Source: a virus
Lineage: Duplodnaviria; Heunggongvirae; Uroviricota; Caudoviricetes
Strand: one strand, 5' to 3'
DNA: 64,000 nt
Virus record (IMG/VR): IMGVR_UViG_3300026473_000783
The position numbers and the translations under genes are program-made. Below the pieces are notes generated by a model, which worked only from the letters and a program-made list of their open reading frames with translations, did no database searches and had not been told where the DNA came from. Positions 1 to 64,000 of the stretch are shown here, one piece after another; the first letter of the stretch is position 1, and every line of letters begins with the position of its first letter.

Positions 1-581
1 TTATAAGTTCTATTGTTAGGAACAATACGGCAACATTTATATAAATTACCTTTTTGATAATTTACTAAATGTTTAATCCACTCTTTTGCGGTCATATCAA
101 AAAGATTATTATGACAATAAAAATTTCCCTGTACTTCACGAGGCGAGCCTTCTAAAGACTTAAGTTGATTTTGTGAACAATAAAAATTACCATTAAGTTC
201 TTGAGGACAACCCTCTAATGATTTAAGCTGATTTTGGGAACAATCAACATTAACAACTTTTAAAGGACAACCTTCCAATGATTCAAGCAAATTAGATGAA
301 CAATAAAAATCTCCACTGACTTCGTGAGGTCCACCTTTTAAAGATTTAAGATAATTACCTGAACAATTAAAACTTCCATCAACTGATTCAGGAGCGCCTT
401 TCAATGATTTAAGTTGATTGCGTCCACAATCGAAATATCCATCCACAATACCAAATTGAAAAGGAATTTTTTCCAAATTTCTATCGATAAGATCAACCCC
501 TTGAAAGCAATCCAAAATCCCAGTTTTTTTAAATTTTTCTTTATCGTAATTTGTTATTCCAAAGTCTTCAGGCTTTTTCAT
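1..581 (-). CDS. family-A LRR-like repeat protein, N-terminal part (ORF runs off window start)
   Basis: ATG at 579-581 (minus) gives MKKPEDFGITNYDKEKF...; ~22-aa CSxNxLKSLxGxPxEVxGxFxC repeats; paralog of 842..1288, 37937..38512, 41395..42159; absent from ORF track because no in-window stop. Confidence 0.55.
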   Translation of the reverse strand, partial: MKKPEDFGITNYDKEKFKKTGILDCFQGVDLIDRNLEKIPFQFGIVDGYFDCGRNQLKSLKGAPESVDGSFNCSGNYLKSLKGGPHEVSGDFYCSSNLLESLEGCPLKVVNVDCSQNQLKSLEGCPQELNGNFYCSQNQLKSLEGSPREVQGNFYCHNNLFDMTAKEWIKHLVNYQKGNLYKCCRIVPNNRTY

Positions 582-586
582 ATATT

Positions 587-793
587 TTAGTCTTTATAAG
601 CAAAAAGAGTTCCACGATTTGTCGCTTTAACATAAACTTCGATTTCTCCGCCAACAGGTAAATTGAGAAGTTTTAAAGAATTTTTTGGCAAATAGTAAGA
701 GTTTAAAAAAACAATAGAGCCATCATGAATCTGGCCTTCTCCGATTCCTTTAAGAGGGTCAAACCATAATAATTTTACTTTTAATTTTTCCAT
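587..793 (-). CDS. cold-shock-domain-like small protein (68 aa)
   Basis: W-F-D-x-x-KGIG...DGS-x-VFLN pattern parallels CspA KWFN..KGFGFI..DGS.DVFVH; paralog at 20701..20907; sigma-28-like promoter 812-838. Confidence 0.5.
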   Translation of the reverse strand: MEKLKVKLLWFDPLKGIGEGQIHDGSIVFLNSYYLPKNSLKLLNLPVGGEIEVYVKATNRGTLFAYKD

Positions 794-811
794 AAATACC
801 TCTTTTTAATT

Positions 812-838
812 TTTTCGGCATTTTTCTTAAAAACTTTA
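812..838 (-). promoter_or_regulatory. sigma-28 (FliA)-type promoter candidate
   Basis: Minus strand TAAAGTTT-N11-GCCGAAAA (consensus TAAAGTTT-N11-GCCGATAA); about 20 nt upstream of CSD gene start. Confidence 0.5.
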
Positions 839-841
839 ATT

Positions 842-1288
842 TTATTTTAAAGCTTTTAAAATTTTTCGCTTTTCTTTTAAACCTTTTAAAGTGGATTCAT
901 AAGATGAATTATCAGGAACAATGCGGCAAGATTTATATAAATCACCGTTTTGATACTTTTCTAAATTTTTGATCCACTCCTGAACTGTCATATCTAAAGG
1001 ATTGCCATGACAATGAAGTATTCGGGCAGTTGTTTTTGGAGCACCTTTTAATGATTTGAGTTGATTATGTGAACAATTAAAACTACCAACTTTAAAGGGA
1101 CAACCTTCTAATGATCCAAGTTGATTATTGGCACAATCAAAATATCCATTAACTATACCAAATTGAAAAGGAATTGTTTCCAATTTTCTATCACGAAGAT
1201 TAACACTTTGAAAACAATCTAAAATCCCAGTTTTTTCAAACTTTTCTTTATTATATTTAGTGATTCCAAAATCTTCAGGTTTTTTCAT
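842..1288 (-). CDS. family-A LRR-like protein with conserved C-terminal tail
   Basis: Track ORF 842..1306 begins GTG; internal MKKPEDFGI Met at 1288 has RBS AGAGGGG; ends ...CRIVPDNSSYESTLKGLKEKRKILKALK. Confidence 0.55.
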   Translation of the reverse strand: MKKPEDFGITKYNKEKFEKTGILDCFQSVNLRDRKLETIPFQFGIVNGYFDCANNQLGSLEGCPFKVGSFNCSHNQLKSLKGAPKTTARILHCHGNPLDMTVQEWIKNLEKYQNGDLYKSCRIVPDNSSYESTLKGLKEKRKILKALK

Positions 1289-1372
1289 AAAACCCCTCTT
1301 TTTCACATCTTCTATCGAAGATTTCGTGTTAAAAATTTAGTATTTCTTAAAAAAAATGTTCGCATTATCTAT

Positions 1373-1401
1373 TTATTCGGAACACTTACTTTAAAACTTT
1401 A
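1373..1401 (-). promoter_or_regulatory. sigma-28-type promoter candidate (weaker)
   Basis: TAAAGTTT-N12-TCCGAATAA; -35 lies within last codons of 1386..1668. Confidence 0.3.
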
Positions 1402-1668
1402 GCTTTTTTTGAAGCTTTTTCTAATTCAAGAGATTTTTTACTTTTTATCTCATCTATCATCATTTTGTAGTATTCATCCTGAATCTTTAAAGATTCAATC
1501 ATTTTACGATCTTTATCAATGCTTGCTTTTGATACACAAGCGAGTCCATTAGATCCATTAGAACAAACAAGATCAGCTGTCTCAAACTGACCAGATAACT
1601 TATCATTATTCGTTTCCCAAGCTTGACAAACATTTGAAAAAATTAAAATAGCTAAAATTAAACTTTTC
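1386..1668 (-). CDS. small secreted protein (signal peptide)
   Basis: Track ORF 1386..1715 starts TTG and contains the sigma-54 -24/-12; likely start GTG 1666-1668 after RBS AGAGG; N-term VKSLILAILIFSNVCQA. Confidence 0.45.
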
Positions 1669-1695
1669 ACAAAGACCTCTATTTTTATTCTTTTA

Positions 1696-1832
1696 TATAG
1701 CAAGTTAAAAGCCAAGTTTAAATTGGTTATATTCGATTTGAGAGTGTGATTGTCAAAAGATTAGATAGTTATTTGAGCTAAGTATTTGATTTTATTAGGT
1801 GTCAAACTTTTAGTGAGTGGTTAAAGCTTAAA
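1696..1832 (-). promoter_or_regulatory. sigma-54 promoter cassette (-24/-12 + palindromic UAS)
   Basis: Minus-strand TTGGCTTTTAACTTGCT (GG and GC 12 nt apart); UAS ttgattttattaggtgtcaaacttttag... at 1785-1832. Confidence 0.6.
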
Positions 1833-1890
1833 CGATTACCGTATTGCGACAGAGATTTGTCTCAATTCTATTTATAAAGTGGTTTTAAGA

Positions 1891-2115
1891 TTATTGAATC
1901 ACTTTATGTAAAGAACTGTTTTGAAGTGAATACGATAGGGCTTCCTCTAATAGATAAGAATATGCTTCATGATAGGTTTTGAAGGTTTTTGAATAAATCT
2001 CGTTTTTTGAATAGGTAGAAATTACTTTGTAATTTTCACTTTTCCAAATAACTAAAGATAAACGAATTGTTTCATTTTCTTTTAGCTGTAGAGAGTAGAT
2101 GTTTTCTTCATTCAT
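1891..2115 (-). CDS. hypothetical protein (74 aa)
   Basis: ORF only. Confidence 0.3.
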   Translation of the reverse strand: MNEENIYSLQLKENETIRLSLVIWKSENYKVISTYSKNEIYSKTFKTYHEAYSYLLEEALSYSLQNSSLHKVIQ

Positions 2116-2210
2116 AATGATGACTTAGTCCTTTTTTTATAAAATTTTTGTAGATTTTTAAAAAACTACAATCAATACCTTAATCTTCTTCGACTGATTC
2201 TTCTACCGTA

Positions 2211-2435
2211 TTAGAAATCCCATGTTTTTCCTGGTGGTTTTGAATCATCAAAATCAACTTCTTTGACTTCAACTTTTTCTTCTGTATCTAAAGAGTGTTC
2301 GAGTTGGAGCAAGGTACTTATTAAAGTCGCAAAAGCTTGAGAGTGTTCATGACCATGAGAATTTTTTAAATCTTTAATTCTTGCTTTAAGTTGGTTCACT
2401 AATTGTTCTGTTTCTTTTTTTGTTAATGTTTGCAT
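2211..2435 (-). CDS. hypothetical protein (74 aa)
   Basis: ATG with AGGAG RBS; sigma-28-like promoter 2456-2483 upstream. Confidence 0.45.
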   Translation of the reverse strand: MQTLTKKETEQLVNQLKARIKDLKNSHGHEHSQAFATLISTLLQLEHSLDTEEKVEVKEVDFDDSKPPGKTWDF

Positions 2436-2455
2436 ATTTTCTCCTATTATAGAGA

Positions 2456-2483
2456 TTATCGGTTGTTTGTATAAAAAACTTTA
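2456..2483 (-). promoter_or_regulatory. sigma-28-type promoter candidate
   Basis: TAAAGTTT-N12-ACCGATAA, 21 nt from ATG of 2211..2435. Confidence 0.45.
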
Positions 2484-2556
2484 ATTTGATAAGTGTTTGA
2501 TTTTAATACGGTTTAATTAAATAATGTTTGAATACGACAATTTAAAGTCTTATTTT

Positions 2557-2721
2557 AAAGCTTTTAAAATAGACATCTTCTTTTTTAAATTCTTTAAAGT
2601 TGTTTCATAGTCTGGGTTTGGAACTATTCTAATTGATTGATATACATTTTTAAATACAAAATCTCTTTCTAATGCGAAAACACACATCTCAACTGAAGCT
2701 TTTATAAGTTTTCCTTTTTAT
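2557..2721 (-). pseudogene. 3' fragment of a family-B (DUF4116-like) gene
   Basis: Minus-strand translation GKLIKASVEMCVFALERDFVFKNVYQSIRIVPNPDYETTLKNLKKKMSILKALK* with in-frame stops just upstream; no start. Confidence 0.5.
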
Positions 2722-3074
2722 AATTATCGTCAACTTTTTTTAAAAACTTAAACCTTTTTTAATTTTCTCATTTTAAAAAATTTATAATTTTCAATTCCGC
2801 AGAATTGTCCTATCTGTTCAGCGCCTGTTGTTGGATGGAGAGAGAAAGTTTTTGGTAAATCTTATGCGAAAAATAAAGAAAAAATAGAAAACCAAATTCT
2901 TCAATTAAGCTTAGATATTCAGCAAATAGAGGCTAAAATGGTTAAAGTTGATATGAGTGATTTATCTAGAAAAGATCTAGAATCGATCCATACCCTTATT
3001 TTAGCCGATGTTCATCACTAATCTTTAGAGATTAAGAACAATCCCTCTCTATTTAATAAATAAAGGGGGATTTT

Positions 3075-3302
3075 ATGGCTTTACTAGGGTCAGCGATTTT
3101 TTCAATCATATTAGGTCTTTTTATTCTTTGGATTTATTTTCTACCAACCTTTATAGCGAGTAAAAGAAATAATCACTTCTCTTCAGTTCTTTTAATCAAT
3201 TTATTTTTTGGTTGGTCTTTAGTTGGTTGGATTATTGCTTTAGCGATTGCTCTTTCTTCTCCAAAAATTATAGTTGTTGAAAAAAACGAGGATAGATCTT
3301 AA
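3075..3302 (+). CDS. superinfection-immunity (Imm)-like small membrane protein
   Basis: YFLPTFIASKRNNHFSSVLLINLFFGWSLVGWIIALAIAL resembles the phage Imm family motif (FLPsiiA..R...NlllGW..GW); two TM segments. Confidence 0.5.
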   Translation: MALLGSAIFSIILGLFILWIYFLPTFIASKRNNHFSSVLLINLFFGWSLVGWIIALAIALSSPKIIVVEKNEDRS

Positions 3303-4057
3303 TTTTTAACAAATCTATCTTGTATCGATTTATTGATGATATACGCTAAAAATGTAGGCGCAGAAGAACTGGTTCCATTGAATAGGATAGAATCTCCGTC
3401 TTTTGTTTCAAGTAAAACATTTCCCTTAAATGGAGCATAGGCGTTAACTAATTTACCATAATTGGAACGTTCCGATAAAGAATAGGGAAATTCATCGCTA
3501 ATTCCACCTACACAGTAGATGTTTGGAGAATTAAACATACATAACGCTTGAACCTCTTCAACTCTATAAGCATCGTTTCCTGCACTAACCGTTATTTTAA
3601 CTTTATCTGATAAAAACAATAAAGCGATTATTTCTTCTTCATCAATCAAATCTGGCCCAACTCTAACCGATATATTGAGTAGTGATAAGTTTGGAATTTG
3701 GCTCATTTTATTTAAACAATCAGTTAAAATCATCGACTCTTCAATTTGGCAATAAGCTATCTCAATTTTTTCATAAGCGTTAGGGTTTTGTGATTCTACT
3801 GTAGCAATGATCTGATCAATAACGGCTTGACCATGTTTGTCAAAATGAGAAGTTGGGTTTGTTTCGAATTGATAAGCACTTTTATAAAGAGAGCGATTCG
3901 AATTCCAGTTGATTGGATTGATGTCAATAACTCCGATTATAATTTTAGATTGAGTCGAAACTGTTGGGATTTGATTAAAATCGATTAGATCAATTCTATT
4001 CTCTTTTGAAAAATTGATTGAAGCTAAAAGTATTATAGTTGTAATGATTTGTTTCAT
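3299..4057 (-). CDS. secreted subtilisin-like (S8) protein, short/degenerate
   Basis: Signal peptide; IGVIDIN (Asp motif), HGQAVID (His motif), GTSSSAPTFLA (Ser motif); paralogs 53183..53923, 34984..35994. Confidence 0.5.
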   Translation of the reverse strand: MKQIITTIILLASINFSKENRIDLIDFNQIPTVSTQSKIIIGVIDINPINWNSNRSLYKSAYQFETNPTSHFDKHGQAVIDQIIATVESQNPNAYEKIEIAYCQIEESMILTDCLNKMSQIPNLSLLNISVRVGPDLIDEEEIIALLFLSDKVKITVSAGNDAYRVEEVQALCMFNSPNIYCVGGISDEFPYSLSERSNYGKLVNAYAPFKGNVLLETKDGDSILFNGTSSSAPTFLAYIINKSIQDRFVKN

Positions 4058-4067
4058 ATCTTTTATT

Positions 4068-4208
4068 GTTGCAAATAAAATGCCTACTTATAAAGAATTG
4101 TAGTGGATTTGATAAGAGTGAAGTGTTAAAAGCTTAGATGTTTTAGGTCTAAGCTCTTGATTTTATTAGGTGTAAAACTTTTATCTGCTGTTTAAAGATT
4201 AAACAACT
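4068..4208 (-). promoter_or_regulatory. sigma-54 promoter cassette
   Basis: AGGCATTTTATTTGCA; UAS 4156-4208; drives 3299..4057. Confidence 0.55.
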
Positions 4209-4390
4209 AATACTAAAAAACTAACCACGGCAACAGCCACAGCAACGTATCGAAGCTTTGTATCTAATTTTGCTAATTTAGCTTGATCATTGTTTTGTTT
4301 TGATAAGACAAAATCCCAAACTAAAGCTCCTAATACAGCCCAAAAACAGGCACTCACGATTTGCGCTAAAAAACTTGTCGATTCTAACAT
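4199..4390 (-). CDS. small membrane protein (63 aa)
   Basis: Hydrophobic ORF; sigma-28-like promoter 4422-4448. Confidence 0.4.
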   Translation of the reverse strand: MLESTSFLAQIVSACFWAVLGALVWDFVLSKQNNDQAKLAKLDTKLRYVAVAVAVVSFLVLVV

Positions 4391-4421
4391 AATTTCTCCT
4401 TTTGTTTATTGATCTTATCTC

Positions 4422-4448
4422 TTATCGGACATTTATTTTAAAACTTTA
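4422..4448 (-). promoter_or_regulatory. sigma-28-type promoter candidate
   Basis: TAAAGTTT-N11-TCCGATAA; -35 overlaps last codons (LKF*) of 4438..4824. Confidence 0.5.
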
Positions 4449-4824
4449 ATGTATTTATGACTCTTTGAATATGTTCTCTGTCTACTAGTTCTTTTGCTGA
4501 TTTTTTTGTTGCTAAATCGCTATAAGCTAAATTTCTAATCAATTCTTTAAGGTGAGCTGAATTGTTTTCTTTTAAAGTTTGAACTCCTGTAATTGTATCT
4601 CCAACGACAAGAAGGATTTGTTCTGACAGGGTAGTGTCGATTAGGAAAATTTCATTATTGATTTTAAATTGGATCTGATACGAAATCTTAGATTCTCCTT
4701 CATATATGTAGTTTTCTAATCTATTAAAAGTGTATTGATTTGCGTCAACTAATTGTCGAATAGCTTGATAAGTTTTTGATTGGGCTTGAGTCATTCCAAA
4801 TATTTTTTCGATTAGTTTTTGCAT
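4438..4824 (-). CDS. hypothetical protein, 128-aa family
   Basis: MQKLIEKIFGMTQAQ...NSAHLKELIRNLAYS; paralog of 13077..13463; sigma-54 cassette upstream. Confidence 0.5.
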   Translation of the reverse strand: MQKLIEKIFGMTQAQSKTYQAIRQLVDANQYTFNRLENYIYEGESKISYQIQFKINNEIFLIDTTLSEQILLVVGDTITGVQTLKENNSAHLKELIRNLAYSDLATKKSAKELVDREHIQRVINTLKF

Positions 4825-4846
4825 TGTAATCTCCTAATAGCATTTG

Positions 4847-4999
4847 GTAGCAATTTATAGGCCAAGTTCTTGTGTTATTATATTTGATTTGAAAATATGG
4901 GTGTTAAAAGTTTGGTTAAAAGTTTGGATAGGGATTTGGGGTAAGTTGTTGATTTTATTAAGTGTCAAACTTTTAATCAATGATAAGTGATTTGACAAC
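4847..4999 (-). promoter_or_regulatory. sigma-54 promoter cassette
   Basis: TTGGCCTATAAATTGCT; UAS 4948-4999 (TGTCAAAC...TTGACA). Confidence 0.6.
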
Positions 5000-5157
5000 T
5001 TTTCTTTTAAAATCTAATCTATAAAATTTGTTTTTTCAATTTGTTTAGTGAACGCTTCCGCAAAGCTTTTAGAAACATAGGTTTTAAATGATCTAATTTT
5101 AATTTATAGCTATATTTTGATAAATTAAAAACATAACAAATCCTCTCTTTATTTAAC

Positions 5158-5185
5158 TTATCGGAACATTTAAGAATAACTTTAG
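5158..5185 (-). promoter_or_regulatory. sigma-28-type motif with no adjacent downstream ORF
   Basis: TAAAGTTA-N12-TCCGATAA; 330 nt of non-coding DNA before 4438..4824. Confidence 0.3.
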
Positions 5186-5191
5186 CTTTTT

Positions 5192-5398
5192 CTAATACCT
5201 TGATATATGTATTGCATTTGGATTAGTTTTTGAAACTTCTTCATGAGGGCCAAAGAAATCACTTTTGTTTGTGTTGAAAGCGACTCGAATCGGTTCAATT
5301 GAAGCGATTTCGTCTAAACCACCCTCATAACCATCTAACAAAATTGGGAAATCTTCAGGAAATGTGGATAATTTTTTTATCAATTCTTTTACGGTCAT
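5192..5398 (-). CDS. hypothetical small protein (paralog of 31264..31476)
   Basis: MTVKELIKKLSTFPEDFPILLDGYEGGLDE... shared with 31264..31476; track start probably over-extended. Confidence 0.4.
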   Translation of the reverse strand: MTVKELIKKLSTFPEDFPILLDGYEGGLDEIASIEPIRVAFNTNKSDFFGPHEEVSKTNPNAIHISRY

Positions 5399-5437
5399 GG
5401 TAGATCCTTTGTTGTAAACGCGCAAAGCCTAAATCTC

Positions 5438-6007
5438 TTATGCTGTATGCTGATATGTTTTGACTCCGTTATATTCCATATACTCTTTATCTAAATAATC
5501 AAGAGCTGCTTTATTTGTTTTGCTGACTTTTGCTAAAAAATCTTGAGTTGGATTTTTCACATATTGGATCAAAAATGGAGAAAATTCAATCCCAAGAAGT
5601 TGGACTTCTTCTGATTCTTGATTAAAAAGTTCAACCAAGTTCTTTTTATAAACATTAGGATTGTCTTCTTTTTTCATGTGTGTTGGTAAAAAGTTTAAAC
5701 GCTCATAAGAATAGGGATTTTTGTTAAAAGCGATAAGAGCCATTGCTGAGTTTTGATTTTTAACCAAACTGATCAAATAGGGGGCGGATTTGATTAGACT
5801 CATTTCTTGTCTTGGAGAAAGATCCATCATTGTGATAAGACTTGGAAAATTTTCAATCATTGCCATTTTTTTTGGCCATGTTTGATCATTAAGGATTGAG
5901 GAAATAAATTGGCCCTCTTCTGGGGATAAGTTAAGGTCATTAATTGAAATTTCTTCTATTTTTTTTAAGAAGCCTTTTAAGATGATATCTTTCATTTGGT
6001 TTGTCAT
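5438..6007 (-). CDS. hypothetical protein (189 aa)
   Basis: ORF with sigma-54 cassette 6038-6177 upstream. Confidence 0.45.
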   Translation of the reverse strand: MTNQMKDIILKGFLKKIEEISINDLNLSPEEGQFISSILNDQTWPKKMAMIENFPSLITMMDLSPRQEMSLIKSAPYLISLVKNQNSAMALIAFNKNPYSYERLNFLPTHMKKEDNPNVYKKNLVELFNQESEEVQLLGIEFSPFLIQYVKNPTQDFLAKVSKTNKAALDYLDKEYMEYNGVKTYQHTA

Positions 6008-6037
6008 GATTTTCTCCTCTATTGTTTAATTATAATT

Positions 6038-6177
6038 GTAGCAAACAAAAGGCCAACTTCTAAATGTCTTATATTGGATTTGGCCCTCTTAAATGTCAAA
6101 AGGTTAGTCATTTATTTTCTAACCTATTGATTTTATTAGGTGTCAAACTTTTAAGCGATGAATCAAGGATTGACACT
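6038..6177 (-). promoter_or_regulatory. sigma-54 promoter cassette
   Basis: TTGGCCTTTTGTTTGCT; UAS 6126-6177. Confidence 0.6.
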
Positions 6178-6532
6178 AATAAACTTTGAATAAAAACTCC
6201 GAATCTAACGAAAAAACACTATCAACTAAACTAATGTCAAGATCTGTTCGTTGATTTTTGATTTCTTCAATTTGAGCTTGAATCTCTAATTTATAAGCTT
6301 CAAGTTCGTTTGTGAATTTTTCTTTTTGTTCTTTTTGAAAAGTTTCAAAAGCTTCTAATGATTTTGCTTCAAAAGAAAGCTCAGTTTTAAGGAGGTTGTT
6401 TAAGTTTTCCATAAATAAAGAAGCGCTTCGTTCCGAGCCAAATCCAGCAGAAACCACTAAGCCATTTTGTTGAATGATTCGATATAGGGTGTTGTGTTTT
6501 GAAGTGTAGGGTTCAATTCTAAAATTCATCAC
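6176..6532 (-). CDS. hypothetical coiled-coil protein (118 aa)
   Basis: ORF with sigma-54 cassette (TTGGCACTTAACTTGCT) upstream. Confidence 0.45.
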   Translation of the reverse strand: MMNFRIEPYTSKHNTLYRIIQQNGLVVSAGFGSERSASLFMENLNNLLKTELSFEAKSLEAFETFQKEQKEKFTNELEAYKLEIQAQIEEIKNQRTDLDISLVDSVFSLDSEFLFKVY

Positions 6533-6551
6533 AGAGCCTCCACAGCTCTAT

Positions 6552-6690
6552 GTAGCAAGTTAAGTGCCAACTTTATGTCCGTTATAGAAGATTTAAGTCA
6601 AGTCAGTGTTTGGGAAATGATCAATGAAGGGTTTAAGTGCTTGATTTTATTAGGTGTCAAACTTTTAGGCGATGAATTAAAGATTTACAC
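6552..6690 (-). promoter_or_regulatory. sigma-54 promoter cassette
   Basis: TTGGCACTTAACTTGCT (consensus TGGCAC-N5-TTGC); UAS 6641-6690. Confidence 0.65.
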
Positions 6691-6715
6691 GAGGGGCTTT
6701 TAACCCCCCATACAA

Positions 6716-7258
6716 TTATTTAGAAAATGTAGATTCAGCTTTTTGAACTAATTCTAATGTGAACTCTATTAGATCTTTTCTTGAAAGCCTCAAATCAGTG
6801 TAGGCAGTTATATGTCGAGATTTTTCCTTAATTACGCTTCCGCCATTTGTAGTCAGGTTTTCTTCTATGATGATTTTAATTTTCGAATTAAAAAAACTAA
6901 CTCTTTCAATCCTGACTTCATAGGGTTTATCCATAAGTAAGTAGAGAAGTTTTTTTAAATAATTTTTTTGAAGATAAGCTTCTAAAATTGAACAAGGTAA
7001 AAACGAAAAAACAAATACTGAAATCACAACCTGAACTGCTACTGCCTGAACTACTGGCAGACCTTTTGATTCTGGTAAAGGAAACAAAATCAAAAGTGAT
7101 AAAACCACTGTCAACAAACTTGATACCCCTACTACAGCAAAAAAACTATAGCTTAGATTACCTAAAAGATAACTGATTTCTTCATCTTTTTGTTTAGGGG
7201 TTTTTGTTTGGTTTGTGTATCTACTTATACACTCGTTGATTTTTTCGCTTTGATACAT
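6716..7258 (-). CDS. membrane protein; C-terminal domain shared with 27466..27864
   Basis: Shared ...LLMDKPYEVRIERV...KIIIEENLT.NGGSVIKEKSRHITAYT.LRLSRKDL..FTLELVQKAESTFSK; upstream 230 bp also duplicated at 27900-28130. Confidence 0.5.
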   Translation of the reverse strand: MYQSEKINECISRYTNQTKTPKQKDEEISYLLGNLSYSFFAVVGVSSLLTVVLSLLILFPLPESKGLPVVQAVAVQVVISVFVFSFLPCSILEAYLQKNYLKKLLYLLMDKPYEVRIERVSFFNSKIKIIIEENLTTNGGSVIKEKSRHITAYTDLRLSRKDLIEFTLELVQKAESTFSK

Positions 7259-7500
7259 AGGATCTCCTTTGGGGCTTTGCCCGTTTAAAGTTTTATGATC
7301 TTATTTCTTTAAAGGGATTATTTCCGTTTTTAAAGTTTGATAAACAAGACCAATTCTAAAATACCGATTTTTTATAAGGTTTTAGAAATGATCCAAAGTC
7401 CCAAACCCGCCCAATCCACCCTTTCAATTTAACATGGTTTTAAGGGAAAAGTCAATAAAAATCGAGAAATTCTTAAAATAAGACAGTTCTCTTAAAAAGT

Positions 7501-7528
7501 TTGACATTGTGGTTGAATCCCTTATGAT
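7501..7528 (+). promoter_or_regulatory. sigma-70-like promoter
   Basis: TTGACA-N16-TATGAT, then GGAGGAG and ATG 7545. Confidence 0.45.
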
Positions 7529-7544
7529 GGATGGAGGAGATCTT

Positions 7545-7862
7545 ATGAAAATTTTTATTTTAATTTCCATCACGTCAATGTTGTTTTTTGGGTGTTCTAA
7601 AGAAACAGAAGAAACAACTTATCATTACTCCTTACCTGAAGAATTAAAAGATTGTAAAATTTTTCGATTGCGAGGAGACAACACCTCTACACTAAGAGTG
7701 GTGAAATGTCCAAATTCAAACACAACAACCTCTTACAGTGAAGGAAAAACTAAAATGGACATAACAGTGGTTGAAGAAAACTTGAAACAACTCAAACTTA
7801 AAGAATCCGCACTAAATAAACTTACAGACGAGGAAAGAAAAGCATTGGGTCTTTTTAAATAG
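7545..7862 (+). CDS. lipoprotein
   Basis: Internal Met with RBS GGAGGAG; MKIFILISITSMLFFGC lipobox; track start 7509 over-extended. Confidence 0.5.
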   Translation: MKIFILISITSMLFFGCSKETEETTYHYSLPEELKDCKIFRLRGDNTSTLRVVKCPNSNTTTSYSEGKTKMDITVVEENLKQLKLKESALNKLTDEERKALGLFK

Positions 7863-7863
7863 C

Positions 7864-8343
7864 ATGAAAGAAACACTTCTTCTCCTATTTATGATTTTAG
7901 TTCCTATCGTAGCTATTGGATTGATCATGGCTTTTATGTCGGGAGCTTTTCCAAGAAAAGTGAAATGTTTAAAAAAACACTTCGCACTCATTCCTCAAAA
8001 AATTGAAGGATCTTGGATTTGGGGAAAAACTTATTTTTCTTATCACACCTATGGACACGGCATGGTTTTAGGTGGCACTGTTAAAGCTCATTATTCGAAA
8101 GACGGGAAGAAAGTCTCTTATTCTTCGAGAGGTGCGTCATTTTTTCCTCGTTATAAAAGAGAGTGGGAAGGTCTTCATTTGGTTTCATTAAGAACTCATC
8201 TAAGATCAGATCGGTTCTATAAAAGCAAATATCGAGAGAGATTAGATAAGATCAAAAATTTAGAAGGAATCAATGATTTCCTATATGAAGGAAAAAACAA
8301 GAAGATCTTAAAGGATATTGAGAAGCTTAAAGGTCAAAAGTGA
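7864..8343 (+). CDS. membrane protein (159 aa)
   Basis: N-terminal TM; co-operonic with 7545..7862. Confidence 0.45.
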   Translation: MKETLLLLFMILVPIVAIGLIMAFMSGAFPRKVKCLKKHFALIPQKIEGSWIWGKTYFSYHTYGHGMVLGGTVKAHYSKDGKKVSYSSRGASFFPRYKREWEGLHLVSLRTHLRSDRFYKSKYRERLDKIKNLEGINDFLYEGKNKKILKDIEKLKGQK

Positions 8344-8480
8344 TAGATTTTTTTTAAAAGATTCTCCTCACAGTGAGTGAAAAATTCAAAAACATTAGGG
8401 TGGATCTACAAAATTGTCAGTGCTTCGTGGAATGCCCCAAAATTAGCTTCCAAGAGCCTCTGGTTTGACTTATAGGAGTT

Positions 8481-8506
8481 GATTCTCATATGAGAGTCCT
8501 CTTTTA
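8481..8506 (+). terminator. intrinsic terminator candidate
   Basis: GATTCTCATATGAGAGTC hairpin followed by CTCTTTT, downstream of + strand operon 7545..8343. Confidence 0.4.
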
Positions 8507-8672
8507 GGGAAAACTCAACCTTGAGCCTTTTAAAGAGGTTTTATAAAAGTATTTAATTTTCTATAAAATCTTATTTTTGATGCTAAGTGTTTAATTTTAA
8601 TAAGGAAATCGACATCACTATGTGGGATCTTGCTTTATTTAAATATTTTTTAAAAATCAGGTATTAACATTT

Positions 8673-9461
8673 ATGAATAATCTAAAAATAAATCAAGAAG
8701 CTATATTTGAAAAAATCTACAAAATAGAGAGAAATGGTGAACTTCAAATCGTTATGTTAGATAAAGATTTAGCTGATTTTTACCAAACAGATACTCGTAA
8801 GATAAATCAATCAGTCAAAAGAAATCCTTTAAAATTTGCTGATCAAACATTTAAACTCACAAAAGAAGAGTGGCTCTCTATTTTAAAAGCAAGAAATGAA
8901 AATGAGGAAGATCCAATTGAATTTAAAGGTGGACATTTACCTTCAGTTTTTACAGAAGAAGGCGCTTTAGCGTTATCGACAGTGTTGGAATCTCCAGTTG
9001 CTATTCAAGTTTTTAAAGTGTTGCTAAAATCATTTTTTGCGATGAGAACTCTTCTAAAGGAAAGACCAGATCTCCAACTTCATCAAGAGGTTTGGGAATT
9101 AAAGAATAGAGTTATTGAAGTTGAGAAAAAAATTGGTGAAAACTCAAATCAAAACGTGGTTATTCATCAATTGACAAATAATGGAACTTTTCAACTTGGA
9201 TCAAACAACTCAATGGTTGTTAAAATCAATGACTTTGAAGATGTTGTTCAATTTATGACAGAACTTAGACGTCATCCTGGTATAAAGGATAATCTTGAAT
9301 CTAAAGAAGCGATTGATAAATCGATTCAATTAGCTCTAAAAGCGGATAAAAAAGGATTGTTGGAACAAATGAGTTCAGTCATATCAATCACCAATAACAT
9401 TGCTGATTTAGCAGTTAAAGCTTCTCCTGTGATTTTATCCATTTTATCTTGGCTTAAATAA
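8673..9461 (+). CDS. ORF6N-domain-like protein (phage antirepressor-associated N-domain)
   Basis: VMLDKDLADFYQTDTRKINQSVKRNPLKFADQTFKLTKEE resembles the ORF6N core. Confidence 0.45.
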   Translation: MNNLKINQEAIFEKIYKIERNGELQIVMLDKDLADFYQTDTRKINQSVKRNPLKFADQTFKLTKEEWLSILKARNENEEDPIEFKGGHLPSVFTEEGALALSTVLESPVAIQVFKVLLKSFFAMRTLLKERPDLQLHQEVWELKNRVIEVEKKIGENSNQNVVIHQLTNNGTFQLGSNNSMVVKINDFEDVVQFMTELRRHPGIKDNLESKEAIDKSIQLALKADKKGLLEQMSSVISITNNIADLAVKASPVILSILSWLK

Positions 9462-10806
9462 AACCTTGCTGTTTTAGAGCTTTTTTTAATTTTTTTATAG
9501 ATAAACCATACTTTCCTAAAGGAGAAGTTATATAAGTTTTGAAATATTTGTTCCCATAAACTTTTTTAGCTTCTTTTTCATATTTAAAAATCTGCTTCTT
9601 ATTACGATCACAATTCTGCTTCTTTTTGTCTGATTTTGTTTCTACAATGATTTTCATTCCTTTTTTATTAGTGCAAACAAAGTCTGGCTTACATTCTTTT
9701 GATAGATTAGGTTCGTATTCAAATTTTAAATCTATTTCTTTAAATAATTTTTTATATTTTGGGTGAACCACCTTTTTTTCGTGAAGATCAAGTTCTGTGT
9801 TAAAAGGATTAGAGCCTTTTAATAAAGATTGAATTGAAATAGTTGTTGTTTTTTTTGTATAAAATTCTTCAATCAATACAATCCAATCCCTTGAATCCTT
9901 AGATTTTGAGACAATTCGTTTAAATCTAAATTTGGGTGAAGATTTTTTTCCAATTTGGTTTACCCTAATTTCATTTTCTTTTATAGAATAAGATTTTTTC
10001 CAAGGGTTATGGCCACGCAAAAGAGAAGCGTGAGGTTTGACTGCCGTTTTTTTCGTTTCAATGTTTTGAATTTTGACTTCGATTTTGTTTAAATTATTTT
10101 TACCTATATATTTTAAGAATTTATATTGAGGATTTGATTTTCGACCTTGTCTATTGGTTGTATTTTTAATTTGCTTTAATGAGTATTTGACTTTCCAAGG
10201 ATTTGTTCCTCTTAATAAAGAAGATAGTCTTGAAAGTTCTGTTTCTCCAGTTTCGTCAAGCTTAACTTCAATTAATCGGTCAGTCCCAGATTTGATTCCT
10301 GAATCTCTTACAAAAGAATAAGAAGGCTTTGCGCTCTTCCCTGCGGCGTTTATTTTTAATTTAATTTCTTCTAAAGTGTAAGCGTTTCCCCAAGGGTTAG
10401 ATCCGTTCATTAAATTTGATAATTGAGCTGTCGCTTTTTGTCCATATTGATTTTTAATTTCAATAATTCGAATGGATTTAGCAGTTCCAACTTTGATTCC
10501 AGTATCTCGAACAAATATATATTTTGGGGTAGATTTTGCCCCAACTGCGTTAACTTTTTGCCTTAGAATTTCTTCACTATAAGGAACGCCTCTTCCTGAA
10601 AAAGGGTTTACGCCTCCCATGATATGTCGAAACAAGCGAATTGCTGTTTTATTGGAATTAATCATTTGAATTTTTACTAACTTTTCATTTTTTGAATTAC
10701 GACCAGCAAGCGAGTGAAATTTAAATTTAGGTTCTCGGATCTTTCCTTTAAGATTGACAGCGTTTTTAAGTTCTTTGTCAGAATATCTAATTCTTTTTGT
10801 ATTCAT
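9454..10806 (-). CDS. repeat protein with C-terminal PD-(D/E)xK nuclease-like domain
   Basis: About 8 copies of ~45-aa module IxxxGKKSxPxYxF...IEVK...LSxLLxGxNPW; C-term KPDFVCTNKKGMKIIVETK (D...E.K); paralogs 17384..18715, 55753..56652. Confidence 0.5.
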   Translation of the reverse strand: MNTKRIRYSDKELKNAVNLKGKIREPKFKFHSLAGRNSKNEKLVKIQMINSNKTAIRLFRHIMGGVNPFSGRGVPYSEEILRQKVNAVGAKSTPKYIFVRDTGIKVGTAKSIRIIEIKNQYGQKATAQLSNLMNGSNPWGNAYTLEEIKLKINAAGKSAKPSYSFVRDSGIKSGTDRLIEVKLDETGETELSRLSSLLRGTNPWKVKYSLKQIKNTTNRQGRKSNPQYKFLKYIGKNNLNKIEVKIQNIETKKTAVKPHASLLRGHNPWKKSYSIKENEIRVNQIGKKSSPKFRFKRIVSKSKDSRDWIVLIEEFYTKKTTTISIQSLLKGSNPFNTELDLHEKKVVHPKYKKLFKEIDLKFEYEPNLSKECKPDFVCTNKKGMKIIVETKSDKKKQNCDRNKKQIFKYEKEAKKVYGNKYFKTYITSPLGKYGLSIKKLKKALKQQGFI

Positions 10807-10847
10807 TCATTGACCTTATTTACATATTTTCTCATCATATAGATATC

Positions 10848-10874
10848 TTATCGGTTGCTTTGTCTGAAACTTTA
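10848..10874 (-). promoter_or_regulatory. sigma-28-type promoter candidate
   Basis: TAAAGTTT-N11-ACCGATAA upstream of 9454..10806. Confidence 0.45.
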
Positions 10875-11096
10875 ATGATTAAGTGAATGAAGAAAAGCTC
10901 TTGATAGCATAGAAACTTGTCTTGCTTCTTTTTTAGAGCCGATCACTCTTAATAAGCCACTATCTTCAAAGGAAACATTTTCAAAGCCTTTGTGGGATAG
11001 AAAGTTCACTAATTCAATTCCAAAGGAGTTAAAGATTTCTGGGGATAATTGGATTTGGAACTCATCTTTGTGTTTGATTAGTTGAAACATAATCAC
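10872..11096 (-). CDS. hypothetical protein (74 aa)
   Basis: ORF with sigma-54 cassette upstream. Confidence 0.4.
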   Translation of the reverse strand: MIMFQLIKHKDEFQIQLSPEIFNSFGIELVNFLSHKGFENVSFEDSGLLRVIGSKKEARQVSMLSRAFLHSLNH

Positions 11097-11111
11097 CTCG
11101 TATTATCTTAT

Positions 11112-11250
11112 GTAGCAATCTAAAAGCCAACTCCTAAGTGCCTTATATTGGATTTGAATCGTTCAGTTTTCAATTGTTTGATCATTTCTTCTTTAAACCA
11201 TTGATTTTATTAAGTGTCAAACTTTTAGTGAGTGATTAGAAGATGTTCGG
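11112..11250 (-). promoter_or_regulatory. sigma-54 promoter cassette
   Basis: TTGGCTTTTAGATTGCT; UAS 11201-11250. Confidence 0.6.
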
Positions 11251-11625
11251 TTAAAGTTTTGTTATTTTTGAATAAATTTGAGGATAAAAAGCACAATCTT
11301 TTTCAGTTCCATCAAGATTATAGTAGGCTCCAGTTTCCTTTTCACCTTCACTCCCTTTTAAGTATATTGTGTTTTTTGAGATAGAGTGAATTGTTTTAGT
11401 GGAAGTTTCTTTAACTGCTCCACTGAAAATATATTGGATCTTGACTTTTTCGCCTTTTTTAAAAGATATAGGTTTTTTTAAATCTTTCATTTTCTTTAAT
11501 TTAACATAATTATAAGTTCCACATTTGGGACATTCCGCTTCTAAAGAAGTTTTATTAGGTTCAATGCTCTCGTCAGTGTATGTGAATTGGCAATCGGAAC
11601 ATTTTATTTGCTTTTTCATGATCAT
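11251..11625 (-). CDS. zinc-ribbon protein (124 aa)
   Basis: CSDC...CPKCG. Confidence 0.4.
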   Translation of the reverse strand: MIMKKQIKCSDCQFTYTDESIEPNKTSLEAECPKCGTYNYVKLKKMKDLKKPISFKKGEKVKIQYIFSGAVKETSTKTIHSISKNTIYLKGSEGEKETGAYYNLDGTEKDCAFYPQIYSKITKL

Positions 11626-11672
11626 TCCTTTTGTCTTAGGTCCATTTTATTGTTTTTAATCCCCTAATTCAA

Positions 11673-12521
11673 TTAAAAACCACTCAATGCCTGTTTTAGT
11701 GTTTTTGCTTTTTCGTCGTGTTTGATATTTCTATAATGATTTTTAGGGTCAATCCATAATTGTCCAGTCAAAATATCATAATCAAATGCGTTCACTTCTA
11801 ACTCAACAACTGTCTTTTTTAAGCCTGCGGATAAAATTGAAGTCAAACTTCCTGCGCCATTGTAGTTGCCCAATTTAATTCCCTTATAAGAGGAAAGGCC
11901 ACTACAGCCTGGGTGAAAATCCCAAAGATTTCCATGGCAAACTAAACTTGATCCATCAAAAATAATAGCGGATTCGTGCTCACTACAATCGACACGATAG
12001 ATAACGTCTTCTCTAATTTTAGATTTTAAAATGTTTTTGACAACGTATTGGTTAGTTTTTTCACAAGCTTCTTCAACAATTTTCTCAAGATTTGATTTTT
12101 TCAAAAGATTGAGGTGTTCCACAGAAGGCTCTATCATTTCAATTCTAACATTAAGAAAATCAGAATCTTTTTTTTGAAGATAAATAGATTTTAATTCTTC
12201 AGTGAAATCACCATAAGTTAAGGATCTCACCACAGAGAAAGGAACTTCGGCGTGGTCTTTTTCGTCAACAACAACTCTTACTAAGTCATTATCACAGAAA
12301 ATTTTAGGATTTGATCTCATTAAAAAACTTCCTACATTTTCTGAATTTAATTGAGTAAAAAGGCAAGGGTTGGAATCTGTGATTGAATTATTAAAAATGG
12401 AACCTGTCCAAACACAACTATCGAACTGTAATTTTTTATTCATTTCTTCTAATCTAAAATTCAAATTTTTTAGGACTTCTTTTGAAGAAAATTTCATTTC
12501 TAACCTCTTTGTTGTTTTCAT
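11673..12521 (-). CDS. hypothetical protein, 280-aa family
   Basis: Paralog of 36159..36983 (shared VIYR..SE.....FDG..LV..G). Confidence 0.45.
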   Translation of the reverse strand: MKTTKRLEMKFSSKEVLKNLNFRLEEMNKKLQFDSCVWTGSIFNNSITDSNPCLFTQLNSENVGSFLMRSNPKIFCDNDLVRVVVDEKDHAEVPFSVVRSLTYGDFTEELKSIYLQKKDSDFLNVRIEMIEPSVEHLNLLKKSNLEKIVEEACEKTNQYVVKNILKSKIREDVIYRVDCSEHESAIIFDGSSLVCHGNLWDFHPGCSGLSSYKGIKLGNYNGAGSLTSILSAGLKKTVVELEVNAFDYDILTGQLWIDPKNHYRNIKHDEKAKTLKQALSGF

Positions 12522-12596
12522 CCATTATAAAGGGTTTTGATTAATTAGTCTATTGTTTTATCAAAAAACTCTCAAAATGAGAACTTGTCACAATAA

Positions 12597-12660
12597 TGTT
12601 TTTATCCTAAAAACACACTTAAAGATTTATTGACTTCATTTCTATTTTTTCATTTAATTC
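12597..12660 (-). repeat. 65-bp repeat derived from the 3' end of the 128-aa family gene
   Basis: tgtttttatcctaaaaa.cacttaaag.ttt.ttgacttcatttctatttttt also at 13060-13125, where it encodes the C-terminus of 13077..13463. Confidence 0.45.
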
Positions 12661-13043
12661 TAATGATACAATTCTTTCTTTTTTTGAGTTAAAGAATTAA
12701 GAATTAAATTAGAATAATGTCGGATTCTTTTATAATCCAGCCCATGATCTTTTTTGATATTAGAAACTTTTTCAACTTCCTTTAGAAGGGATTCACAAGC
12801 TTCTGCTAAATTTATAACTCCCGCAAGATTAAACAGCACTGAGGCTTGAGATAGATTGTCTTTAATTAATTGAACTGCTATATAATGGTTTATGTTTTTG
12901 GTTTTGGCATTTTTTGGAGTTGCTGAGATAATTTCTTTTAGATTCAAGCTCGCGTTATAAATGGCTTCTATGTTAATGTTCATAAAATCTCCGCATTTGT
13001 GTGTTTTATCGGCAAGTTTTTTTAAAATTGAACATCTTATCAA
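12660..13043 (-). CDS. hypothetical protein (127 aa)
   Basis: 3' end overlaps a 65-bp repeat derived from the 3' end of the 13077..13463 family. Confidence 0.4.
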   Translation of the reverse strand: MIRCSILKKLADKTHKCGDFMNINIEAIYNASLNLKEIISATPKNAKTKNINHYIAVQLIKDNLSQASVLFNLAGVINLAEACESLLKEVEKVSNIKKDHGLDYKRIRHYSNLILNSLTQKKKELYH

Positions 13044-13076
13044 AAACTCTCCTGAGAACTTGCGTTAAGAATGTTT

Positions 13077-13463
13077 TTATCCTAAAAATCCACTTAAAGC
13101 TTTTTTGACTTCATTTCTATTTTTTAATTCTTGGCTTTTTTCAATTTCTTTTAATTTTGAATAAGCTAAGTTTCTAACAAATTCTTTAAGGTGAGCTGAG
13201 TTTCTTTCATTAATTGGAAATACAGCAGTTATCGCGTCATTAGCAACAATCATGAGTGATTCTCCCAAGATTGAGTCCATCATGATTTTTTGATCTTTAT
13301 TTGAGATTTCAAATTGATACGAGATAAAGACTTGCCCGTCATTATAGAATTTCTCTAATCGAGTGAACTTGTATTGGCCCAAATCGACCAACTCTTTAAC
13401 TTTTTGAAGCATTTCGGTTTGTTCAGGTGTCATTCCAAATAATTTTTCGATTAACTTGATCAT
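13077..13463 (-). CDS. hypothetical protein, 128-aa family
   Basis: Paralog of 4438..4824; sigma-54 cassette (TTGGCATCGAGATTGCT). Confidence 0.5.
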   Translation of the reverse strand: MIKLIEKLFGMTPEQTEMLQKVKELVDLGQYKFTRLEKFYNDGQVFISYQFEISNKDQKIMMDSILGESLMIVANDAITAVFPINERNSAHLKEFVRNLAYSKLKEIEKSQELKNRNEVKKALSGFLG

Positions 13464-13488
13464 ATGATCTCCTCGCTTATTGATTTAT

Positions 13489-13620
13489 GTAGCAATCTCG
13501 ATGCCAAATTCTTTTATTGTTATATTGGACTTGAGTCGTTCAGTTGTCAATTGTTTGGTCGTTTCTTTTCTAACCCCTTGATTTTATTCACTGTCAAACT
13601 TATCGGCGGTGTTTAAGAGT
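13489..13620 (-). promoter_or_regulatory. sigma-54 promoter cassette
   Basis: TTGGCATCGAGATTGCT; UAS 13578-13620. Confidence 0.65.
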
Positions 13621-13622
13621 TT

Positions 13623-14042
13623 TTATTTATTTCTATTTGATAAGTAAATAATGTTAGATATATTTTTTTGTTTAATTTCTAAAACTTCTCTAGATTTAGG
13701 AGAATTTGGAAAGACATTCTCTTTCTTTTGTGTTAGTTGAACCAAACCATTTAAAATTTTTGAAATTAAAGTTCCAAAAATAAAAACTGTTGTAAATAAA
13801 AGGACAAATCCCAAAACTGCAACTGACAGACCCAGCCCTAAAGGTCCAAAGATAAAAGACATTCCTGAAAGAATAGAAAGAGCTTCTACACTATCTCTTT
13901 CTCTTAAGTCTACTGTAAATAGTCCAATAGAAATCACGATTATTGATCCAACAATTCCAGATAAATACCATTGCCAAGATAGGAGTGGAGCGGCCTTGGC
14001 TTGATTTAGGATATTTGCGATTAAAGTTAATATGTTTGTCAT
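13623..14042 (-). CDS. polytopic membrane protein
   Basis: RBS AAGAGGAG; paralog of 29613..30029 (MTN.L.LIANILNQA...). Confidence 0.5.
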   Translation of the reverse strand: MTNILTLIANILNQAKAAPLLSWQWYLSGIVGSIIVISIGLFTVDLRERDSVEALSILSGMSFIFGPLGLGLSVAVLGFVLLFTTVFIFGTLISKILNGLVQLTQKKENVFPNSPKSREVLEIKQKNISNIIYLSNRNK

Positions 14043-14066
14043 GAAAACTCCTCTTTAGAATAGATC

Positions 14067-14220
14067 GTTGCAAAAATGACGCCAAGTTTTAAAGTGCTTA
14101 TAAAGAGCTTGAGTTTAGTTTTGTCAAAACTTTGGATAGATATTTTAGATAAACTATTGATTTTATTCACTGTCAAACTTATAGGCGGTGTTTAAAAGAT
14201 GTTAGATTGGTTTTTGATTT
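14067..14220 (-). promoter_or_regulatory. sigma-54 promoter cassette
   Basis: TTGGCGTCATTTTTGCA; UAS 14176-14220. Confidence 0.55.
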
Positions 14221-14230
14221 TGAAAATCGA

Positions 14231-14794
14231 TCAATCCTCAATTTTTGCTGTTTTATGAGAATCTCCATAAATTTTAATGATAGTTTGGATTTGCTCCAAG
14301 CTGTAAGTTTTTTCTTCCCCAATCATTAAAACTGGACTCATAAGGCTTGACTGATCTTCGACATGTTTAAAGCCCAATGCGTGAGATAGTTCGTGCCTAA
14401 ATAAAGATCGAAAGTCATATTCTTCAAAGTTAGGTGAAAAATAGATATTTGCTTCTAAAATCTCATCTCCACGCCAATGAAGGCTCGTTCTTGCTTGTTC
14501 CGAAGGATTTAGATCCTTATATTGGTTGTTGGTGTTCCAGTAGAGGACATTTTTAGTTGTGTCAATTTCTTTAACTTCTTCATTAGAGATTGAAACAAGA
14601 TCAATTCCAATTGTTCGATTAAGGGTTGAGATTTCTTCGCGGGCTATTGTTCTTTTTTTAGAGGGAAAATCTTTATGGAAATAAAACTTAACTTCTTTTT
14701 TCCATCTCAACGGTTCATTATAAGCGTTAGATAAGAAGATTTTGTTTGAATGACAAGAGCATAAAAAAATTATTAATAGATAAAAACTTTTCAT
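14231..14794 (-). CDS. metzincin-type zinc metalloprotease lipoprotein
   Basis: HELSHALGFKH = HExxHxxGxxH; LLIIFLCSC lipobox; paralog 55047..55601. Confidence 0.6.
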   Translation of the reverse strand: MKSFYLLIIFLCSCHSNKIFLSNAYNEPLRWKKEVKFYFHKDFPSKKRTIAREEISTLNRTIGIDLVSISNEEVKEIDTTKNVLYWNTNNQYKDLNPSEQARTSLHWRGDEILEANIYFSPNFEEYDFRSLFRHELSHALGFKHVEDQSSLMSPVLMIGEEKTYSLEQIQTIIKIYGDSHKTAKIED

Positions 14795-14800
14795 GCTTGA

Positions 14801-14828
14801 TTATCGGCTATATTTTGAAAAAACTTTA
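14801..14828 (-). promoter_or_regulatory. sigma-28-type promoter candidate
   Basis: TAAAGTTT-N12-GCCGATAA; identical 32-mer also at 15318-15350 and 16818-16850. Confidence 0.5.
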
Positions 14829-15102
14829 ATGTTTTAAAAGATTCTCATTCCAACACAAAACATTGATCCTACAAGACTATCCTTTATTATTCTAAATGAA
14901 TAGTAGATGTTTAGGATTGGGATTAAAGAAATGAGGAGTGTTTTGGCTATTTTTCGACCAAAATGATATCTAAACTTGTTTTTTAAAATAGGACAGTTCT
15001 CTGTTGATAGAAGATAGTGGAGTTCTCTTATCTCAAGGATAGATTTAATTCCTAAAAAGAGCATTGGGGTTAAATATAAAAACATCATGAAAATCTCCTG
15101 AT

Positions 15103-15303
15103 TTATTTGTTTTTTCTCTTAAAATCAACAAAAATGACATTACTGTTTGTGTTTTCTTCTTTATCGCTTTCTTTGATATTAGACACGTTCCACAAACCTT
15201 CGCATCCGTATTTTTCACAAATATCGATGTGTTGCTTTGAAACATTGCTTAGCACTTTTTCTAAATAATCTTTATCTTTTAAAAGTTCTCTTGATTCACT
15301 CAT
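15103..15303 (-). CDS. hypothetical protein (66 aa)
   Basis: ORF downstream of sigma-28-like motif 15321-15348. Confidence 0.35.
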   Translation of the reverse strand: MSESRELLKDKDYLEKVLSNVSKQHIDICEKYGCEGLWNVSNIKESDKEENTNSNVIFVDFKRKNK

Positions 15304-15320
15304 AAAATCTCCTGATTCTC

Positions 15321-15348
15321 CTATCGGCTATATTTTGAAAAAACTTTA
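15321..15348 (-). promoter_or_regulatory. sigma-28-type promoter candidate
   Basis: TAAAGTTT-N12-GCCGATAG. Confidence 0.45.
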
Positions 15349-15408
15349 ATTATTTAAAAAATCTCATTCCAACACAAAGCATTGATCCCATAAAGGTTCT
15401 AAGCTCTC

Positions 15409-16803
15409 TTATCTCCATCCATTTAAGTTTAGCTCTTTTAATAAGACCTTAGGGCAACACTTATCACTTTGATTTCGAGATTCTAACTCAGAAATAAAGA
15501 AGGGAACATTTTTGATTCTTCTTATTTCGACTTGGCCCATCTTGCTTTGATTCAGGACGTCAAATCCTAACTTATCACCAGGAAAGATTCTAAGCTTATA
15601 GTTGTTTTTGACAAAAGAGATAGTTCCAGCTTGCGATATTTCACTAATCTCATATTTAAGTGCCTTTATTTGCTCTATAACTCTAATAGCTGGGTGATCT
15701 GCGACTTTTAACTCCAGAGCTGAGCTGATAGTTGTTTCTTTTCTAATAAGGCTTTGGTGCGTTTTAATGAGGGGTTGAATTTGAGAAAGATCTGTTATGT
15801 TCTCCGTTATGCCAAAAGCGTCTACACAAACTCCGCGCTTGTTCATGTTCACTTCGATTCGGTGCTTCTCAAATAACAATAGAGCTTGCCTATCGCTCAT
15901 TTGGGAAAGTTTAAAGCCTGCTTCGACTAATGCTTCCAACACTTTAGGGAAGAGAGCTTTATTTTCTTCATGATTAATCTCAAAAGTTTCATCATTTTCA
16001 CATTCTGATCTAAATTGACTAATTGTGTTTTGAAGTGAACTTATTTGGCTATAAGGGATATGTTTATAGGATAAGATTCTACGATCTTTTCTAAACTCTA
16101 AGATTAGTTTGAGATCTTGAGAAGCTGATATTTGAATGACGATTCGAAGATTTGCCAAAGTTAGCATGTTTTTAGTGTTAGACGACTTAGCGTGGGTAAA
16201 GTTAAGGGCTTCTAAGCTTCTAATAATAAAATCTATTTTATTTTGAATAATAGGGTTTGACGCATTTTCTTTTAAAGCTTCTAAAGATGAGGTAGGAGAC
16301 GCGTGTTTTTTTCTTAATTTGAAATAAGTCGGGGTTTTGCTTTTAATCGAGATAAGGGTGTTTGTTTGTGGAGATACGACGACAAAACATTTAAAAATGG
16401 TGCTTTTATAGATTTTAACGTCTTCTTGCTCTTCACAGAATTGAAGAGAGTCAATAAGTTCATATACAAACTTATGAAATTTGATTGAGATATATTTTTT
16501 TTGAGCTGGAGTGAATGAATTAAGGGTTGAGAAGGTTCTTTGAAAATTAATGGTAAGTTGAAACATTCCTTTTGGATGAAGGAAGAATAAAGATCTATCT
16601 GGGTTTTGGAAGTTGTAGTTATGTGGCAGGTTTTGGATAAAGTGATGATCAGTTGAAGTGTCGGAAGGAAATGGAAAGGCCATTTCTTTAAGGATTCTTT
16701 CGTTGTTTTCAAGAACGAGGCAATTTTCTTCTAAGTCGACCACTTTTGAGATAGTTTCGGATTCATTTCTAATATAAAGGATTGTTTGATTTAAGAGCGA
16801 CAT
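15409..16803 (-). CDS. hypothetical protein (464 aa)
   Basis: Long ORF, RBS AGGAGG, sigma-28-like motif 16821-16848. Confidence 0.5.
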   Translation of the reverse strand: MSLLNQTILYIRNESETISKVVDLEENCLVLENNERILKEMAFPFPSDTSTDHHFIQNLPHNYNFQNPDRSLFFLHPKGMFQLTINFQRTFSTLNSFTPAQKKYISIKFHKFVYELIDSLQFCEEQEDVKIYKSTIFKCFVVVSPQTNTLISIKSKTPTYFKLRKKHASPTSSLEALKENASNPIIQNKIDFIIRSLEALNFTHAKSSNTKNMLTLANLRIVIQISASQDLKLILEFRKDRRILSYKHIPYSQISSLQNTISQFRSECENDETFEINHEENKALFPKVLEALVEAGFKLSQMSDRQALLLFEKHRIEVNMNKRGVCVDAFGITENITDLSQIQPLIKTHQSLIRKETTISSALELKVADHPAIRVIEQIKALKYEISEISQAGTISFVKNNYKLRIFPGDKLGFDVLNQSKMGQVEIRRIKNVPFFISELESRNQSDKCCPKVLLKELNLNGWR

Positions 16804-16820
16804 TGTGCCTCCTATCTGGA

Positions 16821-16848
16821 TTATCGGCTATATTTTGAAAAAACTTTA
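16821..16848 (-). promoter_or_regulatory. sigma-28-type promoter candidate
   Basis: TAAAGTTT-N12-GCCGATAA, 18 nt from ATG of 15409..16803. Confidence 0.5.
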
Positions 16849-16923
16849 AGGGATTTTAAGCATTTTTTTTGTGCGTTAAAATGTCCAAAAAGTCTAAGAA
16901 TTGTTCATTTTATTGATCAATGG

Positions 16924-17136
16924 TTATTTTTTTATTTCTTCTAATTTGTCATTTTTCCATAAAAAAGTGGAACCATCTTTTGTTTGGATGAACAAACCGA
17001 CACTATAATCAAGATTGTTTTCTTTTTTTATTTGATCTAAGATCTTATTGTGAGATAGGTTTAATTCTTTTTTAGAAGAAACTGTTTCAACGATCTCTTC
17101 TTGATTGTTTTGTCTTTTATAAAGAAAATATTTCAT
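16924..17136 (-). CDS. hypothetical protein (70 aa)
   Basis: Track ORF 16924..17199 contains the sigma-54 -24/-12; internal Met 17136 with RBS GAGGA. Confidence 0.4.
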   Translation of the reverse strand: MKYFLYKRQNNQEEIVETVSSKKELNLSHNKILDQIKKENNLDYSVGLFIQTKDGSTFLWKNDKLEEIKK

Positions 17137-17174
17137 TTGATCCTCGTTGAAAAATGTTTCATAGCATCTTACAT

Positions 17175-17310
17175 GTAGCAATTTAAATGCCAAATCCAAA
17201 GTTTATATATTGGATATAAAAGTGTTTGGATGTCAATAAAATGGTCAATTTAGCTTTAACCACTTGATTTTATTAGGTGTCAAACTTATAGGCGATGTTT
17301 AAAAGATTTT
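17175..17310 (-). promoter_or_regulatory. sigma-54 promoter cassette
   Basis: TTGGCATTTAAATTGCT; UAS 17263-17310. Confidence 0.6.
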
Positions 17311-17383
17311 CAATTCTAAAATGGTAAAGGTTTGTTTTTATGAATATAATTTGTGGGTTGTTTTATTCAAAAAATTGTTAAAA

Positions 17384-18715
17384 TTACTTGTTTTTAATTA
17401 TTTTTTTTAGTTGTTTTTCTAATTCTTTAATGGATATAAACCCATATTTTTGATGACGCCCTTCTGGGTCTGAAAAGTATATTTTTTCAATGTTATATTT
17501 TTTATTTTTAGATAATTCTATATATCTTTTTTTTTGTTTAATAGAATATTTGTGAAACTTATTAGATTGTTTAACTTCTATTACAATGTTTTTATTCATT
17601 TTTGGATGCTTAATCATGAAATCTATAATGTTTTTGTTATTAAATTTAAAAGGAATTTTTTGAAAACCTAATTTTGTAAATAATTTTTTATAAATTGGAT
17701 GGATTTTTTGAATTTCTTCTCTGTTTTGATTTGTATTGAATGGATTAAATTTAAATTTTGTCAAGTGCCTATATGTGGTTTCGTAAGTTTTTTGAGTTTT
17801 TTTATTTTTAACAATAACGTATCTTGTTCCATGTTGATTTTTTCTACTATTTGGATTTACACAAATAAATTGAGGATTTGCTTTTTTTCCGATTTTATTT
17901 ATTTCATTTCTAACCTGGTCGTCATTTTTCATGTGACTTATGTTTTTTGTTTTTAATAAAGAATAAAAATTAAATAGTTTATTGATTTTTCCATTTTTTG
18001 TTTTAACCTCTACTAATACAAACAATCGTCTATTTTCTCGAAAGTGTTTTTTATATTTGATTTTAGTGTTCTTACCTGTTTTGAGATCTTGGACTATTTT
18101 TTTAATTGTTTTTTTAGTATATTTAAATGGGTTTTTAAATTTATCATTAAGAATTGTCTCTTTTTTTGTTATCTTCTTTTCGTTAGAATAGGGGTCTTTT
18201 ATTAAAACATAATCATGTTCGTTTTTATAGTTTTTATATAAAGAGCAAAAAACTACATTGTTTTTTTGACAAAGAGATTTTAATTTTGTATTTTCTAATT
18301 CTTGTTCATATCTTGGAAAGCAAACCTTTTTGCTTTTGAGAAGGCGAGCGACAAATGCCGTTATTTCTTCATTGTTGATAGCATTTGTAATTCTTACTTT
18401 TAGATTTTTTCCTCTTATTATTGATTTTTTTTGATTAACGAAAAATGGGGGGTTGTGTTTTTTTCCAATTTTAGAAACTTCCAATATAATTTCACAATCA
18501 CTTTTTCTGTTGAAAGGATTTTTATTTTGAGACAAATTCGACAATTTTGACTCTTTTATTTCGCCTGTTTTAATCGATTTAACAACACAAACCCTTTGGT
18601 AAGATTTTTTTTTGTTTATTATTGGAAAAAAAGACTTAATATAATAGAATGAAGGATTGGAGTTCTTTCCAATTTTATTTACCATAGATTTTATTGTCTC
18701 TTCTTTATGCCGCAT
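17384..18715 (-). CDS. repeat protein with C-terminal PD-(D/E)xK nuclease-like domain
   Basis: Same module family as 9454..10806; IIDF...IVIEVK; start reassigned to Met 18715 because sigma-28-like motif 18723-18750 lies inside track ORF. Confidence 0.5.
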   Translation of the reverse strand: MRHKEETIKSMVNKIGKNSNPSFYYIKSFFPIINKKKSYQRVCVVKSIKTGEIKESKLSNLSQNKNPFNRKSDCEIILEVSKIGKKHNPPFFVNQKKSIIRGKNLKVRITNAINNEEITAFVARLLKSKKVCFPRYEQELENTKLKSLCQKNNVVFCSLYKNYKNEHDYVLIKDPYSNEKKITKKETILNDKFKNPFKYTKKTIKKIVQDLKTGKNTKIKYKKHFRENRRLFVLVEVKTKNGKINKLFNFYSLLKTKNISHMKNDDQVRNEINKIGKKANPQFICVNPNSRKNQHGTRYVIVKNKKTQKTYETTYRHLTKFKFNPFNTNQNREEIQKIHPIYKKLFTKLGFQKIPFKFNNKNIIDFMIKHPKMNKNIVIEVKQSNKFHKYSIKQKKRYIELSKNKKYNIEKIYFSDPEGRHQKYGFISIKELEKQLKKIIKNK

Positions 18716-18722
18716 AATTAAC

Positions 18723-18750
18723 TTATCGGTTGTTTTATCTAAAAACTTTA
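18723..18750 (-). promoter_or_regulatory. sigma-28-type promoter candidate
   Basis: TAAAGTTT-N11/12-ACCGATAA. Confidence 0.45.
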
Positions 18751-18752
18751 AT

Positions 18753-19166
18753 TTATCTTTTATCAAAATGATAAAGAGCTTCTTGAGCTGCTTGTTTTAC
18801 AATTTTGGGATTATAAGGCAGATTTTGAGTGTTTGTGTAGTGTTTGGCTAAAGAGTGCTTATCCCAATGGCCACTAACACTTTTCATAAATTCAGGTAAA
18901 GTTTTTGAAATTTCTTCTCTAATCTCAGAAATTGTCTCTTGAGAAAAGCTTACAAATACAAAAGTGTTTCCTCCAGATAAGATCTCGCCTGTTGATTCAC
19001 ATCTTTGATAAAATTCATATTTTTCTTTTAAAAGTGTATCAATTTTTTCATAATCTAATTTTGGATCTAACAATTTAACATTGATTGAAGATTTGGTTGT
19101 GATTCTAACATGTTTTGTGTCGATTCCATTTTCTTTAAGGTAAGATTTAATTTGATTCGCTTTCAT
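18753..19166 (-). CDS. hypothetical protein (137 aa)
   Basis: ORF with sigma-54 cassette (CTGGCCTCTTGATTGCA). Confidence 0.45.
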   Translation of the reverse strand: MKANQIKSYLKENGIDTKHVRITTKSSINVKLLDPKLDYEKIDTLLKEKYEFYQRCESTGEILSGGNTFVFVSFSQETISEIREEISKTLPEFMKSVSGHWDKHSLAKHYTNTQNLPYNPKIVKQAAQEALYHFDKR

Positions 19167-19189
19167 GTTATCCCCTTGTTAAGATAGAT

Positions 19190-19320
19190 GATGCAATCAA
19201 GAGGCCAGTTTTAAAACTGATCCTGTTTGATTTGAGCGAGCTTGTTGTCAATAAAATGGTCATTTGTTATCTAACTACTTGATTTCATTAGGTGTAAAAG
19301 TTTTAGGCAGTGATTAACCC
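19190..19320 (-). promoter_or_regulatory. sigma-54 promoter cassette
   Basis: CTGGCCTCTTGATTGCA; UAS 19278-19320 (variant TGTAAAAG). Confidence 0.55.
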
Positions 19321-19331
19321 TTGTTCACCAA

Positions 19332-19640
19332 TTATTTAGCTTTTTCAGCTTCTTGGATTATTTTTGTCGCAATTAAGCTTTCCTGCAGAGTGAGAACTGT
19401 TAAAATTTCAGCGGTTAGAATCGTTTCATTTTTAGAAACTTGAGATTTTATGATCTTAACCATAGCGACAATGTTCCAATTGTGATCTGCAATCATTATG
19501 GGGCTATCAATCACAAATGTTCTATGTCCACTTTTTGAAACTTCAACAATGCTTTTTGGAGTTAGGTTTTGATAGAGAGCTTCCGACTCTTTGGGAGTTG
19601 AACATTTTAGAATATAGTTGATTTCATTTAAATAACCCAT
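19332..19640 (-). CDS. hypothetical protein (102 aa)
   Basis: Downstream of HD gene, likely co-transcribed. Confidence 0.4.
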   Translation of the reverse strand: MGYLNEINYILKCSTPKESEALYQNLTPKSIVEVSKSGHRTFVIDSPIMIADHNWNIVAMVKIIKSQVSKNETILTAEILTVLTLQESLIATKIIQEAEKAK

Positions 19641-19660
19641 TCGTTCCCCTAATCTAAAAT

Positions 19661-20155
19661 TTAAGGTTTGATCTCTTTTGTGATTGTTTCGATAATTTTA
19701 AGCTGTGTTTTAGACATGTTTCGATTATCTTTTAACCAATCTAAAAGCTCAAGAGTGTCTGTTTTATAAGATTCTTTTGGAGAATCTGTAATGTTTGCTA
19801 ATCTGTCAACTAATTTTAGAGTTAAAGCATAACTTGACATGTTTTTCATTTTATTTTTTAAATAAGTGTTTTTTCCAAGTTTTTTAATCTCTTCTTCATC
19901 ACTTGTAAGTTCCCAAACTAAACTTGCGACAAGAGGAGTAAAGTTTTTAGCGATTTCTTCAAAAGAGGTATCAGTATCTTCAAGTGTATCATGAAGAAGC
20001 GCCGCACAGATAAGTTCTTCTATTTTTTTTGATTGTTTGAAGGATGCTAAAAGATAAGAGACTTTAATAGGATGCGACACATAGGGTTGTTTTGAAACTT
20101 TTCTTGTTTGACCCGCATGTTTCGTTTCGGCAAATTTTAAAGCTTTTAATATCAT
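19661..20155 (-). CDS. HD-domain (p)ppGpp hydrolase-like protein (MESH1/SpoT-hydrolase type)
   Basis: ALKFAETKHAGQTRK..PYVSHPI....AALLHDTLEDT...LVDRLANI; paralog 37398..37895. Confidence 0.6.
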   Translation of the reverse strand: MILKALKFAETKHAGQTRKVSKQPYVSHPIKVSYLLASFKQSKKIEELICAALLHDTLEDTDTSFEEIAKNFTPLVASLVWELTSDEEEIKKLGKNTYLKNKMKNMSSYALTLKLVDRLANITDSPKESYKTDTLELLDWLKDNRNMSKTQLKIIETITKEIKP

Positions 20156-20185
20156 AAAGCCTTCTTTCTTGGTTCTTCACTTATA

Positions 20186-20320
20186 GAAGCAAATTTGAAG
20201 CCAATCCCTTAAAGCGTTATGGTTGATTTGAATATGGTGCTGTCAAAAGTTTAGATAACGAAAATCGTTAACTACTTGATTTTATTAGGCGTAAAAGTTT
20301 TAGGCAGTGATTAACCCTCA
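20186..20320 (-). promoter_or_regulatory. sigma-54 promoter cassette
   Basis: TTGGCTTCAAATTTGCT; UAS 20275-20320; drives HD-hydrolase operon. Confidence 0.6.
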
Positions 20321-20457
20321 TACAGGAAGATTCGATCCATTTGCATAAATTTTTCAATAATCCATATCATCACTATCTTCGAGCCAGCCTAAATCAACTA
20401 TGTCGGCGATAATTTTAATAATTTGAAAAGCATCTTCGATATCGGGTTGATATAGTT

Positions 20458-20691
20458 TCATTCCATTTCCATTTTTGATATAGCAATTTTCCAAAAATCT
20501 TCAGCTTCTTGACCATTTGAAAACGACAATAATGTAGCTTCGCTGTCTTCCAGTTTTTTATAATATATGAAAATTCGAATTGAATCGCTGCCATGAACTG
20601 ATCGAACAACGTTTCTAACTTCAGAAAAATCTATAATCAGATCATTGCTAACATAGATTTTTGAAAAGTTATTTCTTTGATTTTGACTCAT
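20458..20691 (-). CDS. hypothetical protein (77 aa)
   Basis: ORF immediately downstream of CSD-like gene. Confidence 0.3.
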   Translation of the reverse strand: MSQNQRNNFSKIYVSNDLIIDFSEVRNVVRSVHGSDSIRIFIYYKKLEDSEATLLSFSNGQEAEDFWKIAISKMEME

Positions 20692-20700
20692 TTGGGATCT

Positions 20701-20907
20701 CTAATCTTTATAAGCAAATAATGAATTGCTTTTCGTTGATTTCACATAAGCTTCTATTTCGCCCCCGACAGGAAGTGAGAGAAGTTTTAAGGAATTATTT
20801 GGTAGATAATAAGAATTAAGAAAAACAACTGATCCATCATGTAGAGAAGCTTCTCCAATGCCTTTAAGCGCGTCAAACCATAATAGTTTTAATTTTTGTT
20901 TTTTCAT
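20701..20907 (-). CDS. cold-shock-domain-like small protein
   Basis: Paralog of 587..793; sigma-28-like promoter 20925-20951. Confidence 0.5.
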   Translation of the reverse strand: MKKQKLKLLWFDALKGIGEASLHDGSVVFLNSYYLPNNSLKLLSLPVGGEIEAYVKSTKSNSLFAYKD

Positions 20908-20924
20908 GTCAACCTCTTCAATTC

Positions 20925-20951
20925 TTATCGGTTAGTTGTTCTAAAACTTTA
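20925..20951 (-). promoter_or_regulatory. sigma-28-type promoter candidate
   Basis: TAAAGTTT-N11-ACCGATAA upstream of second CSD-like gene. Confidence 0.5.
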
Positions 20952-21029
20952 GCTTTTATTTTGACTCAAAATGATAAATTACACTCTTTTCATTATTGAG
21001 ATAAACCAAAAATCCAATTATCTAAATGA

Positions 21030-21422
21030 TTATTTTTGATTGAATTGTTTAAGAAGACCAATTCCAACGATCACAGACGAGATCCAGCCGTAGATGTCAG
21101 CTAAATTAGCGACACAATAATTCAAATTAATGAAATCAACCACTCCAGCAGAATCAAAGCGACCCACATAGTTCCCTAAGAAAGAGGCTAAAACGAGCGC
21201 ATAAGCCCACTGTTGAGATTTTTTAGATTCAAGCATAGAAACTGTGAAAAGAGAGAATCCAATCAAGGCAAGAGGCGCTCCAAACTTTATAAGGTCATTT
21301 GAAGCTAAATTAAAGACCATATCTTTATTGTAAACAACCAAGTTTGGGAAGAAAAGAGTTGCCATTTTTTTTGAAGCAAGGTCTAAAACTAAAAGAATGA
21401 TTGTTTTGATTGCTGTGTTCAT
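21030..21422 (-). CDS. signal peptidase II (LspA)-like membrane protein
   Basis: GVVDFINL....VANLADIYG...VIVGIGLL resembles LspA VVDF / FNxAD motifs; paralog 38588..38980. Confidence 0.5.
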   Translation of the reverse strand: MNTAIKTIILLVLDLASKKMATLFFPNLVVYNKDMVFNLASNDLIKFGAPLALIGFSLFTVSMLESKKSQQWAYALVLASFLGNYVGRFDSAGVVDFINLNYCVANLADIYGWISSVIVGIGLLKQFNQK

Positions 21423-21433
21423 GCTAAATCAAG

Positions 21434-21570
21434 GGTGCAATTCCAATACCAGCATTAAGTCGCTTATGTTTGATTTAATAGAGGCTCGTGTCAAAACAAA
21501 TGACAAACATCCACTAAGATATTGATTTTATTTGGTGTCAAACTTTTAGGCGATGATTAAAGGATTGACA
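21434..21570 (-). promoter_or_regulatory. sigma-54 promoter cassette
   Basis: CTGGTATTGGAATTGCA; UAS 21522-21570 with perfect TGTCAAAC-N20-TTGACA; ATG 15 nt from -12. Confidence 0.55.
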
Positions 21571-21964
21571 TTAGTTTTTGCTTTTTTTTGAGATTTGAGA
21601 GAGTTGTTTTAAAATCTGGATTTGGAACAATCTTAACCCCTCGATAGAAATCTTCATTAATTTCTAAGGCTTCTAAACAAAAATCAACAGATTGGGTTTT
21701 CATGAGGGAAAGAAGATCATTTCCTCTATCACCATAAAGCTCTTTAATAGCTTCTAAAACTACTATATAATTTGGATTATTCATAAATGCCAAAACAGAA
21801 TAATCACTATGTATGAAGCGAAATTGTTCATGAGGCTCTAAGCTATTTAGGACTTCTACATAAGAGTCAAATTCTTCTTGATTACAGCGACTATCCTTAA
21901 CCCAATTTTGAAACCATCCACTGTATTCGTTAAGAGCGTTCAATAGCTCAGTTTGTTCTTTCAT
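21557..21964 (-). CDS. family-B DUF4116-like repeat protein
   Basis: ...DFCLEALEINEDFYRGVKIVPNPDFKTTLSNLKKKQKLMSIL. Confidence 0.5.
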   Translation of the reverse strand: MKEQTELLNALNEYSGWFQNWVKDSRCNQEEFDSYVEVLNSLEPHEQFRFIHSDYSVLAFMNNPNYIVVLEAIKELYGDRGNDLLSLMKTQSVDFCLEALEINEDFYRGVKIVPNPDFKTTLSNLKKKQKLMSIL

Positions 21965-21970
21965 GACCTT

Positions 21971-22252
21971 TTATCCTACCTGAATATTATTTCTTTTAAG
22001 CAGGGCTTTGTATTGATTTGAAAAATTAACGACAACCACATTATCGACTCGGTCCAACACTTTTTGACCATTTGATTCTACATCAAATTGAGAATAATAA
22101 TCTTTATATTCTTTTTGAGATTGAGCCTCAACTTCTTTAATGATTGATTGGCTCATTTCAAGTCCAACAGAAGAAACTTCTTTTCTGATCGTTAAAAGTT
22201 TATCTAAAGTAAAGATTGAAACAACTGCGATAATTGATAAAATTAAAAACAT
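21971..22252 (-). CDS. small membrane protein (94 aa)
   Basis: Sigma-54 -24/-12 at 22278-22297 lies inside track ORF; internal Met 22252 with RBS GGGAG. Confidence 0.45.
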   Translation of the reverse strand: MFLILSIIAVVSIFTLDKLLTIRKEVSSVGLEMSQSIIKEVEAQSQKEYKDYYSQFDVESNGQKVLDRVDNVVVVNFSNQYKALLKRNNIQVG

Positions 22253-22277
22253 ATAGCTCCCTTGTTTTCTTCTTAGA

Positions 22278-22415
22278 GATGCAATCAAAATGCCAGCATC
22301 TAAAGCCTTTATATTGTGTTTAAAATCCTTCATTGTCAAAGAGTTGATCATTCTTTGTCTAACCCCTTAATTTTATTAGGTGTCAAACTTTTAGGCGATG
22401 AATAGAACTTTTACA
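22278..22415 (-). promoter_or_regulatory. sigma-54 promoter cassette
   Basis: CTGGCATTTTGATTGCA; UAS 22366-22415. Confidence 0.6.
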
Positions 22416-22565
22416 AGAGTGTTTTCTCATTTTATCTAAAAATCCAAAAATATCGTTTATATCCGTTTTCATGATTAAACAATTCTTATTCTTCTTTTAA
22501 ACAATTCTGATTAATTTCTTTATTGAAAACATTTGGCTCCACTCTTCTGTATCTTGCTAAAGAAA

Positions 22566-22916
22566 TTATCGTCGATTCTTTAGATTTTTATAATAATCAA
22601 AGTATCTTGGTGAGGCAGGGTGGTTATCAGGATCGTGATGAACAAACCCCACGAGCACCATAAGAAGAGGCACAATAAGCATAAGATTGCCAACTACATT
22701 TGGATTATCATACCAAGGAACATTTGCAACATCCGATTCTTGAACTATTGTTTGGGGAACAGATCCGATTTTTTGACAAGTGTATCCGTTTATTGTTTCA
22801 ACGCAAGAAACTTTTGATGTATCCACGAATGGATTCTTATTCCAAGGCACATTTGCGGTATCTGCTTGAGCCATTGCTGATCCGATAATTAGAGCTGCGA
22901 ACATGATTTTTTTCAT
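22566..22916 (-). CDS. secreted/membrane-anchored protein with ANVPW(N/Y)xNP repeats
   Basis: Signal peptide MKKIMFAALIIGSAMAQA after RBS AAGGAA; C-terminal TM. Confidence 0.45.
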   Translation of the reverse strand: MKKIMFAALIIGSAMAQADTANVPWNKNPFVDTSKVSCVETINGYTCQKIGSVPQTIVQESDVANVPWYDNPNVVGNLMLIVPLLMVLVGFVHHDPDNHPASPRYFDYYKNLKNRR

Positions 22917-22948
22917 AAAATTTCCTTTTTTGTTTTTCATTCCTTTAT

Positions 22949-23088
22949 GTAGCAAATGAAATGCCAGCCTCTAAAGCCTTTATGTTTGATCTAACAAGAG
23001 AGGGTTGTTTAAGAAATTGACAAATCTATTCTAAGTGGTTGATTTTATTAGGTGTCAAACTTATAAACGACGACTAAACTTTTAACAT
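22949..23088 (-). promoter_or_regulatory. sigma-54 promoter cassette
   Basis: CTGGCATTTCATTTGCT; UAS 23038-23088. Confidence 0.6.
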
Positions 23089-23435
23089 CAAAAATCATAA
23101 GAATAGAGGATCTTATCTTTTTTGAAAATAAGAGAATGATTCTTGTTTTTTATTTCAAATTTAGGATCACTCATCCAATAAGCGACAGCAAGAGGTTTTG
23201 ACATACCTGTTTTTTCAACCAACACTTGACCCCTATAGTTGATGTTTTTCTCAACTATCTTAAGATCTTCGCAAATTTGAACCTTAGAACTTTGACAAGC
23301 TTCCAAAACTGTCCGAATCGGATCTGAAAAAGCATAAATTGGAATTAATAGAATTAAAACGATTTTAAGCAACATATTGACCCGCCAAAAATTGAATCGG
23401 CATAACTGTGATAAGTTTGTTTTGTTGGAAAACAA
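23088..23435 (-). CDS. hypothetical secreted protein
   Basis: Internal signal-like segment LLKIVLILLIPIYAFS. Confidence 0.3.
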   Translation of the reverse strand: MFSNKTNLSQLCRFNFWRVNMLLKIVLILLIPIYAFSDPIRTVLEACQSSKVQICEDLKIVEKNINYRGQVLVEKTGMSKPLAVAYWMSDPKFEIKNKNHSLIFKKDKILYSYDF

Positions 23436-23634
23436 AGATCTTATCTGCTAATAAGAAAGCTTTTGATCCATTGTGCTTTTTTGATTTTTCGATATAAGAA
23501 TCTTTAAGGGGAGATTCCAAGATGTCAATTCCTTGGTTTATCGCTTTTTTAGCAAAAAACTTAAGAGCTGACGCGTCCATTTTGAATCTTTCAAAAGCTC
23601 TATCTATAGCATGTTGGCTTATTATTAAGTTCAT
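23365..23634 (-). CDS. hypothetical protein (~90 aa)
   Basis: Track start TTG; ATG at 23634 lies 14 nt from the sigma-54 -12. Confidence 0.4.
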   Translation of the reverse strand: MNLIISQHAIDRAFERFKMDASALKFFAKKAINQGIDILESPLKDSYIEKSKKHNGSKAFLLADKIFVFQQNKLITVMPIQFLAGQYVA

Positions 23635-23644
23635 AACAAACAAA

Positions 23645-23780
23645 GAAGCAAGAATAGAGCCAGCTTCAAATTAAACAGGTTAGACCTAATAGAACTGATT
23701 GTTTAGAGAATTGACATAAATCTTCTAACCACTTGATTTTATTGGGTGTCAAACTTATAGGCGATGGAGAATTGTTTTAC
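23645..23780 (-). promoter_or_regulatory. sigma-54 promoter cassette
   Basis: CTGGCTCTATTCTTGCT; UAS 23733-23780. Confidence 0.55.
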
Positions 23781-24382
23781 AATCCAAGAGCAAGAGCTTT
23801 TTCTGGAGTCATCTTGTAAGTGAATCGAATTCTTCTCGAAACTTTAAATGTTGATATTTGGTTTGAGTCAATAGTTCCCATCTTATAATTTGGTCCAAAA
23901 GTTTTTTCTAATCTTTCATTGCTCATGTTGAAAAGAGCAGTCATCGCGATTGGTAAAAATTTTCTTTTATCTTCACTGATCACATAGTGGATTTTCTTAG
24001 ATTTTGGAACTTTTGTTGTTTTCATCGAATGTTTCACATTGATTTTAGCGTTATGTGTTTGATTAAGTTCATTCATTTTAGCTAAAAATTGAGATCCATG
24101 AGAAGGTCTTTTTTTTAAGATTTGAATTTCCCAAATGTGGATAAGTTCATGAGCAATAACTGAGATCAATTCTTGTTCTGTCCAGTTAAAGTTTTTAGAA
24201 ATTTTCATTTCTCTCACAAGAACTATTTGCCCAAATAAAGTGTTAAAATGAACTTGTCCAGCTGCTTTTGACGTGTTAGATAGCTTGATTGGAAAATTGA
24301 TATTAAGCTCTCCATTGAACATTGAAGCATTTACATGGTGAGTTAGTTCTATGATTTGTTGAAGAAGTTGTTTGTTTTCCAT
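23777..24382 (-). CDS. SprT-like zinc metalloprotease-family protein
   Basis: VIAHELIHIWE...HGSQFLAKM (HExxH + HG..F); start reassigned to Met 24382, 15 nt from -12. Confidence 0.5.
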   Translation of the reverse strand: MENKQLLQQIIELTHHVNASMFNGELNINFPIKLSNTSKAAGQVHFNTLFGQIVLVREMKISKNFNWTEQELISVIAHELIHIWEIQILKKRPSHGSQFLAKMNELNQTHNAKINVKHSMKTTKVPKSKKIHYVISEDKRKFLPIAMTALFNMSNERLEKTFGPNYKMGTIDSNQISTFKVSRRIRFTYKMTPEKALALGL

Positions 24383-24393
24383 GATTTTAGATA

Positions 24394-24532
24394 GATGCAA
24401 TTTAATTGCCACCTTTAAATGGAATCTATTCGATCTAATAGAGGGGATTGTTTAGAGAGTTGACACAAATCTTCTAAGTGTTTGATTTTATTAAGTGTCG
24501 ATCTTTTAGTCGGTGTTTAATCGTTTGTCAAT
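24394..24532 (-). promoter_or_regulatory. sigma-54 promoter cassette
   Basis: GTGGCAATTAAATTGCA; UAS 24482-24532 (variant). Confidence 0.5.
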
Positions 24533-24680
24533 CTTCTCCAAATCCGACAGAATGATTATATGTTTTACAATTTAAACAAACACAGCGATCATAATGAGAA
24601 TCTGTAATTTTCCATTGATGTTTTCCAAAAAAAACATTTTATAAAACTTATGAAGCGGCTCATTTTATTCCTTTTTAAAA

Positions 24681-24929
24681 TTAATCTTCCAATTCCATAT
24701 CTTTTAAGAGTTCTGGAAAACATCCACAATCTTCAGTTTTAGATGTTTCTTCTGCTGTTGTCCATTTTTTTTCAATGACAAGCCCAGTTTTAGCGGACCA
24801 TTTGGAAATGAGTTGATTTGAAACTTCATGATGTTCATAAACTTTTTTGCCATCGACAAATAAACCTTCCCAATCGTTTCCAGTTGATACTAAAACTAAT
24901 GATTTGTATTTTTTTGCGCTTTTTTTCAT
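24681..24929 (-). CDS. hypothetical protein (82 aa)
   Basis: ORF only. Confidence 0.35.
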   Translation of the reverse strand: MKKSAKKYKSLVLVSTGNDWEGLFVDGKKVYEHHEVSNQLISKWSAKTGLVIEKKWTTAEETSKTEDCGCFPELLKDMELED

Positions 24930-25139
24930 AGATTTATCTTCTCTTCATTTGTGGTAATTGTCAATGTTTATTTAAATTCTTCGATTTTGTGATTGGAACG
25001 AATAAATTCTTCAATTTCTCCACTAAGATTCCAAAAGATAACAGCACCTTTTGGGGGAATAATTTTAATAGGGGTTAAAGTTTGTGGATTTGATAAGCTT
25101 AATTGTTAAAAGTTTAGACGGTTTATGGTCTAAGCTCTT

Positions 25140-25185
25140 GATTTAAGGAGGTGTCAAACTTTTATCTGATGTTTAAAATATAATC
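25140..25185 (-). promoter_or_regulatory. UAS-like palindromic site without a recognisable -24/-12 partner
   Basis: cttgatttaaggaggtgtcaaacttttatctgatg; no GG-N10-GC found between here and 24929. Confidence 0.3.
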
Positions 25186-25669
25186 AGCGATTAATTGCGT
25201 CTAAAATAGCTTTCTTTTCTTTTAGATTTCGAAGCGTTGTCTCAAAATCTGGATTTGAAACTATTTTTACATCTCTAAAACAAATCGGAAACTCTTCTAA
25301 AGCTAAAATACATAAATCAACGCTTTGATTTTGGATTTCTGTCATAACAAAAGGATTTAAACCCATAGCTAATTCACATAAATGTTTTTTTTGATCTTTA
25401 ACAAATTTAATAGACCACGGATCTCTGTTTATTGCTGATTTACAGATTGAATCGTTTTGATTTAAGATTACGGATAAAATTGTAGAATCTATTGATAAGT
25501 ATTTACAGACTTCCTCTTCACTAATTTGATTTAGCCAATTTTTAAAAAGATTCATTTCTTGATCAGAGCATATTTCAGTTCTTGACCAATTCATAAATGA
25601 ATAATGGTTATGCCCTTTATAAGATTCTAGTTTTGATTCAAATAATGTTTTTATGTCTTCATTTGTCAT
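25184..25669 (-). CDS. family-B DUF4116-like repeat protein
   Basis: MTNEDIKTLFE...VKIVSNPDFETTLRNLKEKKAILDAINR. Confidence 0.55.
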   Translation of the reverse strand: MTNEDIKTLFESKLESYKGHNHYSFMNWSRTEICSDQEMNLFKNWLNQISEEEVCKYLSIDSTILSVILNQNDSICKSAINRDPWSIKFVKDQKKHLCELAMGLNPFVMTEIQNQSVDLCILALEEFPICFRDVKIVSNPDFETTLRNLKEKKAILDAINR

Positions 25670-25678
25670 TCAATAACC

Positions 25679-25706
25679 TAATCGGATCTTTTAATTAAAA
25701 ACTTAA
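25679..25706 (-). promoter_or_regulatory. sigma-28-type promoter candidate (weaker)
   Basis: TTAAGTTT-N11-TCCGATTA. Confidence 0.3.
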
Positions 25707-25711
25707 ATGTT

Positions 25712-26545
25712 TTATTTTGATTCACTCATTTTCAACAAGTCTTGTCTAACCTTATTTAAATGATCCTCAGATTGAGGCACTCCAGAGACATTTAATTTTA
25801 AGAAGTATTCCATTTTATCTTTTAAAGTCCAACTCTCATCGCCACGTCCCAATGTTATATTATAATTTAAAAAATGATTTTTATCTTTTTGAGAGAGTTG
25901 AGAAAACGTTTTACCTCTATATGAGAATTGATCTTCATAGTATTGGATTAAAGTGGTTAGTCTTTGTTTTCCATCTAAAATTTCAAAGCCTGGGCTGTTT
26001 TCTTTATAGGGAAGCTCGACCATTACGAATTTTCCAATTTCTACCGCGTTAAAAATGCTTTCTATCAATTTTTCTTTATCTTTTAAATCCCAACAAAGCT
26101 CTCTTTGATAAGAGGGGTTGTAGTCAATTCCAAAAGAGTAATGATAGCTAAATAAAGAATCAATTGAAGCGTTGTGAAAGGAGATTTGTCTTTTTGAACT
26201 TAAATGATTAGAAAAATCTGAAGATTCTTCAAAATTTTCAGGTAAAGCTTCTAAGTGGTGAATGTAGCGGATTGTTTTTTCATTATTTTTTGAATAAATT
26301 TCACACTTTAAAATACGGCCTTCATCAATGACCTCTAAAACAATCATAAAGTCCCAATGAGCAGTCCTTGGTTTTATTTTATCTCCAACTTTAAATTGAA
26401 ATTGAGGAGTTGTCATTGGATATTGTTTTAATTTTAATAATTCAGAATTTAACAAAGATTCAAGTCTCTTCTCTTCTTGCAATGCTTTATTTTTTTCTCT
26501 TGATTGACTTCTTTTAAGCTTGGCTTCCTCTGTCATTTTTCTCAT
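25712..26545 (-). CDS. DUF262 (ParB-like nuclease domain) protein
   Basis: FEILDGKQRLTTL = DUF262 DGQQR motif; no DUF1524/HNH partner seen. Confidence 0.5.
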   Translation of the reverse strand: MRKMTEEAKLKRSQSREKNKALQEEKRLESLLNSELLKLKQYPMTTPQFQFKVGDKIKPRTAHWDFMIVLEVIDEGRILKCEIYSKNNEKTIRYIHHLEALPENFEESSDFSNHLSSKRQISFHNASIDSLFSYHYSFGIDYNPSYQRELCWDLKDKEKLIESIFNAVEIGKFVMVELPYKENSPGFEILDGKQRLTTLIQYYEDQFSYRGKTFSQLSQKDKNHFLNYNITLGRGDESWTLKDKMEYFLKLNVSGVPQSEDHLNKVRQDLLKMSESK

Positions 26546-26599
26546 AAAATTCCCTTCAAAAGATCCTTAAATTCGTCAAATCTTCACCTCTTAATAAAA

Positions 26600-26626
26600 T
26601 TATCGGAATAATTCATTTAAACTTTA
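26600..26626 (-). promoter_or_regulatory. sigma-28-type promoter candidate
   Basis: TAAAGTTT-N11-TCCGATAA upstream of DUF262 gene. Confidence 0.45.
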
Positions 26627-26629
26627 GCT

Positions 26630-27097
26630 TTATTTTAATAAATCTAAAATGGCTTTTTTTTCATATAAATTCTTTAAAGTGGTTTCATAGTCTGGATTTG
26701 GGACAATTCTAATGTGTTTATAATTTGGCATATATATTTCTAAAGATAAAAGACAAAGATCAACTGTTTGATTTTTTACAAACCTAATCATTGTTGCGTT
26801 TTTACTTATAGCAAGCTTACATAAATGATTTTTTTGATTCTTTATAAAACGAATCGATTCATAATCACAACAAATCGCAAATTCGCATATATGATCGGAC
26901 TGATTTTCAATTATTGATAAAATTGTATGATCTTTTTTAAGATAAAAACAAATTTGGTCTTCATTTAATTGATTGAACCATTTGTAAATAAACGATTGCT
27001 CTCCTTCTTTATAAAATCGATTATCAGACCAAACATTTCTCATTGTGTTTGTTTTTATTTTTTCTTCAAATAGTGTTTTTATTTCTTCGTTTGTCAT
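26630..27097 (-). CDS. family-B DUF4116-like repeat protein
   Basis: MTNEEIKTLFE...IRIVPNPDYETTLKNLYEKKAILDLLK. Confidence 0.55.
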   Translation of the reverse strand: MTNEEIKTLFEEKIKTNTMRNVWSDNRFYKEGEQSFIYKWFNQLNEDQICFYLKKDHTILSIIENQSDHICEFAICCDYESIRFIKNQKNHLCKLAISKNATMIRFVKNQTVDLCLLSLEIYMPNYKHIRIVPNPDYETTLKNLYEKKAILDLLK

Positions 27098-27152
27098 TTA
27101 AAACAGCCTTAAAGGGTTTTATTTAAAAGTCTTCTGAAAGTTTTATATAAAT

Positions 27153-27341
27153 CTAATCGCTTTCTTTTTGATATAATAGCGAATCGCCAACTCCACCAAT
27201 TAAAAAAGCGAAAATAGAAATTAAAAAAGCGAACATGATTTGTTCTCCTCCTAATAATGAAGGAGTGTTCCAAATAAACAAAATTGGAGCACCTATTATA
27301 AGAAGTGGTAATATAAAAACTCGATAAATGATGATTGACAT
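27153..27341 (-). CDS. small membrane protein (62 aa)
   Basis: Two TM segments; sigma-28-like motif 27361-27388. Confidence 0.4.
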   Translation of the reverse strand: MSIIIYRVFILPLLIIGAPILFIWNTPSLLGGEQIMFAFLISIFAFLIGGVGDSLLYQKESD

Positions 27342-27360
27342 ATTGGCCTCCTAAATAGAC

Positions 27361-27388
27361 TTATCGGAATAAATTAAAATAACTTTAG
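27361..27388 (-). promoter_or_regulatory. sigma-28-type promoter candidate
   Basis: TAAAGTTA-N12-TCCGATAA. Confidence 0.4.
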
Positions 27389-27465
27389 TTTTTTAAAAAA
27401 AAGATTTTTTGTATCATTATTGATCGATAATTGAAAAAGGGGGATTTAACCCCCTTTAGAGATAA

Positions 27466-27864
27466 TTATTTAGAAAATGTAGATTCTGCTTTTTGAACTA
27501 GTTCTAATGTGAATTGAGTTAAATCTTTTCGAGAAAGTCTTAAATTTGTATAGGCTGTGATATGACGAGATTTTTCTTTAATAACACTTCCTCCATTTGA
27601 GGTCAGATTTTCTTCTATAATAATTTTAACCTTAAATCCAAACCAATCAACTCTTTCAATTCTAACCTCGTAAGGTTTATCCATAAGTAGATAGATAAGT
27701 TCTTTTAAGTTATCAACTTTTCGATTAAAATTTGAACTATAAAAAGTTAATGTGAAAAGAATAAATAATCCACCAACACTATAAAATTTGTTTAGATTAA
27801 AAAAGAAAGCTAAAGGTAAATGTCCTAAAGTTGCTAGCGCAATTGATGAAAGAAACACATCCAT
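27466..27864 (-). CDS. membrane protein, paralog of 6716..7258
   Basis: Shared C-terminal ~75 aa and duplicated upstream DNA. Confidence 0.45.
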   Translation of the reverse strand: MDVFLSSIALATLGHLPLAFFFNLNKFYSVGGLFILFTLTFYSSNFNRKVDNLKELIYLLMDKPYEVRIERVDWFGFKVKIIIEENLTSNGGSVIKEKSRHITAYTNLRLSRKDLTQFTLELVQKAESTFSK

Positions 27865-28367
27865 AAGAGAAAAAGGGCTGTCTTTTAATAGAAAAACAAT
27901 TCTTTCATCTCTTTGCCCGTTTAAAGTTTTATGACCTTATTTCTTTGAAGGGATTTTTTCCGTTTTCAAAGTTTTTAAATAAGACCATATCTAAAATACC
28001 GTTTTTTATAAGATTTCTCAAAAAGACTCCAGCCCGCCCAATCCACCCTTTCATTCTACCATGTTTTAAGTGCAAAGTCAAGAAAAAAATGAAAATTCTT
28101 AAAATAAGACAACTCTTTTAGCTATTCATTATAAAGTGAACAGTGGAACCTATAGTGGAATAGAAATTCTCAGAAAAACAACAATTTTTCCTTAAAAAGA
28201 TTCTACAAATCTGATCAAATGCCCTAAATTTCGCATAAAACAGCCATTGGCTTGATTTAAAGACAAAAAGACTTCTTCCTTTTTAAAAAACTCAACCTTG
28301 AGCCTTTAAAGAGCTTTTACGAAATAATCTAAAAACCTTATTTTTAATGAATCTTCTAAGATTGAAC

Positions 28368-28601
28368 TTATTTTTTTAATAAATTAGAGAGAAGTTTAAT
28401 GGCTAGTTTTTGTCTTTTAACCATTAGTCTCCCATGTTCTGAGGGGTCTTTTTTGTATTGTTCTAAAGTTTTATAACAATAGTCAATTGTATTAACAATT
28501 GCTTCAATTCTTGTTTTTCCATTTTCAATGAGAGGGTCAGAAGTTTTTACCACTGTTAGTTTTAAAGTTTTCTGTTCAAATCCCTTAACATAATAACCCA
28601 T
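28368..28601 (-). CDS. hypothetical protein (77 aa)
   Basis: RBS GGAG. Confidence 0.35.
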   Translation of the reverse strand: MGYYVKGFEQKTLKLTVVKTSDPLIENGKTRIEAIVNTIDYCYKTLEQYKKDPSEHGRLMVKRQKLAIKLLSNLLKK

Positions 28602-28612
28602 AAATTTCTCCT

Positions 28613-28951
28613 TTAGGAATTTTTATTTTTCCAGCTCTCTCTAATTTTATTCATTTTTAGCATAGATTCAGCTTCTTGAGGTCTCCATTTTCCATTATCG
28701 TCGCCACGAGTGTTCCTGTATTCCCATCCAACTTCTAATAAACCGTTTTGACCTTTGAGTCGATAGTGAGTTCTTTCTAGTCCTCTCATAGCACTTTTAG
28801 TTAGAGAAAATCCTTTATGATCTGGGTGAATCACATATCTTGAGCCTGATTCATTCACAACGTCTTTAGCGTATTCTAATTCAAATCCATACTCATCTTT
28901 TAATAATTTGATTAGTTTTTGTTGAGCTTCTTTTTTTGTTAAAACTTTCAT
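28613..28951 (-). CDS. hypothetical protein (112 aa)
   Basis: Sigma-28-like motif 28992-29018. Confidence 0.4.
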   Translation of the reverse strand: MKVLTKKEAQQKLIKLLKDEYGFELEYAKDVVNESGSRYVIHPDHKGFSLTKSAMRGLERTHYRLKGQNGLLEVGWEYRNTRGDDNGKWRPQEAESMLKMNKIRESWKNKNS

Positions 28952-28991
28952 TTAATACCTCAAATTTTTAATTTAAAAATCTTTATTATTC

Positions 28992-29018
28992 TTTTCGGCT
29001 TACTTTTTTAAAACTTGA
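28992..29018 (-). promoter_or_regulatory. sigma-28-type promoter candidate
   Basis: TCAAGTTT-N11-GCCGAAAA. Confidence 0.4.
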
Positions 29019-29203
29019 CTATTTTCTCGTTTTTTTTGAAGTTTTTTAAAAATTTCTTCAATTCTTGCTTCATTTTGAGATTTAGGATAACTCACCCTTT
29101 CTAAACGATTCGCTCGTGTCTGTTCATACATTTCTCGATTTTTAAAAATTCAGCTTCTTTTCTATCAGAGATTTGATTTTATTTTTACGACTCAATAACC
29201 TTT

Positions 29204-29581
29204 TTAAGGGAGTAATCTGTGTTTAATTTGTTTATAAGTTCTCTCTGAGATCAAATAATACCCTGCTCCCCAACTTTTAGAGTGATAACTAAAACTATCA
29301 AGACATTCGCTTGAACAAAAACCGTGATGTCCCTCTTTAAAAATAAAGTCTTTTACTTTAGTAATATCTTGTTTAGATTTTAGGACTTTCTTTTTAATAA
29401 CTCGTACAAGAGTTGAGTCTAAAATTTCAGAGGTAAATTCTAAAACGTATACCGTCTCGCCTTGTTTAAAGTTATGTTTTTGACGGTGTAGCCAACCCTT
29501 TTTTAAAAGATGTTGAGTTCCATTTCTCTTTGGGGTAGACCAAGTTCCTGTTATATCGTTTCTTGTTATAGTTTTAGTCAT
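29204..29581 (-). CDS. hypothetical protein (125 aa)
   Basis: Internal Met with RBS AGAGG; track ORF 29204..29704 over-extended. Confidence 0.4.
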   Translation of the reverse strand: MTKTITRNDITGTWSTPKRNGTQHLLKKGWLHRQKHNFKQGETVYVLEFTSEILDSTLVRVIKKKVLKSKQDITKVKDFIFKEGHHGFCSSECLDSFSYHSKSWGAGYYLISERTYKQIKHRLLP

Positions 29582-29612
29582 TTTAAGACCTCTATTAGTA
29601 AAAGAGTTTTTA

Positions 29613-30029
29613 TTTATTTCTATTTGATAAGTAAATAATGTTAGATAGATTTGTTTGTTTAATTTCCAAAACTTCTCTAAATTTAGGAGGATTTGGAAAG
29701 ACATTCTCTTTTTTTTGTGTTAGTTGAACCAAGCTGTTTAAAATTTTTGAAATGAAAGTTCCAAAAACAACAACTGTAGTAAATAAAAGGATAAACACCA
29801 AAGCTAATGCTGATAGACTCAGTCCTAAAGGTCCAAAGATAAAAGACATTCCTGAAAGAAGTGAAAGAGCTTCTATGCTATCTTTTTCTTTTAAGTCTAC
29901 TGTAAATAAACCAATCGAAATCACGATCAGAGATCCAACAATTCCTGATAAATACCATTGCCAAGATATGAATGGATCGGCCATGGCTTGATTTAGGATA
30001 TTTGCGATTAAAGATAAAGTGTTTGTCAT
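29613..30029 (-). CDS. polytopic membrane protein, paralog of 13623..14042
   Basis: MTNTLSLIANILNQAMADP...; track ORF extends through the sigma-54 promoter and UAS. Confidence 0.5.
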
Positions 30030-30051
30030 AAAAACCTCTTTAGAGTAAATA

Positions 30052-30190
30052 ATAGCAAAAATTAAGCCAAGCTTTAAGTCGCATATAGATGATTTGAGAC
30101 AAGGGGTGTAAAAACTTTGGATAGATATTTTAGATAAGTGGTTGATTTTATTAGATGTCAAACTTTTAATCGATGAGTAAAAGCTTGACA
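30052..30190 (-). promoter_or_regulatory. sigma-54 promoter cassette
   Basis: TTGGCTTAATTTTTGCT; UAS 30141-30190. Confidence 0.6.
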
Positions 30191-30401
30191 CTTTCTAAAT
30201 TTTGATTTATTTCTACAAATTGTAAAAATTATCTTATATTTGTTTTGTTCAATTATATGGAACATATGTACATGATTTTAGAACAGTAAAAAACCCATAA
30301 TTTAAATGACGGATACCGCTCATTAGATAATAGGCTCAAGAATCACAATTTTGGCTGTTCAGAAATTATTAGAAGTTGTTAATGGGTTGTTTGTTTTAAG
30401 A

Positions 30402-30444
30402 AAACTCCGGATTTTGGATAATTCTATAAATCCGGAGTTTTTCT
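30402..30444. terminator. bidirectional intrinsic terminator candidate
   Basis: 12-bp stem AACTCCGGATTT/AAATCCGGAGTT with T-runs on both strands. Confidence 0.4.
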
Positions 30445-30743
30445 ATAAAATTTAAACTTTAGCTTTTTTATTTCCATTAAATGTTAATTTAAAGATACAA
30501 AATGTGCATGAAAGAGTTTTAGTTCCAAATGTTGGTGAGTATTTAGTTGAAGGAAAAATTGAGTCAGTTTTACCAGCAAGATTATATATTTACAAAGGTC
30601 TTGACGATAATAAAAAATTAGTTGGTCATTATAATTGTTTTTCTAAATCTAAAAACTTTAACTATTGCTTAGAATTGTTTAAAAAAGAAGTAAAAGATTT
30701 AAAAGTTCCAGAAAATGAGTTTGACAAATTGATTAACTAATAA

Positions 30744-31115
30744 TTATTTTAATATATCTAAAATAGCCTTTTTTTTCTCTAAATTATAAACGGTAGTTTC
30801 AAAGTCTGGATTTGGAACTATTCTTACTAAACGATAAGTGTCTGGGTGTTGGACTAATGCTAAAGAGCATAAATCAACGGTTTGTTCTTTTATGTGCTCT
30901 AATGTCCATGGATTTATCTTAATTGCTAGCTCACAAAGTTCTTTTTTTTGATCATTTATGTATTGAATTGATGAAGGGGTTGTTTTTATTGATCGTTTAC
31001 ATAAAGAATCAGAAGGATTCGTTAGCACTGATAGAATCGAAGAATCGATCTTAATATATCTAAAAATATCTTTATCATTTAGATCGAATGGACAGAATTG
31101 ATCCATCTTGTTCAA
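30744..31115 (-). CDS. family-B DUF4116-like repeat protein
   Basis: ...VRIVPNPDFETTVYNLEKKKAILDILK. Confidence 0.55.
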   Translation of the reverse strand: MNKMDQFCPFDLNDKDIFRYIKIDSSILSVLTNPSDSLCKRSIKTTPSSIQYINDQKKELCELAIKINPWTLEHIKEQTVDLCSLALVQHPDTYRLVRIVPNPDFETTVYNLEKKKAILDILK

Positions 31116-31263
31116 GATATGAGATTAGATCTTCTTCACTGATTTGCTTTAACCATTTTGTGAAAAACCCATCTCTTCTTTTGTACAAAAATCCATTTTA
31201 TACCAAGCCTGAAATCTGATATCTTTTCTTGCTAGATAGATTTCAAATTTTGATTTAATTTCA

Positions 31264-31476
31264 CTATTTTTCATATCTAGATATTTTAACAGCGTTAGGT
31301 CTTTTTTTAGAAACTTCTTCGTGTGGTCCAAGCCAATTTTTATCGTTAACATTAAATTCAACTTGAACTTTTTCGATATGTCCTACCTCATCTAGTCCAC
31401 CCTCATAGCCATCGACAAGAACGGGAAGGTCTTGAGGAAATGTAGATAAGTGTTTCATTAACTCTTTTACAGTCAT
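31264..31476 (-). CDS. hypothetical small protein (paralog of 5192..5398)
   Basis: MTVKELMKHLSTFPQDLPVLVDGYEGGLDE. Confidence 0.4.
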   Translation of the reverse strand: MTVKELMKHLSTFPQDLPVLVDGYEGGLDEVGHIEKVQVEFNVNDKNWLGPHEEVSKKRPNAVKISRYEK

Positions 31477-31490
31477 TGGGTTTTCTCCTT

Positions 31491-31925
31491 TTATATTTTG
31501 TTAATTTCAAAAAATAATTTGTTAGATTGTTTAGATGAACAAATCAGTTGAAGATTAGAATGTATTTTTTCTTTTCCACCGATACGAAAAAAATAACCAT
31601 TTTTTAAAAAGTTTAATAATTTTTCTTGTAAATCAGGTGCGAGTTGATTAGATTCGTATAGAAGTAAAATTCCACCATTTGCCACTTCGATTAGTCCAAT
31701 TTTTTTATGATAAGCATTTTTAAAAGAACCTTTCTCATGACCAAAGATTTCAGATTCTAACAAAATACCAGATAAAGCCGAACAATTGATCATAATAAGA
31801 GGTTTGTCTTTTCGATCACTTCTTTGATGAAAATCACGACAGAACTCTTCTGCTTCATTAAGTGATTCTTTTAAGATAAGTATTGGTTTTGGTATTTTCA
31901 TAGAGATAGTATCGGAATTTTTCAT
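31491..31925 (-). CDS. truncated, degenerate sigma-54 activator (bEBP AAA+) fragment
   Basis: INCSALSGILLESEIFGHEKGSFKNA....GLIEVANGGILLLYESNQLAPDLQEKLLNFLKNGYFFRIGGKEKIH aligns to bEBP NCAAIPE.LLESELFGHEKGAFTGA...GGTLFLDEI..L....Q.KLLRVL....F.R.GG; Walker A replaced (KESLNEAE), GAFTGA->GSFKNA, Walker B DE->YE; only 144 aa. Confidence 0.5.
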   Translation of the reverse strand: MKNSDTISMKIPKPILILKESLNEAEEFCRDFHQRSDRKDKPLIMINCSALSGILLESEIFGHEKGSFKNAYHKKIGLIEVANGGILLLYESNQLAPDLQEKLLNFLKNGYFFRIGGKEKIHSNLQLICSSKQSNKLFFEINKI

Positions 31926-32000
31926 ATAAACTTTAATTTATAAGTGTATGATTTTAATACGTTTTATTTAAAAAATGGTTGAATGCGACAAATTGAAGTC

Positions 32001-32468
32001 TTATTTCAAAGCTTCTAAAAGAGCTTTCTTCTCTTTTAAATTTTTAAGAGTTGTTTCATGGTCTGGATTTGAGACTATTCTTACATGTTGATATGTATAT
32101 GGATTTTTTTCTAAAGCTAAAAGACATAAATCAACGGTTTGTTCTTTAATGTAGTGAATTGATCTTGGAAAATTCTTAATAGATAACTCACATATTTCTT
32201 TTGTTTGATCTTTTATAAATTCTATTGAAAAAGGATCATTTTGAATTGCGATCTTGCACATATGAACTGTTTGATTTTTGATAGCTAATAGAATTGTTCC
32301 ATCTTTTTTAAGATAAGAACAGATTTCTTCTTCACTGAGTTGGTTTAACCATTTGTTGAATCTTTTAATTTCTTTTATAGTACAAACTTTCAATCCTAAC
32401 CAATTTTTAAAGTAGTTAGTTTTTTTCATATTTCTTTCAAAAACCTTCTTGATTTGATCATTTGTCAT
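32001..32468 (-). CDS. family-B DUF4116-like repeat protein
   Basis: Internal Met MTNDQIKKVFE matches family N-terminus; ...VRIVSNPDHETTLKNLKEKKALLEALK. Confidence 0.55.
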   Translation of the reverse strand: MTNDQIKKVFERNMKKTNYFKNWLGLKVCTIKEIKRFNKWLNQLSEEEICSYLKKDGTILLAIKNQTVHMCKIAIQNDPFSIEFIKDQTKEICELSIKNFPRSIHYIKEQTVDLCLLALEKNPYTYQHVRIVSNPDHETTLKNLKEKKALLEALK

Positions 32469-32469
32469 T

Positions 32470-32922
32470 TTACCAAGAATCACTTGAGCCACCTCCCGAA
32501 GAATCGCCGCCCCCTCCATCATAAGAAGAATCACTACTTGAGCTAGAAGAAGAATTATCTGAAGTCCAGTAAGAATCGTCTGAAGACATTATCGAGTTTG
32601 AAGGATTCGAAGAATTTTCTTCTTTTTTTTGAATAGATTGTTTTTTATATTTAATTTTCTTTTTTAAAGAGCTTAAATGTAGTTCTAATTTGTTTTTTTG
32701 GATTTTAAGTTTATTTATTTGATCCGTAGAATTAGAATTTTTCTCTTTTTTTATTAAAAGATTTTCAATTCTTTTCTCTAATGTTTCTGCTTGAGTCATT
32801 TCTGTTTTTATTTCTAAAATTTGTTTTAAACACTCTTCATAAATTTTTTTTGTCTTTTCTAATTTTGAGTTAATAATAAAATAAATCACTAAAGCTATAA
32901 TCGCAAATATAAATAAAAACAT
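32470..32922 (-). CDS. TM + coiled-coil protein with Gly/Ser-rich C-terminal tail
   Basis: ...SSSSSSSDSSYDGGGGDSSGGGSSDSW; abuts 32924..33724 with a 1-nt gap. Confidence 0.4.
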   Translation of the reverse strand: MFLFIFAIIALVIYFIINSKLEKTKKIYEECLKQILEIKTEMTQAETLEKRIENLLIKKEKNSNSTDQINKLKIQKNKLELHLSSLKKKIKYKKQSIQKKEENSSNPSNSIMSSDDSYWTSDNSSSSSSSDSSYDGGGGDSSGGGSSDSW

Positions 32923-32923
32923 A

Positions 32924-33724
32924 TTAAAAACTCTCTTTCTCTAAAGAGCTAATCTCTTCTTCTAATCGTTTTATATCGTTTTGTAAAGATTCAACATCGT
33001 CGATTTTTTCAGTACAGAGATTGAAACATTTTTCTCTTAATTCGTTATTTTTTTCTTTTAAATAAAGGTAAGCTTTTTCTGTGGATTCAATGTTTTCTTT
33101 AATTGGTTTATCAGATAATTTCAAGATTGAAACTTCCATTTTAGAAATATCATTTTTTTTAACTAATAAGTTGATCAATAGAATTAAAGAGATAAAAACA
33201 AATCCTATATTTAAAAAATCATCTAAATGAGAGTTTTCTTTAATCATCGAATCAGCTCTTTTCTGAACAGCACCTTTTTGAGATACAACTTTTAAAACCT
33301 CACTCGTTATTTGAACAGCTCCAGCATTAAAATTACCGCTTTTAAAAAAATCATGACCTGATTGTAAAATTCTTTTCGATAACAGATCGGTTAAAGAGCC
33401 TTCAAGACCTCTACCGACTTCGATTCGGCTTTTTCTATCATTTGGAGCTATAACGATTAAAACACCATCATCTCTTTTGCTATCTCCAATTTTAAGTGAA
33501 TGAAAGGTTTTATTTGAAAATTCTTCTATTGATTGACCATTTAGAGCTTTGATAGTGATTAAAACGACTTGTGGACCCATGCCTTCACTATAAACCGCTC
33601 TAATCTGCTTATTAAGCTCTTGGATCGTCGATTGCGATAAGACTTGAGCTTCGTCCATAATTGGGCGCATAGGCTCTGATTTGGCCGATAAAGCGATTAA
33701 AAGGGTTATTATAATGAATTTCAT
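32924..33724 (-). CDS. TPM-domain (YgcG/TLP18.3-like) membrane protein
   Basis: Signal peptide; DEAQVLS...QVVLITIKALNGQSIEEFSNKTFHSLKIGDSKRDDGVLIVIAPNDRKSRIEVGRGLEGSLTD matches the TPM fold signature; TM, then coiled coil. Confidence 0.5.
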   Translation of the reverse strand: MKFIIITLLIALSAKSEPMRPIMDEAQVLSQSTIQELNKQIRAVYSEGMGPQVVLITIKALNGQSIEEFSNKTFHSLKIGDSKRDDGVLIVIAPNDRKSRIEVGRGLEGSLTDLLSKRILQSGHDFFKSGNFNAGAVQITSEVLKVVSQKGAVQKRADSMIKENSHLDDFLNIGFVFISLILLINLLVKKNDISKMEVSILKLSDKPIKENIESTEKAYLYLKEKNNELREKCFNLCTEKIDDVESLQNDIKRLEEEISSLEKESF

Positions 33725-33780
33725 GCGCTCCTTTAAAAGTTTTCTATCAATAGGTAAAGTTTAAATGAGTTTATTTTTAA

Positions 33781-34065
33781 TTAAACTCTTATCCTATAGT
33801 TTCTCAAAATTGCTTCAGCTTCTTCTAAAATCTGGTTAATGGCCAATCCTAAGTTTTTATTTTTAACTTTGATACAGATCGCTGGATAAAGCTCTTTTTC
33901 ATAATTAGTAGATCCATTTTCTTCAGCGTAGACGGTTCTTAGCCAAAAACCTAAGTTAAATCCAGAAGAACTCATATCCAGTTTAAAAATAGAGCCATTC
34001 ATCTTATATCCGAGATTTTTCGCTTTATCTAAAAATTCAAAAACATCATTCATCTCTGTTTTCAT
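33781..34065 (-). CDS. hypothetical protein (94 aa)
   Basis: ORF only. Confidence 0.35.
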   Translation of the reverse strand: MKTEMNDVFEFLDKAKNLGYKMNGSIFKLDMSSSGFNLGFWLRTVYAEENGSTNYEKELYPAICIKVKNKNLGLAINQILEEAEAILRNYRIRV

Positions 34066-34067
34066 AA

Positions 34068-34682
34068 TTAAACGGCTCGTCTTCTTTTAAAATCTACAGA
34101 AATCACATTATCTTTCGAAGTTTCGATTTCGTTTGAATAATTATATTCTTCTTCTTTTAAATCGATCTGTTTGCTTTGTTCATAGAAATCATTTCTCATA
34201 TCAGATAAAGAGTCTAATTTTTCATTTAATTGTCTTAATTCTTTTTCCATTTTTTCTTTAGACTCTTTTTCTCTTTCAATATTTTTTTGTTTTAATCTTT
34301 TTTGTCTTTCTTCATTGCATTTTTCTCTTAAACAAACACTCATCATTATTAACATTTTTTCTTGAGGAGAATTTAGCTTTAATTTCATTAACTCTTTATT
34401 ATCTTTTTTTAAACTGATAATAACTGTGTCAAGGTCATTTCTGTTTTTTGAATAAAAACACATAACTCTAGAATTATCTTCTGAAACAAGTCTATAAAGC
34501 TCATCTCCTTTTTGAGAAAATTTGTTTTTTTCTAAAAAAAATTTATATTTTTCAAACTCTTCTTTGTATTCTTTTTTAAGAAAGTAGAGAACTAATTTAA
34601 ACCTCCAAGATTTTAAATTTATATTGAATTCCAAATTTAAAATAAAATTTTTAAAATAAGCAGTAATCGCTTTAATCATCAA
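34068..34682 (-). CDS. hypothetical coiled-coil protein (204 aa)
   Basis: ORF only. Confidence 0.4.
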   Translation of the reverse strand: MMIKAITAYFKNFILNLEFNINLKSWRFKLVLYFLKKEYKEEFEKYKFFLEKNKFSQKGDELYRLVSEDNSRVMCFYSKNRNDLDTVIISLKKDNKELMKLKLNSPQEKMLIMMSVCLREKCNEERQKRLKQKNIEREKESKEKMEKELRQLNEKLDSLSDMRNDFYEQSKQIDLKEEEYNYSNEIETSKDNVISVDFKRRRAV

Positions 34683-34716
34683 ATTCTCCTAACAATATGT
34701 TTTCGACTTGTTTCTT

Positions 34717-34820
34717 TTAAAACTTAATGAAAAAAACTAAAATCAATAAAACTAAAAAAATAAAGGTAAAATTAACTTGTCGAATAAATCTATCAGCATA
34801 ACCTTTTTGGATTTGTTTCA
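34717..34820 (-). CDS. small membrane peptide (34 aa)
   Basis: MKQIQKGYADRFIRQVNFTFIFLVLLILVFFIKF; strong RBS AGGAGATAAG; directly downstream of sigma-54 cassette 34842-34980; below ORF-track length cutoff. Confidence 0.35.
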
Positions 34821-34841
34821 TATCTTATCTCCTATAATCAT

Positions 34842-34980
34842 TTTAGCAAATAATAGGCCAACCCTAAATCGAATATATTCTCTTTAAAGGACTTAACTGT
34901 TAAAGATTTAAACAGATATCTTCTAAGCTATTGATTAGACAGCTGTTAAACTTTTAATCGATGAATAAAGAATTAACAGC
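34842..34980 (-). promoter_or_regulatory. sigma-54 promoter cassette
   Basis: TTGGCCTATTATTTGCT; UAS variant TGTTAAAC...TTAACAG at 34930-34980. Confidence 0.55.
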
Positions 34981-34983
34981 TCC

Positions 34984-35994
34984 CTATTTAGAAGCTAAGT
35001 TTCTTTCTATCGATTTTAAAGAAGGGGTTGATTGATTGTTTTTTTCTAAAATCTTTAATTTCTCAAAATCAATCACTAAACTTTGATTAGAACTGTTCGA
35101 TATTGATTTTAAAAATTTATGAACATCTCTAGTTGAATTTTTATCTTGAGTCGATAAATATAAAGAAATTAAGCCTGATACAACTCCAACAGCTTGACTA
35201 ACTCCAGACATTTTAACGCCAAATCCGATAAGTTTAGCTCCATGCGTTATGACAAGATTTGAGTCATTAGACCAGCTCGATTTTGGATCTAAACTATTTA
35301 ATTCTTTATCAAAATTTGAAACTATAATCATGTTTTTCGTTTTCAAAGAGGCAGGATAGATCGGGGATTTGTCAATGTTTATCCCATCATTTCCAGTTGA
35401 GGCGACAATGATAATTCCTGCTTTTTCCGCTTCTAAAATGGCTTCTTTTTCTTTTTTTGAAAAATCAGGCCCAGCTATTGATAAATTGATAATATCCACT
35501 TTTGATTTAATCGCTAATTTAATCGCTTCAACTTCGTTATTTAAAGAATTTCCTTTAAAAAGAGAGCTGTAGTATTTTATAGGTAAAATTTTAACTTCTT
35601 GATTGATCCCAAGAATGATTCCAGATATATTTGTTCCGTGAAGAAGTTGATCATTCATTCCTGTATTTGTCAGATCATATCCTGAAAAGTTTTTAATCTT
35701 TTCTGGATTGTAGATTTTACTTTTTAATTGATGGATAAGTTCTTTTCTAAGTCCAGTATCGATAATTGCTATTTTTATTTCTCTTCTCTGTTTTAATGAA
35801 AGGTTGGGTAAATTGTAATTTTGTTTAAAGAAATCGGTTTGTTCTTGAATAATGTCTTTTTTAATAAATTTGGAGAAAAACGATTCAGGATTTTCTTTAT
35901 GGATATAGGTGAATGTTTTAGGCAATTTCTTAGGAAATTTATTCTCTTGATTTGAGCAACTTACTAAAAATAATATGAAAATAAATTTCTTCAT
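34984..35994 (-). CDS. subtilisin-like (S8) lipoprotein, degenerate
   Basis: MKKFIFILFLVSC lipobox; IAIIDTGL (Asp), HGTNISG (His), SGVSQAVGVVSG (Ser-motif-like); ATG at the predicted sigma-54 TSS (leaderless). Confidence 0.5.
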   Translation of the reverse strand: MKKFIFILFLVSCSNQENKFPKKLPKTFTYIHKENPESFFSKFIKKDIIQEQTDFFKQNYNLPNLSLKQRREIKIAIIDTGLRKELIHQLKSKIYNPEKIKNFSGYDLTNTGMNDQLLHGTNISGIILGINQEVKILPIKYYSSLFKGNSLNNEVEAIKLAIKSKVDIINLSIAGPDFSKKEKEAILEAEKAGIIIVASTGNDGINIDKSPIYPASLKTKNMIIVSNFDKELNSLDPKSSWSNDSNLVITHGAKLIGFGVKMSGVSQAVGVVSGLISLYLSTQDKNSTRDVHKFLKSISNSSNQSLVIDFEKLKILEKNNQSTPSLKSIERNLASK

Positions 35995-36004
35995 ATGTTT
36001 CATT

Positions 36005-36146
36005 GAAGCAAGAATGAGGCCAGTGTAAGATTGGTTTATATTTGATTTAATAGATGTGATGTCAATTTTTTAGACTATGAATTGAGTTAAATACTTGATT
36101 TTATTAGGTGTCAAACTTTTAGTGAGTGTTTAAAGGTTTGACACGT
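36005..36146 (-). promoter_or_regulatory. sigma-54 promoter cassette
   Basis: CTGGCCTCATTCTTGCT; UAS 36094-36146. Confidence 0.6.
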
Positions 36147-36158
36147 TTTTTTTAATGA

Positions 36159-36983
36159 TTAAGCACATTTTTGACTATTTTTTCGTCTCCATAGTTCTTC
36201 TAGGAATGTTTTTGATTTTTTTTCTTTTTTTTCTTTAAAATTGTAAAGACCATTAACCATAAATTCAAAATCTTTTTTTGAAACTTCTAAGTTAACAATT
36301 TTCTTTTTAAATTTCATCGATAGTATTCTAGCCATGTCGCATGAGCAGATACAGTTGTATTTTTCTAAATTTATATTTTTATGTAGAGAAAGTCTATTCG
36401 AATCGGCACGTTGAAATTCTTCGTATTCTCCAGCCATAACTAAATTTGGTCCATCAAAAACTGCTGCGATAGCTTCTTCACTATTGAAAATTCTATAAAT
36501 AACATTTTCTTTAACTTTTTCTTTTAAAATTCTTTCCACCTCTTTGTTAGCTAATTGGCAGTATTCTTTGACTATGTTTTTTAATTGATTTTTAAATTTT
36601 TTAGAGTTTTCTTTTGTTTTTCTTTGAATTAAAAATTTAATGACTCGATTATTTTCTTTAACCAATTCTGAATGAGCTAGATCAAAAAAATCTTTATTTA
36701 GCATTTTTGATAGGTCTTCACCAGATACTTCTTTTTGATTATGGCTTAAAATGAATTTATCTTCTTTGTGGAAGAAATATGGATTTGTTTCGTCTATAAA
36801 TTGAAAAAGATTTTCAGGAGTTAAATCGAAATAGGCTTGTGGGTCACCTGGGTAATAGTCTTTGTCAGTCAGCGGCTTGTTTAAAATTGTAGTTTTACTA
36901 AGCCTTTTTTCAAAATCATATTTTAATGATTCGTTAAATTTTTTATTTAATTGCTTTAAAATTTTTGATTCGACATATTTCAT
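36159..36983 (-). CDS. hypothetical protein, 280-aa family
   Basis: Paralog of 11673..12521; track start is TTG, Met 36983 preferred. Confidence 0.45.
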   Translation of the reverse strand: MKYVESKILKQLNKKFNESLKYDFEKRLSKTTILNKPLTDKDYYPGDPQAYFDLTPENLFQFIDETNPYFFHKEDKFILSHNQKEVSGEDLSKMLNKDFFDLAHSELVKENNRVIKFLIQRKTKENSKKFKNQLKNIVKEYCQLANKEVERILKEKVKENVIYRIFNSEEAIAAVFDGPNLVMAGEYEEFQRADSNRLSLHKNINLEKYNCICSCDMARILSMKFKKKIVNLEVSKKDFEFMVNGLYNFKEKKEKKSKTFLEELWRRKNSQKCA

Positions 36984-37186
36984 TTCTTTATAATAAGATA
37001 AAAGACCAATAAAGTCAAACAAAATGTGAATTAAGCGATAATTGTAAATTTTTTCTTATATTTAATTTGTTTGAATTTTAATTACTCTTTACTTTATCAT
37101 AGAAGAAAAAGCAAAACTATCAACTTTTTAATATATATTATATGAAATCTGGAGATTAAATAATAGTAAAATCCTTTAAGTATTTG

Positions 37187-37235
37187 ATTTTATTAGATGT
37201 AAAACTTATAAACGCTGTTTAAAAGTTAGATATCG
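37187..37235 (-). promoter_or_regulatory. UAS-like site upstream of 36159..36983 without a recognisable -24/-12
   Basis: tttgattttattagatgtaaaacttataaacgctg. Confidence 0.3.
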
Positions 37236-37397
37236 ATCAAAATCAATCGTTTTATACATTATAATGTCTTTTTTAAGTTTTTTTCTTTAAAATGTATATT
37301 ATAATGTTCAATTCATATCAAAAAGTACATTATAATGTCCTTTTTTTGATAAATAATTGATTTTACTAAATTATTCCATATTCCGATTTGGAATATT

Positions 37398-37895
37398 TTA
37401 AACTTCTCTTAAAATAGATTCAATTATTTTAAGTTGAGTTTTATTTAGATTTCTATTTTCTTTAAGCCAAGTTAAAAGTTCTACAGTATCTTTTCGATAC
37501 GATTCTTTAGGGTTGTCTGTTATATTCGCTAATCTATCTACTAGCTTTAAAGTTAGCGCATAACTTGACATGTTTTTCATTTTATTTTTTAAATAATTGT
37601 TTTTTCCTATTTTTAAAATTTCAGCTTCATCACTTGTTAATTCAAAAACTAAAGAAGCGACAAGGGGTGAAAATTCTTTTTCAATTTCTTCAAAGGTTGT
37701 TTCGGTATCCTCTAACGTATCATGAAGAAGCGCTGCACAGATAAGTTCTTCTATTTTTTTTGATTGTTTAAAAGAAGTTAATAGATATGATACTTTAATT
37801 GGGTGAGAAATATAGGGTTCATTTGAAACTTTACGTTTTTGTCCTTCATGCTTGTTTTCGGCAAATTTTAAAGCTTTTAATATCATCATAAACAC
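37398..37895 (-). CDS. HD-domain (p)ppGpp hydrolase-like protein (MESH1 type)
   Basis: ALKFAENKHEGQKRK..PYISHPI....AALLHDTLEDT; paralog of 19661..20155. Confidence 0.6.
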   Translation of the reverse strand: MFMMILKALKFAENKHEGQKRKVSNEPYISHPIKVSYLLTSFKQSKKIEELICAALLHDTLEDTETTFEEIEKEFSPLVASLVFELTSDEAEILKIGKNNYLKNKMKNMSSYALTLKLVDRLANITDNPKESYRKDTVELLTWLKENRNLNKTQLKIIESILREV

Positions 37896-37936
37896 CTCTT
37901 GAGATACTTCTCGGATATTTAAAATAAAACTTTAAT

Positions 37937-38512
37937 TTATTTTAAAGCCTCTAAAATAGCGAGTTTATCTTTAAGACCTTTTAAAGTGGACTCATAGGTT
38001 GAATTATCAGAAACAATTCGGCAAGATCGATATAAACCATTTTTTTGATATTTTTCCAAATAATGGAGCCACTCTTGAACTGTCATATCGAATGAATTGC
38101 CATAACAATTTAAATACCCTTTAATTTTTTGAGAGATTCCTTTTAATGATTTTATTTTATTATGTGAACAATAAAAGTCTCCATCAACTTCTTTAGGACA
38201 AAACTCTAATGATTCAAGTTTATTAAACGAACAATGAAAAATTCCATGAACTTCTTGAGGACAACCCTCTAATGATTCAAGTAAATTATATGAACATTTA
38301 AAAAATCCACGAACTTCTAATGGACAACCATATAATGATTTGAGTTTATTATAGGCGCAATCAAAACATCCATCCACAATACCAAATTGAAAAGGAATTT
38401 TTTCCAAATTTCTATAACGAAGATCAACACTTTGAAAACAATCTAAAATGCCCGTTTTTTCAAACTTTTCTTTATCATATTTGGTGATTCCAAAATCTTC
38501 AGGCTTTTTCAT
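37937..38512 (-). CDS. family-A LRR-like protein
   Basis: MKKPEDFGITKYDKEKF..., CSYNxLxSLxGCPxEV repeats, tail CRIVSDNSTYESTLKGLKDKLAILEALK; sigma-28-like motif 38530-38556 lies inside track ORF. Confidence 0.6.
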   Translation of the reverse strand: MKKPEDFGITKYDKEKFEKTGILDCFQSVDLRYRNLEKIPFQFGIVDGCFDCAYNKLKSLYGCPLEVRGFFKCSYNLLESLEGCPQEVHGIFHCSFNKLESLEFCPKEVDGDFYCSHNKIKSLKGISQKIKGYLNCYGNSFDMTVQEWLHYLEKYQKNGLYRSCRIVSDNSTYESTLKGLKDKLAILEALK

Positions 38513-38529
38513 AATTATCCTTTTTAATT

Positions 38530-38556
38530 TTTTCGGCATTTTTCTTAAAAACTTTA
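38530..38556 (-). promoter_or_regulatory. sigma-28-type promoter candidate
   Basis: TAAAGTTT-N11-GCCGAAAA upstream of LRR gene. Confidence 0.5.
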
Positions 38557-38587
38557 ACTTATTATAAGAAGTGTTAAAATAAAATTT

Positions 38588-38980
38588 TTATTTTTTAATC
38601 AGCTGCTTAAAAAGGCTGAATCCTACAATTAAAGAAGAGATCCATCCGTAAATATCGGCTAAATTTGCTACACACCACCCTAAATTGATAAAATCTACAA
38701 CCCCGTTAGAATCGAATCTACCAATGTAATTGCCTAGAAATGAGGCTAAAACAAAGCTATAAGCCCATTGTTGCGTTTTTTTAGATTCAATCATAGAAAC
38801 TGTATAAATTGAAAAACAAATCAATCCTAGAGGTAATATGAACTTTACCGTATCATTTGCTAATAGGTTAAAAACCATATCTTTATTGTAGACGACTAAA
38901 TCACTAAAAAAAATAGTGGCTATTTTTTTTGAGATAAGGTCTAAACTAAGTAAAAAGATTGTTTTAACAGTTGTGTTCAT
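38588..38980 (-). CDS. signal peptidase II (LspA)-like membrane protein
   Basis: Paralog of 21030..21422; start reassigned to MNTTVK Met, 15 nt from the -12. Confidence 0.5.
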   Translation of the reverse strand: MNTTVKTIFLLSLDLISKKIATIFFSDLVVYNKDMVFNLLANDTVKFILPLGLICFSIYTVSMIESKKTQQWAYSFVLASFLGNYIGRFDSNGVVDFINLGWCVANLADIYGWISSLIVGFSLFKQLIKK

Positions 38981-38991
38981 AATCAACCATC

Positions 38992-39120
38992 GTAGCAATT
39001 GATAGGCCAATTTAAAACAAACCTATTCGATTTAATAGATAGGATTGTTTAAAGATTTGATAGAAATACTTTAAGTTATTGATTTTACTAGATGTAAAAC
39101 TTTTAATCGATGTCAAAAAA
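38992..39120 (-). promoter_or_regulatory. sigma-54 promoter cassette
   Basis: TTGGCCTATCAATTGCT; UAS 39077-39120. Confidence 0.6.
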
Positions 39121-39158
39121 ATAACTATCAATTCTATAAAATTTTTTAAAAAACATCT

Positions 39159-39311
39159 TCACTCATGTTTTTTACTTTTTTTCTCGTTTTCAATTTCCCA
39201 AGAGTTTTTAAATCGTTTATCTGTTTTACAATAAACCTGACTTTGACATCCACATCCTTTAAATAAAAACATTAAAACTATAGGTGTTAAAAAAAATAAA
39301 ATAGCTTCCAT
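39159..39311 (-). CDS. small membrane peptide (50 aa)
   Basis: MEAILFFLTPIVLMFLFKGCGCQSQVYCKTDKRF...; second gene of a small sigma-54 operon; below ORF-track cutoff. Confidence 0.3.
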   Translation of the reverse strand: MEAILFFLTPIVLMFLFKGCGCQSQVYCKTDKRFKNSWEIENEKKSKKHE

Positions 39312-39326
39312 TTTGGATAATCCTTT

Positions 39327-39434
39327 CTAGTCGAACGCCTCTGACTCTTCATTTAAGACTTTGATATATTCTGCTGATATTGAGCCTGATCTATCCTCTA
39401 CACAGCTCATTTTTGGCATTTTCTTTTTATTCAT
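39327..39434 (-). CDS. small protein (35 aa)
   Basis: MNKKKMPKMSCVEDRSGSISAEYIKVLNEESEAFD; RBS AGGAGATAAAT; directly downstream of sigma-54 cassette 39456-39592. Confidence 0.3.
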   Translation of the reverse strand: MNKKKMPKMSCVEDRSGSISAEYIKVLNEESEAFD

Positions 39435-39455
39435 ATTTATCTCCTATCAATTACT

Positions 39456-39592
39456 GTAGCAATCTTTAGGCCAATCTTTAAATGAATCTATTCGATTTAA
39501 TAGATAGGATTGTTTAAAGATTTGATAGAAACTTTTTAAGTTATTGATTTTATTAGGTGTCAAAGGTTTGTGCGGTGTTTAAAAGATGTTTA
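39456..39592 (-). promoter_or_regulatory. sigma-54 promoter cassette
   Basis: TTGGCCTAAAGATTGCT; UAS 39543-39592; drives two small-peptide genes. Confidence 0.6.
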
Positions 39593-40000
39593 CATAAAAT
39601 AGTCTAAAATAGCTTTTTTTTCTTTAAGATTTTCAAGAGTAATCTCATAGTTAGTATTTCGGACGATCCGAATATATGGATATATATGTTGATTTTTTTC
39701 TAAAGCGATAAGACACAAATCAACCGTTTGCTCTTTTATGTATTGAATGCAATATGATGATATTTCAACGCTTTTTTTACATAAATTATTTGATTGGGTT
39801 GAGATTAAAGAAAGCACTGAATTATCTATTTCTATGTACTTTAAAACTTTTTCTTCACTTAATGAATTAAAATAATTTTTAAAAAGATAAAATTCTTCTT
39901 TTGTACAAAAATTATATTCAGGCCATAAATCAATAGATTGCCAAAAATGGTTTTCTTGAACTTTTTTTAAGAATAATTCTTTAATTTTTTGATTTGTCAT
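39590..40000 (-). CDS. family-B DUF4116-like repeat protein
   Basis: MTNQKIKELF...IRIVRNTNYEITLENLKEKKAILDYFM. Confidence 0.5.
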   Translation of the reverse strand: MTNQKIKELFLKKVQENHFWQSIDLWPEYNFCTKEEFYLFKNYFNSLSEEKVLKYIEIDNSVLSLISTQSNNLCKKSVEISSYCIQYIKEQTVDLCLIALEKNQHIYPYIRIVRNTNYEITLENLKEKKAILDYFM

Positions 40001-40431
40001 TTAAAAGCCTCTAAAACAGCCTTTTTTTCTAATAAATTCTGTATAGTTTTTTCATGATCTGGATTTGGGACTATTCTAACGAAATTGTGGCAATAATTAT
40101 CAACTTCTAAAGATTTAAGACATAAATCAACTGTTTGAGATCTAATATGCACAAGATTGTAAGGGTTGCATTTTATAGCAAATTCACATAATTCTTTGGT
40201 TTGATCTGTTATAGCAGAAAAAATTGAGCTATCTTTTTCTATATATTTTAAAATCTCTTTTTCGCTTAGTTGATTAAGCCAAATAATAAAATCCTCCATT
40301 TCTTCTGGATCACAAATACCGTTAAAAACCCAATCTTCGAAGCAAATAAGGTCATGCGTTAAATTTTCTTTAAATTTTTCTTTAACTTCAATTCTGTTTA
40401 AAAATCTTTTGTAAGGTTTTAAATTTTTCAT
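39997..40431 (-). CDS. family-B DUF4116-like repeat protein
   Basis: ...VRIVPNPDHEKTIQNLLEKKAVLEAFK; 4-nt overlap with next gene. Confidence 0.5.
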   Translation of the reverse strand: MKNLKPYKRFLNRIEVKEKFKENLTHDLICFEDWVFNGICDPEEMEDFIIWLNQLSEKEILKYIEKDSSIFSAITDQTKELCEFAIKCNPYNLVHIRSQTVDLCLKSLEVDNYCHNFVRIVPNPDHEKTIQNLLEKKAVLEAFK

Positions 40432-40439
40432 TTTATCCT

Positions 40440-40859
40440 TTATTTTAAAGCGTTTAAAAGTTCTTTTTTCTTTTTTAGATTTAAAAGAGTTGTCTTAAAA
40501 TCAGGATTTGGGACAATTCTTACATGTTTGTGAATATGAACCTCGTATGAAAATTTATCTAAAGCCGTTAAGCAAATGTCAACAGATTGCTGGTTTTGAT
40601 TAATAAATTCTAAAAGTTCAGGATAAGAATCTAATATAAAAAGAATTGATTCTTCACTTAAGTCTTTTGCGATTATTTTAAAAGATTGTTGAAAGTCTTT
40701 ATCGTATCGAAGGTAAGTTTTTAAATTTTTTTGAGAAAAAATCAATATGTTTTCATTTTTTGTATTTATATAATCTTTTAAAAGCAAGATTTGTTTTTTT
40801 CTTGTAGTAAAAATTACAAACAAAATATATGTTAAAAATCCAAAAAAAACAAAATACAC
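40440..40859 (-). CDS. family-B-like protein with N-terminal TM
   Basis: ...VRIVPNPDFKTTLLNLKKKKELLNALK. Confidence 0.45.
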   Translation of the reverse strand: MYFVFFGFLTYILFVIFTTRKKQILLLKDYINTKNENILIFSQKNLKTYLRYDKDFQQSFKIIAKDLSEESILFILDSYPELLEFINQNQQSVDICLTALDKFSYEVHIHKHVRIVPNPDFKTTLLNLKKKKELLNALK

Positions 40860-40933
40860 GATGTAAATAAGAGATATGGAATCTCTTCATCGGTAAAAAA
40901 TGTTTTATAAGATTTTAAAAAATTCATTTTTTC

Positions 40934-41284
40934 CTATTTTAGGTTTTTATTTCCCTGATTTGGGAAAATTGTTTTTAAAGGATAGTCTCCTCTAATTGTG
41001 TAAAGTAAAAGTTTAGGAGTTCTATAAGCTTGAACGCTTGAATCTCCATGCCAAAGATCTATTGAGTTTTCTAGATCTTTTTTTGAAATCGAGTTAATTC
41101 CTAATTCTTTTAATTTGAATAAAACGGTTTCAACATTTATTGATTTTTTCTCAAGTAAGCATATTGATAAGTCTCTTAAAAAATAAGAGTTAATTATTTC
41201 TTTTTTAGATAAATATTTAATTGAGGTTATTGACTTTTCTGTAATTTCTTTTTCTTCTATTAAAGATTCTGGAACTTTTTTCAT
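40934..41284 (-). CDS. hypothetical protein (116 aa)
   Basis: ORF only. Confidence 0.35.
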   Translation of the reverse strand: MKKVPESLIEEKEITEKSITSIKYLSKKEIINSYFLRDLSICLLEKKSINVETVLFKLKELGINSISKKDLENSIDLWHGDSSVQAYRTPKLLLYTIRGDYPLKTIFPNQGNKNLK

Positions 41285-41394
41285 GTATTCTCCTTATAAG
41301 GATTGTCGGGATTTTTTTAAAAAGCTTTAGCTTTTTTTTAATTTTGATTAAAATCGAGACACTTTTTGATAATTTTATCAAAATAAGTCAAGTT

Positions 41395-42159
41395 CTATTT
41401 TAAAGCTTCTAAAATTGATAGTTTTTCTTTAAGTCCATTTAAGGTGGATTCATAGGTTGAATTATTTGGAACAATTCGGCAAGATAGATATAAATCACTT
41501 TTTTTATACATTTTTAAATATTTAATCCACTCTTTAGCGCTAATATCAAATGGATTGTTTTCACAACAAAGATATCCTTTAAAATTTTCTGGAAATCCTT
41601 TTAATGATTTAAGCTGATTATATACACAATAAAAATCTCCACCAATTTCTTTAGGGCAACCTTCTAATGATTCAAGCAAATTATATGAACAACTAAAACT
41701 TTCATGAACTTTTAATGGACAACCTTTTAATGATTTGAGTTGATTGCGTGAAAAATCAAAATCCCCTTCAACTTCTTTAGGACAGCCTTCTAATGATTTT
41801 AGTTGATTGCTGGAACAGACAAAATCTCCATTAGTTTTTTTAGGACAATCCTCTAATGATTCAAGTTGATTATTTGAACAATCAAAATTGCCATTGACTT
41901 TTTTAGGACAACCCTCTAATGATTTAAGTTGATTATGTGAACAATCAAAAAATCCATTAACTTCTTTAGGGCAACCTTCTAATGATTTGAGTTGATTATT
42001 GGCACAATCAAAAAATCCATCCACAATGCCAAATTGAAAAGGAATTTTTTCCAAATTTCTATCGATAAGATTAACCCCTTGAAAGCAATCTAAAATTCCC
42101 GTTTTTTCAAACTTTTCTTTATTATATTTAGTGATTCCAAAATCTTCAGGTTTTTTCAT
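41395..42159 (-). CDS. family-A LRR-like protein (254 aa, ~8 repeats)
   Basis: CSHNQLKSLEGCPKEVNGFFD-type repeats; RBS AAGAGGAG; sigma-28-like motif 42177-42203. Confidence 0.6.
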   Translation of the reverse strand: MKKPEDFGITKYNKEKFEKTGILDCFQGVNLIDRNLEKIPFQFGIVDGFFDCANNQLKSLEGCPKEVNGFFDCSHNQLKSLEGCPKKVNGNFDCSNNQLESLEDCPKKTNGDFVCSSNQLKSLEGCPKEVEGDFDFSRNQLKSLKGCPLKVHESFSCSYNLLESLEGCPKEIGGDFYCVYNQLKSLKGFPENFKGYLCCENNPFDISAKEWIKYLKMYKKSDLYLSCRIVPNNSTYESTLNGLKEKLSILEALK

Positions 42160-42176
42160 TTATTCTCCTCTTTAAT

Positions 42177-42203
42177 CTTTTCGGAACTATTCTTAAAAAC
42201 TTT
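42177..42203 (-). promoter_or_regulatory. sigma-28-type promoter candidate
   Basis: TAAAGTTT-N11-TCCGAAAA upstream of LRR gene. Confidence 0.5.
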
Positions 42204-42207
42204 AATT

Positions 42208-42759
42208 TTATTTTAAAGCCTCTAAAATGGCTTTTTTCTCTAATAAATTTTTTAAAGTAGTTTCATAATTTGGATTTGGAACAATTCTAATATAATTACA
42301 AGCATTTCTTCTTTTTTGTAAAGCTAAAATACACAAATCAATTGTTTGTTCTTTAATCAGCGCTATGTTATACGGATCTTTTTCAATAGCTAAACGACAT
42401 AAGTAATCGGTTTGATTTCGAACATATTCAAAAGTCCAAGGCGATTTATTTATTGCTAACTCGCATAAAAATTCTGTTTGGTTATTTAAAAATCTAATAC
42501 AGGTTGGAGCTTTTTCAATAGCAGTTTGACAGATCGATTCTGTTTGATTTTTTATAACTTTTAAAATTGAAGGATCTTTCTGTATATATTTTAATAACTG
42601 TTTTTCACTTAATTGATTTAACCAATTTGAAAAATTATTAAATTCTTCTAAAGAACAAACATTGTCTCTAACCCAGAATCTAAATCCTAAGCTTTCTTTT
42701 TTTAATTTTTTTTCAAATAATTGTTTAATCAAATTTAAAATATCCTTTTGTTGGGTCAA
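42208..42759 (-). CDS. family-B DUF4116-like repeat protein (183 aa)
   Basis: ...IRIVPNPNYETTLKNLLEKKAILEALK. Confidence 0.55.
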   Translation of the reverse strand: MTQQKDILNLIKQLFEKKLKKESLGFRFWVRDNVCSLEEFNNFSNWLNQLSEKQLLKYIQKDPSILKVIKNQTESICQTAIEKAPTCIRFLNNQTEFLCELAINKSPWTFEYVRNQTDYLCRLAIEKDPYNIALIKEQTIDLCILALQKRRNACNYIRIVPNPNYETTLKNLLEKKAILEALK

Positions 42760-43087
42760 AATTAAATTTAAGCTTTGATTTTTTTAATAAATAAACCTCT
42801 AAAGTTGATTTTCTCCATTTCGTTAAAACTTCATACGAACCACTTATTCCTAACATTTCTAAAATTACAAAACAATCCTTATTATTTTTGTCTGTATAAG
42901 AGATGTCGAGCAGCAACGTTTTAGAGTCTTTATCAAAATCTGCCATATCGACAGTATAGTTTTTAGTCTTATTATCAACAAGCATTAAAAACCCTAAATC
43001 TCCCATTTTTAAAACGCGACAAGATTTTATAAATTTTTTCTTTACTTTTTGAGCTTTTTTATTATAGGCTTGAACTTTTATTTTCAT
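42725..43087 (-). CDS. hypothetical protein (120 aa)
   Basis: ORF overlapping start of 42208..42759. Confidence 0.35.
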   Translation of the reverse strand: MKIKVQAYNKKAQKVKKKFIKSCRVLKMGDLGFLMLVDNKTKNYTVDMADFDKDSKTLLLDISYTDKNNKDCFVILEMLGISGSYEVLTKWRKSTLEVYLLKKSKLKFNFDPTKGYFKFD

Positions 43088-43161
43088 AAATTTCCTTCAT
43101 ATAAAATTTTAACATAAATTCTATATAAATGATTATTTTTTTATAAATATCTCAAATCGAA

Positions 43162-43419
43162 TCAATCCTTAAATGAGTCAATAATTGTTTTCTTTTCTAA
43201 TAAATTTTTAAGAGTTGTCTCATAGTCGGGATTTGAAACTATTCTAACATGTTTATAATTAGCTTTATTTTGTCTTAAAGCTAAAAGACAGGTATTAACA
43301 GATTGATCCGGAACGATTTCTAAAGAACCGGAAAGTTGTTCAATAAATGTTTGACCCATTTTGATTGTTTTAAAGTGATCTTCTATAAAATAAAAAGCGA
43401 CTGATTTAGTTTCAGTCAT
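43162..43419 (-). CDS. family-B-like short protein
   Basis: ...VRIVSNPDYETTLKNLLEKKTIIDSFKD; track start 43452 lies inside repeat copy B, Met 43419 preferred. Confidence 0.45.
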   Translation of the reverse strand: MTETKSVAFYFIEDHFKTIKMGQTFIEQLSGSLEIVPDQSVNTCLLALRQNKANYKHVRIVSNPDYETTLKNLLEKKTIIDSFKD

Positions 43420-43430
43420 AACTTTTTCAA

Positions 43431-43648
43431 CTTTTTGGCCGCAATATATCATTGAACCAATCGGAGATTATCTCCGAAATCCTCCGTTAGAAGGTTCTTC
43501 TCTCATCAAAACCAATATATGGTCTCTCCAGAAGCTTAAACTCTAATTTTTTAGAGTTTTCCCCATTAAAGTGGGGTCATGAACTTATTTAACCACTTCT
43601 TCCCTATTTTGTCAAGAAAAAAATAACTCAATAAAATCAATTACTTAG
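43431..43648 (-). repeat. structured ~220-bp repeat, copy B (solo)
   Basis: About 95% identical to 47988-48168 and to the reverse complement of 49865-50085; contains hairpins CCCCA-N6-TGGGG, CGGAGATTATCTCCG, AACTCTA-N7-TAGAGTT; begins with partial UAS and TTGACA-N17-TTAAAT; ends at start of 43162..43419. Confidence 0.6.
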
Positions 43649-43860
43649 TATAGGGGTGTATGATTTTATTGTTGTTTTATGACAAAAACATTAGTAAAAA
43701 CAACTTGAATGAAGTTGAGGGTTTTATGTTTTGTAAATTATTGTTTTTACTTGATAAAATATATTTTAGCAACACTCAAGTATCACTCCCCTGCTTTAAC
43801 TATTTGAATTGATTAGATGTTAAAATTATAGTCAGTGCTTAGAAAATATACAGGTCATTT

Positions 43861-44328
43861 TTATTTTAAAGCTTCTATAATTTCTTTTTTCTCTTTAAGG
43901 TTTTTAAGAGTTGTTTCAAAATCTGGATTTGAAACAATTCTAACATATCTATAAACAAAGCGTTCTTGTTTTAAAGCTAAAAGACATAAATCGACACTTT
44001 GTATTTTTATGCTTTTTAAACAAAGCGGATTACGACTAATCGCAAGTTTAGAAAAATGATAGGCTTGTTCTGAAACAATCCCAATAACCCAAGAATTGGC
44101 CTCAATTGATTTTAAGATAAATTGTTCAGTTTTATTTTCTATTGCTGAAAAAATAGTGTGGTCTTTTTTAAAAAGATCAAACAACTCCTCGTCGTTGAGT
44201 TGATTTGGCCATTTTTTGAAAAGAATCATTTCATTTTCTGTACAGATATTTTCTTTTACCCAATTAACAAATAAATAGTTTTTGTTTTTTTTCTTTTCAA
44301 ATAAATTTTTAATTTCTTGATTTGTCAT
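43861..44328 (-). CDS. family-B DUF4116-like repeat protein
   Basis: MTNQEIKNLFE...VRIVSNPDFETTLKNLKEKKEIIEALK. Confidence 0.55.
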   Translation of the reverse strand: MTNQEIKNLFEKKKNKNYLFVNWVKENICTENEMILFKKWPNQLNDEELFDLFKKDHTIFSAIENKTEQFILKSIEANSWVIGIVSEQAYHFSKLAISRNPLCLKSIKIQSVDLCLLALKQERFVYRYVRIVSNPDFETTLKNLKEKKEIIEALK

Positions 44329-44330
44329 TT

Positions 44331-44531
44331 CTACTCTTTTAAAACTTTAATGGAATCTTCTGGTAAAACAACAGCTAAAGTTCTGCCATCATCCCATTTA
44401 ATCCAAATTTGCGTTTGTTTAAAGTATAAAAGCTCTCTAATCTCTTCAATAATACCTCTTTGACCAACATTGATTGGATCTGGATCAACTCCCATGTGAA
44501 CTAATTCCACTTTATCGCCAACTTTAAACAT
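44331..44531 (-). CDS. DUF4314-like small protein
   Basis: FKVGDKVELV...GQRGIIEEI......IWIKWDDGRTLAVV resembles DUF4314. Confidence 0.4.
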   Translation of the reverse strand: MFKVGDKVELVHMGVDPDPINVGQRGIIEEIRELLYFKQTQIWIKWDDGRTLAVVLPEDSIKVLKE

Positions 44532-44675
44532 TTCAGCTCCTATTTGTTATAGCTTATCATTAAATATATAATTTAAAAACTTTTTTTAATATAAGTATTT
44601 TTTTGAGAAATTATTATTTTTAAATTTAAAAATGTCTTTTTTTATATTTTTTTCATTTAAAATGAGGGGGTAGAT

Positions 44676-44858
44676 ATGAGTTCAAATTATGAAGTTGTTG
44701 TTATTCGAAGTAAAGATGATATTCGAGTTTTAAAAAGTGGATTAACTAAAAAAGAAGCAGAAGCGATAGCGAAAGACTGGGAAGAGACAATTTTTAATAG
44801 AGATGTTTTTTTTGATCCAGTTCCTAAAGTTAAAGTTCGTGTATCAAAGGAAGAGTAA
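44676..44858 (+). CDS. hypothetical protein (60 aa)
   Basis: RBS GAGGGGG. Confidence 0.4.
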   Translation: MSSNYEVVVIRSKDDIRVLKSGLTKKEAEAIAKDWEETIFNRDVFFDPVPKVKVRVSKEE

Positions 44859-44901
44859 TCTCTTCCTTTTTTTATATTTGATATTTTTCAAGTTTTTCCA
44901 A

Positions 44902-45114
44902 TTATTCTTTTTCTAATTTTTCTAAATTTTTAAGTAAAGAAGCATAAGCTGAATTGGCTTCTTCCGATGAATCAAATAAAATCTCCAACTCTGCAGAGTC
45001 CCCTAGTGTCCACACATCAAAAGCCCAATAATCTCCATTCTTATAAACACCTGCAGTTTTACAAACTTTTGAAAGTGATATAAAATAAAATGATCGACTT
45101 GTTTTAATAATCAT
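44902..45114 (-). CDS. hypothetical protein (70 aa)
   Basis: ORF only. Confidence 0.35.
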   Translation of the reverse strand: MIIKTSRSFYFISLSKVCKTAGVYKNGDYWAFDVWTLGDSAELEILFDSSEEANSAYASLLKNLEKLEKE

Positions 45115-45177
45115 AAAACCACCTATTCTTCCATTTCTTCTATTTTTTGACTAAGCTGTAAAAAAGCTTTTTCCGTA

Positions 45178-45498
45178 TCAATAATCATCACGGTCAACAA
45201 GTTTCCACTTGGGAGAAGTGTCTTCCTTGTTAATTTCCTCGAAAGGTCCAATTTCTTTTAAAGTATTAGAAAGTTCTTTGAATGTGGTTCTATGAAAGAT
45301 TTGTCGCATAGTCCAGGTAGTTACCGTAACCGAACCATCTTTATTTTTTTTCATGCGAGTAATGTTGTTAAATTCGGCGGCATCTTCTACCCCTAGTTTA
45401 AGCCAGAACTTGTTGTATTTTGCTGTAAAAGATTGTTTTTCTTGTTTTGTCATCTCTACCTCTTTCTTTATTATATTCCTATCTGTTTTAATTATCAT
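45178..45498 (-). CDS. hypothetical protein (~106 aa)
   Basis: Internal Met with RBS GGAGG, 18 nt from sigma-28-like -10 (45516-45542); track ORF over-extended. Confidence 0.45.
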   Translation of the reverse strand: MIIKTDRNIIKKEVEMTKQEKQSFTAKYNKFWLKLGVEDAAEFNNITRMKKNKDGSVTVTTWTMRQIFHRTTFKELSNTLKEIGPFEEINKEDTSPKWKLVDRDDY

Positions 45499-45515
45499 CT
45501 CGACCTCCAAATCAC

Positions 45516-45542
45516 TTATCGGTACATTTTTTTTAAACTTTA
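45516..45542 (-). promoter_or_regulatory. sigma-28-type promoter candidate
   Basis: TAAAGTTT-N11-ACCGATAA. Confidence 0.5.
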
Positions 45543-45544
45543 AT

Positions 45545-45865
45545 TTAGCAATCAAAAAACTTATCACATCGCGTTAAAACTTTCCCTCTTTTTCGCCAAA
45601 ACTCAACAATTTCAAGGGAGGATTGAGCTGTTTGGTCAAAATACTCAAAAGGGGTTAGTTTTTGATTTAAAGCTTCTTCAACCTTATCGTAAAGATAGGT
45701 CGCAACGCCTTTTCTTCTGTATTTTGGATCAACAAAGCAATTAAAAGCGATAAGTTTGTTTTCTTTTTTTAAAACAGTTAAAAATCCAACCCTAAAATCG
45801 TCATCCCAAACTTCGAATTGTAAATTTTCACTATTTTTTATTGTTTTTGTTATTTTTAAATCCAT
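45545..45865 (-). CDS. GNAT-family N-acetyltransferase
   Basis: VDPKYRRKGVATYLYDKVEE; sigma-54 cassette TTGGCACCTTTATTGCT with ATG 14 nt from -12. Confidence 0.5.
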   Translation of the reverse strand: MDLKITKTIKNSENLQFEVWDDDFRVGFLTVLKKENKLIAFNCFVDPKYRRKGVATYLYDKVEEALNQKLTPFEYFDQTAQSSLEIVEFWRKRGKVLTRCDKFFDC

Positions 45866-45875
45866 AACTTGATGA

Positions 45876-46022
45876 TAAGCAATAAAGGTGCCAAGTCATG
45901 TCGTTTTTATTTCATTTAAAAACGCTTCTAAACGAGCACTGTTTAACTTTTTTACAAATCTTAGCTAAGAGGTTGATTTTGTTAGGTGTCGAGCTTATAG
46001 GCGATGTTAAGAGGTTTTACAC
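45876..46022 (-). promoter_or_regulatory. sigma-54 promoter cassette
   Basis: TTGGCACCTTTATTGCT; UAS 45971-46022. Confidence 0.65.
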
Positions 46023-46142
46023 ATTTTTTAATCTAAATAATTGAAATTTAATCGTTTTAATTTAAAAGTTTAAGATTGCGACTTTTTTGAGTCCATATTT
46101 TTATTATATAAACAAAATAGGGGGTTTTAACCCCCTTTAAAA

Positions 46143-46928
46143 TCATTGACCTTGCTTTAAATTCTTTAAATCAAGAAGAGGTGTTCCGCCACTTCCAATA
46201 ACTGTTGGCAGGACTCCATTCCATTTTTCAATAGCCATTTTTTGTAAAAGCATAGGAGTGATAGAGGATCTAAGCAAAGCTTGAGCCTCAGCTTGTCCCT
46301 TTGCTGTATTCACTAGAGCTTGCGATTCATTTTTTGCTTTTTCAGCTAAATACAAAGCTCTTTTTGCTTCTTGCTCAGCCACCATTTTTTGTTCAACTGA
46401 TTGCGTATATTCTCGGCTAAAAGTTAAGTTCACAATTGATACATCTCGAACCTTAATATTGTATTTAGCTAATCGTTCAATTAAATCATTATCAATCTCA
46501 TCTTTAAGCTCTTGACGCTTCGATAAAACTTCATCAAGGGTTCTTTTTGAAGTTGATTTTTTCAAAACCTCATGAACAGCAGGGTAAAGAACTCGTTCAA
46601 CCGCAGTATCTTCGTCTCCAAATTCAGAAACAATTTTTACAACATTTTCTGGATCAACCTGATAGTTTACAGCTATATGAACTTCAACTTGTTGATTTCC
46701 TAATGCAACTGCTTCACTTTTTTCAATATCAGCTTTTTGTGTTTGAACCGAGATTTTTCTAACAGAAGAAACCAATGGAAACACGAAATAAACATCCGGT
46801 TCCAAAGGCTTTTCATTAACTTTTCCAAAAGTTACACGAACACCTCGTTCACCAGGGCCAACGACTGTACAAGAGCTGATTATCCCGAGCACTGAGAGTA
46901 GCGTTAATAGTTTTGTTATTTTTTTCAT
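46143..46928 (-). CDS. SPFH/band-7 domain lipoprotein
   Basis: Lipobox LGIISSC; prohibitin/HflC-like core followed by coiled coil. Confidence 0.65.
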   Translation of the reverse strand: MKKITKLLTLLSVLGIISSCTVVGPGERGVRVTFGKVNEKPLEPDVYFVFPLVSSVRKISVQTQKADIEKSEAVALGNQQVEVHIAVNYQVDPENVVKIVSEFGDEDTAVERVLYPAVHEVLKKSTSKRTLDEVLSKRQELKDEIDNDLIERLAKYNIKVRDVSIVNLTFSREYTQSVEQKMVAEQEAKRALYLAEKAKNESQALVNTAKGQAEAQALLRSSITPMLLQKMAIEKWNGVLPTVIGSGGTPLLDLKNLKQGQ

Positions 46929-46942
46929 ATTTTCTCCTTTTT

Positions 46943-47320
46943 TTATTTGAAAAGATTTACATTTTCGTAAACTTTTTTATTTTCAAAATAACCTTCAACT
47001 AAATTATCAATACTCTCAATTAAAGAATCAACATCTATATCATGAAGAGTTTGAGAGTTTTTTCTTTTAATAAATGATCCATTTGATAGAGTTCCAATTT
47101 GAATATCGTAATAATCCTTATAGTTTAAAGTAATTAAAACATGTTTTTTATGTTTCAACCCATTAACTTTAAAAATTAAACCACCTAAATGATTTTTATT
47201 ATCTTCATTTAAGAATTGATTTTCTTTAAAGCTTTTAAAAGAAGAAGCTCCCCAAGCGTAAAGAGAGTTTAGGTCTAGGCTTTTTAATTGATTAAAAATA
47301 ATATTTCCAACATTTTCCAT
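46943..47320 (-). CDS. hypothetical protein (125 aa)
   Basis: Sigma-28-like motif 47341-47367. Confidence 0.45.
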   Translation of the reverse strand: MENVGNIIFNQLKSLDLNSLYAWGASSFKSFKENQFLNEDNKNHLGGLIFKVNGLKHKKHVLITLNYKDYYDIQIGTLSNGSFIKRKNSQTLHDIDVDSLIESIDNLVEGYFENKKVYENVNLFK

Positions 47321-47340
47321 AAAATCTCCATTCTATCAAT

Positions 47341-47367
47341 TTATCGGAAAGTTTTTTAAAAACTTTA
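47341..47367 (-). promoter_or_regulatory. sigma-28-type promoter candidate
   Basis: TAAAGTTT-N11-TCCGATAA. Confidence 0.5.
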
Positions 47368-47370
47368 GCT

Positions 47371-47844
47371 TTATTTTAAAGAATCTAAAATAGCTTTTTT
47401 TTCATATAAATTCTTAAGAGTTGTCTCATAATCTGGATTTGGGACGATTCGAACAAAACGATAACTAGAAAAACTTTCTTTTACTAAAGCTAAAATACAC
47501 AAGTCAACGCTTTGTTCTTTTACATAACCAATGGTCAAAGAGTTTCCTCTTACAGCTAATTCACACATTTCTTTTGTTTGATCTTTGATAAATCTAATGG
47601 AAAATGAGTTGACTTCAATCGACATTTCACAGAGAGTTTTTGTTTGATTTTTAATTACAGCTAAAATCGAACAATCACGCTCAATGTAATTTAAAAGTTC
47701 TGATTCTTCAATTGAATTAAAATAATTCGATAAAAGATCAAATTCTTTTTTTGTACAAACCGACTTATCAATCCATTCAAAGAAAAAATCATCGGTTTTT
47801 TGAAATTTTTCTTCAAATATTTTTTGAATATCTCTACTCTTCAT
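47371..47844 (-). CDS. family-B DUF4116-like repeat protein
   Basis: ...VRIVPNPDYETTLKNLYEKKAILDSLK; preceded by repeat copy A and 65-bp leader shared with nuclease gene 50138. Confidence 0.55.
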   Translation of the reverse strand: MKSRDIQKIFEEKFQKTDDFFFEWIDKSVCTKKEFDLLSNYFNSIEESELLNYIERDCSILAVIKNQTKTLCEMSIEVNSFSIRFIKDQTKEMCELAVRGNSLTIGYVKEQSVDLCILALVKESFSSYRFVRIVPNPDYETTLKNLYEKKAILDSLK

Positions 47845-48168
47845 TTATTTATCCAATAGCCTTTTTTTTCATATCTTTATTTTACATTTTTTTATTTAAA
47901 AAAACAACTATTTTAAATACTTGTCTCCTTTTTGGTCGCAATATATCATTGAACATTTATTCAGTGGGTTTCGATGAGAACGTGTATCTTTTTGGTCGCA
48001 ATATATCATTGAACCAATCGGAGATTATCTCCGAAATCCTTCGTTAGAAGGTTCTTCTCTCATCAAAACCAATATATGGTCTCTCCAGAAGCTTAAACTC
48101 TCCGAGGAGTTTTCCCCATTAAAGTGGGGTCATGAACTTATTTAACCACTTCTTCCCTATTTTGTCAA
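47845..48168 (-). repeat. structured repeat copy A plus shared 65-bp leader, immediately 3' of tnpB
   Basis: Element 47988-48168 abuts tnpB stop (48178); 27-nt terminal segment duplicated (47928-47954 and 47988-48014) around a unique 33 nt; 47845-47927 is the inverted copy of 50086-50147. Confidence 0.6.
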
Positions 48169-50085
48169 ATAAAAGATTCAAAGAATTTTATTGTTTTTCT
48201 TTGTATTTGAAATTTTAATAAGACCTCTTCCAACTTTATAAATAACAAGTGCGGCATTATGATCTGCGTCCATTCTGTAATTACAACTGGTACAGATAAA
48301 TTTTTTGTCTTTTCGACTATCTTGATCCGTCTTCCCACAACAGCTACAAGTTTGAGAAGTGAACTTAGGGTCAACTTTTTTAACATTTTTTGAGTACTCA
48401 TTTAATTTTTGAGCAAAATAACCCCAGTTTTTAGAAAGAATAGATCTGTTTAAACCAGTTTTTTGAGAAACTTTCTTTCCAGGATTGTCAACATTGCCTT
48501 TAGCTGTTTTTGTCATATTTGATATTTTTAAATCTTCAATATAGATATCTTCACTTTTTTTCGCAATTAAAGTGGCTTCTTTTTTTAGAAAATTTTCTTT
48601 TTGTCTTTTAAGTTTTAATTGAAGCTTTGAGATTTTTCTAATTTCTTTTTTAAAATTTTTAGAGTCTCTATCTTTTTTTCTTCTATACAACATAGATTTC
48701 TTTTTTGGAATTATTTTTTCTAAATTTAAAATATATTCTGGAAAATCAATGCTTTTATATTTGACCTGATTTGGGTTTTTATTTGACACAATCGCAATAG
48801 CGGTTTTTGTTGAAATACCTCGGTCAATTCCAACTGAGCTTTTTTTGACAACTTCTTTTTTTACAGTTTTTTCTTGAATAGAAAAAATTACAAACCACTC
48901 ACTTCCCTCTTTTTTAAACTGAACAGTTCTTACATTTTCAACTAGAAAAGGTTTAAAGCATTTAAATTTCAAATATCCAAGGTCAAATTTTTCTTTTATA
49001 TCTTCATAATTTTTAGAAATACAAAAATAAGCATATGAAGAATTTGAATTTTCTTCAAAAGTCGTGTTCCATAAATTTTTAAACGCATTTTTAAAACCAA
49101 TAAATCCACTGTCTCTCTCACTTTTATAGCGAGGAATTCCAGCTTTTTTCGGGTCTTTTTTTAAATTTCTAAAAAATTGTTTATAAGAATCCTCACTTTT
49201 ATCAAATACATTATTAAAAAAGCTTGAACAAAACGGAAGAATTTTGTTTTTACGATTCTTTTTCATTTGAGTAAATTCTTTTTGTAGAACAGCTTTTGAA
49301 AAATTTTCATTTTTAAATGAACTTTGGAAATGATAAGGAATCTTGATTGAAAATACTTTTTTGTCTTTTTTCGATAAGTTCAGCTCTTTTCCAATGTTTG
49401 AATTAAGCCTGTTTTCAAAATTAAAGAAAACAACTGTTAAAAAACTTCTTAATTTATTCCGTTCCTTTAACTCTTCTTCTTTTTCGCTATCTTTTAGTTT
49501 TTTAAATTTATCAAAACTTGCTGAAATCAACTCATTTAATTCTTTAATTCTACGATCCGAAATTTTGATCGATTGTCTTTCCGCGATTTTTATTATTTGT
49601 TTCGCATCGAAAATATCTATTTTGTCTTTTTTCTCAATTTTATTAAAATTATAAAAATCTTGAGATTCTATTTGTTTTTCAACAATCGCATTCCATAAAT
49701 CTTTAGAAGCATTTTCCATTTTTTCTAAAATTGATCTCTGTTTTTCATTTAAATATAGTTTATATTTATAGTTTTTTATAGTCGTTTCCATATATTCATT
49801 TAAACACATTTTTCAATAAAAATAAAGAATTAAGACTTTGAACCTAAAAAAATATGTATTTTTCTAAGTAATTGATTTTATTGAGTTATTTTTTTTCTTG
49901 ACAAAATAGGGAAGAAGTGGTTAAATAAGTTCATGACCCCACTTTAATGGGGAAAACTCTAAAAAATTAGAGTTTAAGCTTCTGGAGAGACCATATATTG
50001 GTTTTGATGAGAGAAGAACCTTTTAACGAAGGATTTCGGAGATAATCTCTGATTGGTTCAATGATATATTGCGACCAAAAAGGAG
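47988..50085 (-). mobile_element. candidate TnpB-only IS200/IS605-like (IS1341-type) element, or tnpB inserted between inverted promoter-leader repeats
   Basis: tnpB bracketed by inverted ~200-bp repeats; no tnpA; the right-end/omega-RNA-like structured sequence sits directly after the tnpB stop. Confidence 0.45.
48178..49809 (-). CDS. tnpB: TnpB-family RNA-guided endonuclease homolog (IS200/IS605 OrfB / Cas12-like), 543 aa, catalytic motifs intact
   Basis: N-term NYKYKLYLNEKQRSILEKM...LWNAIVEK (TnpB HTH pattern); RuvC-I VGIDRGI; RuvC-II IYIEDLKISNM; zinc finger CSCCG...CTSCNYRM; RuvC-III DADHNAALVI; ~140 aa longer than typical TnpB. Confidence 0.75.
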   Translation of the reverse strand: MCLNEYMETTIKNYKYKLYLNEKQRSILEKMENASKDLWNAIVEKQIESQDFYNFNKIEKKDKIDIFDAKQIIKIAERQSIKISDRRIKELNELISASFDKFKKLKDSEKEEELKERNKLRSFLTVVFFNFENRLNSNIGKELNLSKKDKKVFSIKIPYHFQSSFKNENFSKAVLQKEFTQMKKNRKNKILPFCSSFFNNVFDKSEDSYKQFFRNLKKDPKKAGIPRYKSERDSGFIGFKNAFKNLWNTTFEENSNSSYAYFCISKNYEDIKEKFDLGYLKFKCFKPFLVENVRTVQFKKEGSEWFVIFSIQEKTVKKEVVKKSSVGIDRGISTKTAIAIVSNKNPNQVKYKSIDFPEYILNLEKIIPKKKSMLYRRKKDRDSKNFKKEIRKISKLQLKLKRQKENFLKKEATLIAKKSEDIYIEDLKISNMTKTAKGNVDNPGKKVSQKTGLNRSILSKNWGYFAQKLNEYSKNVKKVDPKFTSQTCSCCGKTDQDSRKDKKFICTSCNYRMDADHNAALVIYKVGRGLIKISNTKKNNKIL

Positions 50086-50147
50086 ACAAGTATTTAAAAT
50101 AGTTGTTTTTTTAAATAAAAAAATGTAAAATAAAGATATGAAAAAAA
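49865..50147 (+). repeat. structured repeat copy C (inverted relative to A) plus 65-bp leader running into nuclease gene
   Basis: Begins with truncated UAS (taagtaattgattttattgag), then TTGACA 49898-49903 -N17- TTAAAT 49921-49926, then structured region, then leader identical to the one upstream of 47371..47844. Confidence 0.6.
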
Positions 50148-50998
50148 TTATTTATTTAATCGTACTTATCGCCCCTCTTTGTTATGGATATTCATTTAAA
50201 AAATTATTTAAAGAAGTTGAAAAATCTTTTCACCAAGATCATAAAACAACTTCCCATAAAGTCAACAAAGGTCAAATTCAAATTCCAAACGAACCATTCA
50301 CCAAGGCTGAAGCTCCCCAATCTGTTAGTTATGGAGAATCTTTTGGTCGATGTGACGTTTTTTTTCCTAAAAAAAGAGCCCCTGCTATTGATTCAAGACT
50401 AACCTCTAAATCAAGATCAATCTGCTCAACTAAATTTGCGGTCCTTTATTCAACTGATTACAAATCTCCTATTTATACGATTGAAAAACTTTCTTATTTA
50501 AATTTTGTATCTAAAAAAGTGGAAAGATCAAACAAGTTTAAAGAAGATTATAGATTGAAAGATTCTGAAAAATCAACACTTGATGACTATAAAGAAGTCT
50601 CTTTTCAATTCGATAGAGGCCACAATGTGCCTTCTGGAGATTTTGTTGGAGGGTCTGAATTTGAAAATGAAGAAACCTTCTACCTTTCCAATATGTCAGC
50701 CCAAGACGCAACTCTGAATAGAGGTATTTGGGCCAAATCTGTAGAAAAAGCGGTTAGAAGCTATGTTCAAAGATCTTCTGGTGATATTTATGTATTTACA
50801 GGTGGCTATTATGGAAAAAATCCGGTTAGATTTGGCAAAAGTAAAGTGGCTATACCAAATTATTTCTGGAAATTGGTTTATGACGATTATACTAAAAAGT
50901 CATGGGTTTATTGGATTGAAAATAATTCAACAGATAAGCTTAAAGTTTTGTCTTATCAAGAATTTGTCGATAAAACTCAACTTAAGCTTTTAGATTAA
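50138..50998 (+). CDS. secreted DNA/RNA non-specific endonuclease (Serratia-nuclease/NucA family)
   Basis: Signal peptide; DRGHNVPSGDF and FYLSNMSAQDATLNRGIWAKSVE match the DRGH...N...N.G.W..E active-site signature. Confidence 0.65.
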   Translation: MKKIIYLIVLIAPLCYGYSFKKLFKEVEKSFHQDHKTTSHKVNKGQIQIPNEPFTKAEAPQSVSYGESFGRCDVFFPKKRAPAIDSRLTSKSRSICSTKFAVLYSTDYKSPIYTIEKLSYLNFVSKKVERSNKFKEDYRLKDSEKSTLDDYKEVSFQFDRGHNVPSGDFVGGSEFENEETFYLSNMSAQDATLNRGIWAKSVEKAVRSYVQRSSGDIYVFTGGYYGKNPVRFGKSKVAIPNYFWKLVYDDYTKKSWVYWIENNSTDKLKVLSYQEFVDKTQLKLLD

Positions 50999-51381
50999 AA
51001 AACTAATACAGCATTTGCCGTAGCAAAGAACTTGTCATCCCTTTTAACAATATGTGTTAAAGATAAATTTAATTCTTTTGGGCAGATATCCCCTTTAATA
51101 GATAAATCTGAAGAGTCAACTATGGCTTCGTTTATTTCTATTTCAAAATCAACATCAACCGTTTCACCCTCTTCATTTGATATTTCAAAAGATGCAGCAA
51201 TTGATTCATTTAATAAATTAAACTTTAAGCCTGAAATGCCCCATCTTTGGATAGAAACTGATATCTCATATTCGATTTCAGCTTCAGAAGTTTTACTTTC
51301 AAAAACAAATCTTTCCGGTAAATCAACAGAGTTTTCTATATTAACTGAAATTTTTGTTTGAAATTTATTTGATAAATCCAT
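50995..51381 (-). CDS. acidic hypothetical protein (128 aa), convergent with nuclease gene
   Basis: D/E-rich; 4-nt overlap with 3' end of 50138..50998. Confidence 0.4.
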   Translation of the reverse strand: MDLSNKFQTKISVNIENSVDLPERFVFESKTSEAEIEYEISVSIQRWGISGLKFNLLNESIAASFEISNEEGETVDVDFEIEINEAIVDSSDLSIKGDICPKELNLSLTHIVKRDDKFFATANAVLVF

Positions 51382-51546
51382 ATGTTCTCCGATCTTGTCT
51401 ATTAAATAGAATTTTTATTAAAAAAGCTTATTTTAAAATTTCACAACCCATATTAAATTCTTTAAAAAAGTCTTTTTTTGATACAAATCAATTAAATTAA
51501 ATACTTTATTTATTTTTTTTGATAAACTAATTAAAAGAGGTGATTT

Positions 51547-51726
51547 ATGAATTTAAAAGAATCTTTACAATCTTTTTTTGAAAAAAAATACTCAAAATCA
51601 GTCGCTTTAGATTATTTAAAAAGAGGAAAAACATCAAATCACCAATCAGGTGTTGATCTTATTTTAGAAAACAAGACTTATCATTTCGATCACAACTTAA
51701 ACCTTAAAGGTACAACAATTTGGTAA
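51547..51726 (+). CDS. small protein (59 aa)
   Basis: MNLKESLQSFFEKKYSKSVALDYLKRGK...; strong RBS AAAGAGGTG; just below ORF-track cutoff; first gene of + strand operon. Confidence 0.4.
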   Translation: MNLKESLQSFFEKKYSKSVALDYLKRGKTSNHQSGVDLILENKTYHFDHNLNLKGTTIW

Positions 51727-51729
51727 TTT

Positions 51730-52128
51730 ATGGCAAATAACCCCACAAACTATAAACAAGTCATTTTAATTCGTGAAGATCTCAATTTAAGTGCTGGAAA
51801 ACTTGCCGCTCAAGTTGCTCATGCTTCGCTAGGAGCTATTTTATCTATTTCGAAAATTGAAGATAAAAAATTAACAATTGAGCTGGATGATCCTACTTTT
51901 CTTTGGATTAGTGAGCGATTTACAAAAATTTGCTTAAAAGTAAAAAATGAAGAAGAGCTTCTGTTCTACTACAATAAAGTTAAGGAATCAAACTTAAAAC
52001 ATGCGATTATAAAAGATGCTGGCTTTACTGAGCTTGAATCTCCAACATTGACTTGTCTAGGGATTGGTCCTGATTTCAATGATAGGATTGACGCAATTAC
52101 AAAAAAATTAAGGCTATACAACAAGTGA
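51730..52128 (+). CDS. peptidyl-tRNA hydrolase PTH2 family
   Basis: KQVILIREDLNLSAGKLAAQVAHAS....DAGFTELESPTLTCLGIGP....KKLRLY matches PTH2 signature. Confidence 0.65.
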   Translation: MANNPTNYKQVILIREDLNLSAGKLAAQVAHASLGAILSISKIEDKKLTIELDDPTFLWISERFTKICLKVKNEEELLFYYNKVKESNLKHAIIKDAGFTELESPTLTCLGIGPDFNDRIDAITKKLRLYNK

Positions 52129-52634
52129 AAAAACCTGAAGATTTTGGAATCACTAAATATGATAAGAAAAAGTTTAAAAAAACTGGAATTTTAGATTGCT
52201 TCCAGAATGTCAATTTAAGTAATCTAAAATTAACAAAAATTCCCTTTAACTTTGGAACCATTGAAGGTTTTTTTTCTTGCTCAAACAATAATTTAAACTC
52301 ATTAAAAGGATCTCCAAGAATTGTTTCAGGTAGCTTTTATTGTTTTAACAATAAATTAAAATCATTAAAAAATTCTCCAGAAAAAGTTTTTTGTGACTTT
52401 TATTGTGATAATAATAAATTAAAATCTTTAAAAAATATATCAGAATGCCATCGAGACGTTTATTGCGAAGAAAATCCGATAGATATGACAGTAAAAGACT
52501 GGATTGAGGTTTTAGAAAAATGTCCAAATAGCGATTTATTCAAATACTGTCAAATAACTTCTGACAATTCAACTTATGAGAATGTCTTAAATTGTCTTAA
52601 AGAGAAATTAGCTATTTTAGAAGCTTTAGATTAA
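52125..52634 (+). CDS. family-A LRR-like protein
   Basis: GTG start overlapping PTH2 stop (GTGA); VKKPEDFGITKYDKKKF...; tail YCQITSDNSTYENVLNCLKEKLAILEALD. Confidence 0.55.
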   Translation: MKKPEDFGITKYDKKKFKKTGILDCFQNVNLSNLKLTKIPFNFGTIEGFFSCSNNNLNSLKGSPRIVSGSFYCFNNKLKSLKNSPEKVFCDFYCDNNKLKSLKNISECHRDVYCEENPIDMTVKDWIEVLEKCPNSDLFKYCQITSDNSTYENVLNCLKEKLAILEALD

Positions 52635-52640
52635 AAATAA

Positions 52641-53108
52641 TTATTCCGATTTTATTTCTTCACCTTTTAAATTAAAAGCTTTATGATAATAATCAAAAAC
52701 CGCATTTATTAAAATTTCTTTTTCACGATATTCAAATTTTAGAGTTCTATTTGGAACGACAACTGATTCAATGATTTTTTCTTTTTTTTCTGGAACATAG
52801 GGTAGACCTTCTTGCTTAACTTCAGGTGTTGTTTTATAAACAGTTTTTTCCGATAGAATATCACTTACTTCAATAACAACATTTCTGTTTTCAGTTTTAA
52901 ATTTATAATTTAAAGATTTAATCTCAAAACCTTCACCACTTTCTCTAAGCTCGTTTTCTAAACGAAATTTTATAGAGTCGAGAAACATTTTGGTTTTTGA
53001 CAAACATTCCAAAAGATTTTCTGTTGACTCATAAAATCCATTAAAAGAATCATAGGAACTACCCGTGTAATGATTAAATTCTATAAGTTTTATTTTTTTT
53101 GTTTCCAT
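52641..53108 (-). CDS. hypothetical protein (155 aa)
   Basis: ORF only. Confidence 0.4.
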   Translation of the reverse strand: METKKIKLIEFNHYTGSSYDSFNGFYESTENLLECLSKTKMFLDSIKFRLENELRESGEGFEIKSLNYKFKTENRNVVIEVSDILSEKTVYKTTPEVKQEGLPYVPEKKEKIIESVVVPNRTLKFEYREKEILINAVFDYYHKAFNLKGEEIKSE

Positions 53109-53182
53109 ATTTTTATCCTTTTAATATATTTAGTTTAAATCGAATTTATCTAAAAAGCAAATAAATCTTATTATGATAAAAA

Positions 53183-53923
53183 TTATTGAAGAGAGCGAAC
53201 AATCGATGAAGCTAAAAAACGAGGTGCACTTGCAGAAGTTCCAACAAATTGTCTTTTATCGTATCTAAAATAGTCATAAATATCAATAGAACCTCTATAA
53301 TAATCGACAGCGTCTATAGAACTACCATAATTGCTACCTTTATCAAAAGATTTGCGATCTAGACTAATTCCACCTACACATATTTTATTTTTTAATCGAT
53401 AAGAACAAAGCTCGTTTTGAGAAGCGTCAGCGCTATCATTTCCTGCAGAGACTATTATTTTTGTTTTTTCAGAAACCTCCAATAAAAGATCTTTTTCTGA
53501 TTGTTTCAAATTTGGAATAATCATTGAGATATTTATAGCGGTTAAATTAAGTGATTTAAATTGAGATAAGCAATTTTCGATAGATAGAGTTTCATCCATT
53601 TGACAGTAGATAATTTCTACATTTGATACTTTGTATTTTTCAAAAATAGAAACCATTTCGCTTATAACCGCTTCCCCATGAAGGTCATTAGCTTGCTCAA
53701 TAAAAACAACTTTAGGTTTTGATATTTGAATTGAAGATTTGTATTTTAAAGAAGATTCTGTCCATTTGACAGGATACACGTCAATAACCCCAATTTTGAT
53801 TTTTTCATTTTTTGAAATATCAAATTTAAAAGAAATACTTCTCTGAACAAGCTCTTTGACCCGTTCTGATGGGTGCTGGACTACGCTTGATAATAATAGG
53901 CACATTACTAATTTTTTAAACAT
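53183..53923 (-). CDS. secreted subtilisin-like (S8) protein, short/degenerate
   Basis: IGVIDVYP, HGEAVISEM, FVGTSASAPRFLA; ATG 13 nt from sigma-54 -12. Confidence 0.5.
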   Translation of the reverse strand: MFKKLVMCLLLSSVVQHPSERVKELVQRSISFKFDISKNEKIKIGVIDVYPVKWTESSLKYKSSIQISKPKVVFIEQANDLHGEAVISEMVSIFEKYKVSNVEIIYCQMDETLSIENCLSQFKSLNLTAINISMIIPNLKQSEKDLLLEVSEKTKIIVSAGNDSADASQNELCSYRLKNKICVGGISLDRKSFDKGSNYGSSIDAVDYYRGSIDIYDYFRYDKRQFVGTSASAPRFLASSIVRSLQ

Positions 53924-53932
53924 ACATAAAAT

Positions 53933-54070
53933 GTAGCAAGAAAAAGGCCAAATCTATATATTTTATATTGGATTTGGGGTATGGAAATGTTTAAAGATTT
54001 TACAGAGAATGATCTAAGTCGTTGATTTTATGAGGTGTTAATCTTTTAGTCGGTGGTTAAAAGATTGACA
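53933..54070 (-). promoter_or_regulatory. sigma-54 promoter cassette
   Basis: TTGGCCTTTTTCTTGCT; UAS 54021-54070. Confidence 0.6.
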
Positions 54071-54459
54071 TAGGGAGTTTATTTAATCACCAACTCTCAT
54101 AGGGTAGATTCAATGGGTGCTTGTTGTATAATAAAAGAAAGTGTTTATTTTAAACGATATATTTTTATTTAAGTATTGTTTTAAAAAACAAGAAAAAAGG
54201 CGACTAGGTAAGGGGGGCTAGCCGCCATGGGGGGTACTCATGTAAGGATAAGATACTTTTTAAAAATTATCAACTCTTTATATTAAAATACCAAATAAAA
54301 TTTTATAAACTATTGATTTCATTTCTTTTTTTTTGAAAAATTTTAAATAGGCTAATTGACTTTCAATGCAGAAAATAGATTTTTAATTTCTCCAAAAAAT
54401 CTAGAATGACCATTAAATAGAGTTTTTAATAGTAAATTCTTATTTTTTAAATTATTGAA

Positions 54460-55038
54460 TTAGTCAAAAAGAGCTAATATAGCTTGTTTTTCTTTTAAAC
54501 CTTTTAAAGTCGACTCATAAGTGGAATTATCTGAAACAATTAAACAAAGTTTAAAAAAGTTTCTGCTCGAATGTTGAGTTTTTGTTAAAAATTCTATCCA
54601 CTCTTGGACAGTCATGTCTAAAGGATTTCCAAAAAAAACCATTGAACCTTTTACTTCAGGAAGATTGTTTATTTTTTTCAATTTATTGTATTGACAATAA
54701 AAACCGCCAATAGCTTTTAATGGACTTCCTTCTAATGAAGTGAGTTGATTATAGGAACAATCGCAAATCTGATTGACTTCTTTAGGAAAATACTGTGATG
54801 ATTTAAGTTGATTATGAGAACAATCAAAATCTCCCAAAACTTTTTTAGGAGAACCTTTTAGTGATTTAAGATTATTTACTGATAAAATAAAATCTCCATG
54901 AGCGATTCCAAAATTAAAAGGGATTTCTGATAAATTTCGATTGCTCAAGTCGACATTCTGAAAACAATCCAAAACTCCCGTTTTTTCAAACTTTTCTTTA
55001 TCATATTTGGTAATTCCAAAATCTTCCGGTCTTTTCAT
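54460..55038 (-). CDS. family-A LRR-like protein
   Basis: MKRPEDFGITKYDKEKF...; co-operonic with metzincin gene. Confidence 0.55.
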   Translation of the reverse strand: MKRPEDFGITKYDKEKFEKTGVLDCFQNVDLSNRNLSEIPFNFGIAHGDFILSVNNLKSLKGSPKKVLGDFDCSHNQLKSSQYFPKEVNQICDCSYNQLTSLEGSPLKAIGGFYCQYNKLKKINNLPEVKGSMVFFGNPLDMTVQEWIEFLTKTQHSSRNFFKLCLIVSDNSTYESTLKGLKEKQAILALFD

Positions 55039-55046
55039 AAATCCTC

Positions 55047-55601
55047 TTAATTTTTAACTAAACTATCAACTATCCCTAATTGTTTCTTCCAATCTTTAAC
55101 TAAATCAAGATCCCAACTTCTCGATACAAAATCCCCCAAATAAGGATACATCAATTTTTTGTCATGAGTATGTTGAAGCCCTAAAGAATGCATTAACTCG
55201 TGCCTTGCTAATGTTCTAAAATCAACATACGGATAAGCGTCATTAAACAAAATATCTCTTTTAAAGATTGAAATGCCAAAATAAAGCGTTAAAGTTCTGG
55301 CTTGTTCTCCAATTTTAAAAGAATCTCTACTTTTCCAGTAAAGTCCATTTTTAAAAGTTAAATATCTATTTTGAGAATCAATATCTTCACCTACACTAAA
55401 AACCTCAAATCCAGCGACTTGATTAAAGCTTTTCATTTCTTCAATCATTTCTTTCTTTTTATTTGAAGGAAACTCTTTATGAAAAGAGAATTGAATCGGA
55501 AATTTTCTGGATAAAACCGGACTATCCCCTACAAATAAATATAAACGATTCTGATTTAGGGTTAAAAGTGGAAATAATAGAGTTAAGATAAATGTTTTCA
55601 T
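55047..55601 (-). CDS. metzincin-type zinc metalloprotease
   Basis: ARHELMHSLGLQH; track start TTG, Met 55601 is 15 nt from -12. Confidence 0.55.
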   Translation of the reverse strand: MKTFILTLLFPLLTLNQNRLYLFVGDSPVLSRKFPIQFSFHKEFPSNKKKEMIEEMKSFNQVAGFEVFSVGEDIDSQNRYLTFKNGLYWKSRDSFKIGEQARTLTLYFGISIFKRDILFNDAYPYVDFRTLARHELMHSLGLQHTHDKKLMYPYLGDFVSRSWDLDLVKDWKKQLGIVDSLVKN

Positions 55602-55612
55602 ATAGTTCAATT

Positions 55613-55750
55613 AAAGCAAAATATGTGCCTGGCCTATAAGCTTTATATTAGATTTGGTGGAAAGAATTGTTTAAAGATTTGATAGTTTTCTGCTAAGTTG
55701 TTGATTTTATGAGGTGTCAATCTTTTAGTCGATGATTAAAAGAATGACAT
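55613..55750 (-). promoter_or_regulatory. sigma-54 promoter cassette
   Basis: CAGGCACATATTTTGCT; UAS 55700-55750. Confidence 0.55.
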
Positions 55751-55752
55751 AT

Positions 55753-56652
55753 CTATTTTAAGATTTTATCTTCTAATTCTTTAATAGATAGAGATCCCTT
55801 GTGAATTCCTCTGGGGTCTGATAAAATTATTTTTGATAACCTGTATTGGTTAAGTTTTGATATTTTTCTATATGTAGAGATTTGATTGTTTCTCATATAA
55901 AGCTTTTCTGATTGCTTCACTTCAATTCCAATTTTTTTCGTATTTGGAAAAATAACAAAATCTATTCTTTTTCGGCCAAGTTTGAATTCTTTAATGTATG
56001 GAATTTTTAGTTTTTTAAATAGATTTTCATAAATAGGATGTATTTTGTTAAGTTCAATTCTATTTTGAATTTTGGAAAATGGATTTTGACCTTTCATTAA
56101 ATGATCAAATCGACTAAATTTAACCGATCCGTTTTCACAACAAATCTTAACAAATCTTCTATTTTTAATAAATTGAGTACTTATAAATTTAAATTTTGGA
56201 TTAGCTAGTTTTCCTAATTTATTTATTTTTTCTATAACTTCTTTTTTTGATAGTTTATTTTGAATAAAAGGATTTTTTCTATTTTTTATGTTATCAAAAA
56301 AGGCTTCAATTGTTTTTCCAGTTGTGGCATTTTTAATCTTTATTAAGATTTTAGATTTTTCATTTCGTCTCATTGATACGTAAGAAAATTGAGGAATTGA
56401 TTGTTTTCCAATTTCTTCAACTATTTTTTTAGCTTTAAAATCTTGAATTCTTGAGAAAAGATTTTTATTTTTTGAGATCTTTGAAAAATTTATAGAAATA
56501 ATTTGTTCTGTTTTTAAATTTTGGATTTTAACCAAAATTTGGCCATATTTTCCTCTTTTTGAAGATATGAAAATAAACCTATCTAAAGCTTTTGCTCCAA
56601 TTTGGTTGGTTTTTTTCTTAATTTCCTCATTGCTTAATTTTCTCAAAAACAA
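55753..56652 (-). CDS. repeat protein with C-terminal PD-(D/E)xK nuclease-like domain (299 aa)
   Basis: RIDFVIFPNTKKIGIEVK; same module family as 9454..10806. Confidence 0.5.
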   Translation of the reverse strand: MFLRKLSNEEIKKKTNQIGAKALDRFIFISSKRGKYGQILVKIQNLKTEQIISINFSKISKNKNLFSRIQDFKAKKIVEEIGKQSIPQFSYVSMRRNEKSKILIKIKNATTGKTIEAFFDNIKNRKNPFIQNKLSKKEVIEKINKLGKLANPKFKFISTQFIKNRRFVKICCENGSVKFSRFDHLMKGQNPFSKIQNRIELNKIHPIYENLFKKLKIPYIKEFKLGRKRIDFVIFPNTKKIGIEVKQSEKLYMRNNQISTYRKISKLNQYRLSKIILSDPRGIHKGSLSIKELEDKILK

Positions 56653-56775
56653 ACTCCTCCTTCCAATTATAATCTAAAAATAATTATTTTAAAATTGTTT
56701 TTAAAGAATTGTCTCAAAAATAAGCATCTTAAATGAAATCTTCTTATTTAAAATAAAGCCTAAAAAGGAGCTTAA

Positions 56776-58308
56776 ATGAAAAAATCACAAATCTTGCCAA
56801 CTCTACTTGCCCTTACATTTTCTCTTGTCGCATGTAAAGAAATTGAAGTGGTTAAAACTAAAAAAGGAACAACATCTTCAAGTGCTGCGCCAATGGTTGA
56901 CTATGGAATTGCGCTTTATACAGCTCAAGAAGAATTGCTTGGAACTTCTAAATTGTTCAGTATTGACACAAAAGGTGTTATAAACAAAATACAAAGCGAA
57001 GAAGGCCAAGATCTTGAAAACTTATATATTAACACGGTTATACCTGTTAAAAGCGGCTTGATTTTTTCAGTTTATAATGGAAATTTAAATCAAAGCGAGA
57101 ATTATTTTACAAATGGTAAAACGGCTCAAAAATTAAGCTATACAGGTCAATTTTCAAGCTCAAAAGGTGAAAGTATCGATTATTCAAGATCAGCAAAAAC
57201 ACGCTTTTCTTTTTTCTGTAGCCAAGGAACGGCAATGGCTTGGGATGATAATTTAAAAACAATAACTGCAATTTCTCAGACAAGTGGGAGTTGTCAAGTC
57301 GCTTATTCTCAAAATAAACTTGTCGTGGTTAATTCAGATTACCAAATGTTTTTCATGGGGCCTTCAACGATTTCAACTAAAATCACAAAATTTTCATTTA
57401 ATGAAGATTCTATTGGTGAGCCTGAAGTTATGAGTGATTCATCAAGTTTGATCAACTACGTTGATTCTTTAGATGTTGTTGATAATAAAGTAATTATGAT
57501 TAGAACTATTGGTGCAGATTATTCTAATGTTGTTAGAAGCATTGTTTCAATAAATCTTGACAATAATTCTTCAGAAAATCTTCTTTCAGTTTCTGGAAAT
57601 GATTCATATATTTATAAACTAACTAATAAAAAACTAGATAATGGAAAATTATTTTTTGTTGAACAACGCTATTTTCAAGGTGATAGTTACGATGTTTTAT
57701 ATGAAGACACTCAAAACGTTTACTACTCTTCAACGGGTTATCAAAATCGTAAACTTATCTCTTACAGCAGTCAAGAGGGCTTATCTGTTTTAATCGATAA
57801 AACTTATCAATCAGAAAATTTAGGTTATGAGTTTATTGTTGGAGAAGATACGGCGTTCGTGATTAAAGATCAATACTATCCTTCTCAAGAGGGAGATTCT
57901 TATAGAACTTACAATCTTTATAATTTAAATGATTTAGAAAATCCTATATTAGCTTCATATTACGATAGCAGAGTACCAAGTCAACAAGTCTTCCACTTTT
58001 TAGATCTTAAAACTGGTCTTATTATAGTCTCAAAAGATATGGTTCAGCCAGATCAGCCAACTCAAAAAGAAATAACTGCATACGTTTTACCTTCGGCGAC
58101 TAGAGAATTAGGTGTTGATAAAAGAATTGTGTTGGGGAATTTTAACTATGTTAACTTTATAAACTTTTACGGACAAGTTTTATATAACTATTCAAGTTAT
58201 ATTTCAGAAACGGATTCTTATGAGATGAAAGCCGGATTTGTAAGTGTTCTCAAAGATTCGGCACAAATGATTGAACAGCTAAACCCAATGTTTTTAAACA
58301 ACAACTAG
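56776..58308 (+). CDS. lipoprotein (510 aa)
   Basis: LLALTFSLVAC lipobox; RBS AAAGGAG. Confidence 0.55.
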   Translation: MKKSQILPTLLALTFSLVACKEIEVVKTKKGTTSSSAAPMVDYGIALYTAQEELLGTSKLFSIDTKGVINKIQSEEGQDLENLYINTVIPVKSGLIFSVYNGNLNQSENYFTNGKTAQKLSYTGQFSSSKGESIDYSRSAKTRFSFFCSQGTAMAWDDNLKTITAISQTSGSCQVAYSQNKLVVVNSDYQMFFMGPSTISTKITKFSFNEDSIGEPEVMSDSSSLINYVDSLDVVDNKVIMIRTIGADYSNVVRSIVSINLDNNSSENLLSVSGNDSYIYKLTNKKLDNGKLFFVEQRYFQGDSYDVLYEDTQNVYYSSTGYQNRKLISYSSQEGLSVLIDKTYQSENLGYEFIVGEDTAFVIKDQYYPSQEGDSYRTYNLYNLNDLENPILASYYDSRVPSQQVFHFLDLKTGLIIVSKDMVQPDQPTQKEITAYVLPSATRELGVDKRIVLGNFNYVNFINFYGQVLYNYSSYISETDSYEMKAGFVSVLKDSAQMIEQLNPMFLNNN

Positions 58309-58323
58309 AGATAAGAGGATTAT

Positions 58324-59112
58324 ATGAAAAAAACAATTATTACCGCAGTTCTAGCCTTTTCTCAAATCACGACAGCTAGTCAAATGAAATGGGAAGAGAT
58401 TAAAGTTCAAAAAGGCTATATCTTATCGATTGATTTAAAGAAAAATAAAGAATGCAAAAACATTTGGACTGAGCAAATTAAAGCTTTTAAAGCGATGAAT
58501 CCTCAAATTAAAAATGTAAATTTGATTAGAGTCAATAAAAAGATTAAAGTTCAAAACTGTAAAATAGAGATTGAACCTGTAAAAGAGCAAGTTCAATCTC
58601 CTATTGAAAAATTAACCATTGCTGAAAAGAAGGTCGTGGATCAGCTTTTTTTAGAAGTTTTCAGCGGTGTTAGCTTTTTAGGTGAAAAGTCAAAAGAAGA
58701 CAGCTCTAAACAAGGTGTTAGTTTAGGCGCTAAAGTTGGAAGAATTGTCGCAAAAGAGGGTAAAAAAGTATCTATGTCTGCAGGTTTATTGGTTAATAGA
58801 AGTGAGACTCGTGATAATAACGACGAATTAGGCGTTTATAAGCTCAATACAGCGATTTTAACCCTTGATTGGTCATATCTAGTGGATTTATCGGAAAAAT
58901 TAAGCGTAGGGCCTAAGTTGAGCCTTGGATTATCGGATGATTTGTCTTTTGCTGACGTTAAGAAAGAAGATAAGGCTGGCTTATATTTAGGTTTAGAAAG
59001 TCTTATTGATTTAAAAGAGAATAATTCTTTAGCGATTTCTGTAAATCAAAGAGCTGATGATTTATCTAGAACGAACATTTTACTTAATTTTGGTTTAAGA
59101 TTTGGTTTTTAA
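58324..59112 (+). CDS. outer-membrane beta-barrel protein candidate
   Basis: Signal peptide, alternating amphipathic C-terminal strands ending ...LNFGLRFGF (terminal Phe). Confidence 0.5.
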   Translation: MKKTIITAVLAFSQITTASQMKWEEIKVQKGYILSIDLKKNKECKNIWTEQIKAFKAMNPQIKNVNLIRVNKKIKVQNCKIEIEPVKEQVQSPIEKLTIAEKKVVDQLFLEVFSGVSFLGEKSKEDSSKQGVSLGAKVGRIVAKEGKKVSMSAGLLVNRSETRDNNDELGVYKLNTAILTLDWSYLVDLSEKLSVGPKLSLGLSDDLSFADVKKEDKAGLYLGLESLIDLKENNSLAISVNQRADDLSRTNILLNFGLRFGF

Positions 59113-59163
59113 TTAAATTTGTTTTTTCAAAGAAAAGAGGAAGCTTAAAAGGTTTTCTCTTTT

Positions 59164-59691
59164 TTAATTTTTAATTGATTCTTTTATCAAGTCTAAACAA
59201 TCTTCTTTTGAAAAGTTGCTACTCATACATTCTTTAATGAGTTGATTTGATTTAAGGGAGATTTCTTTTTTTAAATCGTTGCTTACAGATTTTTGAAAAG
59301 TTCTTAATAAATAAGCATTTCTAATTTTTTCTTTGTCGCAACTATATAAAAAATAATATCCATTCTTAAAACACTCCTCTTTAATGATTGAATAAGATAT
59401 GTTTCCTTGTTTGTTCTTAAAATCTTGAAATTTAATAGTTCTAAAAGCCAATGAATAAAAAGAGAATAATAGTGTTAATAGGAAAAATAAAAAATTACGA
59501 TATTTATGAGGGTGGTCTGAAAATATATTAAATAAAGAAATAACATTCATTACGGAGATTGCCCCAAAAGAAAGAATTGCAACAGCTTTAAATTCTTCGG
59601 CTAAAACTGAATTTTCGTAAGTTGAGTTTGTTATTGAAAAAAACAGACCTGTTGCTAAAAAAATGTAAATAGAAAATTTTATTGTTTTCAC
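59164..59691 (-). CDS. membrane protein (175 aa)
   Basis: Three N-terminal TM segments. Confidence 0.45.
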   Translation of the reverse strand: MKTIKFSIYIFLATGLFFSITNSTYENSVLAEEFKAVAILSFGAISVMNVISLFNIFSDHPHKYRNFLFFLLTLLFSFYSLAFRTIKFQDFKNKQGNISYSIIKEECFKNGYYFLYSCDKEKIRNAYLLRTFQKSVSNDLKKEISLKSNQLIKECMSSNFSKEDCLDLIKESIKN

Positions 59692-59740
59692 ACATCTATT
59701 GTTTCGAAATTATTAAATAAAGTCAATAATTTCATAAAGA

Positions 59741-60088
59741 TTGTATCATTTCGATTCATTTTATCGTTTTTTTAAGTGTTTTTTCTATTTAACAAATGGG
59801 GGATATATGAAAAAAGGTTTTTTAATTTTAGTTCTTGAGAGCAGCAAAGAGAATATATATGATGAAAGTGAGGTTTTTGAAGTTGATCAAAATTGGAAAG
59901 ATAATTCAGATCTTATCGAAAAAATAAAAGAGTTTTCACAAAAATCTTTGAAGCTAAATGAAAAATCTACAGACGAAACGTTTTTTGTATCTATTGACGT
60001 AGTGGAATGTCCAGAAGGTCTTTTATCTGTTTTTGAAGAAATTGAAAACTATACGGAAAAATTTTGCGACGATTTAAGCAATTCTTAA
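59741..60088 (+). CDS. hypothetical acidic protein
   Basis: ORF only. Confidence 0.35.
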   Translation: MYHFDSFYRFFKCFFYLTNGGYMKKGFLILVLESSKENIYDESEVFEVDQNWKDNSDLIEKIKEFSQKSLKLNEKSTDETFFVSIDVVECPEGLLSVFEEIENYTEKFCDDLSNS

Positions 60089-60142
60089 TTTTTTAAGATC
60101 TTTTATAATAACAAAGACAATTCTGAAAAGATTTGTCTTTTT

Positions 60143-60613
60143 TTATTTAAAAGCTTCTAATATCTCTTTTTTGTTTAATAGATTCTTAATGGTCGTTTTA
60201 TAGTTTGGATTTGGCACTATTCTAACATATTTATAACAACCTTTATCTAGTTTTAAAGCTAAAAGACATATTTCAACGGTTTGTTCTTCTACAAACTGAA
60301 TAGATCCACTCCACTTTTCAATTGCTAGTTTACACAATTCTTTCGTTTGATTTTTTACAAACATTAAACACCAAGGTTCTTGTTTAATAGAGAATTCACA
60401 AATTTTATTTATCTGATTGTTTATTACAGATAAAATTGTTGGATCTAATTTTAAATAATCACAAATTTCTTCTTCATTTAATTGATTTAGCCAATTAACA
60501 AAAGTTTTATGCTCTTTTTTTGAGCAAATTTGTAGATTTGACCAGTCTTTAAAATGCCAAGCTTGATTTCTTAAATTTTCTTCAAATAAAGATTTAATTT
60601 CTTTATTTGTCAT
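60143..60613 (-). CDS. family-B DUF4116-like repeat protein
   Basis: ...VRIVPNPNYKTTIKNLLNKKEILEAFK. Confidence 0.55.
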   Translation of the reverse strand: MTNKEIKSLFEENLRNQAWHFKDWSNLQICSKKEHKTFVNWLNQLNEEEICDYLKLDPTILSVINNQINKICEFSIKQEPWCLMFVKNQTKELCKLAIEKWSGSIQFVEEQTVEICLLALKLDKGCYKYVRIVPNPNYKTTIKNLLNKKEILEAFK

Positions 60614-61077
60614 TTTAAAGCCTCTAAAATAGCTTTTTTCTCTAATAGATTTTTAAGGGTCATTTCATAATTAGTATTTGGGACAATTCTAATATGCGAA
60701 TAAACTTCACTATCTGATTTTAAAGCTAAAAGGCACAAATCCACAGTTTGTTCTTTAACATTTTTTATAATGAATGGATTGAATTGAATCGCTATTGAAA
60801 ACAATCTTTCACTTGGATCTTTAATTGATAAAACAAGATGAGGAATTCGACTAATTGCGATAATAGCCAAATATTCGTCAAGATTTGTCAAAACTGAAAT
60901 AATGGTTGGACTCTTCTGAACATAGCTAATCAATTCTTTTGTGTTTAATTGATTAAGCCATGTTATGAAAATAGACATTTCATATTCAGAACAAACCTTT
61001 AATACTTTCCAATTCCAGAATAGAACGCCACTTTCTACATTTTTATCAAATAATCTTTTAATTTCGCTATTTTTCAT
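60610..61077 (-). CDS. family-B DUF4116-like repeat protein
   Basis: ...IRIVPNTNYEMTLKNLLEKKAILEALK; 4-nt overlaps on both sides. Confidence 0.55.
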   Translation of the reverse strand: MKNSEIKRLFDKNVESGVLFWNWKVLKVCSEYEMSIFITWLNQLNTKELISYVQKSPTIISVLTNLDEYLAIIAISRIPHLVLSIKDPSERLFSIAIQFNPFIIKNVKEQTVDLCLLALKSDSEVYSHIRIVPNTNYEMTLKNLLEKKAILEALK

Positions 61078-61675
61078 TTTTTATTTTTTCAAAAACAGCA
61101 CAAACTCGTTTTATCTGATTTTTACAATCATCAATAGCATTATGCTTTTCACCTTTAAATTCAATTTCTTTTTTCGAATTAAAATTAAAAGCCCTCATTC
61201 CAATATCGTCATAGGTCCGAACATCTGCATCATCCCAGTACTTCCAAGGAGCTTCAATGCTACAAGCGTTATAAGCGGATCTAACCCAGACACAATCAGC
61301 AACAGGCCCGTTTCCCCAAACCTTAACTTTTGAACAGTTATTTTTTTTCATCTCTTCCTTTAACCAATCGGTAAAAGCAAAAAGAACTTCTCTTAACTCC
61401 TCACCTTCTGTAAAAGCTTTTAAAATAACCTTATTGAAAACAGATTCTTCCTGTTTAAGCCAAAAATCCATTGTCGGAACGCTTCCATAAGGACTCTCAC
61501 AAGACAAACCTACTTTAGCACAAGATTGAGGCTTAATGAATCGATTAAACTCACTTAGAGGTTTTCCTGACTCGATTTGAAATGAAACTGCAGATAACTG
61601 AGTGATAACTGGTTTAAGACCGTTTCCTAACGTTTCAACATCAAGCATTATATCTAATGTATTTGACTTAATCAT
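61067..61675 (-). CDS. DEDDh-type 3'-5' exonuclease
   Basis: MLDVETLGN (Exo I D.E), VWGNG (Exo II), HNAIDD (Exo III). Confidence 0.55.
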   Translation of the reverse strand: MIKSNTLDIMLDVETLGNGLKPVITQLSAVSFQIESGKPLSEFNRFIKPQSCAKVGLSCESPYGSVPTMDFWLKQEESVFNKVILKAFTEGEELREVLFAFTDWLKEEMKKNNCSKVKVWGNGPVADCVWVRSAYNACSIEAPWKYWDDADVRTYDDIGMRAFNFNSKKEIEFKGEKHNAIDDCKNQIKRVCAVFEKIKNEK

Positions 61676-61935
61676 AACGATTCTCTTAAATTACCAGATT
61701 CTTCAGTTCCGTTTTGTTCAATCTCCTGGCCCATTTTGATTTTATCTTCTCTTGAATTATCTCGAATCGAAGAACCAAAATAATCTTCAGCTAATTGAAT
61801 TAAATAACGCTCCTTAGCTTCTTTAATTGTTCTAAACGGACCCAAAGGGGATCTATCGAAATAATTTGGGTATTTAACAAAAAATCCACTATCCTTTTTT
61901 ACTACTGACGCATCGCACATTTCTAAAACTTTCAC
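61672..61935 (-). CDS. hypothetical protein (87 aa)
   Basis: GTG start after RBS AGGAG; overlaps exonuclease start. Confidence 0.4.
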   Translation of the reverse strand: MKVLEMCDASVVKKDSGFFVKYPNYFDRSPLGPFRTIKEAKERYLIQLAEDYFGSSIRDNSREDKIKMGQEIEQNGTEESGNLRESL

Positions 61936-61965
61936 ATTTTCTCCTTTTTTTTGTTGTTAATATAA

Positions 61966-61992
61966 TTATCGTCGTTTTTTTTAAAAACTTAA
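61966..61992 (-). promoter_or_regulatory. sigma-28-type promoter candidate (weaker)
   Basis: TTAAGTTT-N11-GACGATAA upstream of exonuclease operon. Confidence 0.35.
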
Positions 61993-62009
61993 CACTTTTT
62001 TTAATTTTC

Positions 62010-62435
62010 TCATTTTAAGGCATCTAAGATAGCTTTTTTCTCTTTAAGATTTTTTAGAGTCGTCTCATGATCTGGATTTGGGACGATTTTTATATTTTTA
62101 TAACAATTATAAACACCATTTGGGATCATAATTGTTTCTTTGATTAAAGCTAAAATACACAAGTCGACTGTTTGATCTCGAATGAAAGCAATTGAATAAG
62201 GATCTCTTTCAATAACCATTTTGCATACTTTATAGGATTGATTTGTGATTACAGATAAAATAGTTTGATCTTTATCAAGATAATCACAAATCTTTTGTTC
62301 AGGTAATTGATTTAACAATTTTATAATTAGATTCATTTCTTTTTTATTAAAAACACCAAAATTTTCCCAAAAAATAAAAGGGTGTGGGGACGTCAGTTTT
62401 TCTTCAAATAATTTTTGAATTTTACCACTTTTCAT
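62010..62435 (-). CDS. family-B DUF4116-like repeat protein
   Basis: ...IKIVPNPDHETTLKNLKEKKAILDALK. Confidence 0.55.
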   Translation of the reverse strand: MKSGKIQKLFEEKLTSPHPFIFWENFGVFNKKEMNLIIKLLNQLPEQKICDYLDKDQTILSVITNQSYKVCKMVIERDPYSIAFIRDQTVDLCILALIKETIMIPNGVYNCYKNIKIVPNPDHETTLKNLKEKKAILDALK

Positions 62436-62908
62436 TTAAGAGCCTCTAAAATATCTTTTTTATTTTTAAGATTTAATAGGGTCGTCTCAACATCTGGATT
62501 AGGAACAATTCTAACATCTTTATATGAATAATATAAAGAATTATTCTCTAGTGCGAAAAGACATAAATCAACAGTTTGCTCTTTAATTAAGAAAAGAACG
62601 TTTGTATCCAATTGTAAAGCAAACAGGCAAATACTTTCTGTTTGATTTTTAATATGTTTTAAAGAGTATGGATTTATTGAAATAGCCCTTTCACAAATTT
62701 TTATGGATTGATCTTCTCTTGCTGAAAGAATAGACCAATCAGTCTTCAAAAAATCACAAAACTCATCTTCGCTTAATTGGTTTATCCATTTTTTAAAAAA
62801 CTTCATTTCATGTTTGTCACAAATTTTTCTATCAAGCCAATCCTCAAACAAATATTTATGTTTTTTATGACGTTCCTTAAATAAAGCTTCAATTTGATCA
62901 TTTCTCAT
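62432..62908 (-). CDS. family-B DUF4116-like repeat protein
   Basis: ...VRIVPNPDVETTLLNLKNKKDILEALK. Confidence 0.55.
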   Translation of the reverse strand: MRNDQIEALFKERHKKHKYLFEDWLDRKICDKHEMKFFKKWINQLSEDEFCDFLKTDWSILSAREDQSIKICERAISINPYSLKHIKNQTESICLFALQLDTNVLFLIKEQTVDLCLFALENNSLYYSYKDVRIVPNPDVETTLLNLKNKKDILEALK

Positions 62909-62918
62909 TAAAATCCTC

Positions 62919-63401
62919 TTAAAAAGAATCTAAAATAGATTTTTTAGCATATAAATTTTTAAGTGTTGTCTCATGATCTGGATTTTGGACAATTTTAACC
63001 ATTGTAAAGTTTAAAAGATTCAAGTTTTTAGTTTTTTTCTTTTCTTCTTCTAATGCTAAAATACAAGTTTCAACGTCTTGATCAAATCTAATCAATCCAA
63101 AACTTACATAGGAATCTTTAATACAAATAATTGCTTCTTTTTTAGAAAGTTTATCTTTTTTATAAATTCCATAAGAATAACTATAAGACAAGAGTTCTAA
63201 CCAATAGTCTTCACTTTTATTTTCTAAATATCTCGCAATAAAAGGGTAGTTTTGTGTATGTTCATAAATTTCTTTAGGAGATAAACTATTAAGCAGAGAT
63301 ATGATCTCTTGTTGAGAACTTTCCGTTAAAAATCCTGTGTTTTTTAAAACATCAAGGCTCATTCCCTTTTTTAATAAGTTCTTTAATTTTACTATATCCA
63401 T
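62919..63401 (-). CDS. family-B-like protein, divergent N-terminus
   Basis: ...VKIVQNPDHETTLKNLYAKKSILDSF. Confidence 0.45.
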   Translation of the reverse strand: MDIVKLKNLLKKGMSLDVLKNTGFLTESSQQEIISLLNSLSPKEIYEHTQNYPFIARYLENKSEDYWLELLSYSYSYGIYKKDKLSKKEAIICIKDSYVSFGLIRFDQDVETCILALEEEKKKTKNLNLLNFTMVKIVQNPDHETTLKNLYAKKSILDSF

Positions 63402-63483
63402 TTAATCATTATAAAGGAAAGTTTTAAGTTTTTAAAGAAATAAGTTAAAATGTATCGATTCGAATCATTTTATTTTAAAATTG

Positions 63484-63512
63484 TTTACAAAATAATATTT
63501 TTTTAATAGAAT
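63484..63512 (+). promoter_or_regulatory. sigma-70-like promoter
   Basis: TTTACA-N17-TAGAAT upstream of 63534..63728. Confidence 0.4.
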
Positions 63513-63533
63513 CATAGGATAGAGGAGAATTTT

Positions 63534-63728
63534 ATGGAAAAAAAATGTTGTGGTGGAAATTGTCATAAACCTAATAAAAAAGAAGACCTTTATTTACATG
63601 AATACGATAATGGAGAAATTGAAGTGGTTTCTGGAAAAGATAGATCTGACGCAAAGATCCAAAATTCTTCTGGTCATTTAAGAATTAAACGATATAAACT
63701 TGTTGAAGTGGCTGAAAAAGGCTGTTAG
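63534..63728 (+). CDS. hypothetical Cys-rich small protein (64 aa)
   Basis: RBS AGGAGAAT; sigma-70-like promoter 63484-63512. Confidence 0.4.
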   Translation: MEKKCCGGNCHKPNKKEDLYLHEYDNGEIEVVSGKDRSDAKIQNSSGHLRIKRYKLVEVAEKGC

Positions 63729-63731
63729 AGA

Positions 63732-64000
63732 TGAAAAAACCTGAAGATTTTGGAATCACCAAATATGATAAAGAAAAATTTGAAAAAACTGGGATTTTGG
63801 ATTGTTTCCAAAGTGTTTATCTTCGTGATAGAAATTTGAAAAAAATTCCTTTTCAATTTGGTATTGTGGATGGATATTTTGATTGTTCCCATAATCAATT
63901 AAAGTCATTAGAAGGCTGTCCTCAAGAAGTTAAAGGAGATTTTTATTGTTATGAAAATCAACTTAAATCATTAGAAGGTTGCCCGAAAGAAGTTAATGGA
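63732..64000 (+). CDS. family-A LRR-like protein, N-terminal part (runs off window end)
   Basis: MKKPEDFGITKYDKEKFEKTGILDCFQ...CSHNQLKSLEGCPQEV. Confidence 0.55.

Follow-up and report, generated by a model that had tools for sequence, protein, structure and literature searches.

The 64,000-nucleotide stretch of DNA analysed here (the window) raises the question of why two protein families built on different repeats, LRR units in family A and DUF4116-type units in family B, carry the same C-terminal element, and what this element may do. A six-frame scan of the window with a tail HMM detected 23 ORFs with the motif at the C-terminus, and a head-HMM scan added two family A genes with a missing or cut-off tail and one tail-less family B gene (Table 1). 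The resulting seven family A and 19 family B genes agree with the counts of the initial annotation, and the extreme copy number described there for family B is supported. The statement that all of these genes end in the tail holds for 18 of the 19 family B genes, the exception being 5438-6007; in family A the tail is complete in five genes, and those of P0020 and P0021 are completed outside the window. The 18 tail-bearing ORFs of family B include a fragment (2550-2717), a short gene (43162-43452) and a frameshifted gene (30744-31382, with head pieces in ORFs 31078-31197 and 31152-31382). The 4-nt overlaps reported between tandem family B genes were found as ATGA in three pairs (39997-40000, 60610-60613 and 62432-62435). 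Repeat number is variable, namely ~2-7 LRR units in family A and 1-4 DUF4116 units in family B, and a sigma-28-like promoter is located at 38531-38555, immediately upstream of the family A gene 37937-38509.

Table 1. Family A and family B genes in the window.
Feature	Coordinates	Strand	Remarks
Family A gene	1..581	-	tail truncated at window start; full protein P0020, 211 aa, ending ...CRIVPNNRTYKSTLKGLKEKLAILKALD
Family A gene	842..1288	-	148 aa; module after 2-3 LRR units
Family B fragment	2550..2717	-	module alone; 55-aa ORF, P0017 = 45 aa
B-like DUF4116-type gene, no tail	5438..6007	-	Bhead HMM E=4.5e-7; ends ...DKEYMEYNGVKTYQHTA
Family B gene	21557..21964	-	tail diverged (KIVPNPDFKTTLSNLKKKQKLMSIL)
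Family B gene	25184..25669	-	161 aa
Family B gene	26630..27097	-	155 aa
Family B gene	30744..31382	-	N-terminus frameshifted; tail in ORF 30744-31106
Family B gene	32001..32468	-	start likely MTNDQIKK ATG at 32468
Family A gene	37937..38509	-	190 aa; AlphaFold2 model made
Family B gene	39590..40000	-	overlaps upstream B gene by 4 nt
Family B gene	39997..40431	-	upstream member of overlapping pair
Family B-like gene	40440..40859	-	N-terminus diverged, hydrophobic; module canonical
Family A gene	41395..42159	-	254 aa; ~7 LRR units, 21 aa each
Family B gene	42208..42759	-	4 DUF4116-type units; Pfam DUF4116 19.5 bits, sub-threshold
Short B-like gene	43162..43452	-	96 aa; module present
Family B gene	43861..44328	-	tail HMM
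Family B gene	47371..47844	-	157 aa; AlphaFold2 pLDDT 97.1
Family A gene	52125..52634	+	GTG start; tail most diverged of all (CQITSDNSTYENVLNCLKEKLAILEALD)
Family A gene	54460..55038	-	192 aa
Family B gene	60143..60613	-	overlaps upstream B gene by 4 nt
Family B gene	60610..61077	-	upstream member of overlapping pair
Family B gene	62010..62435	-	4-nt overlap with upstream neighbour
Family B gene	62432..62908	-	upstream member of overlapping pair
Diverged family B gene	62919..63401	-	tail HMM
Family A gene	63731..64000	+	truncated at window end; full protein P0021, 170 aa, tail present

The LRR fold of family A was confirmed by an AlphaFold2 model (unit xFxCSxNxLxSLEGxPxxVxG) and the protein encoded by 41395-42159 matches Pfam LRR_4 with 31.6 bits (cut-off 27); the repeat period is 63 nt, i.e., 21 aa and not 22 aa as initially given. 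For family B, the helix spacing in the model and the canonical DUF4116 units yield a period of 22 aa instead of ~24 aa. Despite a score of 19.5 bits against Pfam DUF4116, which is under the cut-off of 24.9, family B is assigned to DUF4116 by its repeat pattern and fold: the 22-aa helical-hairpin unit [IV]KxQTxE[IL]CLxA[IV]xxN is common to family B and the DUF4116 (PF13475) proteins of giant viruses and jumbo phages, and Foldseek matched the family B model with probability 1.0 to DUF4116 proteins of the giant viruses Klosneuvirus, Hokovirus and Bodo saltans virus and of the Agrobacterium phage Atu_ph07. No solved structure of DUF4116 exists. Fold similarity to the family B model was also seen in Marseillevirus LCMAC201 entries annotated as F-box domain-containing, and Bacillus phage AgentSmith also possesses tandem arrays of DUF4116 paralogs. 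Besides the sub-threshold Pfam score, family B differs from DUF4116 proteins by its own conserved N-terminal domain of 60 aa and by a conserved terminal helix, which is present neither in the DUF4116 proteins of other organisms read here nor in any of the 50,697 deposited phage records.

The shared element is real. A tail HMM built from family B only scored the five complete family A tails at 18.3-40.6 bits, as compared to a maximum of 11.7 bits in 10,000 composition-preserving shuffles, and profile-profile comparison of family B with family A by hhalign gave a probability of 96.1% for 47 columns (E=3e-9). A K/L-rich low-complexity composition therefore does not account for the similarity. The homology extends over ~47-50 residues rather than the 28 aa initially proposed, and the additional ~20 aa correspond to one DUF4116-type repeat: module positions 1-24 of the HMM match canonical DUF4116 units (e.g., VKEQTVEICLAAVxxNGxALxYV) at over 20 unrelated loci without the second half of the module, and in P0065 and P0089 canonical DUF4116 arrays lead directly into the tail. 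Because the module begins with a DUF4116-type hairpin, the two families are not wholly unrelated above the tail, contrary to the view that they differ completely there, and family A is to be regarded as an LRR protein with a DUF4116-derived end.

According to the AlphaFold2 models, the module consists of a helix, a short helix, a loop and an 18-residue helix (pLDDT ~95-98), located at residues 113-122, 127-130 and 139-156 in family B (model pLDDT 97.1) and 144-153, 158-162 and 172-189 in family A (model pLDDT 94.8). The tail is thus the second half of a predicted folded helical module of ~48 residues, composed of a DUF4116-type hairpin (QTVDLCLLALE...Y..VRIV), a conserved PNPD turn and an amphipathic 18-residue helix (ETTLKNLxEKKAILEALK), and the helices predicted throughout indicate a folded domain rather than a linear tag. 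Its two halves are unequally conserved. In family B, column identity was 0.38 in the N-terminal domain, 0.33 in the repeats, 0.48 in the first half of the module and 0.73 in the second, so that the last 27 residues are the best-conserved part of the protein (73% vs 33-38% upstream), and the polar residues N5, T11, N14, K18 and K19 of the second half are retained in at least 41 of 44 copies. Between the family A and family B consensus lines, ~78% of the second half but only ~24% of the first half is identical by hand count rather than tool computation, meaning that the terminal helix was fixed while the helix against which it would pack changed. Synonymous sites have diverged, codon position 3 being 57% identical vs 83% for position 2 and identical residue pairs using the same codon in only 61% of cases, and selection therefore acted at the protein level.

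In an exhaustive profile search, 132 clusters at 50% identity carried the module, which ended at most 5 residues from the C-terminus in 85 and at most 15 residues in 106 of them. In a related genome, 25-50 extra residues follow the module and once it is internal, hence the extreme C-terminal position is not essential. In ~173 kb of sampled DNA, 61 distinct module-bearing genes were counted. One clade of DUF4116 alpha-solenoid proteins, so far metagenome-only, usually terminates in this module; the half RIVPNPDxETTLKNLxEKKAILEALK found no match in Pfam, PDB, the 50,697 phage records, IMG/VR or GTDB representatives. Like family A, the short LRR proteins of jumbo and huge phages are of the bacterial SspH/IpaH-like LRR type, and tblastn with family A matched Vibrio jumbo phages (47% identity) as well as uncultured huge phages (LR756501, 735 kb) and Lak megaphages. 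These relatives end in other modules and the DUF4116-derived module was found only in the present lineage. In other organisms the LRR scaffold bears different C-terminal modules (P0025, P0029-P0034), so that its ends are exchangeable.

The families most probably derive from a huge phage genome, the longest contig of the source being 419 kb. Phage-like genes include rIIA (full-length match), a Dda-like helicase, a T4-type RNA ligase (T4 Rnl1), Imm (Imm_superinfect), ORF6N and an Rv2179c exonuclease. The ~173 kb read contained no capsid, portal or terminase genes, which counts against this assignment, as do the bacterial-type features of the window, namely lipobox lipoproteins, LspA-like genes and sigma-28-type promoters. 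Ankyrin and RCC1 proteins are encoded by the same genome.

Taken together, we favor, at about even odds, that the element is a cap combined with a docking module on a diversified repertoire of binders, where the docking part is what we infer; partner binding remains the best functional reading among those offered by the initial annotation. Tandem duplication has multiplied both families, most probably in a huge phage genome, and an LRR-family ancestor may have gained the module by recombining with a DUF4116 gene that resided in the same genome. The last 27 residues would exceed what solenoid capping requires and provide a constant surface for docking or self-association, by which many binders of variable repeat number and surface, probably directed at host proteins, may be linked to one common partner; candidates are a machine of the phage or of the host, or further members of the families.

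The most serious alternative, possible but clearly less probable, is that the module is a structural cap only, the last hairpin and terminal helix shielding the hydrophobic end of the solenoid with no shared partner or signal. Alpha-solenoids and LRRs need terminal caps, and cap helices can be conserved for structural reasons alone. The confidently folded helical module is contiguous with the repeats in the AlphaFold2 models, it starts with a repeat unit, and the amphipathic last helix with NPD and ETT, which look like helix N-capping residues, fits a cap. Likewise, a single illegitimate recombination onto the LRR scaffold followed by expansion of both families would explain the sharing without selection for a common function. 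On the other hand, conservation peaks in the second half of the module, several near-invariant positions of which (N5, N14, K18, K19) are polar, and intramolecular packing alone hardly explains why this half is retained between the families and the preceding helix is not. Moreover, the DUF4116 arrays of AgentSmith, a Brachyspira MAG and a Saccharibacteria MAG have no such cap.

A role of the module as a virion-incorporation signal is improbable. By this explanation, the module would guide many small, variable proteins into a huge capsid, and these would leave it together with the DNA to act early against the host or its defences. The T4-like or huge-phage-like gene context and the numerous small paralogs, cytoplasmic and sharing one constant element, are reminiscent of the T4 internal proteins, which are diverse and have only a conserved targeting peptide in common. 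However, known capsid-targeting sequences, including that of T4, are short, N-terminal and cleaved off by the prohead protease, whereas the element described here is a C-terminal folded domain of ~48 aa with no recognisable protease site, and no head genes were seen beside the arrays.

Even less probable is the reading, also offered by the initial annotation, in which a cellular organism secretes effectors or adhesins and the tail serves them as a linear C-terminal signal, either for sorting or secretion (T1SS- or T4SS-like) or as a degron. The C-terminal position in most members, the charged tail rich in K, E and L and the ankyrin and RCC1 proteins of the same genome would be in line with it. 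Contrarily, the module is predicted to be helical and folded, with no disorder predicted, relatives extend beyond it or carry it internally, and signals of this type are known to be poorly conserved in sequence, unlike the tail. Signal peptides were absent from the family A and family B proteins, no secretion-system genes were seen in the ~173 kb, and neither Pfam and PDB searches with the module nor a PADLOC scan of the whole proteins returned a match. The lack of signal peptides and the context, which is phage-like and not that of a cell with a secretome, leave a secreted effector or adhesin repertoire unsupported.

Conservation below the protein level, by gene conversion between paralogs, overlapping 3'-end DNA or RNA signals or low complexity, is hardly conceivable and was largely refuted by the shuffle control, which excludes composition, and the codon-position identities: although the last codons in the tandem pairs (TTA GAG GCT TTA AAA TGA) provide the next gene with a GAGG Shine-Dalgarno sequence and its ATG, and sigma-28-like -35 elements start a few bases past several stop codons, such signals span at most the last 5 codons, and the tail is conserved equally without a tandem downstream gene and in the 132 clusters from other assemblies.

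A docking module on diversified binders would resemble in design the F-box, the SOCS-box and the poxvirus ANK-PRANC proteins, in which a constant helical module of ~40-50 aa is placed on several kinds of variable repeat scaffold within large viral paralog families. The likeness is one of design only: the host here is probably a bacterium, without SCF or cullin, and no sequence match of the module to F-box, PRANC or SOCS was obtained even at E up to 10. The combination of one conserved module with two variable repeat scaffolds suggests that this lineage possesses many different binding proteins with one common handle.

The common C-terminal end of the leucine-rich repeat (LRR, family A) and DUF4116-type helical-repeat (family B) proteins was searched for by a regular-expression scan followed by an HMM scan of all six frames of the window, which is AT-rich (26-33% GC) and carries its short genes mostly on the minus strand. 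Twenty-three ORFs end in [RK]IVxNPDxETTLKNLxEKKAILxALK or in the variant CRIVxDNSTYESTLKGLKEKxAILEALK, which is one residue longer, and an HMM scan with the head domains, i.e., the parts preceding the common end, added two family A genes truncated at the ends of the window as well as a B-like gene that lacks the tail. The totals are those of the initial annotation, namely seven family A and 19 family B genes, with the tail present on 18 of the 19 B proteins. An origin of the tail similarity in composition was ruled out by a shuffle control: a tail HMM built from family B only gave the five complete A tails 18-41 bits, as compared to 11.7 bits for the best of 10,000 composition-preserving shuffles, and HMM-HMM comparison of the two family alignments (hhalign) returned a probability of 96% (E=3e-9). 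The hhalign alignment spans 47 columns and therefore the common unit, hereafter the module, comprises about 48 residues and not the 28 initially proposed; its second half (half 2, or tail) is the last 27 residues. The repeat lengths given initially also required correction, since the LRR period was measured as 63 nt, i.e., 21 aa instead of 22, and canonical units as well as AF2 helix spacing give 22 aa for the B repeat instead of ~24.

Family A passes Pfam LRR_4 (PF12799) with 31.6 bits against a cut-off of 27, its AF2 model displays short strands at regular spacing that fit a beta-strand/loop solenoid, and the Foldseek matches of this model are viral LRR proteins; by Pfam score, model, Foldseek and period family A belongs to LRR_4. 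The nearest named relatives of this scaffold occur in Vibrio jumbo phages, uncultured 630-735-kb phages and Lak megaphages. Family B is clearly DUF4116 by repeat signature and fold, although it stays below the Pfam threshold: the member listed in the table scored 19.5 bits against the PF13475 gathering cut-off of 24.9, two other members gave no DUF4116 match in the Pfam HMM scan, and PF13475 is on record for the relative P0006, with DUF4116 matches elsewhere described as 'faint'. The alignment revealed tandem helical-hairpin units of ~22 aa with a QTxE[IL]C...A[IV] signature, canonical DUF4116 units are present in two loci found outside the window (L002 and L003), and Foldseek searches of the B model against BFVD returned as top matches nearly exclusively DUF4116 domain-containing proteins at probability 1.0, among them proteins from giant viruses and from Agrobacterium phage Atu_ph07. 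DUF4116 has been predicted in the literature to be an alpha-solenoid, and our literature and database search yielded neither an assigned function nor a solved structure for it. An HMM derived from 10 canonical repeat units proved too narrow for diverged repeats, and its count of 70 proteins with 'no repeat detected' was not used; the heads of those proteins are nearly all DUF4116-like by eye. The LRR and DUF4116 scaffolds, as well as their expansion in jumbo phages and giant viruses, are of already known kinds; new here are the conserved terminal module, its occurrence on both classes of solenoid and the size of the repertoire.

In the AF2 models, which cover one protein of family B (pLDDT 97.1) and one of family A (pLDDT 94.8), the module is built alike: a helix of 10 residues is followed by a short one, a PNPD/DNST loop and a terminal helix of 18 residues, with the module helices at pLDDT 95-98. 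The first two helices (half 1) are one DUF4116 unit. Positions 1-24 of the module profile match canonical units (VKEQTVEICLAAVxxNGxALxYV) in more than 20 unrelated GTDB/metagenome loci without the second half, and in P0065 and P0089 canonical DUF4116 arrays pass straight into the tail, which makes the module native to one clade of DUF4116 proteins and family A an LRR protein with a DUF4116-derived end. LRR-scaffold relatives in other metagenomes end in quite different C-terminal modules, and therefore C-terminal ends get exchanged on this scaffold. With 23 module sequences, no match of the second half was detected in Pfam at E up to 10, nor in PDB sequences, and PADLOC run on whole A and B proteins gave nothing meaningful.

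Column identity within family B amounted to 0.38 in the N-terminal domain, 0.33 in the internal repeats, 0.48 in half 1 and 0.73 in half 2 of the module, and N5, T11, N14, K18 and K19 of half 2 (numbered within the RIV segment) are kept in at least 41 of 44 tails in register. Between the A and B consensus lines, half 2 is ~78% and half 1 ~24% identical by hand count. Third codon positions of the tail are 57% identical as compared to 83% for second positions; therefore the conservation of the tail is due to purifying selection on the protein rather than recent gene conversion between paralogs. Taken together, the terminal element is a folded helical module, native to DUF4116 and grafted onto LRR, that carries the strongest constraint in the protein.

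The scaffolds bearing it vary in repeat number and form massive tandem arrays with translational coupling. The 4-nt overlaps between tandem B genes noted initially were found in three pairs, in which the LEALK codons TTA GAG GCT TTA AAA TGA carry both a Shine-Dalgarno sequence (GAGG) and the start codon (ATG) of the B gene that follows, so that tandem B copies are translationally coupled. One further B copy is broken across three reading frames by frameshift or decay and thus indicates turnover within the array. The window contains 12 exact copies of a promoter-like motif, AAAGTTT-N11-14-CCGATA(A), as compared to 0.04 expected, and 16 copies in relaxed form; most sites lie ~20 nt upstream of an ATG with GGAG/GAGG in between, and several begin immediately behind the stop codon of a gene with the tail. 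Twenty distinct sites were counted in the ~173 kb sampled from this genome or near-identical strains and one more on a contig of the related genome SRR9661224, and the variant CCGAAA precedes two family A genes, which it may drive. The motif fits the textbook sigma-28 (FliA) consensus, TAAAGTTT-N11-GCCGATAA. Apparent reliance on sigma-28-type promoters is unusual for a phage.

An exhaustive profile search with the module across 1.84 billion representative proteins detected 132 clusters at E at most 1e-3 and 52 at E at most 1e-10; a word-indexed search with the same profile recovered only two fragments. Head HMMs assigned 102 of the 132 clusters as B-like, five as A-like and 25 as neither, most of the latter being fragments or diverged DUF4116-like proteins, with a few other heads (P0105, TPR-like; P0140; P0154). 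The ten clusters looked up all derive from metagenome assemblies, and none of the tail-bearing homologues found has an informative name. Half 2 was absent from 50,697 phage records (INPHARED tblastn), where only the DUF4116 half was matched, weakly, and from GTDB species representatives at the pattern used; in IMG/VR, protein patterns gave no match and the DNA pattern a single chance match. The module ends at most five residues from the C-terminus in 85 and at most 15 in 106 of the 132 clusters. In SRR9661224 (Logan, 32% GC) 25-50 extra residues follow diverged module copies, and of the two copies in P0044 one is internal and the other terminal; therefore the extreme C-terminal position is not obligatory. 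Outside the window, the RTX-like giant repeat protein P0141 (2399 aa) has a recurring segment, DRIRIVTDTGSETTL(T/N)ALYAAANIRV, resembling the RIVPNPDxETTLKNL core at E=1e-4, which is probably due to chance or a convergent strand-turn-helix motif.

The genes of the window recur on contigs the longest of which has 419,463 bp (ENA ERZ27251563 k141_359446), and in the ~173 kb of unique DNA 61 distinct ORFs bear the module (46 of family B, 11 of family A and four fragments or diverged copies). A full-length rIIA match (phrog_612, 5.8e-49) lies near the arrays, together with phage-like neighbours such as Dda-like and PIF1 helicases, T4-type RNA ligase 1 (T4 Rnl1), a DUF4942 methyltransferase, an HNH endonuclease, four copies of PcfJ, Imm_superinfect, an ORF6N anti-repressor, an Rv2179c-type exonuclease, SprT and a GmrSD_N/ParB-like protein, and with stand-alone pieces of cellular genes (RelA/SpoT HD domain, sigma-54 activator AAA core, short LspA-like proteins). 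Most genes lack a Pfam match, and tRNA and rRNA/Rfam scans of the window found none. The ~173 kb read yielded no gene for a capsid, portal or terminase protein, eight orphan proteins had no match in INPHARED and a shorter set of them none in PLSDB; a huge phage is therefore only a probable source. An endosymbiont or predatory bacterium, to which the LspA-like genes, lipoproteins, ankyrin and RCC1 proteins and sigma-28 promoters would point, is less likely because of rIIA, Dda, Rnl1, Imm, the few Pfam matches and the absence from 185,579 GTDB species representatives. A giant-virus origin, suggested by low GC and DUF4116, was rejected in view of lipobox signal peptides, Shine-Dalgarno sites, 4-nt overlaps and phage genes. 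Stop usage is TAA 71, TGA 18 and TAG 15; long ORFs do not gain meaningfully when any one of these codons is taken as sense, which fits the standard code.

Paralogs abound across the whole region, beyond families A and B, and comprise several duplicated pairs (see table). The TnpB/IS605 OrfB-type protein amid the paralog arrays matched Cas12f1-like_TNB (5.3e-18), OrfB_IS605 and HTH_OrfB_IS605. Two paralogs of ~450 aa, in which internal ~55-aa repeats end with NPW/NPF and the C-terminal region resembles restriction endonucleases, had no database match besides a weak one to Tox-REase-9 (1.4e-3). Signal or lipobox peptides are present on three proteins related to subtilases, of which one clearly matches Peptidase_S8 (2.8e-20) and the other two, which are shorter paralogs, keep SAGND and GTSxSAP by eye. 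A set of conflict-related or host-derived genes amid the arrays includes Imm_superinfect, the ORF6N anti-repressor, a secreted non-specific endonuclease, the Rv2179c-type exonuclease, the GmrSD_N/ParB-like nuclease domain (PADLOC NsnA-like, 1.4e-16), an archaeal/eukaryotic-type peptidyl-tRNA hydrolase Pth2 and the isolated sigma-54-activator AAA core. Ankyrin, RCC1/WD40_RLD and SWIB proteins without the module, found in L006 and L008 outside the window, are additional 'eukaryote-like' repeat proteins of this genome.

Coordinates of features in the window and, where a locus is named, of the same genome outside it
Feature	Position	Strand	Remark
Promoter-like sites, part 1	813-837, 2457-2482, 4423-4447, 10849-10873, 14802-14827, 15322-15347, 16822-16847, 18724-18749 (-)		
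Promoter-like sites, part 2	20926-20950, 26601-26625, 31910-31934, 37909-37933, 38531-38555, 42179-42203, 45517-45541, 47342-47366 (-)		
Overlaps of tandem B pairs	39997-40000, 60610-60613, 62432-62435		4 nt
Family B gene scored against PF13475	42211-42759		
Split family B copy	30744-31382	-	
TnpB/IS605 OrfB-type protein	48178-49809	-	543 aa
HD_4 (RelA/SpoT hydrolase-like) pair	19661-20155, 37398-37889		stand-alone
LspA-like (Peptidase_A8) pair	21030-21422, 38588-38980		short
Additional duplicated pairs	587-793/20701-20907, 4438-4824/13077-13463, 5192-5398/31264-31476		
~450-aa paralogs	9454-10806, 17384-18766	-	
Subtilase-related proteins	3299-4057, 34984-36003, 53183-53923	-	
Other lipobox lipoproteins	7524-7862, 14231-14794, 46143-46928, 56776-58308		46143-46928: SPFH/Band 7
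Conflict-related/host-derived set	3075-3302 (+), 8673-9461 (+), 25712-26545 (-), 50138-50998 (+), 51730-52128 (+), 31491-31925 (-), 61067-61675 (-)		
Ankyrin-repeat proteins	L006 5782-6348, L006 8087-8716		
RCC1/WD40_RLD protein	L006 14458-17919		1153 aa
SWIB-domain protein	L008 933-1265		

With respect to function, the most economical reading is that the module would act as a shared docking or self-association surface, providing one common connection for many variable binders. The main competing reading is a cap with a structural role only, which a single recombination event would have fixed; the terminal helix, however, may well be more than a cap, because it is nearly unchanged on LRR though the preceding helix is largely rewritten, and because several of its polar positions are invariant. 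A packaging signal is less likely: the T4-type capsid-targeting sequence is a short N-terminal peptide removed at the prohead-protease site, whereas the module is C-terminal and folded, and the N-termini of families A and B differ from each other. Less likely again is the secretion signal (T1SS/T4SS type) or degron considered in the initial annotation, given that the module is helical at pLDDT 95-98 and sometimes non-terminal, and that no secretion-system genes were found in the loci read. DNA-level explanations come last, the overlap with a ribosome-binding site being confined to the last five codons of the tail.

A more specific form of the shared-surface reading, which we consider rather unlikely, is a bacterial-virus counterpart of the F-box/PRANC principle, in which dozens to more than 100 LRR/DUF4116 binders, each with a different host target (e.g., defence proteins), would be connected via the module to one common phage or host machine, such as a protease, the capsid or a compartment. 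Unlike F-box/PRANC/SOCS-box adaptors, the module shows no sequence-profile match to the box: none of 23 module sequences matched these profiles even at E up to 10, nor was a PDB sequence matched. Giant viruses are typified by expanded families of repeat proteins (ankyrin, LRR, DUF4116, F-box). To our knowledge, such expansions have hardly been analyzed in huge phages. LRR, ankyrin or solenoid expansions are not mentioned in a comparative jumbo-phage survey, and Bacillus phage AgentSmith possesses arrays of DUF4116 paralogs without the tail.

About a quarter of the genes in this 64-kb stretch encode two binder scaffolds, and the module offers a concrete experimental handle as a defined bait of 27-48 residues for a common partner, with RIVPNPDxETTLKNLxEKKAILEALK as a sequence signature by which metagenomes can be screened for this phage lineage and for its repertoire. 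Even if the module is only a cap, it represents a clean case of domain grafting between two solenoid classes; if the F-box/PRANC-like reading were true, it would belong to a modular system of host takeover or anti-defence that has not been described before.

Follow-up and report, generated by a model that had tools for sequence, protein, structure and literature searches.

The window analysed here, a stretch of 64 kb of DNA with 29% GC, lies on a 419-kb contig that carries a GAPDH gene and is thus chromosomal. The GC content of its organism is 27–30%, and for the one gene that was compared, Band_7, the GTDB species representatives included no close relative (best match 44%). Upstream of many accessory genes we found a bipartite promoter-like motif, at the 26 sites listed below (window coordinates; sites are named hereafter by their higher coordinate).

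812..838, minus strand: TAAAGTTT-N12-CCGAAAA before a CSD-like 68-aa gene (587-793); ATG 18 nt past the -10, AAGAGG between.
2456..2483, minus strand: perfect halves, N13, before a 74-aa gene (2211-2435); ATG 20 nt past the -10, SD AGGAG.
2724..2751, minus strand: weak and doubtful site, TTAAGTTT-N13-ACGATAA; only a 45-aa ORF downstream.
4422..4448, minus strand: exact match before a 63-aa gene (4199-4390); its -35 reaches 11 nt into 4438-4824, covering the last 3 codons there.
5158..5184, minus strand: orphan TAAAGTTA-N12-CCGATAA with no ORF of at least 40 aa downstream; a small RNA or micro-ORF may be its target.
10848..10874, minus strand: exact match before a 450-aa gene with repeats and PD-(D/E)xK (9454-10806); ATG 41 nt past the -10.
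13006..13031, minus strand: weak site with a poor, doubtful -35 (TCAATTTT), N11 and a perfect CCGATAA, before 12660-13043 with ATG at 12983; SD GGAG, ATG 22 nt past the -10.
14801..14828, minus strand: N13, before a matrixin-type lipoprotein (metzincin) gene (14231-14794); ATG 6 nt past the -10, leaderless.
15321..15348, minus strand: N13 with CCGATAG, before a 66-aa gene (15103-15303); same 28-nt core as at 14828 and 16848.
16821..16848, minus strand: N13, before a 464-aa gene (15409-16803); SD AGGAGG begins 7 nt past the -10.
18723..18750, minus strand: N13, before a repeat and PD-(D/E)xK gene with ATG at 18715, 7 nt past the -10, leaderless.
20925..20951, minus strand: exact match before a CSD-like 68-aa gene (20701-20907).
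23538..23564, minus strand: weak and doubtful, TTAAGTTT-N12-GCGATAA, without a convincing downstream gene.
25679..25706, minus strand: TTAAGTTT-N13-CCGATTA before a DUF4116 gene (25184-25669); ATG 9 nt past the -10.
26600..26626, minus strand: exact match before a GmrSD_N/DUF262 gene (25712-26545); 54-nt leader.
27361..27387, minus strand: TAAAGTTA-N12-CCGATAA before a 62-aa gene (27153-27341).
28992..29018, minus strand: TCAAGTTT-N12-CCGAAAA before a 112-aa gene (28613-28951).
31340..31366, minus strand: TCAAGTTG-N12-ACGATAA, intragenic in 31264-31476, 3 mismatches; probably a chance match.
31909..31935, minus strand: sigma-28-type site before a 144-aa gene for a sigma-54-activator AAA+ fragment (31491-31925); ATG at 31901, 7 nt past the -10.
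37908..37934, minus strand: CCGAGAA, before an HD_4 gene (37398-37895).
38530..38556, minus strand: sigma-28-type site before an LRR gene, ATG at 38512.
41303..41329, minus strand: TAAAGCTT-N12-CCGACAA before a 116-aa gene (40934-41284).
42178..42204, minus strand: sigma-28-type site before an LRR gene (41395-42159).
45516..45542, minus strand: exact match before a gene ending at 45178; ATG 17 nt past the -10, SD GGAGG.
47341..47367, minus strand: exact match before 46943-47320, followed after 14 nt by a Band_7 gene (46143-46928); a probable operon.
61966..61992, minus strand: TTAAGTTT-N12-ACGATAA before 61672-61935, which overlaps an Rv2179c-like exonuclease gene (61067-61675); a probable operon.

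Overall, the genes downstream of such sites encode CSD-like, LRR, DUF4116, matrixin, subtilase, HD_4, GmrSD_N, PD-(D/E)xK, OmpA and helicase proteins as well as ORFans, and no flagellin, motor, chemotaxis or FlgM gene, as would mark flagellar class 3 promoters, was found downstream of them. The genes that an earlier note on this DNA had named do carry sites, namely those for LRR (38556, 42204), CSD-like (838, 20951), DUF262/GmrSD_N (26626) and metzincin (14828) proteins, with the exception of one of the three PD-(D/E)xK repeat genes (the other two at 10874 and 18750). At other loci of the same organism the motif occurs on either strand, following the direction of the genes, and stands before unrelated ones, among them those for OmpA, helicase, subtilases and PcfJ-like proteins. 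Two syntenic regions (L040 and L049) contained no sites, indicating that the use of the motif is patchy.

The strict motif, TAAAGTTT-N11/12-CCGAWAA, gave nine exact matches in the 64-kb window, each on the minus strand; the expectation from 100 shuffles was 0. When it was relaxed to TAAAGTTT-N12/13-CCGA(T/A)AA, allowing at most one mismatch in the -35, a spacer of 12–13 nt and at most one mismatch in CCGATAA with CGA fixed, 24 sites were found on the minus strand and none on the plus strand, whereas 200 dinucleotide-preserving shuffles yielded 0.19 sites on average and never more than 2. This bears out the earlier claim of about 20 sigma-28-like motifs upstream of non-flagellar accessory genes, and the extent given for them, 812-61992, is that of the outermost sites (812-838 and 61966-61992). 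A second test, which did not assume the full motif, started from CCGATAA heptamers and looked upstream for TAAAGTT[TA]; this octamer was present 12–13 nt upstream of 12 of the 16 heptamers on the minus strand and of none of the four on the plus strand.

The E. coli sigma-28 consensus is TAAAGTTT-n11-GCCGATAA (PMC2859248), and the E. coli fliC promoter (L048) reads TAAAGGTT-N12-ACGATAA, with a spacer of 12 nt. Both half-sites of a sigma-28 promoter were found here together with their spacing (11 nt between octamers, equal to 12 nt before CCGATAA), and the best sites agree with the consensus throughout (15 of 15 positions). Across 25 sites the column counts were T25 A19 A25 A25 G24 T24 T25 T23 for the -35 and C22 C25 G25 A25 T19 A24 A23 for the -10, while the extended -10 G of GCCGATAA is weakly kept (9/25). 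The spacer before CCGATAA measures 12 nt in 18 of the 26 listed sites and 11 nt in one weak site; in seven it measures 13 nt, one nucleotide above the E. coli optimum, which counts against a sigma-28 assignment.

The weak extended -10 G would also fit a true promoter read by a different, convergent sigma factor outside a FliA-type circuit, such as another group 3/4 factor or one borne by a mobile element. The region is rich in mobile or defence-like genes (TnpB, GmrSD_N, Imm_superinfect, ORF6N), a sister contig carries T4-like Rnl1/PNK, and ~290 kb of accessory-biased sequence (the window and 11 loci) showed neither fliA nor flgM, nor a gene for flagellin or any other flagellar protein; tblastn searches there with the FliA and FliC proteins of E. 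coli returned nothing at E<10. Against such a factor, the search with FliA revealed no sigma-70-family ORF in the same ~290 kb, the window is chromosomal, and the half-sites and spacing are those of the sigma-28 consensus. Moreover, the cores of ECF-type promoters are of the AAC/CGT type and differ from TAAAG/CCGATAA. Overall, we regard a different sigma as unlikely.

The relation of the motif to start codons was examined over 43 unique sites in the same ~290 kb. The spacing between -10 and ATG has a bimodal distribution. In a leaderless class (9/43), the ATG lies exactly 7 nt past the -10 and has no SD. In the open complex of P. aeruginosa fliC, TCTAAAG occupies -36..-30 and GCCGATAA -15..-8 (PMC12784957), so that by this numbering the A of these ATGs sits exactly at the predicted +1, which the mapped start of E. 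coli aer also matches to within 1–2 nt. In a second class of ~21 sites the ATG lies 17–24 nt past the -10, and in 17 of 21 the SD core begins 7–9 nt past the -10, which corresponds to +1 to +3 of the predicted transcript. Of 41 predicted +1 nucleotides, 37 are purines (A 30, G 7). Thus, the sites point into genes and are placed as for a start ~6–8 nt past the -10, the arrangement expected of sigma-28 promoters. Nearly all window sites are intergenic, and all are co-oriented with genes. The distance from the upstream stop codon to the site varies from -11 to +815 nt, whereas that to the downstream start is fixed; the interval between -10 and start runs from 6 to 54 nt, mostly 7 or 17–20, and not from 8 to 40 nt as first proposed.

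This geometry bears on the idea that the motif is not read by a sigma factor but serves as the operator of a DNA-binding repressor or activator. Transcription-factor sites can indeed be bipartite with fixed spacing, and just left of the window lies a gene for a protein of 160 aa that has two HTH-like repeats. The motif halves, however, are neither direct nor inverted repeats, and a promoter, unlike an operator, would be expected to show the 7-nt leaderless ATGs, an SD beginning at or just past the predicted start (+1 to +3) and a purine at +1. Since only 6–20 nt remain between sites and genes, there is no other promoter-like element between them. An operator is therefore very improbable.

Outside the motif the sites differ: non-motif identity has a median of 20 of 51 positions, compared with 15 expected from composition, and the 26 sites fall into 25 clusters, with only one pair above 70% identity. 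Sites 838, 38556 and 42204 are near-duplicates, and the 28-nt core common to 14828, 15348 and 16848 is the promoter itself. The repeat around this core, described before as an identical 32-mer in three copies, is real, but it is 31 nt long and exact at 14799 and 16819 only; in the copy at 15319 the first 3 bases differ and the core is kept. Nor does the -35 frequently overlap the last codons of the upstream gene, as had been supposed: it does so in 2 of the 26 sites, while in 10 it abuts that gene, beginning 2–7 nt past the stop codon. An alternative in which the motif merely travels with duplicated gene cassettes, or with conserved terminators or gene 3' ends, and drives no transcription would suit these abutting sites, the shared core and near-duplicates, the many paralogous genes of the region and the five sites (838, 26626, 37934, 42204, 47367) whose upstream gene belongs to a paralog family ending in LK before the stop, but is scarcely credible given the unrelated flanks, the rare overlap with coding sequence, terminator-like hairpins at chance level (9 vs 8.3 expected) and the presence of the motif before genes that do not adjoin members of that family and on other contigs.

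On sequence grounds, the consensus match, spacing, co-orientation, fixed start distance, purine +1 and dissimilar flanks together make it likely that the sites are sigma-28-family (FliA/SigD/WhiG, group 3) promoters acting in the cell. They would represent a known promoter type, unusual in its density and its minimal leaders.

A second alternative sigma factor is suggested by sigma-54-type promoters. TGGY-N7-TTGCW occurs 23 times, against 1.09 expected, with 22 matches on the minus strand; they show the GG at -24 and GC at -12 of this class (TGGC-N7-TTGC) and sit in a conserved cassette of ~105 nt. The cassettes also include a TTGACA-like element. Seventeen genes carry a sigma-54-type promoter and none of them a sigma-28 motif, so that the proposed division of the island between two alternative sigma factors holds at the motif level. 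No rpoN gene or complete sigma-54 activator was seen in the sequence examined. A scan with the sigma-70 consensus gave 85 matches vs 83.1 expected, a chance level in DNA of 29% GC that is uninformative either way about the scarcity of sigma-70 signals suggested earlier.

We propose that RNA polymerase with a sigma-28-family factor would read TAAAG(TTT) through sigma region 4 and (G)CCGATAA through region 2, and would start transcription 8 nt past the last A of the -10. The mRNA would be of one of two kinds: leaderless, starting at the A of the ATG, or with the SD as its 5' end and a leader of 10–13 nt. Each promoter would serve one gene or a short operon, so that roughly one in four minus-strand genes of the accessory region would belong to one co-regulated set, comprising secreted or lipoprotein proteases, LRR, DUF4116, nuclease, HD-domain and CSD-like proteins as well as numerous ORFans. 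Judging from the attack-phase genes of Bdellovibrio and the late genes of chlamydiae, this set is probably switched on in one phase of the life cycle, upon release of the sigma factor from an anti-sigma factor.

Taking both promoter types together, we tentatively suggest that an uncultured low-GC freshwater bacterium may transcribe much of its accessory effector-like arrays (LRR, DUF4116, RCC1, secreted proteases, nucleases) via two alternative sigma factors. Each gene might then carry one minimal promoter module, either sigma-28 (leaderless or with the SD at +1) or the 105-nt sigma-54 cassette, and modules might have been swapped between paralogs in a lineage whose sigma-28 is possibly untied from flagella. 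Such a two-sigma programme could serve development or host interaction, as in Chlamydia or Bdellovibrio. If confirmed, these results would map a regulon of dozens of genes in an organism seen only in metagenomes, point to a sigma-28 and sigma-54 life-phase switch like those of predatory and intracellular bacteria, and add another case in which the 'flagellar' sigma governs life-style more generally, as it often does. They would also show how compact a sigma-28 promoter can be (a minimal module of -10, 7 nt, then ATG or SD), a layout which allows easy prediction and reuse as compact sigma-specific expression parts.

The class 3 (FliA) promoters of E. coli/Salmonella and P. aeruginosa have the same half-sites and spacing as those described here, but our targets are non-flagellar, the extended -10 G is weak, and leaderless and SD-at-+1 classes are present. 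In E. coli, ChIP-seq located 52 FliA sites in the 4.6-Mb genome, 30 of them intragenic (PMC4183435). Here, ~24 sites lie in 64 kb, nearly all of them intergenic and start-coupled. WhiG-type systems illustrate how a factor of the sigma-28 family can govern differentiation instead of flagella. WhiG uses a sigma-28-type promoter, and SigD of B. subtilis is a further example of the family; both systems are Gram-positive, whereas the lipoprotein and OmpA-type genes found here point to a diderm organism.

In Chlamydia trachomatis, sigma-28 and sigma-54 share out non-flagellar, stage-specific late genes (PMC10597470, PMC12282069, PMC7482065). This division resembles the set found here, although the number of sites per kb is far higher in our organism, which the evidence does not place in the Chlamydiota. 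In Bdellovibrio bacteriovorus, the FliA motif TTAAG-N16-CCGATA (Karunker et al. 2013, PMC3627812) marks 92 of the 140 attack-phase promoters that were mapped, including those of proteases, surface proteins and uncharacterised proteins, and FliA is a global life-phase regulator (PMC3627812). In that organism starts were mapped and fliA was identified, whereas ours are predicted from the DNA alone, and sigma-54-type promoters are interleaved here, unlike in the Bdellovibrio regulon. Nevertheless, a sigma-28-type motif precedes many non-flagellar genes in both, and our N13 sites and TTAAGTTT variants fit the Bdellovibrio logo.

The strict sigma-28-type pattern, TAAAGTTT-N11/12-CCGAWAA, was matched nine times in the window, exclusively on the minus strand, and not once across 100 shuffles. 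With a relaxed pattern (at most one mismatch per half, a 12–13 nt spacer and CGA fixed), we found 24 sites on the minus strand and none on the plus strand, compared with a mean of 0.19 and a maximum of 2 in 200 dinucleotide-preserving shuffles; the motif that the earlier note had reported between 812 and 61992 is thus borne out where it was said to lie. Moreover, the association was recovered when we started from the CCGATAA heptamer alone, with the full motif not presupposed: TAAAGTT[TA] lies 12–13 nt 5' of 12 of the 16 minus-strand heptamers and of none of the four on the plus strand.

In E. coli, the consensus reads TAAAGTTT-n11-GCCGATAA (PMC2859248), and the E. coli fliC promoter, as read from NC_000913.3, is TAAAGGTT-N12-ACGATAA. 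The spacing of the window sites is that of fliC. From these sequence features, we consider it probable that the promoters are read by a sigma-28-family holoenzyme and form a co-regulated set of accessory genes. That another sigma factor, convergent in its specificity, reads them instead is unlikely, as the sigma-28 consensus is matched in both halves as well as in spacing. Using E. coli FliA and FliC as tblastn queries, we found no match in the reachable sequence, which covers the smaller part of the genome, with accessory regions over-represented.

Of the roughly 109 ORFs in the window, 89 are on the minus strand, and a site lies directly 5' of 22 minus-strand genes. The interval from the upstream stop codon to the site ranges from -11 to +815 nt. 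According to the earlier note, the -35 half-site frequently overlaps the last codons of the preceding gene; it is more accurate to say that it frequently abuts that gene, since the upstream coding sequence is overlapped at 2 of the 26 candidate sites and 10 sites start 2–7 nt past the stop codon. To describe the downstream side, start-codon distances were pooled from the window and further loci of this organism (L023, L027 and L038–L046; ~290 kb, 43 unique sites). Counted from the last base of CCGATAA, the distance to the ATG is tightly constrained, with two modes. In the short-distance class, which is without a Shine-Dalgarno (SD) sequence, it is exactly 7 nt at nine sites, 6 nt at one and 9 nt at another. 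The long-distance class (~21 sites, 17–24 nt) has a GGAG-type SD between the -10 and the ATG, its core starting 7–9 nt past the -10 in 17 of 21 sites. Of 41 sites, 30 have A and 7 have G at the position 8 nt past the -10.

In the P. aeruginosa sigma-28 open complex, TCTAAAG occupies -36 to -30 and GCCGATAA occupies -15 to -8 (PMC12784957), a numbering by which 7 nt separate the -10 from +1; the mapped start of E. coli aer lies 6 bp 3' of the -10 octamer (PMC2859248). Because of the 7-nt gap in the P. aeruginosa structure, the A of the ATG would be +1 in the modal 7-nt class, giving a leaderless mRNA, and in the second class the SD would be found at +1 to +3. The combination of start-codon coupling with a purine at the predicted +1 is expected of a promoter and would not be expected of an operator, of the remains of a terminator or of a coding-sequence relic. 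This coupling makes it quite improbable that the motif is an operator for a regulator.

The sites are not copies of one repeat. When the 51 positions of each site outside the motif were compared (20 on the 5' side, 11 in the spacer, 20 on the 3' side), median pairwise identity was 20/51 against ~15 expected by base composition; a single pair, the sites with right-hand coordinates 838 and 42204, exceeded 70% identity, and the 26 candidates formed 25 clusters. Information content is at background directly outside both half-sites. Passively duplicated sequence is therefore the least credible explanation, there being no similarity outside the motif. Local duplication was observed for the sites at 14828 and 15348, where a small ORF is duplicated and its 3' end is common to both; what the site at 16848 has in common with them is limited to the 28-nt core. 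An identical 32-mer had been described at these three places; the element is 31 nt long and exact at 14799 and 16819, but the first three bases of the copy at 15319 differ, and the core common to all three is the 28-nt promoter itself. No sites were found at the syntenic locus L049 of a related organism (GAPDH 79% identical) or at its counterpart L040.

The genes and operons found downstream of the window sites are as follows.

Genes downstream of sigma-28-type sites in the window
CSD-like proteins, 68 aa (two)
LRR proteins (two), with a weak SspH2/internalin-LRR likeness, under family cut-offs
DUF4116 paralog (one)
Matrixin-type lipoprotein (one)
HD_4 protein (one)
GmrSD_N/DUF262 protein (one)
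Large repeat and PD-(D/E)xK proteins (two)
Band_7 operon
Exonuclease operon
Sigma-54-activator AAA+ fragment, 144 aa
ORFans (many)

Elsewhere, on further contigs of this organism, the motif lies 5' of OmpA-family, helicase, subtilase, PcfJ-like, DUF2201 and Cas4-like/DUF2779 genes and of further LRR and DUF4116 genes, always on the strand of the gene, whichever that is. None of the motif-downstream genes in the window or on these contigs is flagellar. A good site at 5158-5184 (minus strand; TAAAGTTA-N12-CCGATAA) is followed by ~290 nt, to 4865, with no ORF of at least 40 aa, a stretch ended by the next sigma-54 promoter; its product may be a small RNA or a micro-ORF. Sites are missing from 47367 to 61992, where most of the large plus-strand genes of the window are found (nuclease, PTH2, LRR and a 510-aa lipoprotein). 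The TnpB/IS605 OrfB gene at 48178-49809 (minus strand, 543 aa) is probably repeated in the genome, because the JGI contig ends just before it. Elsewhere in the organism (L038, JGI Ga0255167_1000086), 1794-3890 on the plus strand encodes a 698-aa protein in which AAA_33 kinase, metallophosphatase and T4-type RNA ligase 1 domains are fused, an RNA repair cassette resembling T4 Pnk/Rnl1; it adjoins TPM, M48 peptidase and Dda-like helicase genes, the last with a sigma-28-type promoter 5' of it.

The earlier note had also described sigma-54 cassettes, and this holds: TGGY-N7-TTGCW gave 23 matches (22 on the minus strand) for an expectation of 1.09.

Sigma-54-type -24/-12 elements in the window
1699-1714 to 53935-53950, minus strand, 22 sites in all; examples:
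4849-4864, minus strand
6554-6569, minus strand
13491-13506, minus strand
36007-36022, minus strand
45878-45893, minus strand

This density is extraordinary for 64 kb. The matches are embedded in a conserved ~105-nt cassette, TAAAATCAA-N4-TTAG ... TT(G/A)ACA ... AAATCNAATATAA-N12-TTGGC-N7-TTGCTAC, whose upstream blocks may be an activator/IHF site or a tandem sigma-70-like promoter. Seventeen genes of the window have a sigma-54-type element, 22 a sigma-28-type one and none both; 50 minus-strand genes, many in operon positions, have neither. Scans for the sigma-70 consensus (85 against 83.1 expected) and for terminator-like hairpins (9 against 8.3) remained at chance level and are uninformative in such AT-rich DNA; they speak neither for nor against the view of the earlier note that sigma-70 signals are almost absent from the minus strand.

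The gene at 31491-31925 (minus strand) encodes a stand-alone 144-aa sigma-54 activator AAA+ fragment (Pfam Sigma54_activat, 19-144 of 168) that reads as lacking the Walker A segment, with GAFTGA degenerated to GSFKNA. Its ATG lies 7 nt past the -10 of a sigma-28-type promoter, and it could be a link between the two regulons or a decayed gene. About 21 genes are DUF4116-like repeat paralogs (e.g., 47371-47844, 26630-27097, 42208-42759, 60143-61077 and 62010-63401) with a common C-terminal tail, RIVPNPDxETTLKNLxEKKAILEALK, also carried by the LRR genes 37937-38539, 41395-42159, 52125-52634 and 54460-55038. This tail may serve as a signal for sorting or secretion; the DUF4116 family bearing it was found only on contigs of this organism when 5.8 billion proteins and the JGI metagenomes were searched. 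Paralog pairs also occur in similar local blocks (HD_4, 19661-20155 and 37398-37895; LspA-like, 21030-21422 and 38588-39010). As one HD_4 copy has a sigma-54 and the other a sigma-28 promoter, an exchange of promoter modules between duplicated genes is suggested.

The window sequence lies within ENA contig ERZ27251577 k141_26692 (71.7 kb) and recurs in JGI 3300024350 and Logan SRR7686838; its proteins are also found on contigs of 233 kb and 419 kb. Because a window protein and the GAPDH gene share the 419,463-bp contig, the window is chromosomal and comes from a cellular organism. A giant phage or plasmid, brought to mind by the many small one-strand ORFans, the T4-like Rnl1/PNK and the Dda-like helicase, was rejected as the main reading on account of this shared contig, of PHROGs, which gave no structural matches, and of the presence of lipoprotein, OmpA and histidine-kinase genes. 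IMG/VR held no close match to the window, and tblastn gave no match in phages and only distant DUF4116 proteins in plasmids (Clostridioides and Alistipes). GC content is 27–30%, and no tRNA genes or Rfam matches were found in the ~290 kb of window and loci. In a GTDB genome scan, the best match of the Band_7 protein was 44% identical, in loci of 49–51% GC. For GAPDH and for an FtsH-like protein, both encoded on linked contigs, close relatives were found only in Logan, ENA and JGI assemblies, and the nearest named matches are 44–54% identical and scattered over phyla. RCC1 repeats, a Suv3-like helicase, PTH2, LRR proteins, many secreted proteases and a nuclease may point to a host-associated or predatory life style. 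About 2.2–2.7 kb left of window position 1 (L027 13123-13605, minus strand), where the one-strand gene array has its left border, a 160-aa protein made up of two HTH-like repeats gives a faint Sigma70_r4_2 match; as region 2 is absent, the protein is no sigma factor, and it may act as a local regulator.

Sigma-28 promoters on non-flagellar genes are already well documented. In Streptomyces, WhiG reads sigma-28-type promoters on such genes. In Bdellovibrio, the sigma-28 motif is present at 92 of 140 mapped attack-phase promoters, including those of proteases and unknowns (PMC3627812), and several E. coli FliA targets are non-flagellar (PMC4183435). Chlamydia late genes comprise sigma-28 and sigma-54 regulons (PMC10597470, PMC12282069, PMC7482065). 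What is unusual in the window is the minimal leader architecture, the interleaving with sigma-54 cassettes, in which no gene is shared, and the density of sites, with ~24 predicted in 64 kb compared to 52 FliA sites detected by ChIP-seq in the whole E. coli genome (PMC4183435).

Follow-up and report, generated by a model that had tools for sequence, protein, structure and literature searches.

This window, a stretch of 64,000 nucleotides, repeats one sequence arrangement in front of many different genes, which raises the question of what the arrangement is and which transcription machinery might read it. A sequence-only reading had proposed some two dozen sigma-54 promoters, each with its own upstream enhancer site, under one activator (bEBP).

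A reiterated cassette heading unrelated genes

A regulatory module of ~135 bp occurs in 26 copies in the window, and in 29 copies over ~73 kb, at the head of unrelated small genes. Across the window, YTGGC-N7-TTGCW matches exactly at 20 positions against an expectation of 0.24, every one of them on the minus strand, and no match to this -24/-12 motif lies outside the cassettes. Four sites have one deviation (TAGGC at 4084, CTGGT at 21450, GTGGC at 24410 and CAGGC at 55629); with these allowed, GG-N10-GC is found at 24 sites, GG and GC being 12 nt apart start to start, exactly the number proposed. The cassette core AAGTTTGACACCTAATAAAATCAA, which is near-invariant, was matched 25 times with up to three mismatches (0 expected), also on the minus strand only, and a profile HMM detected 26 cassettes in the window. 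Two of these, with cores at 25161 and 37207, no longer carry the promoter. Three further cassettes lie just beyond the window, one of them on the opposite strand and heading genes of that strand. The GG-N10-GC spacing is invariant in 24 of the 26 window cassettes and in all three outside copies, and each of the 29 copies, the opposite-strand one included, is oriented like its gene.

The window cassettes are listed by core position. Distances in nt are counted from the C of the GC doublet, numbered -12 on the minus strand.

c1809, 1699..1834 (-): palindrome, IHF-like site and TTGGCTTTTAACTTGCT; SD and GTG 1670 (30 nt); 94-aa signal-peptide protein
c4180, 4070..4205 (-): TAGGCATTTTATTTGCA, one deviation; leaderless ATG 4057 (14 nt); 252-aa secreted protein
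c4972, 4849..4997 (-): TTGGCCTATAAATTGCT; 13-nt insertion between upstream site and promoter; SD and ATG 4824
c6150, 6040..6175 (-): top match to the family profile; SD and ATG 6007
c6150 palindrome (-): left arm 6175-6163, centre 6162-6154, right arm TAAAAGTTTGACA 6153-6141
c6150 middle (-): IHF-like AATCAAtaggTTA 6132-6120; TTGACA 6099-6094; CAAATCCAATATAA 6082-6069
c6150 promoter (-): TTGGC 6056-6052; TTGCT 6044-6040
c6664, 6554..6689 (-): TTGGCACTTAACTTGCT (TGGCAC-N5-TTGC); ATG 6529
6715-6685: terminator-like hairpin just upstream of c6664
c11224, 11114..11249 (-): TTGGCTTTTAGATTGCT; SD and ATG 11090, then a 450-aa gene at 9454-10806
c13601, 13491..13626 (-): TTGGCATCGAGATTGCT; SD and ATG 13463; paralogue of the c4972 gene
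c14180, 14069..14205 (-): TTGGCGTCATTTTTGCA; SD and ATG 14042; cassette and gene copied, compare c30165 (genes 82% identical)
c17287, 17177..17312 (-): TTGGCATTTAAATTGCT; SD and ATG 17136; multi-gene unit to 14231
c19302, 19192..19327 (-): CTGGCCTCTTGATTGCA; SD and ATG 19166, then a 460-aa gene
c20299, 20188..20324 (-): TTGGCTTCAAATTTGCT; SD and ATG 20155; HD_4 hydrolase
c21545, 21436..21570 (-): CTGGTATTGGAATTGCA, one deviation; leaderless ATG 21422 (15 nt); LspA-like Peptidase_A8
c22390, 22280..22415 (-): CTGGCATTTTGATTGCA; SD and ATG 22252; membrane protein
c23062, 22951..23087 (-): CTGGCATTTCATTTGCT; ATG 22940 (12 nt) or SD-led ATG 22919; signal-peptide protein
c23756, 23647..23781 (-): CTGGCTCTATTCTTGCT; leaderless ATG 23634 (14 nt)
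c24505, 24396..24530 (-): GTGGCAATTAAATTGCA, one deviation; leaderless ATG 24382 (15 nt); SprT-like protein
c25161, 25064..25205 (-): decayed; upstream site retained, -24/-12 promoter gone
c30165, 30054..30190 (-): TTGGCTTAATTTTTGCT; SD and ATG 30029; unit to ~25184
c34953, 34845..34978 (-): diverged core; TTGGCCTATTATTTGCT; SD and ATG 34820; 33-aa hydrophobic peptide, then more genes
c36118, 36007..36143 (-): CTGGCCTCATTCTTGCT; ATG 35994 (14 nt); lipoprotein-type subtilase (Peptidase_S8)
c37207, 37171..37249 (-): decayed; upstream half only
c39102, 38994..39127 (-): TTGGCCTATCAATTGCT; leaderless ATG 38980 (15 nt); LspA-like; second IHF-like core at -79
c39567, 39458..39592 (-): TTGGCCTAAAGATTGCT; SD and ATG 39434, 35-aa ORF; c39102 directly after
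c45996, 45878..46021 (-): TTGGCACCTTTATTGCT; leaderless ATG 45865 (14 nt); GNAT; unit of ~15 genes to 39590
c54045, 53935..54070 (-): TTGGCCTTTTTCTTGCT; same variant in both palindrome arms (AATC/GATT); leaderless ATG 53923 (13 nt); secreted 246-aa protein
c55724, 55615..55749 (-): CAGGCACATATTTTGCT, one deviation; leaderless ATG 55601 (15 nt); M10-like metalloprotease

The downstream genes had been described as functionally unrelated. Their families are diverse (two LspA-like proteins, HD_4, GNAT, subtilase, M10-like, SprT-like and short membrane peptides), and many have no Pfam match. Nevertheless, in two pairs, c14180/c30165 and c21545/c39102, cassette and gene were duplicated together, and the description as unrelated holds only in part.

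Cassette architecture and start codons

Each cassette opens with an imperfect 13-9-13 bp palindrome, TGTCAAACTTTTA-a.CAyCGcc-TAAAAGTTTGACA, from about -146 to -112. The right arm is by far the stronger of the two, the left being weak in many copies; the palindrome centre near -129 has the geometry of an activator site. Directly against the palindrome lie an A/T tract and AATCAA-N4-TTA, an exact match to WATCAANNNNTTR, the core consensus for IHF, from -103 to -91. This consensus is found at -103 +/-1 in 21 of the 24 promoters and between -116 and -101 in 23, against a background of ~16 matches per strand in 64 kb. Two more semi-conserved blocks follow, TTTTGACA or TTTAAACA near -70 and CAAATCCAATATAA near -45. 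The yTGGC-N7-TTGCW element spans -27 to -11, with T-26 in 22 of 24 sites, C-23 in 23, and G-25, G-24, TTGC and W-11 in all. At -22/-21 the preference is N-T, compared with the canonical A-C.

The upstream site accompanies all 24 promoters, as had been claimed: its core starts 93-96 nt before GG in 22 cassettes and 103 and 108 nt before it in the other two. The N20 spacing reported for the dyad had to be corrected, with 0 matches to that pattern; the true form is TGTCAAAC-N21-TTGACA. The spacer block CAAATCCAATATA was found, but its conservation is only moderate.

Pairwise identity is 0.80-1.00 in the conserved blocks and 0.28-0.40 in the spacers, compared with 0.30 for random sequence, while spacer length is constant. 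Since the blocks are retained between randomized spacers of fixed length, these values point to selection on the sites and on their helical phasing, not to recent copying.

Two classes of start codon follow the 24 promoters, with none located 16-24 nt after the -12 C. Nine are leaderless ATGs at 13-15 nt, and 15 have an SD and lie at 25-42 nt. The nine SD-less ATGs span at least seven unrelated gene families. From their position, the 5' end of the transcript would fall where it is expected for a sigma-54 promoter.

Transcription of the array

The invariant positions coincide with the defining ones of sigma-54 promoters. We consider it reasonably probable that every cassette constitutes a full promoter of the enhancer-dependent sigma-54 (RpoN) class, with ~29 copies heading accessory gene units. 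A dimeric activator would bind the palindrome, IHF-type bending would occur at the IHF-like site, and sigma-54 RNA polymerase would wait in a closed complex until the AAA+ activator opened it by DNA looping. Transcription would start ~12 nt past GC and yield mRNAs that are leaderless (9 units) or have 13-30 nt leaders with an SD (15 units). If so, the array would act as a tight all-or-none switch over ~70 kb of cargo (secreted, membrane and of unknown function); for a gene set under such control it is unusually dense and uniform.

Motif, orientation, ATG position and palindrome geometry thus agree with the earlier proposal. What it lacks is the regulators: a search of the window and ~90 kb more of the replicon (L002, L005, L128 and L130; ~150 kb in total) turned up neither rpoN nor a sigma-54 activator (GAFTGA, ESELFG and RpoN-box motifs), so 'one bEBP' and 'RpoN-dependent' should be read as predictions. 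Other points also count against sigma-54. The IHF-like site lies beside the palindrome, not at its textbook place midway to the promoter, and with a single bend at -103 the activator would not reach -12. The weak left arm and the N-T at -22/-21 are further departures.

A Gram-negative host, or another part of the >0.4 Mb genome, may supply the sigma factor and perhaps also IHF and the activator. Contigs of the replicon reach 419 kb, with ~29% GC, small ORFs and phage-type genes, and none of the reference genomes matched it. It looks like a huge phage or phage-like element, uncultured, and the array is probably the gene set of a mobile element that relies on a sigma factor of its host, rather than a chromosomal regulon. 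The IHF core at -103, the two start-codon classes and the phage-like replicon were not part of the sequence-only reading.

An element-specific factor (a phage sigma-like protein or phage RNA polymerase) might instead read a TGGC-N7-TTGC lookalike, with a phage regulator on the palindrome. We regard this as unlikely. The phage-like replicon and the missing rpoN and activator would suit it, reiterated class-specific promoters are common in large phages, and next to the array (L005 16387-16854) a small HTH protein shows a faint match to sigma-70 region 4. Nevertheless, the sigma-54 consensus is matched at every defining position with strict 10-bp GG/GC phasing, sigma-54 promoters usually come with an exact IHF core and a far-upstream palindrome, as these do, and the available sequence yielded neither a phage polymerase gene nor a sigma gene.

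Transcription by sigma-70, with TTGGCN as -35 or from a TTGACA-N17-CAATAT promoter and TGGC..TTGC incidental or part of the leader, is quite improbable. A usable -10 hexamer does lie 16-18 nt past TTGGCN in 8 of the 24 sites (12% at random positions), for example TTGGCC-N16-TATAAT at 6056-6029. However, the putative -10 regions are unconserved, the TTGC in the would-be spacer is invariant, and information content, highest at TGGC and TTGC, is low at the would-be -10. The start codon would precede the sigma-70 start site in 9-10 cassettes, and the region has no excess of sigma-70-like matches over chance (85 versus 83 expected). A perfect TTGACA is found near -70 in 11 cassettes, ~17 nt before a weak CAATAT-like hexamer, and some sigma-70 initiation may occur there, which also weighs against a pure sigma-54 reading; half of the cassettes have TAAACA in its place.

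We give as little credence to a main role in recombination, in which the repeats would persist as linkers or as boundaries of mobile gene cassettes, of the PeSL or integron attC type, and promoter activity would be secondary. The same cassette precedes unrelated genes, some cassette-gene units are duplicated, two copies are decayed, and reiterated promoter cassettes of ~100 bp mediate ORFan shuffling in hyperplastic regions of T4-type phages (PMC2839356, PMC4122927). Recombination by homology alone, however, needs neither the short blocks nor the exact spacing that persist between saturated spacers. No integrase or recombinase was found beside the array, which has no terminal inverted repeats or attC-type R/L boxes, and all assemblies of the region are identical, so that a shuffling event is not observable there. 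Under the sigma-54 reading, the ~135 bp repeats probably also offer homology for shuffling gene units, as do PeSL cassettes.

That the palindrome acts on read-through transcripts as a hairpin, in RNA or DNA, with a terminator, attenuator or processing role, is hardly credible. The palindrome itself is real, with 70.7% of cells pairing (~40% with one arm slid); its arms are complementary at consensus level, and those at 30165, 36118 and 55724 are among the few copies that fold well (-11 to -16 kcal/mol). However, predicted energies range from 0 to -15.6 kcal/mol with many copies at 0 to -3, the 9-nt 'loop' is conserved (CAyCGcc), no T-run follows, and an Rfam search gave no match. Pairing and covariation did not exceed shuffles (224/500 reached the observed pairing, 54/500 the covariation score), which argues for a protein site and not a hairpin and fits a predicted protein-binding role.

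Comparison with known systems

Pu-XylR, nifH-NifA, pspA-PspF and glnAp2-NtrC served as the classical sigma-54/bEBP/IHF set (general knowledge and PMC5095919, PMC4987338). The array shares TGGC-N7/8-TTGCW with invariant GG/GC phasing. Further common features are a dyad site located 100-150 bp upstream, with an IHF core consensus between it and the promoter, and a predicted start ~12 nt past GC. In contrast with the classical promoters, it packs 29 near-identical modules, with spacing constant to +/-1-2 bp, into ~73 kb, places the IHF-like site against the palindrome, adds two conserved blocks, comes without activator or rpoN gene in the ~150 kb searched, and probably resides in a phage genome. 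One-activator regulons comprise, to our knowledge, few promoters of variable geometry.

The PeSL (promoter-early stem-loop) of T4-type phages is likewise a reiterated ~100 bp composite of palindrome and promoter, followed by SD and ATG (PMC2839356, PMC4122927). It too stands before small ORFans, within the hyperplastic region of a large phage's genome, as a likely substrate of modular shuffling. Unlike the -24/-12 array, PeSLs combine strong sigma-70-like -35/-10 promoters with G/C-rich terminator hairpins; the array palindrome is A/T-rich, non-covarying and 90 bp upstream, and shares no sequence homology with them.

Phage morons and chromosomal integron arrays (VCR/attC) resemble the array in having small, co-oriented, unrelated accessory genes with a repeated element between them. 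However, attC sites follow promoterless genes and need an IntI integrase, and no such integrase was found with the array; morons have no common conserved regulatory sequence. Pseudomonas phage YuA, as outlined in PMC10914365 (citing Ceyssens 2008), also places a phage gene set on a host sigma-54-type promoter; that outline describes a single such promoter, without a reiterated module or fixed enhancer/IHF architecture. Of these systems, classical sigma-54/IHF promoters and the reiterated PeSL cassettes of T4-type phages come nearest to the array.

Composition and geometry of the cassettes

The cassette array is a real and unusual feature of the window. An exact search of the 64 kb for the strict motif YTGGC-N7-TTGCW gives 20 sites, every one on the minus strand, where dinucleotide shuffles predict 0.24. 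For the upstream core AAGTTTGACACCTAATAAAATCAA, 25 matches were counted in the window at three or fewer mismatches, also all on the minus strand, with none expected. Alignment with MAFFT and a profile HMM built from that alignment yielded 26 cassettes in the window. GG-N10-GC is found at a fixed distance from the core in 24 of them (93-96 nt in 22 cassettes, 103 and 108 nt in the remaining two), and the four sites outside the strict pattern each have one deviating position, located in the -24 element. The promoter half has been lost in the two other cassettes, whose cores are at 25161 and 37207. These counts bear out the sequence-only reading, which had reported 24 sites with GG and GC 12 nt apart, each paired with the same upstream site. 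The dyad that it proposed for that site, with arms separated by N20, has zero matches; the arms are in fact N21 apart, the left one being degenerate. Three extra copies lie just outside the window on overlapping metagenome contigs, giving ~29 copies in ~73 kb. One of these three is on the opposite strand and has a perfect CTGGCAC-N5-TTGCT facing same-strand genes. Each of the ~29 copies points toward its following gene.

In sigma-54 promoters, TGGCAC-N5-TTGCW contains conserved GG and GC doublets at a distance of exactly one helical turn. All 24 promoters of the window have the GG-N10-GC arrangement. With the C of the GC doublet numbered -12, they share T-26 (22/24), G-25 and G-24 (24/24), C-23 (23/24), T-15, T-14, G-13 and C-12 (24/24) and W-11 (24/24), with seven bases free to vary between the -24 and -12 elements. 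Information content is maximal at TGGC and TTGC, and it is low downstream, at the would-be sigma-70 -10 hexamer.

The enhancers (UAS) of bEBP-dependent promoters are dyad-symmetric activator sites about 80-150 bp upstream of the promoter. In the cassettes, an imperfect 13-9-13 palindrome, TGTCAAACTTTTA / a.CAyCGcc / TAAAAGTTTGACA, spans about -146 to -112, with its centre near -129. It is directly followed by CCTAATAAAATCAA-N4-TTA, which contains the IHF core consensus WATCAANNNNTTR. The exact core is found at -103 +/-1 in 21 of the 24 promoters and between -116 and -101 in 23, with a background of 15-18 matches per strand over the 64 kb window; a second core, at -80, is present in three cassettes. 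At IHF-assisted sigma-54 promoters, an IHF core with an upstream A/T tract is located between the UAS and the promoter. Both the core and the tract are present here in that interval, forming a putative IHF site that is nearer the UAS than usual. Two semi-conserved blocks complete the module, TTTTGACA or TTTAAACA near -70 and CAAATCCAATATAA near -45. The textbook model does not explain these two extra blocks, nor the position of the IHF-like site beside the palindrome instead of midway.

Conservation, duplication and start codons

The blocks of the cassette are conserved to very different degrees.

Mean pairwise identity among cassettes
34-bp core: 0.80
-24 element: 0.84
-12 element: 1.00
Spacers: 0.28-0.40
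Random expectation: 0.30

The spacers have kept their lengths among cassettes despite their near-random sequences, and the cassette copies are therefore old. Selection maintains the blocks and their helical phasing, as protein-binding sites would predict. The sequence-only reading had described the downstream genes as unrelated. This holds for the genes behind most cassettes, but in some units the cassette was duplicated along with its gene, for example c14180/c30165 (cassettes are named after the position of their core), with genes 82% identical and a shared spacer sequence, and c21545/c39102, with genes 74% identical.

Measured from the -12 C, the start codons of 24 units form a bimodal distribution. 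In 15 units, an AGGAG-type Shine-Dalgarno (SD) sequence is present and the start codon is 25-42 nt after the -12 C. In the nine others, which represent at least seven unrelated gene families, an ATG without SD is found 13-15 nt after the -12 C. No start codon is located at 16-24 nt.

Start codons without SD, 13-15 nt after the -12 C
4057, 21422, 23634, 24382, 35994, 38980, 45865, 53923 and 55601, all on the minus strand

The lack of an SD together with this short distance argues that the nine genes are probably translated from leaderless mRNAs. At sigma-54 promoters, transcription begins about 11-14 nt downstream of the GC doublet. The leaderless ATGs would fall at the predicted +1 to +4, which lends indirect but independent support, internal to the sequence, to the motif being a promoter phased like those of sigma-54. 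The -70 block reads TAAACA in most of the leaderless class and TTGACA in most of the SD-led class.

Small ORFs and one inversion between assemblies were also observed along the array. Two tandem cassettes (window 39329-39592) have only a 35-aa ORF (39434-39329) between them, and a similar ORF, coding for a 33-aa hydrophobic peptide (34820-34719), follows c34953. Just past the window end, at about 64000-68876, a 4.9 kb segment containing one cassette is inverted between two metagenome contigs (L002 4526-9402 and L003 1-4877) that are otherwise 99.7-99.8% identical. The junctions are in short inverted repeats, and the inversion is due either to a segment that can invert or to misassembly at a repeat.

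Candidate readings of the cassette

In the best-supported reading, which we consider moderately probable, the cassette is a reiterated enhancer-dependent sigma-54 promoter module. The sequence directly shows the motifs, how they are conserved, which way each copy faces and where the start codons fall. Beyond this, RpoN would recognize the -24/-12 element, an activator would bind the palindrome and IHF would bend the DNA at the IHF-like site, and the module would work in the manner of classical sigma-54/IHF/bEBP promoters. The cognate activator of such an enhancer is an AAA+ protein with a Sigma54_activat domain and a GAFTGA loop. The ORFs scanned gave zero matches to Sigma54_activat (Pfam), and neither GAFTGA nor ESELFG was present in six-frame translations of the window and of the further metagenome sequences L002, L005, L126, L128, L129, L130 and L131. 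A search of ~150 kb of the replicon, and of L129, which belongs to a related organism, detected neither rpoN nor an RpoN-box. The gene for the activator may lie elsewhere, or the host may encode it. At the downstream edge of the array, ~2.3-2.8 kb past the window start (L005 16387-16854, minus strand), a gene codes for an HTH protein of 155 aa that faintly matches sigma-70 region 4. This protein is a candidate DNA-binding regulator, too small for a sigma-54 activator.

Sigma-70 was rejected as a general explanation, with consensus matches in the region at chance level (85 vs 83 expected). If TTGGCN is taken as a -35 box, a usable -10 hexamer is available at only 8 of 24 sites, the -10 region is unconserved and the ATG would precede the start site in 9-10 units. 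The internal pair TTGACA-N17-CAATAT is weak, and half of the cassettes lack it.

The PeSL cassettes of T4-type phages combine a sigma-70-like -35/-10 early promoter with a stable stem-loop terminator; they are found ahead of ORFans in plastic regions and mediate indels between related genomes (PMC2839356, PMC4122927). The cassettes described here are likewise reiterated before ORFans, in a possibly plastic part of a large phage-like genome, and both the ORFan association and duplicated gene units are observed. Nevertheless, they differ from PeSL cassettes in both components. Their hexamers and consensus matches are not those of a sigma-70-like early promoter, and the A/T-rich palindrome, with folding energies of 0 to -15.6 kcal/mol across copies, no T-run and no covariation, does not resemble a terminator stem-loop. 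The array has the same sequence in every available assembly (100% identity), which left no cassette-bounded indel to observe.

The palindrome arms pair in 70.7% of cells vs ~40% with one arm slid, which supports the dyad symmetry expected of a UAS and would also fit a hairpin or other RNA element. However, this pairing value is reached in 224 of 500 shuffles and the covariation score in 54 of 500, neither of which is exceptional; moreover, the 9-nt centre is conserved too, and no Rfam family was found. The RNA-element reading was rejected, as was an integron. In integron cassette arrays, the genes are promoterless and followed 3' by attC sites, and an IntI tyrosine recombinase is present. Here, the integrase is absent at both array ends and within the array, and the repeats are 5' of the genes and contain a promoter. 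Lastly, MITE or IS elements were dismissed, as the cassettes have no terminal inverted repeats and the only IS-like repeats flank a TnpB gene.

The replicon and its other genes

The window belongs to an uncultured replicon of ~29% GC, identically assembled in several samples (ENA ERZ27251563 and ERZ27251577; JGI 3300024350; Logan SRR7686837 and SRR7686838), and proteins of this replicon are found on contigs of up to 419,463 and 233,476 bp. Genes average ~180 aa in four separate regions of the replicon, and most lack a Pfam match. Phage-typical genes include those for an Rv2179c-like exonuclease (phrog_255), a DUF2201/VWA and AAA ATPase pair, ThyA, Dda-like helicases and SprT, as well as a polynucleotide kinase-phosphatase-RNA ligase 1 (Pnkp-phosphatase-Rnl1) fusion with full-length homologues in Twort-like phages. 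Three others are among the phage-conflict or unusual genes of the window.

Phage-conflict and unusual genes
3075-3302, plus: T4 Imm-like superinfection immunity protein (phage-typical)
8673-9461, plus: ORF6N-domain protein (phage-typical)
25712-26545, minus: GmrSD N-terminal-domain protein (phage-typical)
50138-50998, plus: non-specific endonuclease
51730-52128, plus: archaeal/eukaryotic-type peptidyl-tRNA hydrolase (PTH2)

An FtsH homologue without the periplasmic FtsH_ext domain is encoded next to ThyA on the 419 kb contig, outside the window (L128 5241-7058). Its clade comprises ~17 metagenome-only sequences at 47-72% identity, and bacterial FtsH proteins are distinct (~40-47%). On these features and its absence from GTDB representative genomes, we regard the replicon as probably a huge phage or phage-like element, and do not hold this assignment more firmly because no capsid or terminase gene, nor any portal gene, was seen in the ~150 kb of replicon read. 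Judging by SD use, lipoprotein signals and the presence of OmpA or OMP-barrel domains, the host would be Gram-negative and outside the Bacteroidota.

Searches for the exact 24-mer and for peptide patterns of a paralogue family of the window gave no match in GTDB representative genomes or in IMG/VR; a single IMG/VR 18-mer match, inside a coding region, was attributed to chance. Among the matches listed for the degenerate cassette pattern in JGI metagenome contigs, there were only chance singles, none of which fitted the cassette HMM. No cassette-like DNA was found in phage and plasmid collections, nor any cassette in L128 or L130, from the same replicon, or in L129.

Sigma-54 promoters are usually few per activator and chromosomal. 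No dense array of sigma-54 promoters in a phage turned up in literature searches; a single sigma-54-like promoter is known from phage YuA (PMC10914365). We tentatively propose, as a possible rather than probable scenario, that an accessory region of ~70 kb in a huge phage (contigs up to 419 kb) is driven by ~29 rigid enhancer-IHF-sigma-54 modules. The region would then be the first sigma-54 regulon borne by a phage and would stay silent until one AAA+ activator fires, with about one-third of its mRNAs leaderless and with modules that double as PeSL-like recombination linkers recruiting cargo. The activator could be encoded elsewhere by the phage; alternatively, a stress sensor of the host, for example of the PspF or RtcR type, could serve. 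If this holds true, mobile elements can adopt enhancer-dependent, zero-leak transcription across entire cargo regions, a regulatory cassette can itself be the unit that recruits unrelated genes, and the sequence by itself suffices to read out a sigma-54 regulon. In addition, the array provides a natural set of 24 same-geometry promoter variants for studies of the sigma-54/IHF/activator architecture, and a sequence tag for tracking down the activator and the host.

The paralogue family has 23 members in the window. All have the same C-terminal module (QTVDLCLLALE...VRIVPNPDYETTLKNLKEKKAILEALK), which faintly matches DUF4116, and some have N-terminal LRR-like 22-aa repeats. Only 36 relatives were found among 5.8 billion proteins, nearly all on contigs of this replicon.

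Paralogue family
842-1306, 21557-21964, 25184-27097, 30744-32534, 37937-44328, 47371-47844, 52125-52634 (plus), 54460-55038 and 60143-63401

Three large paralogues of 450, 460 and 299 aa (9454-10806, 17384-18766 and 55753-56652, all minus) share 24-31% identity. They have no family match, except that the C-terminus of the first matches Tox-REase-9 below threshold; they may be toxin-like cargo. The TnpB / IS605 OrfB gene (48178-49809, minus), with a Cas12f-like TNB domain, is flanked (47845-48177 and 49810-50137) by ~200 bp inverted repeats of 94% identity. A third, solo copy of this repeat, 94-98% identical to the flanking ones, lies 4 kb away (43453-43860), where other assemblies of the region appear to break.
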